A stretch of 64,000 nt of DNA. Source: Raja brachyura (lineage: Eukaryota). Shown here one piece after another: positions 1-64,000 of the stretch. Position numbers and translations under genes: made by a program. The notes beneath the pieces were generated by a model. That model was not told where the DNA came from. It ran no database searches and saw only the letters and a program-made list of their open reading frames with translations. Numbering within the stretch: position 1 is the stretch's first letter; each line of letters begins with the position of its first letter. The DNA lies in assembly GCA_963514005.1 (NCBI GenBank), contig OY740808.1, positions 12,586,001 through 12,650,000 of the forward strand, written 5' to 3'.

Positions 1-725
1 CAATTCTGTCCAACCTCTGCTCGTAGTTATTACCCCTAATTCAGGTATCATGCTGGTAAACATCCTCTGCGCCCATTTCTAGGCCTATACTATAAGGAAA
101 CACTATATCTCCCTCAGTGGCAACACTACTATACTGAGTGGTAAGAAGGCATATTGTATGTTTTCCTTCATTGGGCAGGGCATTTAGGATAAGGACAGGC
201 AAGTCATGATGCTACTTTTAGGACTTTTGTTAGGCTGCATCGCGGTACTGCCATCATTTCTGATCGCCCCAATACTAGATGGAAGTCTAGGACTTGGAAA
301 GAGCGCAGAGGATGTTTACCAGCATGATACCTGAATTAGGGGCATTAACTACGGGCAGAGGTTGGACAGAATTGGATTATTTTCTCTGTAACCGTTGACG
401 ATGAGGGGAGACCTGCTAGAAATATATAACATTATGAGATTCGTAGATAGGGCAGAGACCATTTCCCCTCAGAATGGAAACATTAAGGACTAGATGACAT
501 AGGTTCAAGGTGAGAGACGCATGCACATTGTATATACAGAGGTTGGCGAGGGCCCGGAAGGCGTTGGCGGGGGTGGTGGTGGCGGCACAAGCAACAGTGG
601 CATTTGTAAGACTTCTGGATACGGATCATGTGCACGCAGATAAGATTTGGTTTTGGCCTCATGTCGGCAGAGACATGGAGCGCCGAAAGGCTTATTCGTG
701 TGCTGTGCTGTACTATGTTCTGCGC
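1..725 (+). mobile_element. Old CR1/L2-type 3' remnant downstream of each Ig gene (paralogs about 17945-19250, 34680-35970, 53530-54780, 61650-62760)
   Basis: Degenerate RT C-terminus and a typical elasmobranch LINE 3' end (ccgaaaggcttgttcgtgtgctgtgctgtactatgttct). Confidence 0.65.
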
Positions 726-1535
726 TTTGTGGATACTGCAACTTTAGTTTGGACTCATCAATCAGGAGAAATAACGTCGGCATCTTTCCTGCCATGACCA
801 CTAAGAGTTTGTCGGGAGCTGTGAGGTGTTTACACATTCTCCACGTGATGTCGTGGGTTGCCTCCCACATCCCAAAGATTGCGGGTTCATAGGTCAATTG
901 GCCTCTGTAAAATTGCCCCCCGCCGTGTAGGGAGTGGATGAGAAGGTTGGCTGCACTTCTCGCAGCGTGCACTTATCCCACTAATCAGCTCAGCAGGAAC
1001 CAACCAAGAACTTCAGTACCTCTATTGGGCCAGGAAAGTAAAACCATATGTGATACTCCATGTGTGCTAGCGCCCTATGTAAAGGCAGAAAGAACGTATT
1101 TACTCTCACTCACCACCAGCCCCACCCATTTAATTCACAGATGAAATAGCTTGGAATTGCTAAGTGAATAGTATCAGCAAGGTCAAATTTAACGTTTACT
1201 GTCTGTCCTCGAATGCGTTTCGACATGAGCGCGCAATTTTGTTCGTGTGTGTGCGTGTGCGCGCGCGCGACTATATGAACCAACTTATAATCACACCAAT
1301 TTATAATATAACGTTCCGCACCATTTATCACCGCATCTTCCATAAAGTAATATAATGAAGGTTGATTAATTGATTTGATTTTATCTGATCAGAAATAAAA
1401 GTCAAAATTAAAGTCAAACAAATGTATTGCTCTTCAGATTGAATTATTGATTTTAGTCGAGAGTTGTATTTGAAAATGTTAGTAACTGTGGGTAAGCAAC
1501 AAAATAACCTGAATGTAATATTTAGACCACTGTCT

Positions 1536-1541
1536 TTTAAT
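1536..1541 (-). terminator. Candidate polyadenylation signal ATTAAA (paralogs 19880-19885, 37658-37663, 63551-63556)
   Basis: About 190-215 nt downstream of each C stop, conserved in all four copies, followed by a T/GT-rich stretch. Confidence 0.6.
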
Positions 1542-1732
1542 GAATATTTGTGAATGCATTCAACAGATTGAATAACATTGGAGTTTCAATTCCAACGAGT
1601 TGCAAAGAGCGAGACAAAGGACAATTTTATCGCAAATGCTAGTCGATAACAGAATATTTTTAGATCAATTTTTAACAAATGAAGGACGGAGCAAAACTAT
1701 TTTTCAGCTTGATTAGTTGGAATTTAGATGGT

Positions 1733-2055
1733 TTACAGACAGCTGGACCTGGCGATGTTTCGCTGCAGCGGGCAAGCCCGCGACTCGTGTTTAACCACAC
1801 AGGAGTAAAGCTCGTGTGAGTTCCAGACTGTGACTGGCAGAGTCAGGTAACTGCTCGCACTGAACGTGCTGTCCGCCTCCTGTTGGACTGGGCTGGTTTC
1901 GACGCCATCACTTCTCGCACTGCCGTCCACAGTCCACTCAATTTCCACAACTCCCGGATTAAACCCACTCACCAAACACACAAGGGTGGCGGTTCCCTTT
2001 CCCGTCATTTCTTCCGCTGAAGGTCCAAAGACGGACACCGCGGGCGGCTGAGGTA
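1733..2055 (-). CDS. IGL: Ig lambda-type light chain copy 1, constant exon (IPQPPAVSVFGPS...ATLVCLVSGFNPG...YSCVVKHE...RSSCL*)
   Basis: Acceptor attAG at 2057-2056. C1-set motifs ATLVCLV, W and YSCxVxH, and a penultimate Cys for H-L linkage. Resembles elasmobranch type II/lambda C regions as I recall them. Confidence 0.95.
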
Positions 2056-3242
2056 CTAATCAAAAATAAAGTCACAGATTAGTAGGGCTAGCAGAACTGC
2101 TTCGGTTAAAACATCTTTGTTAAAAATACAGTTGGTATAGCATGGATTCATTCGTTCCAAGTGAGATCTCCAAAAATAACTGCTAGTTATGGCAATGGGA
2201 CAGAATATACGCAGTAGCGTAAAATATATTATTTCGGCAGTGTTTTTATTTGATCTCCAGAGTATTATTTCCATTGGCTCCAGTTACAAAAAAAAACGAG
2301 TGTTTTACCTGACAGCCAGTTGCGGGTTTTCATTGCAGTCAATGTTCCACTAAACTCGCTTCAAACTTTAGTTTTGTTTAAGTACCTTCCCTTAATTCAT
2401 CTGTTCATTTATTAAGACCAGATACCGAAATGTTACTAATGGTTGGATTTTAGCGTCAAGAATATTTTGCCGTTTTAGCCATCGATTAATTTCCAGCAAC
2501 GTTAAATTTACCGTGTTCTCGCGTTTTAAATAGTCGTTGATATGATTTACATTAATGCTGAAACGTATGTGTTTGATTTTCCTTGACCCGTCTCTTCTCT
2601 TTGAAGTAATAATTCAGCTCAGATTTCTGAAGTTGAATAGCGAATCTTATTCCTTTCGCTTAATGGCACAACAGCAAAATGCATTATAAGATGTCACACG
2701 GAACTAAACTGATTTGAAGAAGGGACCCGAACCGAAAGTCACCTATCCATGTTCACCAGAGATGCTGCCCTACCCGCTGAGTCACTCCAGAGCTTTCTGT
2801 CTTTTTTTATAAACCAGCATCTGCAGTTCCTTGCCCCTGCAAAGTTATTTCCCGTGTCCTTACGTTCGGTCCAATTCTTCTCCAGGTTTGATAATTGTTA
2901 TCCCGCCGTCCACAAAGTAATTAAGAATAATAAAACAGCTGGACATTCGATTCGTCCTTTCATTCCTGTTGTCAACTAATTTGCCAAAAAGACTCGATCG
3001 TGGCCGGGAATTAAAAAAACACCAGTTTTAAATATCTTTAATTTCAGCTATTTAGTGTAAAAAATACAAACAGTCGGCCGAGAATCAGGCCCTTTGACAG
3101 AGCTACGTCTCATAATTTGCCAAAGGAAACTCGACTTTGGTCGAACGCTGAAAATTAGCGTTAAAATGTTTTCTTTGAACCATCGATTAGCGACAGAAAA
3201 CCAATTACTTTTCACTGCAATATCATTAACCCAAAGATAGAA

Positions 3243-3408
3243 TATGCAGGAAGGAACTACAGACCCATTCATACCCTCCAGAGATGCTGCCAATCCAGCT
3301 TGTTGTGTCTATCTTCGGTTTAAACCAACCTGCAGTAACTTCCTCATAACTCTGTAATTCTCCAGAGATGATGCATGGCCCGCTGCGTCACTCCAGCTTT
3401 TTGTGTCT
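3243..3408 (+). mobile_element. Short repeat insertion in the J-C intron with a 14-bp flanking direct repeat (present in all three copies)
   Basis: acccaaagatagaa at 3229-3242 and 3409-3422 flanks two ccagagatgctgc modules. Confidence 0.7.
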
Positions 3409-3436
3409 ACCCAAAGATAGAAGGTATTTTACTTAC

Positions 3437-3781
3437 TGCCAATACCCAGCCTAGTTCCTTTGCCGTAGACGAAAGCATCGTTCCACACAGCACAATAGTA
3501 ATCCGCTGCGTCCCCCGACTGCACGTTTGATATTGTCAATGTTGCAGTGTTGCCTGACACTGATCCGGAGAAACGTCTAGAAACTCCCGAGCCTCTGGAA
3601 ATGCTGCTGCCCGAGTAATAGTAGATCAAATACCGCGGAACCGTTCCTGGAATCTGCTGGTACCAGGAAATCTCTCTGTTACCTAAACTGCCGCCAGACA
3701 GGGTACAGGGTATTTCCACGTTCTGTCCCAGAAATGTGGATTTTGAAGCCGGCTGATTTAGTGCAAATTGCGTATTTATAT
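3437..3781 (-). CDS. IGL: Ig lambda-type light chain copy 1, germline-joined VJ exon (YINTQFALNQPASKSTFLGQNVEIPC...WYQQ...DAADYYCAVWNDAFVYGKGTRLGIG)
   Basis: Acceptor ttttccAG at 3783-3782. V-set hallmarks C-W-DxAxYYC run directly into a J-like xGKGTRL. Donor GTAAGT at 3436-3431. 345 nt, open frame, no RSS. Confidence 0.95.
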
Positions 3782-3905
3782 CTGGAAAACAAACCAGAAA
3801 AAGGAGAATATTAACTAATATCAGAGAAACAGCAGATTTGTCATGGATAGAAATGTTTAATCGTACTCGAGATTAAACACCATGTCGGTTGAAGTCAATA
3901 CTCAC

Positions 3906-3954
3906 AAGCTGCGGAAAACGCTAACGCATAGACTAGAGAGATCCAGCAAGACAT
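3906..3954 (-). CDS. IGL: Ig light chain copy 1, leader exon (MSCWISLVYALAFSAA, phase-1 intron)
   Basis: ATG at 3954-3952 followed by 16 hydrophobic codons plus 1 nt, then donor GTGAGT (plus-strand actcac 3900-3905). Splices in frame to the VJ exon. Confidence 0.92.
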
Positions 3955-4210
3955 TGTAATTAATTGAGCGGAGAACGCAAGGTGAAGTGGCTTTTCAGTG
4001 TTTCTCTCCGGGTCGCTTATGAACCGCATGACAAGGCGTCGCCGCGAGTTCTTTATCTATCCATCAACAGTCAAATCAGAATGCGTGTTGCGCCAATCAG
4101 AAGTTGCCAGATTCTTCCTGTGTCAAATTATTTCCAAGGTAAATAAGGATTTGGTGTCGAATATCTCGGTACAATTTATCTCGGTACATTTGTATCTCGG
4201 TACAATTTAA
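3955..4210 (-). promoter_or_regulatory. Proximal promoter of copy 1 (paralogs about 22320-22575 and 40123-40365)
   Basis: Block conserved in all three copies. CCAAT box (plus strand 4093-4097; 22458; 40261) lies exactly 139 nt from each ATG. TATA-like TTCATAAG at 4023-4016. No exact ATTTGCAT octamer seen. Confidence 0.6.
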
Positions 4211-5392
4211 TATAGACTCAAGCACACAAGAGACTGTTTCGTTTGAAAGGAGGTGTTGAATTACTCATTTTCATTTATTCTGAATCTTTTGTTGTGCAGT
4301 TGCACGGCATGCGCCTTCAAAGTAATTAATCGAATAACCTCATCATAAGTTCATTCACTCTTGAAAAATGAAAGGATACATTACAATAGGGGCTGAAGAA
4401 TTCGTGCTCATGGTCTCACTCTACTGTACGCGATATGTACCTTCACCCTTTTATTTGCACACCCACATTTTATTTGAAACTGGTAAATATTCTGGTGAAG
4501 ATGGTGTGCAGGAAATCTTTCAAAGCGCAATGTGAAGACGCAATTGTCGGCAAAATTATTTACGAATTTGCAAATGTGGGTGTCAATGCACCGTGAAACC
4601 CGCTGTAATTCTGGAAAGCATGCTTGCTTGCAGCACACATGTAGCACGGGCAATTGACAATTGAGAAACAAAATTGAGAAACATGTTTAATCGACCAGGG
4701 AGTTGCTGGCGAGTTTTATATATTAAAGACGTCGACGTCTGCATGTGCTTGAATTGCTATGATATTAATTCTGTCCAACTTCAACTGACATATGAAATTA
4801 TATTTACATGACACCAGCGTTGCCTTATACTTGATCTGATGTACGCAGATTTTATATCTCAACCCAATTGCGCTAGTTGGCGCGACAGCGCTCCTTTCGC
4901 TTTACGGACTGTCCCTGCAGGGTAGTAACAGCAGGTGAATCAGTGCTAACGGTTATGAACAAGAAAATACTAAAAAAAAGTCTCAATTTTCAAATTGTTG
5001 CCAGTTAGACTAACGATTTCTCTGGTAATTAATCAAAGGAGTCCGGGCTGTTATGCTGATGTGCCTGGACAGTTAATACTCGCATCTCATAAAAGTCGTC
5101 AGATCGATGACATGCAACCAAGTCCAGCAAAGGCATCAATGTCTCAAACGTTCCGAAATTGTTCTACTCCTTGGTGCTTCTGAAATTCTATCTCTGTTGG
5201 AACAGGGGAATCCCTTGGCATGATTATGCACCATTTAACTGGCATTAACAACATTTTAGTTGAAATGATGACATAAGAATTGCCCATGCAGCTCAAACAG
5301 CAATCAAATAGTTGAACTACATCCAGAAGAAAATAATCCGTTCTTTGATACTTTTCTCACTCTAAATATTCATCCCCTCCAAGTAACAACGA

Positions 5393-5397
5393 CAGAA

Positions 5398-5457
<60 letters not shown>

Positions 5458-5462
5458 AGAGG
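5393..5462. repeat. (GA)n plus poly-G tract; the paralogous position is (GA)n at 44109-44158 and an assembly gap at 24359-24487
   Basis: All three positions are followed by acagtctcaaaa..ttaacattt. Confidence 0.9.
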
Positions 5463-7292
5463 AGTAGACAGGCAGATTGACAGTCTCAAAAGATTAACAT
5501 TTGGAATGAAATGTTCAATAGAACGCGGTTGTGACGTTCAAGGAGATGCGGCTGTGAGATGCTGGAATTTTCAGTAAAGCGCACAACCCGGGAGTAAATC
5601 TTATCGTAAGGACATTCCGGATCGCGATCTTTCTTTCGACTCTGGAAAATGGTCCCCACCCAAAACATAAAATATTCATGTCCTCCAAAGATGCTGCCCT
5701 ATCTGCTGAATTACTCTAGCACTGAGAATGAAGTAGACGTTTATCACATTATCAAATTAATGAAAATGAAATATTAAAGCAACATAGATATTCTCTAAAA
5801 TAAATAAGATTAGGTATTTAAAGAAGCCACATCTGAAGAATAACGGGGTTAATGACTAACAAACATTCACTTCTGTGTGGAATGTTTCCTGTAAGGGAAA
5901 CGCACTTCCAAATTGCTTGGTTGGAGCAAAACTGCATACATTGTGATGGCTTAACGAGAGGTAGCATTACCAGGGCAGCCTGGTCGAGAAGCAATCTGTT
6001 CCCGTAGGTTAACCCGGGGATTATGTAGCAGTGCAATTTCAGGTAATGACGAAAGGCCAAAAGACTGTGATCCCTAATACGTTAAATATGGGGATGTGAT
6101 GTGGATTCTTTAGTCGTTCAGGGCCACCTTCTCTGGAATTGCTGCAGTCCTTTTGGCGAAGCTACACATTCAATCCACGAGGAATACCATTCCAGAATTT
6201 ACAATGTTACTGAAATCGGCCATGGAAACCTGATTTCGGGACTTTTCTTACCCCTTCCTGTGCGTACTTTAAGGGTACAATCCAATGGTTTCGTACCCTC
6301 AAAATATCAGCCCACTGATGCTTCATCGTCTTACCTGGCTTCACTTATTTTCAGTGGGTCTAGCACAGGCACAGAAAGCACTCCTGGATATTCCTTTATC
6401 CACCACGTCCATTCCTTTCACGGGCCTGTGATCACAAATGTTATTAGAGGTATTTTGCCGAAATAGTATTTATTTGGCTGCTTTAGATCAAATTTGACGC
6501 GAATAAGCGTCATGGTTGGATATTTGGAAACGTTAATATTATTGAATATTTAATCTATCACTTGCGTTTGTACATAAGTGCTGCAGCAACTTGGCAGGCA
6601 ACGTTTGGCTAATGTATTGGAATATTTTGAAGAATTAACGTGTAATGTCCAAAGAAGGAAAACGATGCATGTACTAGAGGTCGCATGCTATCGTGAATCG
6701 AAGGCTAGCTTTCAGAAAACAGAGAGTAAGCAGAATTTGGTCTGGTTCTGATTTGTAAGGACTACCATTTTCGTGTTGTAAGTAAAGGTGTGTGCCCTCA
6801 ACCTCAGTTTCGGTTTCCTTACAATATTTTGTAATTTCATATGATCCGTTCTTTGTTGTAGCATACACAGTCATATTCCTTTATTTATACCATTGACTGT
6901 TCTGTTGATTGTGTTATTTCTGCCACAGCGAATTCGACCATCCCTTCCGTTGTTTTCCACATTAACTCACTATAGTGCACAATGTATTTATTTTCAGAGT
7001 CATGCTTATCTGAATATTGGTTAATCTTCTCTATCGTTATTTGCGCGCAAGTGTCACAGCTTGGTTATTTGGCTAAATAACAGTTGCCAATACAATGAAG
7101 GTATATGTAAGTGGTGCGGGCATATTAATATTGGTTTATTGAGGCTTAAGCTCAAGAGGCTTCTGTGAGCGTTACCTTCGGATAAAGTTTGGTCTGTCTT
7201 TTTATGTTTGCTTTGCAGCACAACCTGGTCTTGGTGTCATAGAGATGGACGCTAGTGTGCTCAGCCTATGGGATGTTGGAGCAGATGAAGAC

Positions 7293-8420
7293 GTAATATC
7301 TCCCACGTTGTACTTCGTGGTCCGGTATATGTTTCATTCCAGAATCATAACCCTTGTTGTGCCTCTGGAATGACCACATGTACACGTATTTAGGGTTGGA
7401 AACTGAGCATAAATCAAGGCTCTGTTTATTTCACGGCCATCTGGAACCAGAGTACCCTGTTATATTACGTTATTCCCACATATACATGTTGCTACGCTGG
7501 GCAAACAAAGTAGTCCTTGTGATATAACAAAGTAGTCCTTGCAATATCACAACATCCCCCTTGTCTTAAGAAATATGCTTAACAAACAAAACTCTACACA
7601 CAATTGTTTTTTATTAACACCAACATTCTTCAATAGCAATGATTATCAACAGTAACGTACAGGTTTCTTACTAACACGTCCTGGATGTGTCACGTATTCT
7701 CCATCAGCATTATGTGCGGTCGTTCCTCCTCTTTATATTTGGTCTCAGTCCTGTTGTTGTCTGGAATGACGCAGTGGGGACCAAAACCTGGTTTCTCCAG
7801 TGGAGGAACATCTCTCAAATGAGCTCGATTCCATCTTAATCTATTCTCATTTGGCGTTTCAATGATGTAAGATCTTAATTGGGGTTCGTCACAGATCGTT
7901 CTCACTTCTTGTGGTATCCAGACATGAGCAACTTGATCCAGAACCCGGATCTTCTGTCGAATGTGTAATGGTTTCAAGACCAATGTCTCTTGATCGAATT
8001 GTCAAAATGCGCCTTCATTTGCTGCGTGCGCTCTTCAAGTCGCGCAAAGTTCCTCTGCCATTGGTATGTCTTGTCCGTGTCAAGGTTTGTGAGTAGAGGT
8101 GTCTGAATCTGTCTTCCAAACATCATCTCTGCTGGTGATGGTAACTTGGAATCAATCTGTGCGGTACCCAAGTTGAGTAAAGCTGCTGCTACACTCTGTT
8201 CCGTTGTCAAGGACTTCTTGATGACGGATTTCACCGTTTGTACCATTCTCTCAACAAGTCCATTCGACTGCGAGTACCTAGGTGAGGACGTCATATGGGT
8301 GATTCCCCATTGCTCGCACATGAATTTGAACGGTTCTCCAACAAATTGTGGGCCATTGTCGGAGATGATTTCCGTCGGTGCTCCTAGGAGGCCAAATGAT
8401 GCAGTCACCATATTAGTGTC
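7293..8420 (-). mobile_element. Gypsy-type LTR retrotransposon fragment (integrase C-terminus, PPT, partial 3' LTR; unit 1 only)
   Basis: IISDNGPQF...SSPRYSQSNGLVERMVQTVK...SPAEMMFGR integrase motifs. Purine tract AAGGGGGA is followed by TGTT at 7554. Absent from the paralogous positions near 26250 and 45930. Confidence 0.85.
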
Positions 8421-9200
8421 TGAAAGAGGTGTGTCCAGGTGCAGCTCCTGAAAGATTAGTGATCTGCAGTTGCAATTGGATGACCTCATGTTCGTCCAGA
8501 GAGTGAGCAAGTCATAGTTAGGCATCATAGTGAGGTGCTCACGCCTGTGGTGCGGACAAAGAATAGATGGGTAACCACCAGCAAAGGCAGTAGGCAGAAG
8601 GTTCAGGAATCCCCTGTCGGCTTTCCCCTGCAAAACAGCTATGTTCTTTTGCAACTGTTGAAGGGGTAAGATTGATGCCTATAAATAATCTCATCATCTG
8701 TCATTTGTTTTGTAATCAAATGCCCAAGATATTTTACCTTATTACAGACACTAAGATTATTGTCGGACAATTTAAAATCAGGACATTTTAGACATTTAAC
8801 CTCTTTGGTTCTTCAGATCATAACAGCACTCTTACAAGCATTATATTTAATATCATGTTCCACACCATACAAAAAACATATAGTAAGGAGCTGCAGGAGA
8901 CCAGCGCTAGATGGGCTAAAGACCACATGGTCATCTGCAAACATAATATGGTTCACTAAAATATTACCAATGATGCACCCAGTATTACAGGCTTTCAATT
9001 GCTTGGACAGATCATCCATATAAATATTAAAACGGACTGGGGACAAAATTCCCCCTTGTCTAACACCATTGCTAACTCCAAAAGGGGGTGAGACCCTATT
9101 GCCCCATTTTATTTGCATAGTCTGGTGGGCATACCAGGAAACCATAATTCCCACAATGTATATAGGCACCCCTCTTTGACTCAATTTAACAAACAGCTTT

Positions 9201-11643
9201 ATAGACAATAGACAATAGACAATAGGTGCAGGAGTAGGCCATCTGGCCCTTCGAGCAAGCACCGCCATTCAATGTGATCATGGCTGATCATCCCCAATCG
9301 GTACCCCGTACCTGCCCTCTCCCCATAATCCCCTGACTCGGCTATTTTTAACAGCCCTATCTAATTCTCTCTTGAAAGCATCGAGAACCTGCCTCTACCG
9401 CTCTCTGAGGCAGAGAAATCCACAGACTCACCACTCTCTGTTAGAAAAAGTGTTTCCTCATCTGCGTTCTAAATGCCTTACTCCTTATTCGGGCACATGA
9501 TTCCTGCCTCTAGCATGTCCAGGCCCTTAAGCAATCTTATATTTTTCAATCAGATCCCCTCTCATCCTTCTAAACTCCAGAGTGTATAACCCCAGCTGCT
9601 CTATTCTCTCAGCATATGACAGTCCTGCCATCTCGGGAATTAACCTTGTGAACCTATGCTGCACTCCCTCAATAGCAAGACTGTCATTCCTCAAATTAGG
9701 GGACTAAAACGGCATACAATACTCCAGGTGTGGTCTCACTTGGGCTCCGTACAACTGCAGAAGGTCCTCTTTGCTCCTATATTCGATTCCTCTTGTTATA
9801 AAGGCCAACATATCATTCGCTTTCTTAACTGCCTGCTGTACCTGCATGCTTACTTTCATAGACTGATGTACAAGGACCACCAGATCCCGTTGTACTTCCC
9901 CTTTTCCCAACCTGATACCATTTAGATAGTAATCTGCCTTCCTGTTTTTGCGACCAAAGTGGATAATCTCACATTTATCCGCATTAAACTTCATCTGCCA
10001 TGCATCTGCCTACTTCCCCAACCTGTCCCAGTCACCCTGCATTCACATAGCATCCTCCTCACAGTTCACACTGCCACCCAGCTTTGTGTCATCTGCAAAT
10101 TTGCTAATGTTACTTTGAATCCCTTCATGCAAATCATTGATGTATACTGTAAATAGCTGCGGTCCCAGCACCGAGCCTTGTGGTATCCCACTAGTCACTC
10201 CCTGCCATGCTGAAAGGGACCCGTTAATCCCTACTCTGTGTTTCCTGTCTGCCAACCACTTCTCTATCCATGTCAGCACTCTACCATGTGCCCCAATTTT
10301 GCCCACTAATCTCCCATGTGGGACCTTATCAAATGGTTTCTGAAAGTCCAGGTACACTACATCCACTGGCTCTCCCATGTCCATTTTCCTAGTTAAATCT
10401 TCAAAACATTCCAGAAGACTAGTCAAGCATGATTTCCCCTTCGTAAATCCATGCTGACTCGGACCGATCCTGTTACTGCTATCCAAATGTGCGGCTATCT
10501 CATCTTTTATAATTGACACCAGCATCTTCCCCACCACCGATGTCAGGCTAACTGGTCTATAATTCCCCGTTTTCTCTCTCCCGCCTTTCTTAAAAAGTGG
10601 GATAACTTTAGCTACCCTCCAATCCACAGAAACTGATCCTGAGTGTATAGAACTTTGGAAAATTATCACCAATGCATTCACGATTTCTAGAGCCACTTCC
10701 TTAAGTACCCTGGGATGCAGACCATCAGGCCCTTGGGATATATCAGCCTTCAGTCCCATCAGTGTATCCAACACCATTTCCTGCATAATGTAGATTTCCT
10801 TCAGTTCCTCAGTCACCCCAGATCCTCTGGCCACTACTATATCAGGAAGATTGTTTGTGTCCTCCTTAGTGAAGACAGATCCAATGTACCTGTCCAACTC
10901 ATCTGCCATTTCTTTGTTCCCCATAATAAATTCAGCTTTTTTGGTCCAAGGGTCCAACTTTGGTCTTAACTCATTTTTTCCTCTTCACATACCTAAAGAA
11001 GCTTTTACTATCCTGCTTTATATTCTTGGCTTGCTTACCTTCGTACCTCATCTTTTCTCCCCGTCTTGTATTTTTGGTTATCTTCTGTTGTTCTTTAAAC
11101 ATTACCCAATACTCTTGCCTCCCGCACATCTTTGCTACATTGTACTTCTTCGCTTTAATTTTTATACTGTCCTGCCATCCCTTGTCAGCCATGGTTTTCC
11201 CTCTCTACCCATGGCATCTTTCTTCCTCCTAGGAATGAACTGATCCTGCACCTTCTGTATTATTCCTAGAAACATCTGCCATTTTTGTTCCACTGTCATC
11301 CCTGCTAGTGTATCTTTCCAGTCAACTTTGGCCATAGTCCCCTTTATTCAAGTGCACCACTGACACCTCCCATCTACTCTTCTCGCTCTCCAACTGTAGA
11401 TTAAGCCTGACCATGTTATGGTCACTGCCTCCTAATGGCTCATTAACCTCGAGGTCCTTTATCAAATATGGTTCATTACATAACACAAACTCCAGAATAG
11501 TCTTCTCCCTGGTAGGCTCCAATACAAGCTGTTCAAAGTATCCATCACGAAGGCACTCTACAAACTCCCTTTCTTGGGGTCCAGTACCAACCTGATTTTC
11601 CCAGTCTTACCTGCATGTTGAAATCTGCCATAACAACAACAAG
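9201..11643 (-). mobile_element. CR1 LINE, 5'-truncated (unit 1 only)
   Basis: RT motifs NYRPVSLTS, QHGF, VYLDFQK, PQGSVLGP, FADD. (CTATTGT)n tail near 9201-9222. AGCTTT duplicated at 9195-9200 and 11644-11649. Confidence 0.9.
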
Positions 11644-12654
11644 AGCTTTCTATGATTAAGACGATGAAAGGCTTTGGAAGCATCAATAAAGTACATAAGA
11701 ATTTAAGGGTTTTTGCCTATATTTGTTCACAATCACTTTTAGGGCATATATAAACAAGTGAGTGCCATGTCTAGCTTTAAAACCAAACTGGTTATCTGTG
11801 GAGTTAACAAACTCATTTACTCTATTCAGCAGAATTATTTCTAGGACGTTTGGTAATATGCTGGCTAAAGCTACGGGCCTGTAATTATTTAGGCTGCCTA
11901 CTTTACCATATTTGTCCTTAATGACCAGCACTAGCAGAACAGACAACACTGAGTCTGGTAACAAGCCATGAATCATAAAGCCAGTGAAGCAAATAGCAAG
12001 GAGATGAGCTATCGCATACTTAAGATGTTCAGCAGAAATATGATCCAAGCCACTTGCTTTGTTGTTGGACAGCTTGTTCATGGCATGATACACCTCATGT
12101 GACATAATCACCACTGAGTCATTATTCTCAATATTGTCCACCCTATACAAATCACTTTGGACACAGTTGAATAAAGTGTTATAATGTTGTCGCCATAACT
12201 CTGCGATATTAGCTGATCCGGACATTCCATCTATTGTGCATTGTAGAGATGTTTTGCAACTGTTAAGAGCTCTCACATCTTTCCAAAAATCAGTATTGTT
12301 GTTACTCAGCATCCTCGTAGCCATGGAATCTGCCCTCATAGCATGCTCATCTTTACAGATGATGCGATCAGCATACATCTCTCTTGCAATAGTGAGCTTC
12401 TTGTACTCAAATACATACGTAGGAAACTGGATGAGGTCCTATAGAGTGCATATAAAGAGTTGGGAAAAAAGTTAGAAAAAGGGATGGGGTCCTGTGGAGT
12501 GAATATAGGGAGTTCAGCAAAATATAACGAAGAGCAATTAGTGTCTCTGGCGAGTTAGGTGAAAGGTTAAAATGATCACCTGCAGGGTGGTAATCTCCAG
12601 ATTAGTACAGTTGCCATGTGTTAGTGAGGGTAGCAATTGGAGGATAGTACAGAT

Positions 12655-13625
12655 ATCATCAATTATACCAGTGCCGAAGAAGAGCAAGGTGACATGCCTC
12701 AATGACTATCGACCTGTCTCACTAACACCTATGGTGATGAAGTGCTTCGAGAGGTTGATTGATCATGGCGCAAATCAACTCCTCCCTCGACAAAAACCTG
12801 GACCTATTGCAGTTCGCCACAACAGATCAACGGTGGATGCGATCCTGGTGGCTCTCCACTCCGCTCTGGACCACTTGGACAACAAAACTCATATGTCAGG
12901 CTGTTATTCATCGATTACGGAGAGTCGGTTTGTCAAGGAGGACCCTCTCTAACTTCTACAGGTGCACAGTAGAGAGCTTGTTGACCGTTGCATCGTGGCT
13001 TGGCTCGGCAATTGAGCGCCCTGGAGAGGAAAAGAATACAAAAAGTAGTAAGCACTGCCCTGTCCATCATTGGCTCTGACCTTCCTTCCATCGAGGGGAT
13101 TTACCATAGTCGCTGCCTCAAAAAGGCTGGCAATATCATCAAAGACCCACAGCATCCTGGCCACACAGTCATCTCCCTGCTACCTTCAGGTAGAAGGTAC
13201 AGGAGCCTGAAGACTGCAATGACCAGGTTCAGGAATAGCAACTTCCCCACAGCCATCAGGCTATTAAACCTGGCTCGGACAAAACTGTGAACGTTAATAA
13301 CCCATTATCTGTTTTTTGCACTTTATCAGTTTATTTATTTATGGCAAGGCAAGGCAAGGCAAGGCAAATTTATTTATATAGCACCATTCGTACAAGCTGC
13401 AATTCATAGTGCTTTACAAAAGAAACAAAAGAATAACATAGTTTAAAAACATTGCAGAACCACAACACAACACATATTCGTGTGTATATATTTATATAAT
13501 GGTATATGAACACACTTATCTGTTGTGTAATCAATGCCTACTATGTTCTGTTGTGCTGAAGCAAACCAATAATTTCATTGTCCTACCAGGGACACATGAC
13601 AATAAACTCACTTGAACTTGAACTT
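12655..13625 (+). mobile_element. Rex1/Babar-like LINE fragment (unit 1 only) with a nested (GGCAA)n-tailed LINE end at about 13343-13480
   Basis: [32 protein letters not shown] and HPGH..LLPSGRRYRS motifs. (CTTGAA)n tail. Empty site cagat|gaatgc at about 29645. Confidence 0.8.
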
Positions 13626-15347
13626 GAATGCACGGCTGAGGAGTTTGTGCAGGGAAAATGATTCTGATTGTAGACCATTGAGATTTCTATTGCCGCAAAG
13701 GCGTCCTGCACAAGAGGGACAGGTTGCACTTGAGCTGAAGGGGCCCCAACATGCTTGTAGTGAAGTTTGCTCGTGAGAAATTAAGCTAAAATGGGCGGAG
13801 AATGGGAACGAAATGAGCAAGTCTGCAAATGGAAAGGCTGACGAGAAAGTGGAGGATACAACACGTAGGTCTCAAAGGAACGATGGGCCAGGTGTGGTTC
13901 ATGATTATGGAGCAATTAAGGGCTGAAATATTTACTTCAAAGCAAGGACTATTGCGGATAAAGCTAAATGAAATTAGATAGTCGAGATCAGTGCTTGGAA
14001 TAATAATGCCGTGGTCATTATGAAAACTTGGTTGTGGGAGAGACACGACTGGCAGTTCCATGGATCATGGCTTCGATATTTGAGATGGCGGTACTCAGAG
14101 TGGACATACTGGCGGGTACATCTATTGATGCATATGGGTTGTGCATATAAATAAGAAAAGAACAGTCTCTCTAATGGGATTATATTATGGGACACCCAAT
14201 AATCAGTGGGAGATGGATCGGATATGCAGTGCTGTTGTGGTGGGTATCGTTAACTTCCCCAACATTGACTGTTTTTTGTTCAGTGCAAGAGGGTTAAACG
14301 AGGCAGAATTTATGAAGTATATCCAATACATTTTCCTTAAATGGTGTATGGATGGTCTGAATCCAGGAGGGACGATACTGGACCTCGTGTTGCCAGGTGA
14401 CTGGTGGTATGCTGGAAGAGCAGTTGTGGATAGTGACCACAAGGTTTAATATTGGTTTGAATAAGGATTGGTCTGGATGTTGGCAGAAGCAAAACAGATT
14501 GAAATGTCATTAGGCACTAGATTGTGAGCAGTTGTTATTGAGCATGTCCACAGCTAACATTTGGGAGTTATTTAACCAAAGTACAGGATCAGCATGTTCC
14601 AGTAAGGAGGATGGATAATGATGGCATGGTAAGGGATCCATGAATGACTACGGAGATTATAAACATTTTCAGAAACAAAACGGAAGCGTATTTCAGATTT
14701 AACAAATTGGCATCAGGCGAGGATTATGAGGAATGGAAAGTAGCAAAGAGCTCAACTGGGTGATTAGCAGGGCCAAATTGGTCATGAAATGGAATTGATG
14801 AGTTGTGTTTAGGAAAATACTGTGGCTTTTTATACATATGTTACAAATAAGGAGGGTGCCAAGAGATACGGTAGGTCTGATCAAAGATATAGGATGTAGT
14901 GGAATTGTTAAATGAGTGTGTTTTGCATCTGTATTCACCATGGACAAAGAAGTGGATAACGGTGAGATCAGTGTGGAGAATACAAATATGCTAGCGCACA
15001 TTTGCTGGGGCTTGAGATCGAAAAGCACGGCAGTGAGGCTCTTGAGGAACATTGAGTTGGATAGGTCCCCTGCACCCGTTGGTGTTTATACCAGTTTATT
15101 GAGGGAGGCGAGAGGTGATTCCAAGGGTCTTGACAAGAATCTTTTTTTCTTCTCTATCCACAGGTGAGAACCAAGAGAGCTGGAAAATGACCAGTTGTTC
15201 CTTTGTTGATTGTGACGGAGAAAGAATCAAGGGAAATAGAGGCTGGTGAGACTGACGTCAGTGGCAGGAAACAATTGGAGATAATTCATTGAGATTTACT
15301 CCCATTTGAAGGAGAATGAGCTAGTTAACGATAGGCATGGCTGTGTA

Positions 15348-15725
15348 ATAGACAATAGACAATAGGTGCAGGAGTAGGCCACACGGCCCTTCAAGCCAGC
15401 ACCGCCATTCAACGTGATCATGGCTGATCATCCACAATCAGTACCCTGTTCCTGCCTTCTCCCCATATCCCCTGCCGCCGCTATCTCCAAGAGCCTGATC
15501 TAGCAATCTCTTGAAAGTTTCCAGAGAACCGGCCTCCACCGCCCTCTGAGGCAGGTAATTCCACAGACTCACATCTCTCTGTGTGGAAAAGTGTTTCCTC
15601 ATCTCCGTTCTAAGTAGCTTACCCCTTGTTCTTAAACTGCGGCCCCTGGTTCTGGACTCCCCCAACATCGGGAACATGTTTCCTGCCTCTAGCATGTCCA
15701 AACCCTAATAATCTTAAATGTTTCA
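15348..15725 (-). mobile_element. CR1 3' fragment shared across units (also about 31435-31815; remnant at 51822-52025)
   Basis: FPMLGESRTRG...GYGEKAGTGY and a (CTATTGT)n tail. Confidence 0.85.
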
Positions 15726-17170
15726 ATAAACGGTGAAGATCAAATTGGCGTGGGCCTGGTATACAGGGAGAGCCCGACCACTTTGGATGAAAAGGTTTGG
15801 TCCGACAAATCCATGGGACTTTGCAGGTCAAATAAGATTTCGGAGTTGCTGAAGAAAATGTTGCATTTTGGCGATTAGTCATGAAAAACTGTGTGAATGT
15901 TTTCTTTACAATATGAAGAATGGGGAATGGGCAAATATTGTCTGTAGTTAGTGCAATTTAGTATATTAATTTGGGCAATTACTTATGCTTAAGTAAAACA
16001 CAAAGTGATCGAGTATCTCAACAGGTTACGAGCATCTGACCTAAACGTAGCCTATCCATTTATTTCACTATTGCTACCTGACCCACCGAGTACTCCAGCA
16101 GCTTGTGATTCCAGCAGATGTGGTTCTCTTTGTCTTCAATTTGTACACCTTATCTACCTTGAGTTGCCGAAGCGCTGACTTAACAGCGAGACTCAGAAGA
16201 ATGAGAGAAATGAGGATTGTTGTACGCAATTATAGGCAGTTAGCGAGGTCATTCATGACCGGTGCCTCTAAGCACACGAATGAGCATTTATCAGATGTAT
16301 AATGGAGGAGGAAGGAGAGTATTGTTTGTGTATAAGTCACAGTGATAGCAATGCAGATAACTGGAGCACTTGCTGCTATTCAGAAGTAATTGAAATTTCA
16401 GACTGTCAGTTCAATTTGAAGACAAGATGAGGCGAAAACAGTTTACGGTATAGATATACAGAGGTGCACCAACTGGTCTTTGCCTGCTAAAGAGAAAAAA
16501 AGATTTGGTTCATAATTCATTAATTAGATAGGTGTGAAACAATGTAGACCCAAGTCAATATCATTTATGCGCAAGCGGACAGGAATTTGCTTCTTGGGGG
16601 TTTGGTGCCAAGGGCAGCACCTAACTACGGAATAGAAGGACAGTGTTACCTTCAGAGATCACAAAATAATGAGATATTAGAAAGGGCGTTAATTGCTGCG
16701 AAATTATTGATATTATCGGAGATGTCCAAAAGGAATCAAGCGAAGGCCTTCCATGCAGTTGAACATTATAGGAGGGGCCTTGTCGAGAGGCAAACTCCAT
16801 TGAGATCTAATATTTCCGAGTCACGGTCCTGGTCACAAAATTCATTTCTGAGTTTGTTTGTTTGTGGTTTACTATTATTGTCACGTGTCTCCATTTTGCC
16901 AAATTCAAACCGGGAATATAAGAAGAAGGAATAAGTAAGTTGTTCAAGGCTTAACCGGGAGTCATGGCTTGAACGTTTAACCAAACCCCAGTGTCACACC
17001 CTTTTCCCAACTCCCTTGAATCGCTTAAAGTTCTTTTGATATCAATCTGTTTGAGTATCGGCAAGCATATGGAGTAAGGTATTCAAAACATTATAATCGC
17101 ATCCAGCCAAAAATAATTTTCTTTTCAGTCCTGATTACCCAACCCATTATCTGAAGATTAAATCAGGCAG

Positions 17171-17937
17171 ATTATCTAAATGGAGGCTGATTAGGAAAAG
17201 GGGAGATGCAGCACGACCTGGGTGTCATGGTACACCAGTCATTGAAAGTAGGCATGCAGGTACAGCAGGCAGTGAAGAAAGCGAATGGTATGTTGGCTTT
17301 CATAGCAAAAGGATTTGAGTATAGGAGCAGGGAGGTTCTACTTCAGTTGTATAGGGTCTTGGTGAGGCTACACCTGGAGTATTGCGTACAGTTCTGGTCT
17401 CCAAATCTGAGGAAGGACATTATTGCCATAGAGGGAGTGCATCGAAGGTTCACCAGACTGATTCCTGGGATGTCAGGACTGTCTTATGAACAAATACTGC
17501 ATAGACTCGGTTTATACTCTCTAGAATTTAGGAGATTGAGAGGGGATCTTATAGAAACTTACAAGATTCTTAAGGGGTTGGACAGGCTAGATGTAGGAAG
17601 ATTGTTCCCGATGTTGGGGAGGTCCAGGACAAGGGGTCACAGCTTAAGGATGAGGGGGAAATCCTTTAGGACCGAGATGAGAAGGATTTTTTTCACACAG
17701 AGAGTGGTGGGTCTCTGGAACTCTCTGCCACAGAGGGTAGTTGAGGCCAGTTCATTGGCTGTATTTAAGAGGGAGTTAGATGTGGCCCTTGTGGCTAAGG
17801 GGATCAGAGGGTATGGAGAGAAGGCAGGTACGGGATACTGAGTTGGATGATCAGCCATGATCATATTGAATGGCGGTGCAGGCTCGAAGTGCCAAATGGC
17901 CTACTCCTGCACCTAATTTCTATGTTTCTATGTTTCT
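17171..17937 (+). mobile_element. CR1 LINE 3' fragment (between copies 1 and 2)
   Basis: Open 211-aa RT C-terminus (HLEYCVQFWSP, RRLRGDLIE, FFTQRVV..WNSLP) and a (TTTCTATG)n tail. Confidence 0.92.
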
Positions 17938-19351
17938 AAATATAAAGTCAAGTTAGAAATCACTTAAGCGGTCAATTAGAAGAGCCAAAAGGGGGCATGG
18001 AACAGGTTTGGCGAGCTAGATTAAAGAAGAGCGCAAGGCTTTTTATACGTAAATTAAATGCAAGAGGGTAACCAGAAAGATGGTAACTCGAGGATAAAGG
18101 GAGTAATTTGTGCTTTGAGTCAAGGGATATAGGCGAGGTATTAAATGAGTACGTTGTATGTCTTTTCACCAAGGAGAAGGACAAGGAGGAGAGTGAAATC
18201 AATGTGGCGAATATTCATATGCAAGGGTACTGTGTGATTAAGAAGTAGGTGTTGGGTGACTTGACGGGCATGAATGGACAGATTATTGAGAGACACAAAA
18301 GACGAGTTTGCAGAAGCCATGACACAGATCTCTGCACCTTCTCTAGCAGTTAATACGTTTACAGATGACAGCTAGATTGTTTGGGTTGCAGACAGTGAGG
18401 AAGGCTGTCAAAGTATACAACAGGATAGAGACTAGGTATAACAATGAGAGATGAAATGATAGATGCAGATTAACCAGAGCATTGAAGTGCTGGGGGACAC
18501 GTTGATTGTAAAGGAATATATACGAGATGCTGCCTGACCCGCTGAGTTACTCCAGCATTTTGTGTCAACTTTCGATTAATAAAAACAGTATTGATGTACA
18601 GAGGAATTTTGGGAACCAAGTCTATGTGTCCCTCAGTGGCAACACTACTATATAGAGTTGTGAGAAGGCATATTTTATGTTTTCCTTCATTGGGCATGGC
18701 ATTCGTGATGAGGGCAGGTGAGTCACGATGCTACTTTTAGGAATTATGTTAGGCTGCATTTCGTGTACTGCCATCATTTCCTGTCGCCCCAATACTAGAT
18801 GAAAGTGGAGGCCTTGGAAAAGGCGCAGAGGATGTTTACCAACATGATACCTGAATTAGGGGTATTAACTACGAGCAGAGGTTGGACACAATTGGGTTGT
18901 ATTCTCTGTAACCGTTGACGATGAGGGAAGACCAGCTAGAAATGTATTAAAATTATGAGAGTCATAGATAGGGCAGATAATAATTGCCATTTCCCCCCAT
19001 AATGGAAATATCAAGGACTAGATGACATCGCTTGGTAAGAGACGCCTGGACATTTTATATGCAGAGGTTGGTGAGGACCCGGAAGGCGTTGGCGAGGTTG
19101 GTGGGGGCGGCACAAGCAACAGTGGCATTTGCAAGACTTCTGGATACGGATCACGTGCACGCAGATAAGATTTGGTTTTGGCATCATGTCGGCAAAGACA
19201 TGAAGTGCCGAAAGGCTTGTTCGTGTGCTATGCTGGACCATGTTCTGCGCTTTGTGGATACTCATCAATCAGGAGAAATAACGTCTGCACCTTTCCTGCC
19301 AAGACCACTGAGAGTTTTATATATTACAGTGGCTGACATATTATAAATTGT

Positions 19352-19530
19352 GGGGCGGCACAGTGGCGCACCTGGTAGAGCAGCTGCCTCGACAGCGCCA
19401 GAGACCAGGGTTCGATCCTGAGCTTCGGGTCGCTGTCTGTGAGGAGTTTACACATTCTCCCCGTGATGTCGTGGGCTGCCTCTCAAATCCCAAAGATTAT
19501 AGGTTCATAGGTTAATTGGCCTCTGTAAAA
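19352..19530 (+). mobile_element. HE1/V-SINE-like tRNA-derived SINE (paralogs about 810-945, 36073-37081 interrupted, 54900-55100, 62876-62990)
   Basis: Box A tggcgcacctggtagag and box B ggttcgatcc, followed by the core gctgtctgtgaggagtttacacattctccccgtg...taggttaattggcctctgtaaaattg. Confidence 0.8.
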
Positions 19531-20092
19531 TAGCTTGGAATTGCTAAGTGAATAGTATTAGCAAGGTCACATATAACGATTACTGTCTGTCCTCCAATGC
19601 GTTTCTACATGAGCGCGCCATTTTGTTCGTGTGTTCGACTATTTATAATCACACCAGTTTATAACATAACGTTCGGCGCCATTTATCACCGGTTCTCCCA
19701 TAAGGTAAAATAATGAAGGTTGATTAGATACATTTGATTTTCTCTGATCAGAAATAAAAATCCAACAAATGTATCGCTCTTAAGATTGAATTATTGATTT
19801 TAGTCGAGAGTTGTATTTGAAAATGTTAGTAACGTGGGTAAGCAAAACAAACCTGAATGTAATCTTTAAACCACTGTATTTTAATGAATATTTGGGAATG
19901 CATTTAACAGATTGAATAACATTGGAGTTTCAATTCACAACGAGTTGCTTCGATGGAATGACGTTTGCAAACGTCGAGACAAAGGACAATTTCAACGTAA
20001 ATGCTAGTCGATAACAGATAATATTTTTATATCAATTTTTGACAAATGAAAGACGGAGCACAAATATTTTTCAGCTTTGGAATCTAGAAGTT

Positions 20093-20415
20093 TTACTGAC
20101 AACCGGACCTGGCTATGTTTCCATGCACCGGGCTTGCCCGCGACTCGTGTTTAACCACACAGGAATAAAGCTCGTGTGAGTTCCAGACTGTGAGTGGCAG
20201 AGTCAGGTAACTGCTCGCACTGAACGTGTTGTCCGCCTCTTGTTGGATCCGGCTGGTTTCAACGCCATCACTTCTCGCACTGCCGTCCACAGTCCAGTCG
20301 ATGTCCACAGCACCCGGATTAAACCCGTTCACCAAACACACAAGGGTGGCGGTTCCCTTTCCCGTCATTTCTTGTGCTGAAGGTCCAAGGACGGACACCG
20401 CGGGTGGCTGAGGTT
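20093..20415 (-). CDS. IGL: Ig lambda-type light chain copy 2, constant exon (KPQPPAVSVLGPS...RSGCQ*)
   Basis: Acceptor aatAG at 20417-20416. 323 nt, C1-set motifs, stop TAA at 20095-20093. Confidence 0.95.
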
Positions 20416-21805
20416 CTATTTAAAATAAAGTCACAGATTAGTAGGGCTAGCAGAACTGCTTTGGTTAAAACATTAACTTTGTTAAAAATACAGTTGGTAA
20501 AGCATGGGTTCATTCGTTTCAAGAGAGATCCCCCCATAATAACTGCTATTTATGGCAATGGGACAGAATATGGGGCAGCAGCGTAAAATATATCATTTCG
20601 GAAGTGTTTTTAATTGATCTCCAGAGTATTATTCCCATTGGCTTCAGCTAAAGGGTTTTTGTACACGACAGCCAGTTGCGGGTTTTCATTGCAGCGAAAG
20701 TTCCACTAAACTCGCTTAAAACTTTAGTTTTCTTTAAATACCTTCCCTTAATTAATCTGTTCATTTATTAAGGCCAGATACCGAAATATTACTAATGGTT
20801 GGATTTTAACGATAAGAATATTTTGCCGTTTTAACCATCGATGAACAGACTAGATTTGCAGCTACGTTAAATTGACCGTTTTCTCGCATTTTAAATAGTC
20901 GTTGATATGATTAATGCTGACACGTATATGTTTGTTTTTTTCTCGACCCGTCTCTTCTCTTTGAAGTAATAATTCTGCTCAGATTTCTGAAGTTTGAATA
21001 GCAAATCTTACTCCTTTCGCTTAATGGCACAACAGCAAAATGCATTATAAGATGTCACACGGAACTAAACTGATTTGAAGATGGGACCCATACCGAAACC
21101 TACCTATCCATGTTCACCAGAGATGCTGCCCTACCCGCTGAGTCACTCCAGACCTTTGTGTCTTTTTTTGTAAACCAGCATCTGCAGTTCCTTGTCCTTC
21201 TAAAGTTATTTCCCGTTCCCTTATGTTCCGTCTAATTCTTATCCAGGTTTGATAAATGTTAGCTCGCCGTCCGCAAAGTAATTAAGAATAATAAAACAGC
21301 TGGACAGCCGTTTCGTCCTTTCATTGCTGTTGTCAACTAATTTGCCAAAAAAGACTCGATCGTGGCCGGGAATTAAAAAAAATATCAGCTATAAATACCT
21401 TTTATTTTAGTTATTTAGTGTAAAAATTACAAACAGCCGGCCTAAAAGCTGGGCCCTTTGATAGAGCTACGTCTAATGATTTGCCAAAGGAAACTCGACT
21501 TTGGTCGAACGCTGAACATAGTAGCGTTAAAAGCTTTTTCTTTGAACCATCGATTAGCGAAAGAAAACCAATTACTTTTCACTGCTATATCATTAACCCA
21601 AAGATAGAATATGCAGAAGGAACTGCAGACCCATTCATTCCGTCCAGAGATGCTGCCTATGCAGTTTGTTGTGTCGACCTTCGGTTTAAACCAACTTCTG
21701 CAGTTCCTTCCTCCAATCCTTTCCTTATCTCCAGAGATGCTGCCTGGCTCGCTGCGGTACACCAGCTTTTTGTGTCTACCCAAAGATAGAAGGTATTTTA
21801 CTTAC

Positions 21806-22150
21806 TGCCAATACCCAGCCTCGTTCCTTTGCCGAAAATGAAAGCATCTTTCCACACAGCACAGTAGTAATCCGCTGCGTCCCCCGACTGCACATTCGAT
21901 ATTGTCAATGTTGCAGTGTTGCCTGACACTGATCCGGAGAAACGTTCAGAAACTCCCGAGCCTCTGTAAATGCTGCTACCCGACCAATAGTAGAACAAAT
22001 ACCGCGGAACCGTTCCTGGAATCTGCTGGTACCAGGAAACGTCGCTACTACCTAAACTGCCGCCAGACAGGGTACAGGTTATTTCCACGTTTTGTCCCAG
22101 AGATGTGGATTTTGAAGACGGCTGATTCATTGCAAATTGCGCATTTATAT
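21806..22150 (-). CDS. IGL: Ig lambda-type light chain copy 2, germline-joined VJ exon (...YYCAVWKDAFIFGKGTRLGIG)
   Basis: Acceptor AG at 22152-22151, donor GTAAGT at 21805-21800. 345 nt open frame with canonical FGKG. Confidence 0.95.
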
Positions 22151-22270
22151 CTGAAAAACAAAATAGAAAAAACGTAGAATATTAACTAATATCAGAGAAA
22201 TAGTAGAAATAATAGAAAGGTGTAATCGTACTCGAGATTAAATATCATTTCGGTTGAAGTAAATACTCAC

Positions 22271-22319
22271 AAGCTGCGGAAAACGCTAACGCATAGACCA
22301 GAGAGATCCAGCAAGACAT
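22271..22319 (-). CDS. IGL: Ig light chain copy 2, leader exon
   Basis: ATG at 22319-22317, 49 nt, donor GTGAGT at 22270-22265. Same protein sequence as the copy 1 leader. Confidence 0.92.
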
Positions 22320-24358
22320 TGTAATTAATTGAGCGGAGAACGCCAGGTGAAGTGGCTTCTCAGTGTTTCTCTCCGGGTCGCTTATGAACCGTTTGACAAG
22401 TCGTCACCGCGAGTTCCTTATCTATCCATCAACAGTCAAATCAGAATGCTTGTTGCGCCAATCAGAAGTTGCCAGATTCTTCCTGCGTCAAATTATTTCC
22501 AAGGTAAATAACGATTTGGTGTCGAGTCTCTCGGTACAATTTATCTCGGTACATTTATATCTCGGTACAATTTGATATAGACTCAAGCACATGAGACTTT
22601 GTTTCGTTTGAAAGGAGGTTGAATTCTTCCTTTTCATTTATTCTGAATCTTTTGCTGTGCAGTTGCACGGCATGCGCCTTCAAATAAATTAATCCAATAA
22701 CCTCATCATAATTCCTGGCGACTGTTCATTCACTCTTGAAAAATGAATGGATACATTCCAACAGTGGCTGAAGAATCCGATCGCATGGTCTCGCACTACT
22801 GTGCGTCATGCACCTTCACCCTTTTGGTTGCACACCCACATTTTATTTGAAACTGGTAAATATTTTGGTGAAGATCGTGTGGAGGTAATCGTTCAAAGCG
22901 CAATGTGAAGAAGCAATTGTCTGAAAAAATATTTACGAATTTGAAAATGTGGGTGTCAATGCACCGTCAAAACCGCTGTAATCCTGGAATGCATGCTTGC
23001 TAGCAGTACACATGTTCACTGGCTTAGCACGGGTAATTGACTTAATTGAGAAAACAATTGAGAAACATGTTTAATCGACCAAGGAGTTGCTGGCGAGTTT
23101 TATATATTAAAGACGTCGATGTCCGCACGTGCTTGCTTTGCTATGATATTAATTCTGTCCAACTTCATCTGATATATGAAATTATATTTACATGCAACCA
23201 GCGTTGCCTTATACTTGATCTAATGTACGCAGATTTTATATCGCAACCCAATCGCGCTGGTTGTCGCGGCAGCGCTCCTTTCACTTTGTGGATTATGCCT
23301 GCAGGGTATTAACACCAGGCGAATCAGTGCTAACGACTATGAACAAGAAAATACAGTTAAAAACACGTTTACATTTTCAAAATGTTGACATTTGGACTAA
23401 CGATTTCGCTGGTAATTGATCAAAGGAGACCGGGCTGTTCTGCTGATGTGCCTGGACAGTTAATACTCGCATCTCATAAAAGTCCTCAGAGCGATGACAT
23501 GCAAACAGGTCAAGCAAAGGCATCAATGTCTCAAATATTGTTTCCGAAATTGTTCTACTCCTCGGTACTTTGGAAATGCTATCTCTGTTGGAACAGCGGA
23601 ATCCTTCCTATGATACCGTGTTATGATTATGCATAATTTAACGGGCATTAACAATATTTTAGTTGAAATGATGACATAAGAATATGTTTCAGTGCGCAAC
23701 CATGACACCCGTACCTAGCCTATTACCAATGTGCGTTGCCTTTGCTAAGTTATCCTCTGATCTCTCCACATGAACGCTTTACAGAAACTGGATACATTGA
23801 ACAATTCCCCATGCAGGTAAAACAAAAGCACGTAGTTCAACTACATCCAGCAGAAAGTAATCCGCTCTTTGATACTTTTCTCACTCTAAATATTCATCCC
23901 CTGCCAAGTAACAATATATTGCCACGACCCTCTTGGCAATACGCAAAATACATTACAATTATGTCCAGGACACACGGACAACACCTCCGTGCCTAATCAG
24001 GATAAGAGGAAAGGGTGTGCATAGGAGCACCTCTCTTGCTAGACAAGCCACAGCCGAAGTTGAGTACGAAATACATTGCTATGCTTTGCGATTGTTGGGC
24101 CCAATTCTTGGAAATCCCTGTCTAAAGCAGGATTTGGGTCCTATCGCCAGAATACTTCAGTGGTTCAAGAAGCTTAACAGTGCATACTAATGCTCACCTT
24201 GCTGTCAAATTTGATTAAAATTTGGCGTATTGATGGAACTTTTGGTTTGGGAAACAAAAGCAGATGACAGGGTAGTAGAGCTGTGCTACTCGTCTTGTTG
24301 GAGTTTTGCAGAATATTATTTCTGCATGATCCATAGTGTAACTCTACGCGCGAGCATT

Positions 24359-24487
24359 NNNNNNNNNNNNNNNNNNNNNNNNNNNNNNNNNNNNNNNNNN
24401 NNNNNNNNNNNNNNNNNNNNNNNNNNNNNNNNNNNNNNNNNNNNNNNNNNNNNNNNNNNNNNNNNNNNNNNNNNNNNNNNNNNNNNN
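24359..24487. other. Assembly gap (129 N)
   Basis: Run of N characters. Confidence 1.
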
Positions 24488-27400
24488 ACAGTCTCAAAAT
24501 ATTAACATTTGTAATGAAATGTTGAACAGAACGGGGTGGTGACGTTCAATGAGATGCGACTGTGAGATGCTGGAATCTTCAGTGAAACGCACAATGCTGG
24601 AGGAGATGGTCTCGTAAGGACATTTCGGATCGCGAACCTTCTTTAGACTCTGGAAAAGGGTCCCCACCAAAACATAACATAGCCATGCACTCCAAAGGTG
24701 CTGCGCGATCTGCTGAATTACTCTAGCAATGAAGTAGAGGTTCATCACATTAACAAATTAATGGAAGTGAAGTATTAAAGCAATCTAGATATTCTCTAAA
24801 ATAAATAAGATTAGGTATTTAAATAGAGTTTTATCGTTTTACGCAGGGAAGATGGACATTGCATAGAAGCCACAGCTGAAGAATAACGGGGTTAATGACT
24901 CACAAACATTCACTTCCGTGTGGAATGTTTCATGTAGGCGAAGTGCGCTTCCAAATTGCTCGGTTGCAGCAAAACTGCATACATTGTGGTGACTCAGCGA
25001 GAGGTAGCATTACCAGGGCAGACTGGTCGAGAAGCAATCTGTTCCCGCCGGTTAGCCCGGAGATTATGTAACAGTGCAATTTCAGGTAAAGATGAAAGGC
25101 CAGAAGACTATGATCCTTAATACGTCAAATATAGGGATGTGATGTGCACACTGTAATCGTTAAGGACAACCTTCTCTGGAATTATTGCCGTCCTTTTGGC
25201 GAAGATATAGCTCCAACCCACTAGGAATACCATTCCAGAATGTACTTCTTACAATGTTATTGAAATCGACTTTCTTGCAATCCAGAAACCTAACTTCGGG
25301 ACTAGTCTTACCCCTTCCTATGAATACCCAAACATAAGGGTAAAATGCTATGGTTTCGGACCCTCAAAATATCAGATCACTGATGCTTCATCCTCTTACC
25401 CGGCTTCATTTATTTGTCAGTGGGTCCAGCATTGGCACAGAAAGCACTCCTATATAGTATTTTATCTACCACGCCTATTCCTTTCACAGGCCTGTGATCA
25501 CAAATGATATTAGAGGTATTTGGTGAAGGGGTATTAGAAGTATTTCTTTAACGTGTACTGTCCAAAGAAGGAAAATGATGCATGTATTAGAGGTCATATG
25601 CTATCGTGAAACGAGGGCTAGCTATCATGAAACAGAGTGTAGGCAGAATTGGGTCTGGTTTTGATTTGTAAGGAGTACCACTGTCGTGTTGCGAGTAAGG
25701 TTGTGCGCCCTCAAACTCAGCTTCGGTTTCCTTACAATATATTTGAATTTCATATGATCTGATCTCTGATGTAGCATACACAGTCATATTCCTTTATTTA
25801 TACCATTGATTGTTCTGTTGGTTGTTTTACTTTTTGCCACAGAGAATTCGACCATCCCTTCAGTTGTTTTCCACATTATCACTATAGTCCAGAATATATT
25901 TCTTTTCAGAGTTATGCTTATCTGAATATTGGTTCATCTTCTCAGTCGAGAAATACCTCTATCGTTATTTGCGGGCAAGTGTCGCAGCTTGGTTATTTGG
26001 CTAAATAACAGTCAATAAAATGAAGGTAAAATAACAGGCATTAAAATGATGGCAAACGTAAGTGGAGCGGCCATAGTAAGTTTGGTTTATTGAGGCTTAA
26101 GCTCAAGAGGCTTCAGTGAGGGTTACCTTCGGATAAGATTTAGTCTGCCACTTTATGTTTGCTTTGCAGCACAACCTGGTCTTGGTGTCATAGAGATGGT
26201 GGCTAGTGTGCTCAACCTGTGGGATGTTGGAACTGAAGCAGATGTAGTGTCTCTGAACATTACATCTGCAGGATGTGTGTCCAGGTGCATGTCCTGAAAG
26301 ATTAGTGATCTTCAGTTGCAATTGGATGACCTCGTGTTCGTCCAGAGAGTGAGCAAGTTATAGTGAGGAGTCATACTGATGTGCTCATACCTGTGGTGCG
26401 GCCAAAGAATAGATGGGTGACCACCATCAAAGGGAATAGGCAGAGGGTTCAGGAATCCTCCGTAGGTATTCCCCTGCAAAACTGCTATATTCTTTTGCAA
26501 CTGTTCAGAACAATATTACATAAAAAAACATTGCATATTAAAACACCATGAAATACATGTAAAATCTTAGTATATCACTTATAAAAGCATCACAAATTAT
26601 ATATTAAAAACAACACAATACATGATTTTAAATCCAGAATAAAAAGATCAATGTCCCACAACGAGACAGCGATACCAGTGTCTCCACAACTTGGATTCGT
26701 AGCGTGTAGTGCGAAACCCTATGTTTGACAAGGCCACGATAATTACATTAGTAGACTCATCTATCCTGCCACTGAATGTATACCTATGATTTCTTAGGAT
26801 AGTTTCTAAAGTACTGACTCCTGCAGCCACAGAAATGTTACTAGCACGCCACCATCTAGGTTTCCTTAGTGGTGTTCTCATGGCATTATCATGGGCCGCT
26901 TTTAGTCTCTGCAAACTTCTCTTTCCGTCGCTCGACCACAGGTGTGCAGTATAGAGTGGTGTGCAATATGCCCTAAAAGCAGGGACATCCTCACCACATC
27001 TGCACACGCACCAAACTTACGCAAGAGAATATTCGCCTGCACATACAGCATAGTCGTTGCCTATAAATATCCTCATCATCTGTCATTTGTTCTGTAATAA
27101 AATGCCCAAGATATTTTACCTTATTATAGACATTGAGATTATTGTCAGACAATTTATAATCAAGAAATGTTAGACATTTATCCACTTTGGTTCTATAGAT
27201 CATAACAGCACTCTTACAAGCATTATAATTAATATCATGTTCCACACGATACTCAGAACATATGGTAAGGAGCTGCTGGAGACCAGTGCTAGATGGACTA
27301 AAGACCACAAGATCGTCTGCATATATAATATGGTTCACTAAAATATTACCAATCATGCACCCAGTATTACAGGCTTTCAATTGCTTGGACAGATAATCAA

Positions 27401-27503
27401 TATAAAGATTAAAAAGGACTGGGGACAAAATTCCCCCTTGTCTAACACCATTGGCAACCCCAAAATGGAGTGAGACCCTATTGCCCCATTTTATTTGCAT
27501 AAT

Positions 27504-28538
27504 GTAGCAATGTTACAAATTTTTGAGATTTTAAAAATCAAGTCTGCAATTTATCCCATCAGATAAAGCATAAAAAGAAGTTTAATTTGACACCTAATTC
27601 ACTTTCATATCTTCAGTATTAAGAACGTTATGGCCATTTTCATACTCGGAAATTAGCATCTCGTTCCCCATTGCCTTTCAATTGACTTAACTCAAAAGCT
27701 GTGATCTGGAACAGCTAAAAGCCCATAACTTTCTTAACAATTAAGTGAACTCAATGAATTTTTCAGTTATTATAGATTGACGCATTCTGAAACAAATATG
27801 AAAAAATCTTACTTGGATGACCTGAAATTAAAGCATATAATTAGTTAGTTATCTAATTGTAGCTAATTACAAAATTCAATGAGTAGATCTAAACATCTAT
27901 CCATTTCTTAAGAAAAGATAAACTTTTTAAAAATTGCCTAAGTGTTCAAATAACATTCACACAATAATCCACAATATAACATAATTTTTAATCTCATTTT
28001 CATGAATTTCTGGGCCAAATGGAAGGAATTTAGTGTTTGATTCCTGTAAATTAATGGCTATTTAAATCAACTAGCGAGTGGATTTTAGTGGAATGCGGTG
28101 GATTGGAACGTTGCGGTTAGCGGTGAAGTCGGGAGGAAAAATACTGTTTGTTGATACATTTTTTTGGACCCCATTTCGCAACATGAAAATGTTATTAAAG
28201 CCTCCCGAAAAACAAACATTTAGTATAAAAATAAACTATTTACCTTTTTTTCTCCCCTACGCAAAATCCTTCCGGTTGTCGGCGCTCACGGCTTTTGAAG
28301 GTGATTTTTAAATTAATCTAGTTAATAAATAATTTAGAGTAATTTAAAAATACCTTCATTCATGAAATGTCCGAGCGATATTTCTTCCGCAACGAAATCG
28401 CCCGACATTCATCGATTTTTCCTGCCTGTGGAAAAACGGCACTTTCAGCTCGCCCCCCTCTGAAAGGCGCCAAAGTCGCGCACACGGGTAGCGGCAGAAC
28501 TGCAGCGCTGCTCAAGGTAAGTTTTGTAACATACCTAC
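27504..28538. mobile_element. About 1.0-kb non-autonomous TIR DNA transposon, superfamily undetermined (unit 2 only)
   Basis: TIRs GTAGCAATGTTACAAA and (reverse complement) GTAGGTATGTTACAAA. Flanking duplication ATAAT (could be read as 3-7 bp). Empty site atttgcataatctggtgc at about 49222. Confidence 0.8.
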
Positions 28539-31500
28539 ATAATGTGGTGCGCATAACACTATCCAGAATTCTCACAATCTATTTAGGCACCCCTCTTTGA
28601 CTCATTTTAACAAACAGCTTTCTATGCAGATAAGAAACACCATCAATAAAGAACACAATAATTGAAGAGTTGTTGCCTCTATATTTGTTTACAATCTCCT
28701 TTAGGTCATATATGCACGTCAGTGCCATGTTTAGCTTTAAAACCAAACTGGTTATCTGTCGAGTTAACAAACTAATTTACTCTATCCAGTAGAATAATAT
28801 CTAAGGCTTTTGACAATATGCTGGCCAAAGCAATGGACCTGTAATTATTTAGGCTACCCACTTTACCAGTTTTGGCCTTAATGACCAGCACTAGCAGAAC
28901 TGATAACATTGAGGCTGGTAACAATGAATCATAAAGCCAGTAAAGAAAATAGCAAGTAGAAGAGCTATCCTTATACTAGCATACTTAAGATGTTCAGCAG
29001 AAATATGATCCAAGCCACTTGCTTTGTTGTTGGACAGCTTGTTCATGACATGTTACACCTCATGTGACATAATCACCACTGAGTCATTATTCTCAATATT
29101 GTCCACCCTATACAAATCATCTTGGACACAGTTGAATAAAGTGCTATAATGTTGTCATAACGTTCTGTAATGTTGCCATAACATGGTGACATTAGGTAAT
29201 CCGGAGATACCATCTACGGTGCATGGTACAGATGTTTTGCAACTGTTAGGAGCTCTCACGTCTTTCCAAAACTCAGTATCATTGTTACTTAGCAGCTTCT
29301 TAGCCATGGAATCAGCCTTCATAGCTTGCTCATGTTTACAGATGAAGCGAACAGCATACTTATATCTTGTACTAGAGAGCTTCTTTTACTCAAACACATA
29401 TGTGGAAAACTGGATGAGGTCCTATAGAGGAGTTAAACAAGTTTGGAAAAAAGTTAGGAAAATGGATGGGGTTCTGCAGAGAGAATATAGGGAGTTCAGC
29501 CAATATAATGAAGAGCAATGAGGTCCCACGGAGTGTCTTTGGGGAGATAGGTAAACGGTCAAAATTACCACCTACTGGGTGGTAATCTCTAGATCACTAC
29601 ATTTGCCACGTTAGTGAGGGTAGCATTAGGAGGATAGGGCAGATGAATGCATGGCTGAGGAGCAGGGGAAAGGATTCAGATTGGCTGAGGTGCAGGGGAA
29701 AGGATTCAGATTGTAGACCATTGAGATTTCCATTGCTGCAAAGGCAACTTGCAGAAGAGGGACAGGTTGCACTTGAACTGAAGGGACACCAACATCCTTG
29801 CAGTGAAGTTTGCTCGTGAGAATTTAAGCTAAAATGGACAGAGAATGGGAATGAAAGGAGCAAGTTTGCAATTGGAAAGGCTGATGAGAAAGTGGAGGTT
29901 ATAACAAATAAGTCTCAAAGGAAAGATGGGCAGGGAGTGGTTCATGATTATGGGGTAATTAAGGGATGACATGTTTACTTCAATGCAAGGAGTATTGTAT
30001 ATAAAGCTAAATGAACTTAGATAGTCGAGATTAGTGCTTGGAGTAATAATGCTGTGGCCATTATGAAAACTTGTTTGTGGGAGAGATAAGACTGGCAGTT
30101 CAATGTATCAGGGCTTCGATATTTGAGATTACGGTACTCAGAGGGGACATACTGGAGCGTACTTATATTGAGGCATATGGGTTGTGCTTAAAAATAACAA
30201 AGGAACGGTCTCTCCAATTGGATTATATTATGGGACACCCAATAATCAGCGGAAGATGGATCGGATATGCAAACAGACGCATGAACTACAGTATTGTTGT
30301 ATTGTTGTAGTGGGTATCGTTAACGTGCTCAATATTGAATGTATTATGTTCAGTGAAAGGGGGTTACATGAGGCAGAATTTATGAAGTATATCCAAGAAA
30401 TTTGCCTTAAACGGTGTATGGATGGTCTGAATCCAGGAGGGACGATACTGGACCTTGTGTTGGGAAATTAGCTTGGCCAGGTGACTGGTGGTATGCTGGA
30501 AGAGCACTTGGGGATAGTGGCCACAGCTTTGCAAGGTTTAATATTGGTTTGGATAAGGATTGGTCTGGATGTTCACAGTAGCACAACAGATTAAAATGTC
30601 ATTCGGCAGGAGCTTGTGAGCAGATGTTATTGAGTATGTCCACAGCTAACATATGGAAATTCTTTAACCAAAGTACAGGATCAGCATGTTCCAATAAAGA
30701 AGATGGGTAACCATTGCATGATATGGGTACCGTGAATGACCACGGCGGTTATAAACCTTTTCAGAAAACGGAAGCGTATGTCAAATTTAACAAAGTGGCA
30801 TCATACGGGGATTGTGAGGAATGGCAAGTAGCAAAAAGCTCAACCGGGCGATTAGTAGGGCCAAACTGGTCATGAAATGTAATTGATGAGTTGGGAAAGG
30901 GAAAATCCTGCATCTTTTTATACATATGTTAAAAACAAGAAGGGTGCCAAGAGATACGGTAGGTCTGATCAAAGATAAAGGATGTAGTGCAATTGTTAAA
31001 TGAATGTGTTTTGCATCTGTATTCACCAAGGAGAAAGACGTGGATGACGGTGAGATCAGTGTGGAGAATACAGATATGCTAGGCCACATATGCTGGGGCT
31101 TGAGATCGAAAAGCGCGGCAGTGAGGGTCTTGAGGAACATTGAGTTGTATGGGTCCCCTGCACACGTTGGTATCTATCCCAGTTTATCGAGGGATGCGAG
31201 GGGTGATTCCAGGGGTCCTGACAAGAAATGTCGTTCCTTCTCTAGCCACAGGCGAGCACGAAGAGGTCTGGAAAATGACCAGTTATTCATTTGTTGATTG
31301 AGACGTAGAAATTATCCAGGGAAATAGAGGCTGGTGAGACTCGCGTCAGTGGTAGGAAACTATTGGAGGTAATTCATTGAGATTTACTCCCATTTGAAGG
31401 AGAATGAGCTGGTTAGCGATAGGCATGGCTGTCCATAAGACAATAGCCAAAAGACAATAGGTGCAGAAGTAGGCCATACGGCTCTTCAAGCCAGCACCGC

Positions 31501-33321
31501 CATTCAATGTGATCATGGCTGATCATCCACAATCAGTACCCCGTTCCTGCCTTCTCCCCATGTCCCTTGACTCCGCTATCTTCAATCCTATCTAGCAATC
31601 TCTTGAAAGTTTCCAGAGAACCGGCCTCCACCGCCCTCTGGGGCAGAGAATGCCACAGATTAACAACTCTCTGTGTGAAACAGTGTTTCCCATCACCGTT
31701 CTAAATAGCTTATACCTTGTTCTTAAATTATGGCCCCTGGTTCTGGACTCCCCCAACATCGGGTACATGTTTCGTGCCTCTGGCGCGTCCAACCCCTTAA
31801 TAATTTAATGTGGTTCAATACAAAGTGAAGATTAAATTGGCGTTGGCCAGGCAGACAGGGAGAGCCCAACCACTTCGGATGAAAAGCTTTGGTCGGACAA
31901 ATCCATGGCACTTTGCAGGTCAAATAAGATTTCGGAGTTTCTGAAGAAAATGTTGCATTTTGTCGAATAGCCGTGAAAAGCTGTGTGAATGTTATCTTTA
32001 AAATATGAGGAATGGGTAATGGGGAATGGGCAAAGATTTTCTACAGTTAGCGAATTTCAATATATTGAGTTGGGCAATTATTACTGGTTGAATAAAACAC
32101 AAAGTGATCGAATATCTCGACGGGTCACGCAGCATCTGGCCTAAACGTCGCCTATCGATTTATTTCACAATTGCAACCTGAACCGCCGAGTATTCCAGCA
32201 GCTTGTGAATCCAGCAGATGTGGTTCTCTTTGTCTTAAATTGGTACTCCTTATCTACCTTGAGTAGCCGAAACGCTGACTTAACAGGGCGACTCAGAGGA
32301 ATGAGAGAAATTAGGATTGTTGTACGCAATTATAGGCAATTCATGATGAGCTACTAATCTAGCCGATGTTTCTGGTGGTTGTTATCGAGGACGTTTATGA
32401 CCGGTGCCTTTAAGCACTAAAAACACGAATGATCATTTATAGAGGCGGAACGAGAGCATTGTTCGTGCACAAATGGCAGTGATAGCAATGTAGATAACTG
32501 GAGCACTTGCTGCTATTCAGAAGGACTTGAAATTGCAGGCTGTCAGTTCAATTTGAAGACAAGATGAGCGAAAGCAGTTTGCAGTATTGAGATACAGAGG
32601 TGCACCAACTGATCTTCGCCTGCTAAAGAGAAAATCAGATTTGGTTCATAATTCATTAATTAGATAGGAGTGAAACAATGCAGAGCCAAGTCAATATCAT
32701 TTATGCACATGTGGACAGGAATTTGCGTCTTGGGGGTTTGGTGTCAAGGGCAGCACCTAACTACGGAATAGAAGGGCTCAGTGTTACTTTCAGAGATCAC
32801 AAAATAATGAGATATTAGAAAGGGAGGTAATTGCTGTGATATTATTGATATTATCGGAGATGTCCAAAAGGAATTAAGCGAAGGCCTTCCATGCAGTTGA
32901 ACATTCTAGGAGGAGCCTTGTCGAGAGGCAAACTCCATTGAGAACCAATAGTTCCGAGTCACGGTCATGGTCACAAAATTGATTTCTGCGTTTGTTTGTT
33001 TGTGGTTTATTATTATTGTCACGTGTCTCCCTTTTGCCAAATTCAAACCGGGAACATAAGAAGAAGGAATAAGTAAGTTGTTCAAGGCTTCACCGGGAGT
33101 CCTGGGTTGAACGCCATTGAAACTCCAGTGTCACGCCCCTTTCCCAACTCCCTTGAATCGCTTAAAGTTCTTTCGATATCAATATGTTTGGGTATCGGCA
33201 AGCATATGGAGTAAAGTATCCAAAACATTATAATCGCATCCAGCCAAGAATACTTTACTTTTCAGTCCTGATTACCCAACCCATAGTCTGAAGATGAAAT
33301 CAGGCAGAAAGATAAAATCGA

Positions 33322-34659
33322 TCCCACAAAACTGAATTAAAAAAAAACCTATAATGAAAATCCTATAATATATAGTGGTATACGAATTTGGAAACAATTA
33401 AAAAAAACTTTAAAATTGGATAATTTATCTCTCTTTCTCCCCATTGTAAATAATCCTTGATTTAAAACTTCTGTGTTGGATAAAGGTTTTGTACAATGGA
33501 AAAATTCAGGAATTAAAAAGGTGGGACATCTTCATAGAAAATATATTTGTCTTTCATTTCAGGAGTTACAACAGAATTATGAACTACATTCAAATTTTTT
33601 TTAGATACTTACAACTTAGACATTATGTTAAATCACATACACAAGAATACAGAATATAGAGCCAGAGACTCTTGATGAATGTTTGAATAAACATCCTAAC
33701 ACAGATAAATTAATATCTCACATTTATAATACTCTTTTAGATAGTGAGGTACCGTCGACGGAATTACATAGACAAGCATGGGAAAATGAATTAGCTCAAC
33801 CTATAATGAAAGGTACTTGGGATGAAAGTTGACAACATATACATCAATGCTCGTTAAATGCCAAACACTCTTTAATGCAATTTAAAGTGCTACATCGACT
33901 GCATTACTCTGAAACAAAATTAAATAGAATGTTTCCAAATATCTCCCCTATCTGTGACAAATGTCAATATTCAGCGGCTAATTTAAGTCATACTTTTATA
34001 AATTGTATAACAATTAAACATTTCTGGACGGATATTTTAAAAAATATTTCTGAAGTTGTAAATATCCAATTGGACCCTGACCCCAAACTAATAATATTAG
34101 GAATATCAGAACAAAGCCTGAAACTCACAACAAGCCAAATACATTTCATTGATTATAGTATAACAATCGGAAAAAAATTAATATAAATTTTTTTGGAAAA
34201 CCCGATGACCCACACTTTTAAAATGTGGATTATGGAGATGTCGGAGACCTTACATTTGGAAACAATGAGACTTGTCTTCATTGACAAACCAGAATTAGTT
34301 GCTAGAATATGGTCTCCTTGCATAGATTATTTGAAAGGGTAAATTGGTGCAGCACAGGGGCCTGACTGAAAATTGAATCCAGGATTAGAGGAATAGTTAC
34401 GTTTTATAACATAACTCCTAACCTGTATTATTGATAATTTATTCTACATTTTTCATTCTTTTTCTTTCTTTATTATCTTTCTATCTATAAATAAAAATAA
34501 ACAATTATAAGCAGTGTTAATATGTAATTGATAAATGAGGACCTGAGCTATTTTGACAGCTGGGACCCCAGCTACTAACAACATGTAATTGATAAACAAA
34601 GTGTGTTTTGGTTCCTATTACGATACGTATATGCTTCTAATAAAAAAATATTATTATAA
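33322..34659 (+). mobile_element. L1/Tx1-clade LINE 3' fragment with 16-bp TSD
   Basis: QFKVLHRLHY...CDKC...LSHTFINC cysteine-rich C-terminus, then AATAAA and an A-rich tail. TSD agaaa(g/t)ataaaatcga at 33306-33321 and 34660-34675. Confidence 0.85.
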
Positions 34660-36171
34660 AGAAATATAAAATCGAGTTAGAAATCACTTAAGCGGTCAAT
34701 TAGAAGAGCCAAAAGGGGGCATGAAACGGGTTTGTCGAGCTAGATTAAAGAAGATCGCAAGGCTTTTTATACCAAATGAAATGCAAGAGGGTAACCAAAA
34801 AGATGGTAACTCGAGGAGAAAGGGAGGAATTTGTGCTTTGAATCTAGGGATATAGGCGAGGTATTAAATTAGTACGTTGTATGTCTCTTCACCAAAGAGA
34901 AGCACAAGGAGGAGAGTGAGATCAATGTGGCGAATATTCTTATGCAAGGGCACGATGTGATTAAGAAGTGGGTGTTGGGTGTCTTGAGGGGCAGCGTGCA
35001 TGAATGGACAGATTATTGAGACACACAAAAGACAAGTTTGCAGTAGCCATGACAACGATCTCTGAGCCTTCTCTAGCAGTTAATAAGTTTACAGATGACA
35101 GGTAGATTGTTTGGGTTGCGGACAGTGAGGAATGTTGGCAATGTATACAACAGGATAGACACTAAGTATAAAAATGAGAGATGAAATGATAGATGCAAAT
35201 TAACCAGAGCATTTAAGTGCTGGGGGAGGGGTCGATTGTAAGGGGAAATATACCCCCTTGCTGCCTGACCCGCTGAGTTACTCCAGCATTTTGTGTCTAC
35301 TTTCCATTTATAACAACAGTATTGATGTACAGAGGAATTTTGGGAACCAAGTCTATGTGTCCCTCAGTGGCAACACCACTCTATAGAGTGGTGAAAAGGC
35401 ATATTTTATGTTTTCCTTCATTGGGCATGGCATTCATGATAAGGGCAGGCGTCATGATGCTCCAGTTAAGACTTTTGTTAGGCTGCATTTCGTGTACTGT
35501 CATCATTTCCTGTCGCCCCAATATTAGATGGAAGTGGAGGCCTTGGAAAAGGCGCAGAGGATATTTACCTGAATTAGGGGTATTAACTACGAGCAGAGGT
35601 TGGACAAAATTGGGTTGTTTTCTCTGTAACCGTTGACGACGAGGGGAGGCCTCCTGGAAATATATAACATTATGAGAGTCATAGATAGGGCAGAGAATCA
35701 TAACCATTTCCCCCCATAATGGAAATATCAAGGACTAGATGACATCGCTTTAAGGTTATAGACGCATGGACATTTTATATACAGAGGTTGGTGAGGACCC
35801 GGAAGGCGTTGGCGAGCGTGGTGGTGGCGGCATAAGCAACAGTGGCATTTGTAAGAATTCTGGATAGGGATGACGTGCACACAGATAAAATTTGGTTTTG
35901 GCATCGTGTCGGCAAAGGCATGGAGCGCCGAAAGGCTTGTTCGTGTGCTGTGCTGTACTATGTTCTGCGCTTTGTGGATACTCATTAATCAGGAGAAATA
36001 ACGTCTGCACCTTTCCTGCCAAGACCACTAAGAGTTTTACATATTACAGTGGCTGATATTTTATATATTGTAGGGCGGCACAGTGGCGCACCTGGTAGAG
36101 CAGCTGCCTCGACAGCGCCAGAGACCAGGGCTCGATCCTGAGCTCGGGTGCTGTCTGTGAGGTGTTTACAC

Positions 36172-36961
36172 CTTCAATTCCCTACCGTTTACCATGTAGG
36201 ACGTACATGGTAAACGGTAGGGAATTGAAGAATACAGTTGAACAGAGGGATCTGGGAATAACCGTGCATAGTTCCTTGAAGGTGGAATCTCATACAGATA
36301 GGGTGGTAAAGAAAGCTTTTGGTATGCTAGCCTTTATAAATCAGAGCATTGAGTATAGAAGCTGGGATGTAATGTTAAAATTGTACAAGGCGTTGGTGAG
36401 ACCAAATCTGGAGTATGGTGTACAATTTTGGTCGCCCAATTATAGGAAGGATGTCAACAAAATAGAGAGGGTACAGAGGAGATTTACTAGAATGTTGCCT
36501 GGGTTTCAACAGCTAAGTTACAGAGATAGGTTGAATAAGTTAGGTCTTTATTCTCTGGAGCGCAGAAGGTTAAGGGGGGACTTGATAGAGGTCTTTAAAA
36601 TGATGAGGGGGATAGACAGAGTTAATGTGGACACGCTTTTCCCTTTGAGAATAGGGAAGATTCAAACAAGAGGACATGACTTTAGAATTAAGGGACAGAG
36701 GTTTAGGGGTAACATGAGGGGGAACTTCTTTACTCAGAGAGTGGTAGCGGTGTGGAATGAGCTTCCAGTGGAACTGGTGGCGGCAGGTTCGTTGGTATCA
36801 TTTAAAAATAAATTGGATAGGCATATGGATGAGAAGGGTATGGAGGGTTATGATATGAGTGCAGGCAGGTGGGACTAAGGGAAAAAAAGTTGTTCGGCAC
36901 GGACTTGAAGGGCCGAGATGGCCTGTTTCCGTGCTATAATTGTTATATGGTTATATGGTTA
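36172..36961 (+). mobile_element. Young CR1 3' fragment inserted in an HE1 SINE, with a fold-back 5' end
   Basis: Open RT C-terminus and (TTATATGG)n tail. TACAC duplicated at 36167-36171 and 36962-36966. Confidence 0.92.
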
Positions 36962-37877
36962 TACACATTCTCCCCGTGATGTCGTGTGTTGTCTCCCACA
37001 TCCCAAAGATTGCGGGTTCATAGGTTAATTGGCCTCTGTAAAATTGCCCCCCCCCCCACTGTGTAGGGAGTGGATGAGAAGGTAGGCTGCACTTATCAGT
37101 CGTTTCTCGCAGCGTGCACTTATCCAACTAATCAGCTCAGCAGGAACCAACCCAGAACTTCAGTAGCTCTATTAGGCGAGAACAATAAAACTACATATGA
37201 TACTCCATGTGTGCTAGCCCCCTATATAAAGGCAGAAAGACCATATTACTCTCACTCCCCACCAGCCCCGCCCATTTAATTCACAGATGAAATAGCTTGG
37301 AATTGCTAAGTGAATAGTATCAGCAAGGTCACATATAACGATTACTGTCTGTCCTCGAATGCGTTTCTACATGAGCGCGCCATTTTGTTCGTGTGTGTGC
37401 GTGTGCCTACATGAACCAATTTATAATCACACCAGTTTATAAAATAACGTTCGGCGCCATTTATCACCGGTTCTTCCATAAGGTAAAATAATGAAGGTTG
37501 ATTAAATATGTTTGATTTTCTCTGATCAGAAATAAAAACCCAACAAATGTATTGCTCTTAAGATTGAATTATTGATTTTAGTCGAGAATTGTATTTGAAA
37601 ATGTTAGTAATGTGGGTATGCAAAACAAACCTGAATGTAATCTTTAGACCACTGTCTTTTAATGAATATTTGGTAATGCATTTAACAGATTGAATAACAT
37701 TGGAGTTTCAATTCACAACGAGTTGCTTCGATGGAATGACGTTTGCAAACAGCGAGACAAAGGACAATTTTAACGCAAATGCTAGTCGATAACAGAGAAT
37801 ATTTTTATATCAATTTTTGACAAATGAAAGACGGAGCACAAATATTTTTCAGCTTGATTAGTTGGAATCTAGAAGTT

Positions 37878-38200
37878 TTACTGACAGCCGGACCTGGCGA
37901 TGTTTCCATGCACCGGGCTTGCCAGCGACTCGTGTTTAACCACACAGGAGTAAAGCTCGTGTGAGTTCCAGACTGTGACTGGCAGAGTCAGGTAACTGCT
38001 CGCACTGAACATGTTGTCCGCCTCCTGTTGGATCCGGCTGGTTTCAACGCCATCACTTCTCGCACTGCCGTCCACAGTCCAGTCGATGTCTACAGCACCC
38101 GGATTAAACCCGTTCACCAAACACACAAGGGTGGCGGTTCCCTTTCCCGTCATTTCTTGTGCTGAAGGTCCAAGGACGGACACCGCGGGCGGCTGAGGTT
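37878..38200 (-). CDS. IGL: Ig lambda-type light chain copy 3, constant exon
   Basis: Acceptor AG at 38202-38201. 323 nt, intact C1-set domain, ends RSGCQ*. Confidence 0.95.
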
Positions 38201-39602
38201 CTATTTAAAATAAAGTCACGGATTAGTAGGGCTAGCAGACCTAATTTGGTTAAAACATTATTAGTTGTTAAAAATACAGTTGGTAAAGCATGGATTAATT
38301 CGTTTCAAGTGAGATCCCCTCATAATAACTGCTATTTATGGCAATGGGACAGAATATGGGGCAGCAGCGTAAAATATATTATTTCGGAAGTGTTTTTAAT
38401 TGATCTCCAGAGTATTATGCCCATTGGCTTCAGCTACAATATTAAAGAGTGTTTTTTTACACGACAGCCAGTTGCGGGATTTCATTGCAGCGAAAGTTCC
38501 ACTAAACGCGCTTAAAACTTTAGTTTTCTATAAATACCTTCCCTTAATTAATCTGTTCATTTATTAAGGCCAGATACCGAAATATTACTAATGGTTGGAT
38601 TTTAACGATAAGAATCTTTTGTCGTTTTAGCCATCGATGAACAGACTAGATTTGCAGCTACGTTAAATTGACCGTTTTCTCGCATTTTAAATAGTCGTTG
38701 ATATGATTAATGCTGACACGTATATGTTTGTTTTTTTCTCGACCCGTCTCTTCTCTTTGAAGTAATAATTCTGCTCAGATTTCTGAAGTTTGAATAGCAA
38801 ATCTTACTCCTTTCGCTTAATGGCACAACAGCAAAATGCGTTATAAGATGTCACACGGAACTAAACTGATTTGAAGATGGGACCCATACCCAAACCTACC
38901 TATCCACGTTCACCAGAGATGCTGCCCTACCCGCTGAGTCACTCCAGAGCTTTGTGTCTTTTTTTGTAAACCTGCATCTGCAGTTCCTTGTCCCTCTAAA
39001 GTTATTTCCCGTTCCCTTACGTTCCGTCTAATTCTTATCCAGGTTTGATAAATGTTAGCCCGCTGTCCGCAAAGTAATTAAGAATAATAAAACAGCTGGA
39101 CAGCCGTATCGTCCTTTCATTGCTGTTGTCAACTAATTTGCCAAAAAAGACTCGATCGTGGCCGGGAATTTAAAAAAATATCAGCTCTAAATACCTTTTA
39201 TTTTAGTTATTTAGTGTAAAAATTACAAAGAGCCGGCCTAACATCTGGGCCCTTTGATAGAGCTACGTCTAATAATTTGCCAAAGGAAACTCGACTTTGG
39301 TCGAATGCTGAACATATTAGCGTTAAAAGCTTTTTCTTTGAACCATCGATTAGCGACAGAAAAGCAATTGCTGTTCATTGCAATATCATTAACCCAAAGC
39401 TAGAATATGCAGGAAGGAACTGCAGACTCATTCATTCCGTCCAGAGATACCGCCTATCCAGCTTATTGTGTCTCTCTTCGTTTTAAACCAACATCTGCAG
39501 TTCCTTCCTCCAACCCTTTCCTTCTCTGCAGAGATGCTGCCTGTCTCGCTGCGTTACGCCAGCTTTTTGTTTCTACCCAAAGATAGAAAGTATTTTACTT
39601 AC

Positions 39603-39947
39603 TGCCAATACCCAGCCTCGTTCCTTTGCCGAGGATGAAAGCATCTTTCCACACAGCACAGTAGTAATCCGCTGCGTCCCCCGACTGCACGTTCGATATT
39701 GTCAATGTTGCAGTGTTGCCTGACACTGATCCGGAGAAACGTTCAGAAACTCCCGAGCCTCTGTTAATGCTGCTACCCGAGTAATAGTAGAACAAATACC
39801 GCGGAACCGTATCTGGAATCTGCTGGTACCAGGAAACGACGCTACTACCTAAACTGCCGCCAGACAGCGTACAGGTTATTTCCACGTTTTGTCCCAGAGA
39901 TGTGGATTTTGAAGACGGCTGATTCATTGCAATTTGCGCATTTATAT
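39603..39947 (-). CDS. IGL: Ig lambda-type light chain copy 3, germline-joined VJ exon (...YYCAVWKDAFILGKGTRLGIG)
   Basis: Acceptor AG at 39949-39948, donor GTAAGT at 39602-39597. 345 nt open frame; J motif reads LGKG. Confidence 0.95.
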
Positions 39948-40073
39948 CTGAAAAACAAAATAGAAAAAACGTAGAATATTAACTAATATCAGTGAAACAG
40001 AAGAAATATCACGGATAGAAAGGTTTAATCGTACTCGAGGTTAAATATCATTTCGGTTGAAGTAAATACTCAC

Positions 40074-40122
40074 AAGCTGCGGAAAACGCTAACGCATAGA
40101 CTAGAGAGATCCAGCAAGACAT
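40074..40122 (-). CDS. IGL: Ig light chain copy 3, leader exon
   Basis: ATG at 40122-40120, 49 nt, donor GTGAGT at 40073-40068. Confidence 0.92.
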
Positions 40123-41855
40123 TGTAATTAATTGAGCGGAGAACGCCAGGTGAAGTGGTTTCTCAGTGTTTCTCTCCGTGTCGCTTATGAACCGTTTGAC
40201 AAGTCGTCAGCGCGAGTTCCTTATCTATCCTTCAACAGTCAAATCGGAATGCGTGTTGCGCCAATCAGAATTTGCCAGATGCTTCCTGTGTCAAATTATT
40301 TCCAAGGTAAATAAGGATTTAGTGTCGAATATCTCGGTACAATTTATCTCGGAACATTTTACTATAGACTCAGGCACATAAGATACTTTGTTTCGATTGA
40401 AAGGAGGTGTTGAATTATTCCTTTTCATTTATTCTGAATATTCATGCGCCTTCAAAGAAATTAATCGAATAACCTCATCATAATTCCTGGCGACTGTTCA
40501 TTCACTCTTGAAAAATGAAGGGATGCATTCCAACAGGGCTGAAGAATCCGATCTCATGGTCTCGCACTACTGTGCGCGTCATGTACCTTCACCCTTTTAG
40601 TTGCACACTAACATTTTATTTGAAACTGGTAAATATTCTGGTGAAGATCGTGTGGAGGAAATCTTTCAAAACGCAATGTGAAGAAGCAATAGCCTGCAAA
40701 ATTATTTACGAATGTGCAAATTTCGGCGTCAATGCACCGTCAAAACAGCTGTAATTCTGGAAAGCATGCTTGCTAGCAGCACACATGTTCACTGGCTTAG
40801 CACGGGCAATTGACAATTGATAAAAAAAAATTGAGAAACATGTTTAATCGACCAAGGAGTTGCTGGCGAGTTTTATATATTAAAGACGTCGATGTCTGCA
40901 CGTGCTTGCATTGCTATGATAGTAATTCTGTCCAACTTCATCTGATATATGACATTATATTTACATCCAAGCAGCGTTGCCTTATACTAGGTCTAATGTA
41001 CGGAGATTTTATATCGCAACCCAATCGCGCTAGTTGTCGCGGCAGCGCTCCTTTCGCTTTTTGGATTTTCCCTGCAGGGTAGTAACACCAGGTGAATCAG
41101 TGCAACGGCTATGAACAAGAAAATACAGTGAAAAAAAGTCTACATTTTCAAAATTTTTCCATTTGGACTAACGATTTCGTTGGTAATTAATCAAAGGAGA
41201 CCGGACTGTTCTGCTGATGTGCCTGGACAGTTAATACTCGCATCTCATAAGCAAAAGCATCAATGTCTCAAACATTGTTTCCGAAATTGTTCTACTCCTC
41301 GGTACTTCGGAAATGCTGTTTCTGTTGGAACAGCACAATCATTCCTGTGATGCCGTGGCACGATTATACACCATTTAACTGGCATTAACAACATTTTAGT
41401 TGAAATGATGACATAAGAATATGTTTCAGTGCGCAACCATGACACCCGTACCTAGCCTATTACCAATGTGCGTTGCCTTTGCTAAGTTATCATATGATCT
41501 CTCCACATGAACGCCTTACATAAAGTTTGCATAAAGTTGATACATCGGACAATTCCCAATGCAGGTAAATCAACAATCAAGTAGTTGAACTACATCCAGA
41601 AGAAAGTAATCCGCTCTTTGATACTTTTCACACTCTAAATATTCATCCCCTCCCAAGTAACAATATATTGCGCCGACTCTCTTGGCAATACGCAAAATGC
41701 ATTATAATTATGCCTAGGACACACGGACAACACATCCGTGCCTAATCAGAATAAGAGCAAAGGGTGTGCATAGGAGCACCTCTCTTGCTGGACAAGTTAC
41801 AGCCGATGTTGAGTGCGAAATACATTGCTATGCTTTGCGATTGTTGGGTCCATTT

Positions 41856-44043
41856 AGAAACATAGAAACATAGAAAATAGGTGCAGGAGTAGGCCATTCG
41901 GCCCTTCGAGCCTGCACCGCCATTCAATTTGGTCATGGCTGATCATCCAACTCAGTATCCTGTACCTGCCTTCTCTTCACACCCCCTGGTCCCTTTAGCC
42001 AGAAGGGCCACATCTAACTCCCTCTTAAAAACAATCTTCCTGCATCTAGCCTATCCATCCCCTTAAGAATTTTGTAAGTTTCTATAAGATCTCCCCTCAG
42101 TCTTCTAAATTCTAGCGAGTACAAGCCAAGTCTATCCAGTCTTTCCAAATATGAAAGTCCTGACATCCCAGGAATCAGTCTGGTGAACCTCTCTGTACCC
42201 CCTCTATGTCAAGAATGTATTTTCTCAGATTTGGAGACCAAACCTGTACGCAATACTCCAGGTGTGGTCTCACCAAAACCCTGTACAACTGCAGTAGAAC
42301 CTCCCTGCTCCTATACTCAAATCCTTTCGCTATGAATGCTAACATACCATTTGCTTTCTTCTCTGCCTGCTTCACCTGCATGCCTACTTTCAACGATTGG
42401 TGTACCATGACACCCACGTCTCGTTGCATATCCCCCCTTCCTAATTTGCCACCATTCAGACAATAGTCTACCCACCTGTTTTTGCCACCAAAGTGGATAA
42501 CCGCACATTTATGCACATTATACCGCATCTGTCGTGCATTTGCCCACTCAACCAGGGTATCCAAGTCATCTTGCAGCCTCCTAGCATCCTCCTCACACAT
42601 AACACTACCCCCCAGCTTAGTGTCATCCGCAAACTTGGAGATGTTGCATTCAATTCCCTCGTCCAAATCATTAATATATATTGTAAATAGCTGGGGTCCC
42701 AGCACTGAGCCTTGCGGTACCCTACTAGTCACTGCCTGCCATGCTGAAAAGGACCCGTTTACTCCTACCCTGTGCTTCCTGTCTGCCAGCCAGTTCTCTA
42801 TCCACATCAATACTGAACCCCCAATACCATGTGCTTTAAGTGTGTATACTAATCTCTTAGGTGGGACCTTGTCGAAAGCCTTCTGAAAGTCTAGATATAA
42901 CACATACACTGGTTCTCCCTTATCCACTCTGCTAGTTACATCTTCGAAAAATTCTATAAGATTCGTCAGACATGATTTACCTTTCGTAAATCCATGCTGA
43001 CTTTGTCTAATGATTTTACCACTTTCCAAATGTACTGCTATCCCATCTTTAATAACCGACTCTAGCAGTTTCCCCACTACCGATGTTAGACTAACTGGTC
43101 TGTAATTCCCCGTTTTCTCTCTCCCTCCTTTTTTAAAAAAGTGGGGTTACATTGGCTACCCTCCAATCCTCAGGAACTTCTCCAGAATCTAAGGAGTTTT
43201 GAAAAATTATCACTAATGCATCCACTATTTCTGTGGCTACTTCCCTGAGTACTCTGCGATGCAGACTATCTGGCCCTGGGGATTTATCGGCCTTTAATCC
43301 ATTCAATTTACCCAACACCACTTCCTCGCTAACCTGGATTTCACTCAGTTCCTCCACTTTATTTGATCCCCGGTGCACTGCTATTTCCGGCAGATTATTT
43401 ATGTCTTCCTTAGTGAAGACAGAACCAAAGTAGTTGTTCAATTGGTCTGCCATGTCCTTGTTCCCCATGATCAATTCCCCTGTTTCTGTCTGCAAGTGAC
43501 CTACATTTGTTTTAACTAATCTCTTTCTCTTCACATATCTATAAAAACTTTTGCAGTCAGTTTTTATGTTCCCTACCAGTTTTCTTTCATAATCTATTTT
43601 CCCTTTCCTAATTAAGCCCTTTGTCCTCCTCTGCTGGATTCTGAATTTCTCCCAGTCCTCTGGTTGGCTGCTTTTTCTGGTTACCTGGTGCTTCATCTTT
43701 TGTTTTTATACTATCCCTGATTTCCCTTGTTATCAATGGATGCACTACCTTCCCTGATTTATTCTTTTGCCAAACTGGGATGAACAATTGTTGTAGTTCA
43801 TCCATGCAGTCTTTAAATACCTTCCATTGCACATCCACTGTCAACCCTTCAATAATCACTGGCCAGTCTATCTTGGGCAATTCACGTCTCATACTTTCAA
43901 AGTTACCTTTGTTTACGTTCAGAACCCTTGTTTCTGACTTAATTATGTCACTCTCCATCCCAATTAAGAACTCAACCATATTATGGCCACTCTTGCCCAA
44001 CGGGCCACGCACAAAAAGACTGCAAACTAACCCTTCCTCACTA
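41856..44043 (-). mobile_element. CR1 LINE, 5'-truncated, about 1.7 kb upstream of the copy 3 ATG
   Basis: 300-aa RT ORF (QHGF, PQGSVLGP, FADD) and (TTTCTATG)n tail. CATTT duplicated at 41851-41855 and 44044-44048. Empty site near 24100. Confidence 0.92.
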
Positions 44044-44105
44044 CATTTCTTGGAAATCCCTTTCTAATAGCAGGATTTGGGTCCTATGGTAATTATGGTA
44101 AGAAC

Positions 44106-44160
<55 letters not shown>

Positions 44161-46411
44161 TAGACAGGCTGATTGACAGTCTCAAAAGATTAACATTTGT
44201 CATGAAATGTTGAACAGAACGAGGTTGTGAAGTTCAAGGTGATGCGACTGTGAGATGCTGGAATATTCAGTAAAACACACAATACTGGAGTAGATCGTTT
44301 CGTGAGGATATTTCGGATCGCGAACCTTCTTTAGACTCTGGAAAAGGGTCCCCACCAAAAACATAACACAACCATGTCCTCCAAAGATACTGCCCGATCT
44401 GCTGAATTACTCTAGCACTTTGAGAATGAAATAGACATTCATCACATTAACAAAATTAATGGAAGTGAAGTATTAAAGCCATCTAGATATTCTCTAAAAT
44501 AAATAAGATTACGTATTTAAATATAGTTTTATCGTTTTACGCAGGGAAGATGTATATTGCACAGAAGCCACAGCTGAAGAATAACGGGGTTAATGACTAA
44601 AAAACATTCACTTTTGTGTGGAATGTTTCATGTAGGCGAAGTGCTCTTCCAAATTGCTAGGTTGCAGCAAAACTGCATACATTGTGATGGCTCAGCGAGG
44701 GGTAACATTACCAGGGCAGCCTGGTCGAGAAGCAAACTGTTCCCGTAGGTTAGCGCAGAGATTATGTGGCAGTGCAATTTCAGGTAAAGATGAAAGGCCA
44801 GAAGACTGTGATCCCTAATACGTTAAATATAGGGTTGTGATGTGGATTCTGTAATCGTTAAGGACAACCTGCTCTGGAACTGATGCCATCCTTTTGGCAA
44901 AGATACAGCTCCAACCCACTAGGAAAACCATTCCAGAATTTGCTTCTAACAATGTTATTGAAATCGATCTTCTTGCAATTCAGGATCCTAACTTGGGACT
45001 TTTCTTACCCCTTCATATGCATACTTTAAGGGTAAAATGCAATGGTTTCGGACCCTCAAAATATCAGCCCACTGATGCTTCATCCTCTTACCCGGCTTCA
45101 TTTATTGTCAGTGGGTCTAGCACTAGCACAGAAAGCACTCCTAGATATTATTTTATCTACCACGCCTATTCCATTCACAGGCCTGTGATCACAAATTATA
45201 TTAGAGGTATTTTTTCAAAGTAGTATGTCTTTAACGTGCATTGTCCAAAGAAGGAAAATGATGCATGTACTATAGGTCATATGCTATCGTGAATCGAAGG
45301 CTAGCTATCATGAAACAGAGAGTAGGCAGAATTGGATCTGGTTCTGCGTAGTAACGATACCACTGTGGTGTTGCAAGTAAGGGTGTGTGCCCTCAACCTC
45401 AGCTTCAGTTTCCTTACAATGTATTTGAATTTCACATGAAGTGATCTCCGATGTAGCAGATACAGTCATATTCCTTTATTTATACCATTGATTGTTCTGT
45501 TGATTGTTTTTTTTTGCCACAGAGAATTCGACCATCCCTTCAGTTGTTTTCCACATCAAGTCCAGAATATATTTCTTTTCAGAGTAGTTATGCTTATCTG
45601 AATATTGGTTATTCTTCTCTATCGAGAAATACCTCTATCGTTATTTGCGGCCAAGTGTCACAGCTTGGTTATTTGGCTAAATAACAGTCAATAAAATGAA
45701 GGTTCAATAACAGCCAATAAACTGAAGGTAAATGCAAGTGGAACGGCCATATTAAGATTGGTTTATTGAGGCTTAAGCTCAAGAGGCTTCTGTGATGGTT
45801 ATCTGGGGATAAGGTTTGGTCTGTCACTTTATGTTTGCTTTGGAGCACAACCTGGTCTTGGTGTCATAGAGATGGAGGCTGGTGTGCTCAGTCTGTGGGA
45901 TGTTGGAACTGAAGTAGACGTAGTGTCTCTGAACATTACATCTGCAGGAAGTGTGTCCAGGTGCCGCTCCTGAAAGATTAGTGATCTGCAGTTGCAATTG
46001 GATGACCTCGTGGTCGTCCAGAGGGTGAGCAAGTCATAGTTAGGAGTCATAGTGAGGTGTGGACAAAGAATAGATGGGTGACCACCAGCAAAGGTAATAG
46101 GCAGAGGGTTCTGGAATCCCCCGGAGGCATTCCCCTGCAAAACTGCTATGTTCTTTTGCAACTGTTGAGGGGACAGCAGCAGTTGTCAGGTCTGTGGAAC
46201 TGGGCCTGTCTCTGATGTGCAGCGGTATGAAGTCAGACAGAGTGATTGTGATAAAACACATTAGTGAGGGGGACAGACAGGAGCAAATAGGCCTCATGGA
46301 TGGACTGTTGCCTCACTGGTGCAAGGATCCAGTATGTCCTGGAATGGCTGCAGAGCACCTTCAAGGTGGTGGGTGGACAGACAGAAGTCGTTTTGCATGT
46401 CAGCACAAATG

Positions 46412-46487
<76 letters not shown>

Positions 46488-46954
46488 CTTTATTTCGGAC
46501 TCAAGGGACAACATTACATAAAAATACATTGCATATTAAAACACCATAAAATACATGTAAAATCTTAGTATATCTATATATTACTAAAAGTAAGATCTTG
46601 GCCGCTTTTGACGCACTACAATTTGATTTCCGAGAGAACGCCGCCGATTACGGTCGTCATTTTTGGTCACCTCGCTCTGAGCCTCCATCGGCCGGACTGA
46701 ACCAGAGGATTTTCCCTATCGATAAAACAATCAGAGATATATTAATGTTTATAAAACATATTGCCATTCTCTCTGCTTCCCCTGATGGTGGGAGGGGGGA
46801 GGGACTATAAAACCCGGAAGTTGTGTGACTCACTCAGTCTCTGCAAGATGGAAGCATCCAGAGGGTCACGTCTCTCTGGGCTCAGAATAGCACTGAACAC
46901 ATTTCTACTCAAGTGTGAGTGCCCTTAATGTGGTTTGAAAATGAAAATATGGTT

Positions 46955-47265
46955 GGTTTGAAGTAAGAAGGCACTGCAAATGGTTGTTTGGGGGTTTTGG
47001 GTTGAAGTAAAAAGGCACTGCATGCAAATGGTTGTTTTGGGGGGTTGGGTTGAAGTAAAAAGGCACTGCACGCAAATGGTTGTTTTGGGGGGTTGGGTTG
47101 AAGTAAAAAGGCACTGCATGCAAATGGTTGTTTGGGGGGTTTGGGTTGAAATAAAAAGGCACTGCATGCAAATGGTTGTTTGGGGGTATGGGTTGAAGTG
47201 AAAAGGCACTGCAAAGGGTTGCTTGGGGGTTTTGGGTTTATGTGAAAAGGCACTGCAGATGGTTG
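46955..47265. repeat. About 48-bp minisatellite inside the Helitron
   Basis: Repeats of ggttgaagtaaaaaggcactgcatgcaaatggttgttttgggggg. Confidence 0.9.
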
Positions 47266-47604
47266 TTTGTCTAAACTTGACAACTTCCTGTTTCCACTAT
47301 ATTGATTTTGGATAAAACATTTACATCTGTGATTTTTGGCCATCTTACTCAGTGCCTCACTGCTCATCAGGTGTAGAGGATTCTCCCATCAATGAAAAAC
47401 AAAAGTGTCAATCACGCCATGAAGGCCACACCTTTTCCGGTGGGAGGGGGAGAGATTATAAAACCCGGAAGTGTGGGTGTGGCTCAGTCTCTGCATGATG
47501 GGGAGGGAGACGTCGCGACTCTGTCTGAGCTGTGAATCAACTGAACACACTGAATGTTTACTGAACTGTGAGTGTGGTGTTTTGTGTGGTTTCATGGTGA
47601 TTTT

Positions 47605-48010
47605 TATGGTGGTCTCACCCTGCTTGAAATACTATGGAACTGTACTTGAATGTGGTGGCCTTGCACCCTGCATGAAATGGTATAAAACTGCATTTGAATG
47701 TGCAGTCGTTGCACCCTGCATGAAATGGTATGAAACTGCATTTGAATTTGGTGGCCTTGCACCCTCCTTGAAGTGTTATGAAACTGCACTTGAATTTGGT
47801 GGCCTTGTACCCTGCTTGAAGTGGTAGGAAACTGAACCTGAATTTGGTTGCCTTGCACCCTGCTTGAAGTGGTATGAAACTGCACTTGAATTTTGTGGCC
47901 TTGCACCCTGCTCGTAGAGGTAAGAAACTGCACTTCAATTTGGTGCTCTTGCTTGAAATGGTAGGAAAATGGATTTGAATTTGGTGGCCTTGCACTCTGC
48001 TTGAAATGGA
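47605..48010. repeat. Degenerate roughly 48-bp minisatellite inside the Helitron
   Basis: Repeats of ggtggccttgcaccctgcttgaaatggtatgaaactgcacttgaattt. Confidence 0.85.
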
Positions 48011-51000
48011 ATTTCAAGGAATAGCCGTGAGTCAACTACCAGCCCACCAGTCATGAGTTATCTGTCAGCACGTCAGGCTTGAGGTACTGAGCTGCCACCC
48101 CAAGAATCCATTTAGCCCACAATGTCCATACTAGCCCTCTGGGGACCAGTAGTCTCTGCAGCCAACAACACCCATCCCAGTGCTCCAGAAAGCACCCCCC
48201 CCCCCCACTGGCCATCAATATTGGAATTGGTAGAGAGGTGGAATATTGCGCTGGGGGACCAGCCCTCCCGTGTGAACATGGGATCCAACGGGTCCCACTT
48301 AGTCTAGTCACTTATAAGAGCATCATAAATTATATTTTAAAAAACACAATACATGATTTAAAATCCAGAATAAAAAGACCAATGCCCTACAACGAGATAG
48401 CGATACCAGTGTATCCACAAGTAGGATTCATATCATGTAGTGCTAAACCTTACGTTTGACAAAGCCACGATAATAACATTTTTAGAGTCATTTATCCGGC
48501 CAATGAATTTATACATATGATTTCTTAGGATAGCTTCTAATGTAGTGACTCTTGCAGCCATAAACATCTTATTAGCACGACGCCATCTAGGTTTCCTTAG
48601 CACTGTTCTCATGGCATTATCATAGGCCACCTTTAGTCTCTGCAAACTTGCCTTTCCATAGTTCAACCACAGGTGTGCAGTATAGAGTGGTGTGCAATAT
48701 GCTCTAAGCAGCTACATCTTCACCACATCTGCACACGCACCGAACGTACGCAAGAGAATATTCACCTGTACATACAGCTTAGTGGTTGCCTAACGATATC
48801 CTCATCTTCTGTCATTTGTTCTGTAATAAAATGCCCAAGATATTTTACCTTATTACAGACACTAAGGTGATTGTCAGACAACTTATAATCAGGAAATTTT
48901 AGACATTTATCCTCTTTGGTTCTACAGATCATAACAACAGTCTTACAAGCATTATACTAAATATCATGTTCCACACCATACACAGAACATATAGTAAGGA
49001 GCTGCTGGAGACCAGCGCTAGATGAGCTAATGACCACAAGATCATCTGCATACATAACATGATTCACGTAAATATTTCCAATCATGCACCCAGTATTATA
49101 TGCTTTCAATTGCTTGGACAGATCATCAATATAAAGATTAAAACGGAATGGGGACAAAATTTCCCCTTGTCTAACACCATTGGCAACTCCAAAAGGGGGT
49201 GAGACACTATTGCCCCATTTTATTTGCATAATCTGGTGCGCATAACAGTAAACCAGCATTCTCACAATCTATTTAGGCACCCCTCTTTGATGCATTTTAA
49301 CAAACAGCTTTCTATGAATAACCCAATCAAAGGCTTTGGAAGCATTAATAAAGCACTTACTAATTGAAGAGTTTTTGCCTCTATATTTGTTTACAATCTC
49401 CTTTAGGTCAAAAATGCACAAGTCAGTGCCATGTTTAGCTTTAAAATCAAACTTTCTATCTGTGGAGCTAACAAACTCATTTACTCTATCCAGCAGAATT
49501 ATATCTAAGTCTTTTGACAATATGCTGGCTAAAGCTATGGGCCTGTAATTATTTCGGCAGCCTACTTTACCAGCTTAGTCCTTAATGACCAGCACTAGCA
49601 GAACAGACAATATTGAGGCTGGTAACAAAGAATCATAAAGCCAGTAAAGCAAATAGCAAGTAAAGGAGCTATCCTTATACTCACATACTTAAGATGTTCA
49701 GCAGAAATATGATCCAAGCCACTTGCTTTGTTGTTGGACAGCTTGTTCATGACATGATACACCTCATGTGACACAATCATCACCGAGTCATTACTCTCAA
49801 TATTGTCCACCCTATACAAATCACCTTGGACGCAGTTGTATAAAGTGCTATAATGTTGTCATAAAGTTCCATAATGTTGCCATAACTCCGCGTTATTAGC
49901 TATTCCAGAGATTCCATCTATGCTGCATGGAAGAGATGTTTTGCAACTGTTAAGAGCTCTCACGTCTTTCCAAAAATCAGTATCATTGTTACTTAGCAGC
50001 TTCTTAGCCATGGAATCAGCCGTCATTGATTGCTAATTTTTTACAGTTGAAGCGAACAGCATACCAATATCTTGTATTAGTGAACTTATTTTACTCAAAC
50101 AGATATGTAGGAAACTGGATGAGGTCCGAGAGAAGAATAAAACAAGTTGGGAAAAAAGTTAGGAAAAGGGATGGGGTCCTCTAGAGAGAATATAGAGAGT
50201 TCAGCAAAATATAACAAAGAGCAATGAGATCCTCCGGAGTGTATATGAGGAGTTAGTTAAACGGTTAAAATTACCACCTGCTGGGTGGTAATCTCTAGAT
50301 TACTACAGTTGCCACGTTAGTGAGGGTAGCAATAGGAGGATAGGACAGATGAAAGCATAGCTGAGGAGTTGATGCAGGAGAAAGGATTTGGACTGTAGAC
50401 CATAGTGATGTTTATTGCCGCAAAGGCGACATGCACAAGAGGGACAGGTTGCATTTGAACTGAAGGGACACCAACATCCTTGCAGTGAAGTTTGCTCGTG
50501 AGAATTTAAGCTAAAATGGAGGGAGAATGGGAATGAAAGGAGCAAGTTTGCGAATGGAAAGGCTGATGAGAAAGTGGAGGTAATAACAAGTAAGTCTCAA
50601 AGGAAGGATGGGCAGGGAGTGGTTCATGATTTATGGGTATTGTGGATAAAGCTAAATGAACGTTGATGGTCGAGATCAGTGCTTGGAATAATAATGTTGT
50701 GGCCATTATGAAATCTTGGTTGTGGGAGAGACATGACTGACAGTTCAATGCATCAGGGCTTTGATATTTGAGATGGTTGTGCTTAAAAATAATAAAGGAA
50801 TGGTTTCTCCAATGGGATTATATTACGGGACACCCAATAATCAGCGGAAGCTGGATTGGATATGTAAACAGACGCATGAACTAAAGTGTTGTTTTAGTGG
50901 GTATCGATAACTTCCCCAATATTCACTGTTTTATGTTCAGTGAAAGGGTGTTAGATGAGGCAGAATTTATGAAGTATATCCAAGAAATTTGCCTTAAACG

Positions 51001-54000
51001 GCGTATGGATAGTCTGAATCCAGGAGGGACGATACTGGTCATTATGTTGGGAAATGAGCTTGGCCAGGTGACTGGTGGTATGCTGGAAGAGCACTTGGGG
51101 ATAGTGACCACACGTTTAGAAGGTTGGTTTGGATAAGGATTGGTCTGGATGTTCACAGAAGCAAAACAGATTAAAATGTCAGTAGGCAGGAACTTGGGAG
51201 CAGTTGTTCTTGAGTATGTCCACAGCTAACATATGGGAGTTATTTAACCAAAGTACATAATCAGCATGTTCCAGTAAGGAGGTTTGATAACGATTGCAAT
51301 GACCACGGAGATTATAAACGTTTTCAGAAACAAAACGGAAACGTACGTCAGATTTAACAAAGTGGCAGTAGCAAAGAGCTCAACCAGGTGATTAGTAGGG
51401 CCAAACCTGTCATGAAATGTAATTGATGAGTTGGGTTAAGGAAAATCCTGCAACTTTTTATACGTATGTTAAAAACAAGAAGGGTGCCAAGAGATACGGC
51501 AGGTCTGATCAAGGATAATGGATGTAGCGGAATTGTTAAGCGAGTTTGTCTGCATCTGTATTCACCAAGTAGAAAGACGTGGATGACCGTGAGATCCGTA
51601 TGGAGAATACAAATATGCTAGGCCACATATGCTGGGGCTTGAGATCGAAAAGAGCGGCAGTGAGGGGCTTGAGGAACATTGAGTTGTATAGGTCCCCTGC
51701 ACCCGTTGGTATCTATCCCAGTTTATTGAGGGAGGGGAGAGGTGATTCCAGTGGTCCTGACAAGAATCCTTGTTGCTTCTCTAGCCGCAGACGAGCACCA
51801 AGAGGACTGGAAAATGAGCAGTTCCCCGTTCCTGGCAGAGAATTCCACAGACTACAACTCTCTGTGTGAAAAAGTGTTTCCTCATATCCGTTCTAAATAG
51901 CTTACCCCTTGTTCTTGTATTGTGGCCCCTTCTTCTGGACCCCCCCCCCCCCCCCCCCCCCAACGTCGGAAACATGTTGCCTGCCTCTGGCGTGTCCAAA
52001 CCCTTAATAATCTTATATGGTTCAATAAACAGTGAAGATTAAATTGGCATTGGCCTGGCATACAGGGAGACCCCGACCAATTTGGATGAAAAGCTTTGGT
52101 CGGACAAATCCATGGCAATTTGCAGGTCAAATAAGATTTCGGAGTTTCTGAAGAAAATATTGCATTTTGGCGAATAGCCGAGAAAGACTGTATGAATGTT
52201 ATCTTTAAAATATGACGAATGGGGAATGGGCAAAGATTTTCTGTAGTTAGTGAAATATAGTATATTGAGTTGGACAGATATTTATGGTTAAATAAAACAC
52301 TAAATCGTCGAATATCTCGAGGGGTCACGCAGCATCTGACCTAAACATCGCCTCTCTATTTATTTCACAATTGCTACCTAACCCGCCGAGTATTCCAGCA
52401 GCTTGTGAATCCAGCATATGTGGTTCTCTTTGCTTTAATTGGTACTCCTTAACTACGTTTGAGTAGCCGAATCACTGACTTAATAGGGTGACTCAGAAGA
52501 ATGAGAGAAATTAGGACTGTTGTACGCAATTATAGGCAATTCGTGATGAGCTATTAATCTAGCCGAGGTTTCTGGTGATGAAGGACATTGTTAGCGAGGA
52601 CATTTATGACTGGTGCGTTTAAGCACTAAAAACATGAATGAGCATTTATTGTGCGGAACGAGAGCATTGTTCGTGCATAAATGGCAGTGATAGCAATGTA
52701 GATAACTGGAGCACCTGCTGCTGTTCAGAAGGACTTGAAATTGCAGGCTGTCAGTCCAATTTGAAGACAGGATGAGGCGAAAACAGCTTGCAGTATAGAG
52801 ATACAGAGGTGCACCAACTGGTTTTCGCCTGCTATAGGGAGAAAAAAGATTTGGTTCATAATTCATTAATTAGATAGGTGTAAAACAATGCAGAGCCAAG
52901 TCAATATCATTTATGGACTTCTGGACAGGAATTTGCATCTGGGGGTTTGGTGTCAAGGACAACACCTAACTACGGAATAGATGGACTCAGTTTTGCCTTC
53001 AGAGCTCACAAAATAATGAGATATTAGAAAGGGAGTTAATTGCTGCGATATTATTGATATTATCGGAGAATCCAAAAGGAATCAAGCGAAGGCCTTGCAT
53101 GCAGTTGAACATTATAGGAGGGGCTTGTCGAGAGGCAAACCCCATTGAGATCTAGTAGTTCTGAGTCACGGTCATGGTCACAAAATTCATTTCTGAGTTT
53201 GTTTGTTTGTGGTTTATTATTATTGTCACGTGTGTCCATTTTGCCAAATTCAAACCGGGAACATAAGAAGAAGGAATAAGTAAGTTGTTTCAGGCTTTAC
53301 CGGGTGTCCCGGGTTGAACGCCATTGAAACTCAAGTGTCACACCCTTTTCCCAACTCCCTTGAATCGCTTAAAGTTCTTCCGATATCAATCTGTTTGAGT
53401 ATCGGCAAGCATATGGAGTAAAGTGTCCAAAACATTAGAATCGCATCCAGCCAAAAATACTTTTCTTTTCAGTCCTGATTACCCAACCCATTATCTGAAG
53501 ATGAAATCAGGCAGAAATATAAAATCGAGTTAGAAATCACTTAAGCGGTCAATTAGAAGAGCCAAAAGGGGGCATGATACGGTTTTGTCGAGCTAGATTA
53601 AAGATCGCAAGGCTTTTTATACCTAAATTAAATGCAAGAGGGTAACCAGAAAGATGGTAACTCGAGGATAACGGGAAGAATTTCTGCTCTGTGTCAAAGG
53701 ATATAGGCTAGGTATTAAATGAGTATGTTGTATGTATTTTCATCAAGGAGAAGGACAAGGAGGAGAGTGAGATCTATGTGGCGAATATTCATATGCAAGG
53801 GCACTGTGTGATTAAGTAGGTGTTGGGTGTCTTGAGGGGCAGTGTGCATGAATGGACAGATTATTGAGAGACACGAAAGACGAGTTTGCAGTAGCCATGA
53901 GAAAGATCTCTGCACCTTCTCTAGCAGTTAATACGTTTACAGATGACAGCTAGATTGTTGAGGTTGCGGACAGTGAGGAAAGCTGTCAAAGTATACAGCA

Positions 54001-55628
54001 GGATAGAGACTAGGTATAAAAATGAGAGATGAAATGATAGATGCAGATTAACCAGAGCATTGACGTGGTGGGGGTGGCGTCGATTGTAAGGGGAAATATA
54101 CGAGATTAATAACAACAGTATTGATGTACAGAGGAATTTTGGGAACCAAGTCTATGTCTCCCTCAGTGGCAACACTACTATATTGAGTGGTCAAAAAGCA
54201 TATTTATGTTTTCCTTCATTGGGCAGGGCATTCAGGATAAGGGCAGGCGAGACATGATGCTACTTTTAGGACTTTTGTTAGGATGCATTTCGTGTACTGT
54301 CATCATTTCCTGTCGCCCCAATACTAGATGGAAGTGGAGGCCTTGGAAAAGGCGCAGAGGATGTTTACCAGCATGATACCTGAATTAGGGGTATTAGCTA
54401 CGAGCAGAGGTTGGACAGAATTGGGTTGTTTTATCTGTAACCGTTGACGATGAGGGGAGGCCTGCTAGAAATATATAAAATTTTGAGAATCATAGATAGG
54501 GCAGAGAATCATTACCATTTCCCCTCAGAATGGAAATATTAAGGGCTAGATGACATAGCTTCAAGGTGAGAGACGCATGGACATTTTATATACAGAGGTT
54601 GGTGAGGACCCGGAAGGCGTTGGCGAGGTGGTGGTCGTGGCACAGGCAACAGTGGCATTTGTAAGACTTCTGGATACGGATCCTGTGCACGCAGGTAATA
54701 TTTGGTTTTGGCATCACCTCGGCAAATAAATGGAGTGCCGAAAGGCTTGTTCGTGTGCTGTGCTGTATATGTTCTGCGCGTTGGGGATACTGCAAACTTT
54801 AGTTTGCACTCATCAACCAGGAGAAATAACGTCTGCACCTTTTCCTGCCAAGACCACTAAGTTTTATATATTACAGTGGCTGATACATTGTATATAGTGG
54901 AGCGGCACAGTGGCGCACCTGGTAAAGCAGCTGGCTCGACAGCACCAGAGACCAGGGTTCGATCCTGAGCTCGGATGCTGTCTGTGAGGAGTTTACACAT
55001 TCTCCACGTGAAGTCGTGGGTTGCCTCCCACATCCCAAAGATTGCGGGTTCATAGGTTAATTGGCCTCTGTAAAATTGCCCCACACTGTGTTGGGGGAGG
55101 TACTAGGCTACACTTCTCAGTCGTTCCTCACAGCGTGCACTTATCCCGCTAATCAGCTCAGCAGGAACCTACCAAGAACTTCAGTAACTCAATTAGGTGA
55201 GGAAAGTAAAACTATATGTGATACTCCATTTGTGCTAGCGCCCTATATAAATGCAGAAAGACCATATTACTCTCGCTCACCACCAGCCCCGCCCATTTAA
55301 TGCACAGATGAAATAGCATGGAACTGCTAAGTGAATAGTATTAGCAAGGTCACGTATGACGATTAACGTCTGTCCTCGAATGCGTTTCTACATGAGCGCG
55401 CCATTTTGTTTGTGTGTGTGCGTGTGCGCGCGCGCGACTATATGAACCAATTTATAATCACACCAGTTTATAACATAACGTTCGGCAGCATTTATCACCG
55501 GTTCTTCCATAAGGTAAAATATTGGAGGTTGATTGAATACATTTGATTTTCTCTGATCAGAAATACAAATCCAACAAATGTTTTGCTCTTAAGATTGAAT
55601 TATTGATTTTAGTCGAGAGTTGTATTTG

Positions 55629-57615
55629 CTATCTCTTTACGCAGATGATCTGTTATTATTTATTTCTAACCCTGAGAAATCTATTCCGGCAATAGTAGCA
55701 ATTCAGTATTTTCTGGTTATAAACTAAATCTTAGTAAGAGTGAGCTTGTTCCATTAAATAATCTTGTTTTGAATTATGGTCAGTTTCCATTTGGATTGAC
55801 TACCGAAAGTTTTCCTTATTTAGGCATTAAGATCACCAAGAAACACAAGGATTTATTTAAAGTCAATTTTATGCCTTTAATTGACCATATTAAACATCTG
55901 TTTACTGAATGGTCACCAATGTCCTTATCCCTAATTGGCTGAATCAATGCTATGAAAATGTTCATTTTAGCTAAATATCTGTATTTATTTGAGACGATAC
56001 CAATTTTTATTGCCAAATCTTTCTTTGACATTATAGACTCCAAACTTTCTTCATATAGAAGGCAGAATAAAAGTCCCAGACTAAGTAAAAAACATTTACA
56101 GAAATAAAAAATAAGTGGCGGTTTGGCATTGCCGAATGTTAGATTTTACTATTGGGCAGTCAATGTTCGTTATTTAACATTTTGAATAAAAGGTTTAGAA
56201 GATACCCAATGCCCAGGATGGATAAACCTTGAACGTGATTCCTTACAAGGGCTATCATTGGCCTCTATTTTAGGGGCCTCGTTACCTTTCACAATTACGA
56301 GATTGAATAAATATACGATTAACCCAATAATAATGGTAATAATGGAATATGGTTTCAATTTCGTAAGTTTTTTGGACTAAATGATTTTATCTTATCGAGT
56401 CCTATTTTATCCAATTTTCTGTTCCAACCATCTAGTAATGATCAAGTCTTTTTGTTTTGGAAGAGGAAGTGTTTAGTTGCTTTTCGTGATTTGTTTTTGC
56501 AGGGTTATATTATGTCTTTCGAACAACTCTCCAATAATTATAACTTACCTAATTCACACTTTTTTAGATATTTACAAATTTGACACTTTTTGAAGGGTAC
56601 TCTCCCCCTTTCATCGCTACCACATCAAACCGAAGTTTTGAAATTTTTTTTACAGCTGAACCCGCATCAGAAAGGATTAATAACGACTATTTATGAGCTG
56701 ATTTTGAAATTACAAATAGATACATTTGATAAAATTAAGAATGACTGGGAAAGAGAACTCCAAACTTCTTTATCTATAGAGAAATGGGAGAGGATTTTTC
56801 GATTAGTCAATACCTCTTCAATGTGTGCAAGACACGCTTTGATACAATTCAAGTGGTTCACAGACATATGTCAAAGAGGTTTGACATATGTCAAAAGATA
56901 AGTTAGCTCGTTTCTGTGGTCATATAAACCCTAACTGTGACAGATGTAACTCTGAAGTGGCATCTCTGACCCATATGTTTTGGTCCTGCCCACTTTTGGA
57001 AAAATATTGGAAAAACATTTTTCATACTATTTCTGTAGTCTTAGGTATTGATTTACAACTTATTACTGCAATTTTTGGGCTACCAACGTTAGATTCTATT
57101 CATCTGTCCCGCTCTGCGCATCGGTTGATTGCTTTTACCACATTAATCGCCAGAAGATCTATTTTATTTACATGGAAATACTCCAACCCTCCGACCACAC
57201 TCCAGTGGTATTCTGAAACAACATCATGTTAAAATTTAGAAAAAATTAGGAGTGACATTGTTGAATCCTTGGTTACATTTTATAAGACTTGGGGAACATT
57301 TATTGAACACTTTCATACAATATAAATTGCTCTTTAACCGTTATACAAACTATTTTTCCTTTTTTCTTTTTCTTTTTGTCTTTTTCTTTTTGTGTTTTTT
57401 GCTACAGTCATAAGTTTTCTTTTAAAGATTTAATTATATTTACATAGAGACCAGGAGGTCTATACTCAATGTGTATTTTGACATTGGTCTCATATCACGT
57501 TATACCTGTTATTAATGTAACCCTGATCGCTATGTATCAATATCATTGTTATGTTTATCACTTTTTGCTCAGTTTTAAAAAAAAGTTTTATTTTTGTTTT
57601 CGTTAGAAAAAAAAC
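55629..57615 (+). mobile_element. L1/Tx1-clade LINE 3' half at the array breakpoint
   Basis: SLYADDLLLFISNP, YLGIKITK, GGLALPN.RFYYWA and CDRC..LTHMFWSC motifs, with stops and frameshifts. A-rich 3' end. Confidence 0.85.
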
Positions 57616-60600
57616 CTCTGCCCAAACCCCAAACTTCTCGAAAAAGAATTACATCATAAATCACGCTGTTACATTTTAGTTTGCAGCATTTGCTCACTGC
57701 TTACAGAGGGTCACAAGTTCAAACCTCACTAAAGAGGTCTGACACATTCACCTTCATACATCCTTGAAGAAATGTTTCATTGTTGGGTGAGAACTTTATA
57801 CCCAACTCTAGTCAATTATCTCAAAAGACACTCCAAAAATAAATTAGAGCACGGCCCGAGGTGGGGTAGAGGTGCAAGCAAAAAATAACAATGCTGTACA
57901 AAGACACATGGGGGTCCTTGTTATTACATGGTCTATACCATGTGTGGGTAAAATTCCATGACTTTTCATACATTTGTCTAAATGCCTCTTAAATGTAGCT
58001 ATCTTGTCTGTTTCCACCGCCTCTACAGCTGTGCATGCTAGCCACCAACCACTGTCTGTGAAAAAAATACTTGCATCATACATTTAAAAAAAACCCATTT
58101 CACCTTAAAGCTGTGCCTGCCAAAATCTGACATTTCCTTGTGAAAAAAACTGACTACTTGCCCTAACTATGCCTCTCACAATCGTATGTCCTTCTGTAGG
58201 TCACCGCTGAACCTCTGACTCTCCAGAGAAAAACAAATTCCTCAGAGCCGATACCCATTATTGAGGCAACATCCTGGTGAATTTCTTCTGCAGCCTCTCC
58301 AAAGCCTTCACATCTTTCCTTCAATGTGACAACCAGAATGTACAGTATACAATGCTGCAAATGTGGGCTACATAAACTTTTATGCAACTATAAAATGGAC
58401 AGGAAAGGTTTAGAAGGATATTGGGCAAACTCAGGAAAATGGGACTAACATAGATGGACATCTAAGTGGGCATGAACGAGTTGAGCTGATAAGCCTGTTT
58501 CCATGGAGTAAAATGGCCTCTCAAATTTTATATTCACTGCCCCAAATGATAAAAGCAACTATGCTAAAAAACAATCTTTACCACATTAAGTACTTGTGTT
58601 GCCACTTTCAATAACCCCAAGATCCCTCTGTACATTAATGTTCCAAACAGTCCTATCATTAATTGTACACATTTCTCTTATGCTTGACTTCCTAAATACA
58701 TCACTTGTCAAGATTAACCCGTCATTTATCTGTCCAAATTTCCAACTGGTCTATATCTTGCTGAATCATTTGATAGCAAATGTCACTGTCCACACTGTTC
58801 GCTATCTTTTGTGTTGTTTGCAAACTTACTATTCTGCCCACCTACATTTATATCCAAGGTGGACACAAAATGCTGCAGTAACTTAGCAGAACAGGCAGCA
58901 TCTCTGGAGGGAAGGAATGGGTGACATTTCGGGTCGAGACCCTTCTACAGACATTTATATCCAAGTCATTTCACAAACAGAGGCCCCACCACTGATATTT
59001 GTGGAACACACCTGTTTTTATTCTAGAGAAGGATATGAAGACTTAAAGTACTTGGGAAAGTCAATACAGATATCTCAAGGACATTCCAGACAGTGGAGAA
59101 GGTTCAGGACATCTTAAAATGTAAGGTAGATACATCCCCCAAACCTGATCAGGAATTCCCAAGGATGCAATGGGAAGCAAGAGAAGAGATTGCAGGATTC
59201 CTGGCATACAAATCATCAGAAGATACAAATGAGCTGCTGGAAGACTGGGGAGTGGCTAATGTTGTTCCTTTATTTAAGGACTGCAAAGAAAACCTGCAAA
59301 CTATTGACCAGTGAGCCGAACATCCATGGTAGGAAATTTACTGGCGAGGAATCTGGGGTATTAGATATACATTCGTTTAGAAAGATAGGGATTGATTTGG
59401 GATAGTCAACCTGGTTTTGTGCACGGGGGATCATGTCTCACAAATTTGATAGAGTATTTTGAAGAAGTAACCAAGAGGTTGGTGAGGACAGGGCCCTAAA
59501 TGTAGTCTATATGGACATCTGTAAGGCCAGTGATAATGATTTGCACTGCAGACTGTTCTGGGCAGTGAGATTGCATGGGATCCAGAAAGAGCTAGCTAAA
59601 TGGATGCAGAATTGGCTTCATGTGGCCAATTGTGAATCTAATCTACTAAATTACTGTGGATCACATGCGACTTCATCTTTTGGATCAGTCTACCTTGAGG
59701 GACCTTGTCAAATGCTTTTAGTAGAGTCCATAAATATAACTTTCACTGCCCTACCCTCAATCATCTTGGTCACTTCTTCAAAGATTTAGACATTAATTTC
59801 CATGCTGAGGCTTAACAAGAAAGGCAAAGAATCTCAGGGCATGGCATGTGAACTGGTAGCTCAATGTTCCAGGATAAATATGCTATGGACGTGTTAGAGG
59901 TGCAAGCATGATAGAAGGGGGTCGCCAATTTGAGGAGGCAGAAGTAAACACAGATATATAGACTTAAGGAGGATAGAGATATAGAATCATGTGCAGAGAG
60001 ATTGCAGATAGCTCTGAACATTGAGAAATTCCTTGTATGTTGCAAAACATACTTGGCGAATAAAGTGTGATTCTGATTAGTGGAACATTCTAACTTCCCT
60101 AATATTGATTGGGTCCCCCAAAGTGTAAAGGGCTTGAACAGGGTGGAATTTGTTAAATGCGACCAAAAAATCTTCCTTAATCAATATTTAGAGGGCCGTA
60201 CCAGAGAGGGCGCAACATTGGATCTCTTCTTGGGGAGGGAGGAACGCCAAGTGACTGAGGTGTCAGTGAAGAAACACTTTGTGACCATAATTCCAATAAT
60301 TTTTAACTAATTATGGCGATAGTTATGGATGAAAGGGCCTGGATCTATGCTCGATAGTGGTTCAGGGCAAGATCACATCTGGAATATATACTAGTCTAAT
60401 CTCTCTAACCCAAGGAGATCCAATCTCTTTAACCCAAACGAAAGGAATATTGCATTGAGAGAGAGCAAAAAAGATTCACCATATTAATTCTCAGAATGAC
60501 ATGTTTGTTTTATAGGAAGAGATTAAGCAGATGCTACTTACTCTTTCTTGAGTTTAGTAAAATGACAAAAGATCTTATTGAAGCATTTCTTTATATGCCT

Positions 60601-61295
60601 AATCAGGGCAGTTGCAAGTTAATGCTTTCCCTGGCTTGGTTGTCCAGAACCAGGGATGAGAGTCCTAAAATAGACAAATAGAAATAAAAGATATTCCCTC
60701 AACCAAAGGGTGGCACATTTTTGGAAATCCCTATCCTGGAGATTCAGCATATTCAAAACAGAAATCAAGAGTTTATTAAAGGATTGATGAGATATGGTGA
60801 TTGAGCTGTAAAGTAACGCTAAGGTTAAAAAAGGCAGCCAAGATCTTGAATGGAAGCTCTAAGTTAATTGACATACATGTACTGCTATTTGTTCTGTTCT
60901 TACAAATATATCTATGCAAAACATTTCTCTAAAGAGCTAGAGCAACTCAGCGGGTCAGGCATCATCTCTGGAGGACGTGGAAGGGTGACATTTCGGGTTG
61001 AGACCCTTCCTCAAGCTTAATTTGTCAGAAGGGTCGCAACCCAAAACCATGTCCTCCAGAGATGCTTTGTGTGTTTGCAGACTATCGCTAATCAACCCAT
61101 TTGCAGACTATCCCTAATCAACCCGTCTTTACAAATGTAATACATCATCCTGCAGATTTGTACATTTTTTCTGCATCTAGCTTGTCCAGTCCTTTTATAA
61201 TTTTATATGTTTCTATAAGATACCTCCTCATCCTTCTAAACTCCAGTGAATACAAGCCTAGTCTTTTCAAGCTTTCCTCTATGTTTCTATGTGTG
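57616..61295. other. Non-array DNA made up of old CR1 and other repeat fragments in both orientations
   Basis: Degenerate WGVANVVPLFK, NFPNIDW and LGLYSLEFRRMR fragments. Not collinear with the 18-kb unit. Confidence 0.65.
58860..58952 (-). mobile_element. Short Penelope-type elasmobranch repeat with a degenerate minimal hammerhead core (relatives near 2713-2830, 5580-5722, 18525-18570, 60930-61070)
   Basis: Minus strand reads CTGTAGA-AGGGTCTCGACCC-GAAATGTC followed by ccagagatgctgcc...gttactgcagcattttgtgtc. Confidence 0.55.
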
Positions 61296-63770
61296 TACGA
61301 ATTTGCGCCTTGCGACTCAGTGTTACCTTCAGGGCTCACAAAATAATGAGATTTTAGAAAGGGTTAATTGCTGCGATATTATTGATATTATCGGATATGT
61401 CAAAAAGGAATCAAGGGAAGGCCTTCCATGCAGTTGAACATTACAGGAGGGGCCTTGTCGAGAGGCAAACCCCATTGAGATCTAGAAGTTTCGTGCCACG
61501 ATCATGGTCACAAAATTCATTTCTGAGTTTGTTTGCTGTTTATCATTATTGTCACGTGTCTCCGTTTTGCCAAATTGAAACCGGGAACATAAGAAGAAGG
61601 AATAAGTAAGTTGTTCAAGGCTTCACCGGGAGTCATGGGTTCAACGTGTGCTTTGCATCAAGGGATATAGGTGAGGTATTAAATGAGTACGTTGTATGTC
61701 TTTTCACCAAGGAGAAGGACAAGGAGGAGAGTGAGATTAATGTGGCGAATATTCATGTGCAAGGGCACCCTGTGATTACGAAGTAGGTGTTGGGAGTCTT
61801 GAGGGGCAGCGTGCACGAATGGCCAGATTATTGAGAGACACAAAAGACAAGTTTGCAGTAGCCATGACAAAGATCTCTGCACCTTCTCTAGCAGTTAATA
61901 AGTTTACAGATGGCAGCTAGATTGTTTGGGTTGCGGACAGTGAGGAAGGCTGTCAAAGTATACAGCGGGATAGAGACTAAGTATAAAAATGAGAGATGAA
62001 AGGATAGATGCAGATCAACTCTAGCATTGAAGTGCTGGGGGAGGGTTTGATTGTAAGGGGAAATATACGAGATGCTGCCTGACCAGCATTTTGTGTCTGC
62101 TTTCGATTAATAAAAACAGCATTGATGTACAGAGGAATTTTGGGAGCCAAGTCTATGTCTGAGTGGTGAGAACGCATATTTTATGTTTTCCTTCATTGGG
62201 CAGGGCATTCAGGATAAGGATAGGCGCGTCATGATGCTACTTTTAGGACTTTTGTTAGGCTGCATTTTGTGTACTGCCATCATTTCCTGTCGCCCCAATA
62301 CTAGATGGAAGTGGAGGCCTTGGGAAAGGCGCAGAGGATGTTTACCAGCATGATACCTGAATTAGGGGTATTAACTACGAGCGAGGTTGGACAGAATCGG
62401 GTTTTTTTAATCTGTAACCGTTGACGATGAGGGGAGACCGGCTAGAAATATGTAAAATTATGAGAGTTATAGATAGGGCAGAGAATCATTACCATTTCCA
62501 CCCAGAATGGAAATATCGTGGACGAGATGACATAGCTTTAAGGTGAGAGACGCATGGACATTTTATATACAGAGGTTGGTGAGGACCCGGAAGGCGTTGG
62601 CGAGGGTGGTGGTGGCGGCACAAGCAACAGTGGCAATTGTAAGACTTCTGGATACGGATCATGAGCACGAAGATAAGATTTGGTTTTGGCATCATGTCGG
62701 CAAAGACATGGAGTGCCGAAAGGCTTGTTCGTGTGCTGTGCTGTACTATGTTCAGCGCTTTGTGGATACTATAAACTTTAGTTGCACTCATCAATGAGGA
62801 GAAATAACGTCTGCACCTTTCCTGCCAAGACCACTAAGAGTTTCATATATTACAGTGGCTGATATATTATATACTGTGGCGCACCTGGTAGAGCAGCTGC
62901 CTCGACAGCGCCAGAGACCAGGGTTCGATCCTGAGCTCAGGTGCTGTCTGTGAGGAGTTTAAACATTCTCCACGTGTGTCGCGGGTTGCAGTTCCTCGCA
63001 GCGTGCACTTATCCCGCTCATCAGCTCAGCAGGAACCAACCAAAAACTTCAGTACCTTTATTAGGCGAGGAAAGTAAAACTACGTGTGATACTCCATGTG
63101 TGCTAGCGCCCTATATAAAGGTAGAAAGACCATATTACTCTCACTCCCAACCAGCCCCACCCATTTAATTCCCAGATGAAATAGCTTGGAATTGCTAAGT
63201 GAATAGTATCAGCAAGGTCACATATAACGATTACTGTCTGTCCTCGAATGCGTTTCTACATGAGCGCGCCATTTTGTTCGTGTGTGCGCGTGTGCGCGAC
63301 TATATGAACCAATTTATAATCACACCAGTTTATAACATAACGTTCGGCGCCATTTATCACCGATTCTTCCATAAGGTAAAATAATGAAGGTTGATTAAAT
63401 ATATTTGATTTTCTCTGATCAGAAATGAAAATCCAACAAATGTATTGCTCATAAGATTGAATTATTGATTTTAGTCGAGAGTTGTATTTGAAAATGTTAA
63501 TAACGTGGGTAAGCAAAATAAAACTGAATGTAATCTTTAAACCACTGTATTTTAATTAATATTTGGGAATGCATCTAACAGATTGAATAACATTGGAGTT
63601 TCAATTCACAACGAGCTGCTTCGATGGAATGACGTTTGCAAACAGCGAGACAAAGGACAATTTTAAGGCAAATGCTAGTCGATAACAGAGAATATTTGTA
63701 TATCAATTTTTGACAAATGAAAGACGGAGAAAAACTATTTTTCAGCTTGATTAGTTGGAATCTATAAGTT

Positions 63771-64000
63771 TTACAGACAGCCGGACCTGGCGATGTTTCC
63801 GTGCACCGGGCTTGCCCGCGACTCGTGTTTAACCACACAGGAGTAAAGCTCGTGTGAGTTCCAGACTGTGACTGGCAGAGTCAGGTAACTGCTCGCACTG
63901 AACGTGTTGTCCGCCTCCTGTTGGATTGGGCTGGTTTCAACGCCATCACTTCTCGCACTGCCGTCCACAGTCCAGTCAATTTCCACAGCACCCGGATTAA
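63771..64000 (-). CDS. IGL: Ig lambda-type light chain copy 4, constant exon (5' part lies beyond the window)
   Basis: ...NPGAVEIDWTVDGSARSDG...YSCVVKHESRASPVHGNIARSGCL*, homologous to C1-C3. Confidence 0.93.
   Translation of the reverse strand, partial: NPGAVEIDWTVDGSARSDGVETSPIQQEADNTFSASSYLTLPVTVWNSHELYSCVVKHESRASPVHGNIARSGCL

Follow-up and report, generated by a model that had tools for sequence, protein, structure and literature searches.

The window analyzed here is a stretch of 64,000 nucleotides from the genome of Raja brachyura (contig OY740808.1), and it carries, as originally predicted, three in-frame leader-VJ-C genes with the same orientation and equal exon lengths (49, 345 and 323 nt), all on the minus strand (Table 1). 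The splice sites are GT-AG in all three genes, each spliced frame has a terminal stop only, the ATG-to-ATG distances are 18,365 and 17,803 nt (approximately 18.4 and 17.8 kb), and CDR3 is 8 residues long in every copy. The description of these genes as intact holds for the open frames, but does not mean that the genes are canonical: Cys23, Trp41 and Cys104 of the V domain are present in 3 of the 3 copies, whereas Phe118 of the J motif (FGXG) is changed in two of the three, and the C domain of copy 1 contains an extra cysteine. Leucine or isoleucine occupies the J118 position in 4 of the 109 parsed homologs.

Table 1. Features of the window (positions on the forward strand)
Feature	Position	Strand	Evidence or remark
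Copy 1 (M3) C exon, 323 nt including stop	1733..2055	-	C1-set 1e-25; one additional Cys
Copy 1 joined VJ exon, 345 nt	3437..3781	-	Pfam V-set 3e-17; CDR3 AVWNDAFV; Tyr at J-Phe118
Copy 1 leader exon, 49 nt	3906..3954	-	frame/splice analysis
Copy 1 promoter: inverted CCAAT box and octamer-homologous slot without octamer	4053..4098	-	
Private block of unit 1 with reverse-transcriptase fragment	9491..11640	-	RVT_1 match
Copy 2 (M4) C exon, 323 nt	20093..20415	-	Pfam; 66% identity with sandbar shark lambda chain
Copy 2 joined VJ exon, 345 nt	21806..22150	-	Pfam; CDR3 AVWKDAFI; canonical FGKG
Copy 2 leader exon, 49 nt	22271..22319	-	frame/splice analysis
Copy 2 promoter: inverted CCAAT box, slot without octamer	22418..22463	-	
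Copy 3 (M5) C exon, 323 nt	37878..38200	-	Pfam
Copy 3 joined VJ exon, 345 nt	39603..39947	-	Pfam; CDR3 AVWKDAFI; Leu at J-Phe118
Copy 3 leader exon, 49 nt	40074..40122	-	frame/splice analysis
Copy 3 promoter: inverted CCAAT box, slot without octamer	40221..40266	-	
Private block of unit 3 with reverse-transcriptase fragment	41989..44102	-	RVT_1 match
Putative gene-less relic of a further unit, 3' flank only	53513..55628	.	ends ~260 nt before expected C stop
Copy 4 (M6) C exon, 3' part; remaining gene past window end	63771..64000	-	

The assignment of these genes to the lambda (type II) isotype and the germline joining of V and J, both asserted beforehand, are corroborated by the C exon identity, the V tree and the lack of RSS. 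The C exon shows 66% identity to the sandbar shark lambda chain P0104 vs 41-46% to the sigma-like and sigma-2-like C exons of the same genome. All 33 matches to the V exon are elasmobranch light chains, 32 of them named lambda-like, and the sole match with a kappa-like name nests among the array genes in the tree; in a quick tree that excluded CDR3 and included three outgroup rows, none of them kappa, the window V groups with lambda over sigma and sigma-2 (SH-aLRT 92). A PDB search matched mammalian or engineered antibodies only. The scan of the window for the exact 12-spacer RSS yielded 0 matches, and the relaxed search for 12- or 23-spacer RSS yielded 0 matches within the window vs 0.73 in shuffles; as a positive control, two light-chain loci with split V and J, located in other parts of the genome, do contain exact 12-RSS. 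A somatic origin of the V-J joins in this DNA is unlikely because all 26 lambda genes found in the genome are joined, as are those annotated in other species. According to PMC4279169 and PMC5192425, germline joining holds for every lambda gene in each cartilaginous species examined to date.

The array and the light-chain inventory of the genome

The window copies are genes 3-5 of a 19-gene tandem array with a spacing of 14-33 kb, in which 17 genes have open frames and two are broken. A second lambda array, of seven plus-strand genes from a different V family, spaced at 15-22 kb, is located 553 kb away; 480 of these 553 kb were partly read, approximately 376 kb of them being covered by genome searches only, with 150 candidates scored in each. 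A separate C exon follows each of the 26 lambda VJ exons at a distance of 1.0-4.3 kb, and three orphan C pseudogenes were found as well. Comparison of junctions across the lambda clusters, a check suggested with the original prediction, gave a split result: CDR3 has 8 residues in 19 of the 19 array genes but 6, 9 or 11 in the seven plus-strand genes, so that there is no single locus-wide junction. Altogether, 37 of the 39 light-chain clusters found in the genome are pre-joined (26 lambda and 11 sigma-2-like), and two sigma-like clusters are split. Two genome searches with C-domain queries, none of them kappa, yielded no kappa-like C exon among the candidates scored (150 of 284 in one and 150 of 232 in the other), so absence is not implied.

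A vertebrate lambda locus would be expected to show synteny with neighbors found at human 22q11, such as BCR. In the present genome, a BCR oligomerisation domain is encoded on the same contig as the array, 3.9 Mb off; the search for Yippee as a synteny marker produced a single match, on a different contig, and none was identified among the flank ORFs. One LRR-type ORF was observed in the flanks.

Duplication units and the age of the join

The units are collinear, with identity dropping in blocks along the array. Pairwise identity of the three copies is 91-97% in the coding sequence and likewise in the VJ exons, 90-95% in the J-C introns and 86.5-90.5% in the upstream flanks; because the coding identity is 91-97%, the copies are paralogs rather than haplotypes. 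An assembly artefact, with haplotypes or collapsed repeats placed in tandem, could draw on the N stretch in unit 2 (24359-24487), which lies outside the genes and is flanked on either side by collinear alignment to units 1 and 3. This scenario is ruled out by the pairwise identity of 86-97% and by the private insertions present in every unit, the longest identical run between units being 209 nt; several distinct paralogs are found in other skates as well, and we grant it practically no chance.

The original prediction held that one joining event was amplified by unequal crossover of an 18-kb unit. This analysis upholds that the three copies share a joined ancestor and that a large unit was duplicated in tandem, a process attested by the collinear flanks and likely to have involved unequal crossover, but the join is ancient and family-wide, and the unit is variable. 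A fixed 18-kb unit is ruled out by the variable ATG spacing, with a common core of 12.6-13.8 kb supplemented by copy-specific private blocks. LINE insertion after duplication would explain the private blocks of units 1 and 3, and the relic unit, which is followed by a LINE-like fragment, appears to have been left behind when one gene copy was deleted from the array. Copies 2 and 3 have likely exchanged sequence by gene conversion, given that their J-C introns are 95.3% identical vs 90.5% upstream (Fisher p 8e-10). However, the introns of the other two pairs are also more alike than the flanks (90.9 vs 88.6, p 0.011; 89.8 vs 86.5, p 0.0005), so the excess in copies 2 and 3 may partly reflect constraint instead of conversion. 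In the promoter of copy 2, the informative sites switch near -110, with 13 of the 18 upstream sites pairing copies 1 and 2, which suggests one unequal-crossover breakpoint; farther upstream, though, copy 2 is nearest to copy 3, and a single promoter breakpoint is not borne out there.

Among the 47 database proteins of the window V family, CDR3 has 8 residues in 28 and 9 in 17 (unparsed in 2), and the 8-residue class includes proteins from sawshark, catshark and sevengill shark. These family-wide joined relatives rule out a recent local joining event, and because they are found in sharks, the join probably predates the split between sharks and rays, whereas the duplications are younger. In the tree, a protein of Amblyraja radiata (P0002) falls inside the clade of the window genes, M3-M6 (99/97), and shark proteins group with M8 (97/85). 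That these genes are germline-joined lambda (type II/NS3) clusters, belonging to a 19-gene tandem array and descending from an ancient join, we regard as nearly certain.

Promoters, selection and the choice of one chain per cell

At approximately 110-130 nt upstream of the ATG, the octamer ATTTGCAT is present in 0 of the 3 window genes, in contrast to the canonical Ig light-chain promoter. Across the 19-gene array, it is exact in one gene, has one mismatch in three and is lost in 15, whereas all seven genes of the plus-strand array have the exact form; the octamer-less array genes comprise two expanded sub-lineages, M2-M7 and M11-M19. The lambda isotype is not defined by a promoter octamer. 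Earlier literature may already contain a description of the window V family or of its promoters.

The C exons of the three copies evolve under purifying selection (pN/pS 0.44, with the confidence interval of pN-pS below 0), as do the C exons of every group for which an interval was computed. The framework pN/pS among the three copies is 0.68, with an interval that spans zero, and positive selection on the CDRs was not detected in comparisons of low power, all intervals spanning zero. Spliced leader-VJ and VJ-C forms of the window clade were found in two runs, presumed to be RNA, of a related organism, not of the source species, and both splice points of the copy 2 VJ exon match loose ends in such runs. 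A search for RNA runs that contain this DNA itself gave no match.

The best overall explanation of these observations is, probably, a germline-joined lambda (type II/NS3) array combined with a leaky choice and pairing. Under this model, each copy would have a promoter of its own that drives a transcript spliced into a leader-VJ-C message without RAG; each promoter would fire rarely and by chance, so that one cell may carry mRNA from more than one copy; and the fit to the heavy chain of the cell would decide which light-chain protein reaches the surface, with diversity supplied by differences between paralogs and, conceivably, by somatic hypermutation. Lambda mRNA has reportedly been seen in kappa-surface-positive nurse shark cells, in work attributed to Iacoangeli in 2017. 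The pairing and exclusion step is modeled on nurse shark papers, and for the specific proposition that leaky promoter choice and heavy-chain pairing together give one chain per cell, we lean only slightly toward acceptance. Limited, probabilistic activation with a pairing preference has been proposed for shark IgH in the corresponding part of PMC2435157. The earlier contention that any such choice could only be made at the transcriptional or epigenetic level was an overreach, selection for heavy-light pairing being an alternative according to the same discussion (PMC2435157).

A strict transcriptional or epigenetic choice of one gene among neighbors, similar to that of olfactory receptors and perhaps mediated by competition for a shared enhancer, could draw on the fact that RAG feedback cannot serve most light-chain clusters, with 37 of 39 pre-joined, and on the octamer loss in 15 of the 19 array promoters, which could make activation rare. 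Moreover, such one-gene-at-a-time expression is already on record for the clearnose skate, as proposed by Eason et al. 2004 and cited in PMC2435157. However, by the account given there, individual cells in that skate work contained from one to three heavy-chain junctions, and it is doubted that the mechanism is related to that of olfactory receptors (PMC2435157). No choice element is visible in the sequence, and the seven plus-strand genes, which are pre-joined too and lie no farther apart (15-22 kb), have kept the octamer. Strict choice seems rather unlikely to us. Its more specific variant, in which both expanded sub-lineages lost the octamer independently as an adaptation, such that weakened promoters are seldom active and vie for one common enhancer in a RAG-free, olfactory-receptor-like choice of a single gene, is still more doubtful.

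The absence of the octamer in 3 of the 3 promoters and the change of J-Phe118 in two of the three copies also fit decay, in which the sub-clade of the window would be expressed at low levels or be on its way to loss within an array evolving by birth and death, with working lambda coming mostly from the octamer-bearing genes. The extra cysteine of copy 1, the deleted fourth unit, the two broken genes among the 19 and the three orphan C pseudogenes point in the same direction. Against these observations stand the open frames in 17 of the 19 array genes, the purifying selection on C, the intact ortholog in Amblyraja and the spliced forms, in a relative, of both clades that lack the octamer in the present genome. 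We view decay as very improbable and prefer the leaky choice with pairing.

The pre-joined V-J of sharks and rays is long known, and the window genes are ordinary for their kind. How B cells would keep to one light chain if no rearrangement is required is a question that dates from the skate work of 1995-2004, and rearrangement is possible in just two of the 39 clusters found in this genome. The value of the locus lies not in the genes themselves but in a complete map: its 26 pre-joined lambda genes can be told apart, fall into two V families and include both octamer-bearing and octamer-less members. Such a map makes the old question testable, as single-cell sequencing could settle it at this locus, with the promoter contrast as a built-in comparison.

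Comparison with known light-chain and heavy-chain systems

The elasmobranch lambda, type II and NS3 clusters (nurse shark NS3, sandbar shark lambda and skate type II) are likewise reported to contain a single V, a single J and a single C each, with germline in-frame fusion of V and J and no RSS, in the portions of PMC4279169, PMC5192425 and PMC2193156 devoted to them. The present genome contains 26 lambda clusters vs six given for nurse shark in part of PMC5192425. The named sandbar shark and Squalus lambda chains score best with the plus-strand V family and not with the family of the window genes, which differs from the sandbar-type lambda family in its longer CDR2 and a CDR3 of 8-9 residues. 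The closest counterparts in other skates, known from automatic annotations only, are the 'immunoglobulin lambda-1 light chain-like' proteins of Amblyraja radiata (P0002), Rhinoraja longicauda (P0001) and Leucoraja erinacea (P0010), which show 79-91% V identity, mostly comprise 238 residues and have a CDR3 of 8.

In little skate, the type I (sigma-2) light chains are wholly pre-joined, form at least 89 clusters, are expressed and possibly somatically mutated (PMC2192082), and pose the same exclusion puzzle as the window genes in a different isotype; in this genome, C29 and C47 carry their likely counterparts, the C exons of which are 41-42% identical to those of the window genes. In contrast to the replacement excess described for little skate sigma-2 in that source (PMC2192082), the window lambda genes show no significant excess in the CDRs. 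The IgH miniloci of nurse shark, to the extent that PMC2435157 covers them, also combine many autonomous clusters with the one-receptor-per-cell problem, but they rearrange and are at least 120 kb apart, whereas the genes described here are 14-33 kb apart and undergo no rearrangement. These miniloci are likewise described in part of that paper as lacking the upstream octamer (PMC2435157), and so provide an elasmobranch precedent for octamer-less Ig promoters.

Three joined genes and the loci around them

On its minus strand the window carries, where the original prediction placed them, three leader-VJ-C genes (copies 1, 2 and 3), each with exons of 49, 345 and 323 nt, GT-AG splice sites and an open spliced frame; Pfam identified V-set and C1-set domains across all six VJ and C exons. 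The ATG-to-ATG distances, 18,365 and then 17,803 nt, bear out the predicted spacing of about 18 kb, and the shared eight-residue CDR3 is likewise confirmed (AVWNDAFV in copy 1, AVWKDAFI in copies 2 and 3). So is the absence of recombination signal sequences (RSS): the window contains no match to the exact RSS pattern and none to a relaxed pattern, for which 0.73 are expected from 30 shuffles, and the exact pattern recovers the 12-RSS at two split light-chain loci on another contig (C32). Copies 1-3 need no rearrangement. The description of these genes as intact is correct for their frames but missed the replacement of J-Phe118 (copy 1 has Tyr there, copy 3 Leu) and an additional Cys in the C domain of copy 1. 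The copies are paralogs, with pairwise identities of 91.3-96.8% in the VJ exons, 89.8-95.3% in the J-C introns and 86.5-90.5% in the upstream flanks, and a longest identical run of 209 nt. The predicted feature is real; its interpretation is supported only in part.

The window corresponds to G000:C30:12,586,001-12,650,000. Reading 494 kb of surrounding sequence and another 170 kb to its left places copies 1-3 as numbers 3-5 (M3-M5) among 19 minus-strand clusters, M1-M19, spaced at 14.0-32.7 kb between 12.54 and 12.93 Mb, with three orphan C pseudogenes interspersed. All 19 are joined, with eight residues in the Cys104-to-position-118 stretch, and 17 have an open frame, M10 carrying a frameshift and M11 a stop. 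A second lambda array, P1-P7, lies 553 kb away, with CDR3 lengths of 11, 11, 11, 9, 6, 9 and 9; M and P form separate groups in the VJ tree (100/100 support) but not in the C tree.

Judging from sequence similarity, the window clusters are lambda (type II/NS3). A protein search with the VJ exon of copy 2 gave 33 matches at E <=1e-25, all elasmobranch, led by Amblyraja (91%) and Rhinoraja (89%), and the window C exon is 66% identical to the sandbar shark lambda chain vs 41-46% to other isotypes of the same genome. Lambda is linked to BCR in human, hence the expectation of BCR on a lambda contig; the presence on this contig of a BCR domain, at a distance of 3.9 Mb, fits this linkage, to which a search for Yippee synteny added no support.

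Genome searches, with 150 candidates scored per search, also returned clusters that we provisionally take to be sigma-2-like (nine on C29, one with a damaged V, and two on C47) and sigma-like (C32). Pre-joined clusters make up 37 of the 39 light-chain clusters among the matches listed. No kappa-like C exon was present among the 150 candidates scored per search, the query set being without kappa. The split C32 clusters, the only rearranging light-chain loci among the matches listed, have a near-consensus V-side 12-RSS; on the J side a heptamer is present, but with its weak nonamer no site qualified as an RSS in the scan. Nearby is a third C, which is degenerate.

Features of the window, of its contig (C30) and of other contigs of the assembly (C8, C24, C29, C32, C47); L-numbers denote sequence stretches
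Feature	Location	Strand	Remarks
Decayed octamer slots of copies 1-3	window 4053-4067, 22418-22432, 40221-40235	minus	followed by AGATAA
Integrase-like (rve) fragment	window 7974-8678		under Pfam cut-off; partly in private block of unit 1; LTR-element relic
Young LINE fragment	window 36176-36961		private to unit 2; shares 99% identity with a LINE fragment of the M2 unit
48-bp minisatellites	window 46953-47257 (6.5 copies), 47616-48009 (8.4 copies)		block private to unit 3
Gene-less 3'-flank relic	window 53513-55628		from flank similarity; directly abuts LINE-like fragment at 55628
P1-P7, seven joined lambda clusters	G000:C30:11876426-11993111 (L042-L054)	plus	other V family; octamer in all
202-residue open frame	L055 (G000:C30:12.00 Mb)		signal-like stretch, leucine-rich-repeat N-terminal look; adjoins P array
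LINE 3' fragment at M10	G000:C30:12733987-12734470 (L019)		~480 nt, between TATA-like box and ATG
At least 11 germline-joined sigma-2-like clusters	C29:1.5-2.4 Mb, C47:2.2-2.4 Mb (L061-L071)		genome searches
Two split sigma-like clusters	C32:20.06 and 20.09 Mb (L082-L084)		genome searches
Germline-joined heavy-chain V-D-J exon	L080:5513-5872 (G000:C24:41.95 Mb)		in frame; C exon downstream
Array of single-exon VJ-type domains	C8:88.2-89.2 Mb (L072-L078)		no C exon in stretches read; presumably NCR3/NKp30-like

Age of the junction and growth of the array

The array had been attributed to one ancestral V-J join. A single join holds for copies 1-3, but it appears to be a property of the V family rather than the event behind the array, given shark relatives with the same CDR3 length. 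When 123 homologs (the 33 matches plus the best 120 of 159, overlapping) were classed to a V family by best score, 47 fell in the window family, with CDR3s of 8 (28) or 9 residues (17) and two unparsed, and 76 in the other, with 5 (7), 6 (1), 9 (29), 11 (23), 12 (3) or 13 residues (1) and 12 unparsed. The eight-residue class takes in proteins of Pristiophorus, Scyliorhinus and Heptranchias, which cluster with M8 (97/85); because batoids diverged at least 200 Myr ago, according to PMC2193156, the junction likely predates that divergence. The clade of M3-M6 and one Amblyraja protein (99/97) is young. Stingray forms with nine residues are scattered among eight-residue ones in the tree, which favours later indels over separate joins there.

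Amplification of an 18-kb unit was correctly predicted as tandem duplication, but the unit itself is variable: a collinear core of 12.6-13.8 kb is common to units 1-3, and each unit adds 2.8-5.0 kb of private blocks, which in two units hold reverse-transcriptase fragments. Identity drops blockwise along the array (M3-M7, M11-M15, M16-M19), as expected from repeated local duplication. The gene-less relic breaks off ~260 nt before the position expected for the C stop. Its similarity is higher with the flank of copy 1 (90-92%) than with that of copy 4 (M6; 86%), so it probably represents a former unit whose gene has been lost. Between copies 2 and 3, identity is 95.3% in the J-C intron vs 90.5% upstream (p 8e-10), and gene conversion between them is likely; a smaller intron excess in the other pairs suggests that constraint has a share in it. 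Purifying selection acts on the C exons, with pN/pS at 0.41-0.48 across five groups; pN is higher in CDRs than in frameworks, with no significant excess of CDR pN over pS.

Octamer loss, transcription and one chain per cell

The octamer ATTTGCAT, the usual immunoglobulin promoter motif, is found at -117 to -130 in all seven P genes and at -110 in M8, the chance background being ~0.001 per 30-nt slot, and with one mismatch in M1, M9 and M10; the LINE fragment of M10 separates octamer and gene. It is gone in 15 of the 19 M genes, including copies 1-3, which have no exact octamer within 3 kb upstream and retain an inverted CCAAT box. On the tree it was apparently lost twice, in M2-M7 and in M11-M19, the placement of M1 being only moderately supported (83/89). 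A contig of another organism spans the copy 2 promoter and differs from it at 3 of 184 nt, so that the loss is common to that relative. A GATA-type motif, AGATAA, follows the decayed slot in copies 1-3 and M13-M19; it is short and may be due to chance. A simple tie between joining and octamer loss is disfavoured because the P genes are joined yet keep the octamer, and because the motif is also missing from sigma-2-like genes (0 of 10 checked show an exact match up to 1 kb from V) and, according to PMC2435157, from shark IgH genes.

None of the runs recorded as RNA contains the window stretch. Two presumed-RNA runs, both belonging to a single study of another organism, have the exons covered at ~90-92% and leave the introns uncovered except in two repeat-rich stretches; the first positions of their loose ends are precisely 22150 and 21806-21807. 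On visual inspection of the reverse complements, these ends correspond to the M3-M6 type at the end of the leader and the start of C, to the M11-M19 type at a junction and the start of C, and to the P type at a junction. This match suggests that the predicted splice points are in use and that both octamer-less clades are transcribed in the relative, a conclusion that does not extend to the Raja copies themselves.

Each gene would be transcribed from its own promoter and spliced leader-VJ-C, the chain pairing through its C-terminal Cys and diversifying through hypermutation. Exclusion could then follow from rare chance activation of promoters and selection by heavy-chain fit, a reading that we hold to be somewhat the more probable and prefer to strict choice of a single gene among the copies, which seems unlikely. 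Iacoangeli reportedly observed, in 2017, lambda mRNA in kappa-surface-positive cells. That the parallel octamer loss is an adaptation for single-gene choice strikes us as quite improbable. An olfactory-like model for skate, that of Eason, is on record in PMC2435157, where limiting factors and pairing preference are proposed for IgH; joined skate genes are described as expressed and potentially mutated (PMC2192082).

Place among known light-chain loci

The window genes belong to a known kind of cluster and would not surprise a specialist. PMC12227049 calls the genomic distribution of miniclusters 'not well known', and the isotype table of PMC5985310 gives little skate kappa as 'not determined'; PMC3308330 and PMC6901605 also bear on the subject. 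Our literature search, which did not extend to key subscription papers, found neither a mapped skate lambda array nor its octamer loss, so these details may or may not be new. An old question becomes open to direct test through the array map and the contrast between promoters. The sigma-2-like clusters detected here are far fewer than the at least 89 reported for little skate.

Follow-up and report, generated by a model that had tools for sequence, protein, structure and literature searches.

An octamer-bearing minisatellite in a non-autonomous Helitron upstream of one germline-joined immunoglobulin light-chain gene in Raja brachyura

The window, by which we mean the whole stretch of 64,000 nucleotides analysed here, consists of three tandem units of ~18 kb each, every one carrying the leader, germline-joined VJ and C exons of an immunoglobulin (Ig) light-chain gene. 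V and J share a single exon with no intervening segment, and copies 1 to 4 each yield an open 238-amino-acid frame. The three copies most relevant below are as follows:

1733-3954, minus strand: Ig light-chain copy 1, open 238-aa frame
20093-22319, minus strand: Ig light-chain copy 2, open 238-aa frame
37878-40122, minus strand: Ig light-chain copy 3 with leader, germline-joined VJ and C, 238-aa frame

Beyond the window the array continues, and over 444 kb it comprises 19 V genes, of which two are broken; a second cluster of seven related genes lies ~0.6 Mb away. In a tree that included no named elasmobranch reference, the window genes group with this second cluster on C30, whereas the clusters on C29/C47 and C32 fall elsewhere, and several of the named PDB hits of the window light chains are lambda-type. 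From the tree, these hits and sequence motifs we infer that the genes probably encode lambda-type (type II) light chains of a skate-like cartilaginous fish; a type I/sigma-cart identity was dropped after the clusters had been grouped in the tree. The FGxG motif of J reads LGKG in copy 3 (39598-39933; F to L) and YGKG in copy 1 (3432-3767), in frames that are otherwise open. Between the upstream region of copy 3 and copy 4, a partial unit remnant (53515-55628) corresponds to the region 3' of the C exon, and no Ig exons were found in it. Units 2 and 3 differ by 5.3% in their gene regions (19528-24106 and 37290-41855), compared with 8.8-11% pairwise in the flanks, which suggests constraint or gene conversion.

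Upstream of copy 3 lies a 1,735-bp element on the plus strand, which starts with 5'-TC, ends in CTAG-3' and is flanked by A (46572) and T (48308). Inspection of these A/T junctions (the slash marks the boundary) revealed no target-site duplication, and no ORF was found within the element. In unit 2, a precise empty A/T site is preserved at 26574/26575, upstream of copy 2; the region of the target site is deleted in unit 1, and unit 4 has no counterpart of it. The element is a non-autonomous Helitron of the TC/CTAG type. Both the original prediction of a Helitron and its claim that the insertion is confined to copy 3 thus hold, with one of 19 light-chain copies carrying it, and it is the only full copy of the element within the 444 kb that contain the 19 V genes. 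Its parts and surroundings are as follows:

46573-48307, plus strand: Helitron copy with TC/CTAG ends, an A/T target and ends common to RepHel-bearing elements
46573-46940, plus strand: 5' terminal region, by likeness to transposase-bearing Helitrons
46787-46920, plus strand: promoter-like module A, by motif matches and conserved cores
46826-46832, plus strand: AP-1-type TGACTCA, a private variant of the family's TGCCTCA
46953-47257, plus strand: minisatellite A, by tandem-repeat analysis
47439-47573, plus strand: promoter-like module B, which duplicates module A within the element
47616-48009, plus strand: minisatellite B, no octamer, 48-bp period, 8.4 copies
48279-48307, plus strand: 3' end with a predicted stem-loop (48279-48297) and CTAG (48304-48307)
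46414-49574, minus strand: decayed LINE-like host repeat, by ORF fragments, interrupted by the Helitron
26574-26575, no strand: empty A/T target site upstream of copy 2, in the paralogous unit

Relatives of the element end in CTAG/T and share its ends in differing flanks, and thus form a dispersed multi-copy family. The Helitron Rep family PF14214 has 96 matches in the genome; ten of these loci were compared, and five match an element end strongly. An 8.6-kb element on C925 combines both Helitron ends with a degraded, PF14214-bearing RepHel frame in the same orientation, and the 5' terminal region of the copy-3 Helitron is 75-80% shared with transposase-bearing Helitrons. At the 3' end, an 8-bp stem-loop is predicted, the stem of which ends 10 nt before the terminus; at -5.2 kcal/mol (z -0.44) it is no stronger than in shuffled sequences. 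At C4:315,900-331,000, plus-strand Helitron ends enclose a minus-strand RepHel region, which could reflect an internal inversion or an assembly artefact. Helitrons of the Helibat1/Helraiser type are described in PMC4778049 with 5'-TC and CTAG-3' ends, a short 3' palindrome and a RepHel partner. The copy-3 Helitron has the same kind of ends and a RepHel partner in common with them, and a short palindrome is predicted near its 3' end; unlike them, it has no ORF and carries a duplicated promoter-like module and a minisatellite. The likeness to the bat elements described here is one of features.

The original prediction had placed TATAAAA-C-CCGGAAGT twice in the element, at 46806-46821 and 47457-47472, and TGACTCA at 46826-46832, and all three are present. 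In module A, a G-rich box (46787-46798) is followed by TATAAAA (46806-46812), the ETS-type CCGGAAGT (46814-46821), an Inr-like TCAGTCT (46834-46840), the A of which lies 30 nt past the TATA start, and a donor-like GTGAGT (46915-46920). Module B repeats this order with TATAAAA at 47457-47463, CCGGAAGT at 47465-47472, TCAGTCT at 47484-47490 (a TATA-to-Inr spacing of 29 nt) and GTGAGT at 47568-47573. The Inr and donor labels denote matches to consensus sequences, and the sites are predicted ones. The two modules are 74% identical, and the motif occurs twice because this ~135-bp module was duplicated inside the element. The 16-mer TATAAAA-C-CCGGAAGT has 3,315 exact matches in the genome against two for a reversed control, and from 22 16-mer matches in 29 sampled copies we roughly estimate a family of ~4,400 copies. 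The module also sits at the 5' end of transposase- or RepHel-bearing relatives, and its G-box, TATAAAA, CCGGAAG and TCAGTCTCTGC cores are nearly invariant when modules A and B are compared with each other and with three Rep-locus relatives, of which two represent ends of RepHel-bearing elements. From this we infer that the module is the element's own 5' promoter, with an activity that is predicted. The TATA modules are plus-strand features, opposite to the minus-strand Ig genes, and therefore point away from copy 3. The AP-1-type site is different in kind: its TGACTCA is a private C-to-A change found in one of the 24 copies matched at this position, 22 of which have TGCCTCA. The caveat of the original prediction that its motifs might simply be the family consensus is therefore right for the TATA/ETS module, which occurs family-wide, and for the octamers treated below, which belong to one repeat variant of the family; the AP-1 site is private to this copy.

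Could the element act on its surroundings through these promoters? Both modules might drive plus-strand transcription that leaves copy 3 behind and runs antisense in the direction of copy 4, 15.5 kb away, or a methylated insertion might dampen copy 3. The canonical spacing between TATA and Inr, the donor-like site in both modules and the conservation of the cores between the modules and autonomous relatives speak for such an activity. A precedent is HelibatN3 of Myotis, which according to PMC4778049 is a promoter-plus-donor cassette comprising the NUBPL promoter, a short exon and a splice donor. Like it, the copy-3 Helitron is non-autonomous, and a donor-like site comes after its promoter-like region; unlike in HelibatN3, its predicted promoter module is common to transposase-bearing relatives. 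We consider an effect by this route very unlikely, given that the same module is borne by the thousands of copies of the family and that CpG decay (see below) points to methylation.

The octamers themselves are where they had been reported. Exact copies of ATGCAAAT occur at 47022-47029, 47118-47125 and 47166-47173 and a decayed ACGCAAAT at 47070-47077; with the ATG of copy 3 at 40122, the first octamer is 6,900 bp away, as claimed, and the three exact ones lie 6.9-7.0 kb upstream of the gene. They belong to minisatellite A, which has a period of 48 and 6.5 copies, made of three 44-bp-type and four 48-bp units. In 64 kb of random DNA 3.5 octamers are expected, and three within 150 bp exceed chance; the three octamers are nevertheless copies of one tandem-repeat unit. 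Of the predicted "phased array", the 48-bp period stands and helical phasing is rejected: 48 bp correspond to 4.57 helical turns, so that the sites are periodic only. Three forms of the unit exist genome-wide, namely CACTGC-AAAT of 44 bp (468 exact matches), CACTGC-CTGC-AAAT of 48 bp without an octamer (385) and CACTGC-ATGC-AAAT of 48 bp with an octamer, the rarest (251). The octamers are thus found in one of three 44/48-bp variants, and therefore 48 bp is just the repeat length; indeed, the same period is found in units without an octamer. An origin solely from a TGCA slip in the 44-bp unit was modified as an explanation after the non-octamer 48-bp variant was found.

The genome contains 192 octamer pairs spaced by 48 bp, and among the first 100 listed, 98 are this minisatellite. 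Exact triples (at least three consecutive octamers) number 69 at 34 loci, all of them other than the copy-3 Helitron, which has no exact consecutive triple, and other family copies carry up to ten octamers. A family tree was built from those 34 of 50 copies in which the 5' and middle parts are sufficiently represented. A branch with a local support of 0.90 sets apart all copies with octamer arrays, together with several octamer-free copies; the octamer variant is therefore likely older than the copy-3 insertion. Per-position conservation of the octamer showed no excess in a weak test, in which 44-bp and non-octamer 48-bp units were mixed in and the choice of loci was biased. Multi-kilobase runs of the minisatellite or of tandem elements at C1:154.20-154.21 Mb and C1:83.76-83.78 Mb resemble satellite growth from the Helitron family. 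Minisatellite Helitrons are described from frogs, zebrafish and flies (Heli2Xen, Helitron-N2_XT, Helitron-N1_DR, DINE/HINE) in PMC12001565. They share with the copy-3 Helitron internal minisatellite arrays of variable copy number; unlike them, it has 44/48-bp units that include a variant spelling the POU octamer. A literature search that reached the minority of subscription journals yielded no Helitron minisatellite that spells an octamer.

Single octamers are also present elsewhere in the window, at 9111, 10127 and 35193, in agreement with a caveat of the original prediction. The host repeat that the Helitron interrupts, which has an (ATA)n tail at 46414-46486 and which is presumably a LINE, as judged from reverse-transcriptase motifs in its ORF fragments, has an octamer of its own at 49222. 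This is paralogous to those at 9111 and 27493, and the three are positioned 9.1, 5.2 and 5.2 kb upstream of copies 3, 1 and 2, respectively; copy 3 is thus not alone in having a distal octamer.

At the genes themselves, the 1 kb preceding the V exon is free of exact octamers in copies 1-4, just as had been stated for the proximal promoters. Across the window cluster (C30:12.54-12.93 Mb) an exact promoter octamer was found in one of 19 genes, two further promoters have a one-mismatch site near the octamer position, and in two others an exact site is found at -952. By comparison, the octamer is present in all seven promoters of the sister cluster (C30:11.87-11.99 Mb), between -277 and -287 relative to the V match. 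Most promoters of the window cluster carry a conserved TCTGATTGG (CCAAT-type) box instead; the promoter region of copy 3 is at 40122-40330. The joined NS4 genes of the nurse shark retain the octamer (PMC2193156).

An enhancer effect of the array on copy 3 is conceivable because 18 of the 19 promoters lack an exact octamer, so that a distal supply could matter. Oct2/OCA-B would then act from three intact octamers on an octamer-less promoter 6.9 kb off and bias expression among the pre-joined copies. The restriction of the insertion to copy 3 and the gain of a private AP-1 site fit this proposal, and in mammals octamers are known to function both at Ig promoters and at distal enhancers such as the mouse Igh 3' enhancer (PMC13043367). 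For catfish, PMC1800861 describes an IgH enhancer (Emu3') whose core contains two variant octamers, and a trimer of the octamer served as a reporter in that study. These enhancers and the copy-3 array have in common several octamers distant from an Ig promoter; the former are tested elements with partner sites, whereas the latter is repeat cargo known from its sequence.

Are octamer arrays of this family preferentially located at Ig genes? Enrichment of the family near Ig loci had been put forward as a check, and none was found: the 34 triple-octamer loci all lie outside the mapped Ig loci, and the 420 kb surrounding 20 other light-chain V genes are devoid of octamer arrays. Two other family pieces occur near those V genes, where 1.4 would be expected for the 0.864 Mb examined in total (P=0.41). 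One of the two, at ~20.084 Mb of C32, lies ~6.5 kb upstream of a light-chain V gene, with the promoter module facing the gene and a non-octamer 48-bp unit. An octamer-pair array at most 10 kb upstream of any light-chain V gene is uncommon by chance, with ~0.012 expected, or ~0.09 for 3 Mb of Ig loci, which counts against a passenger insertion; these expectations rest on a rough estimate of 83 octamer-pair array loci and on a site picked post hoc.

The state of the copy-3 Helitron is that of an ordinary family member. It differs by 6.7% from the family majority, compared with a median of 5.3% over 34 copies, and the flanks of units 2 and 3 have diverged to the extent given above. Insertion and duplication are therefore of about the same age, with the insertion probably coming shortly after. 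Among 25 scorable CpGs, six are now TG or CA, which is the tenth-lowest decay of the 34 copies and, across copies, in line with a methylated Helitron family. The CpGs of both ETS sites are intact and one of the four octamers is mutated. No sign of selection was seen in the divergence against the 34 copies or in the octamer decay, a comparison of low power based on few sites. As to polymorphism and age across species, both flanks of the insertion are high-copy repeats. Contigs that join 46572 to 48308 appeared in four of four runs; unit 2 or other high-copy copies of the host repeat could give rise to them, and they were therefore not counted. One 55-nt contig, from a sample that may be the source itself, spans the left junction by 28 letters on one side and 27 on the other, below the 31-letter rule.

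For an enhancer at copy 3, the intact ETS CpGs and a CpG decay in the lower third are favourable, and sequence decay cannot exclude activity in the absence of selection. Weighing against it are the stronger arrays at 34 loci outside mapped Ig loci, the lack of enrichment and of any extra conservation, the loss of one octamer and the F-to-L change in the J motif, which does not suggest a favoured copy. Overall, we regard the enhancer as unlikely. The more far-reaching idea that a Helitron subfamily turned its minisatellite into an octamer multimer, scattered ~80 such arrays, and at copy 3 provided an Oct2/OCA-B enhancer that replaces the missing promoter octamer and helps to set the expressed light chain appears quite improbable to us.

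In summary, we favour with a probability of about 0.8 that the element is a copy of an abundant non-autonomous Helitron, a passenger insertion the motifs of which are family cargo and which likely does not regulate copy 3. In this passenger scenario, slippage by 4 bp, a single C/A change or both would have created the octamer in the minisatellite unit of one subfamily. This would have preceded the insertion at copy 3, and tandem expansion would have multiplied the octamer-bearing unit. The TATA-ETS-Inr module would be the 5' promoter of the element, duplicated internally and facing away from copy 3. The Helitron probably inserted at the A/T site soon after units 2 and 3 had duplicated and has since decayed like its methylated sister copies.

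As it stands, the finding is an ordinary one, a minisatellite- and promoter-bearing Helitron next to an Ig gene, of a kind described in bats and frogs. If the array did act as an enhancer, units 2 and 3, one without and one with the insertion, would offer a natural comparison for studying how a B cell selects one of several light-chain genes that are joined in the germline and so do not have to rearrange. The large-scale loss of the promoter octamer in one lambda-type cluster and its retention in the sister cluster may be a better lead than the Helitron.
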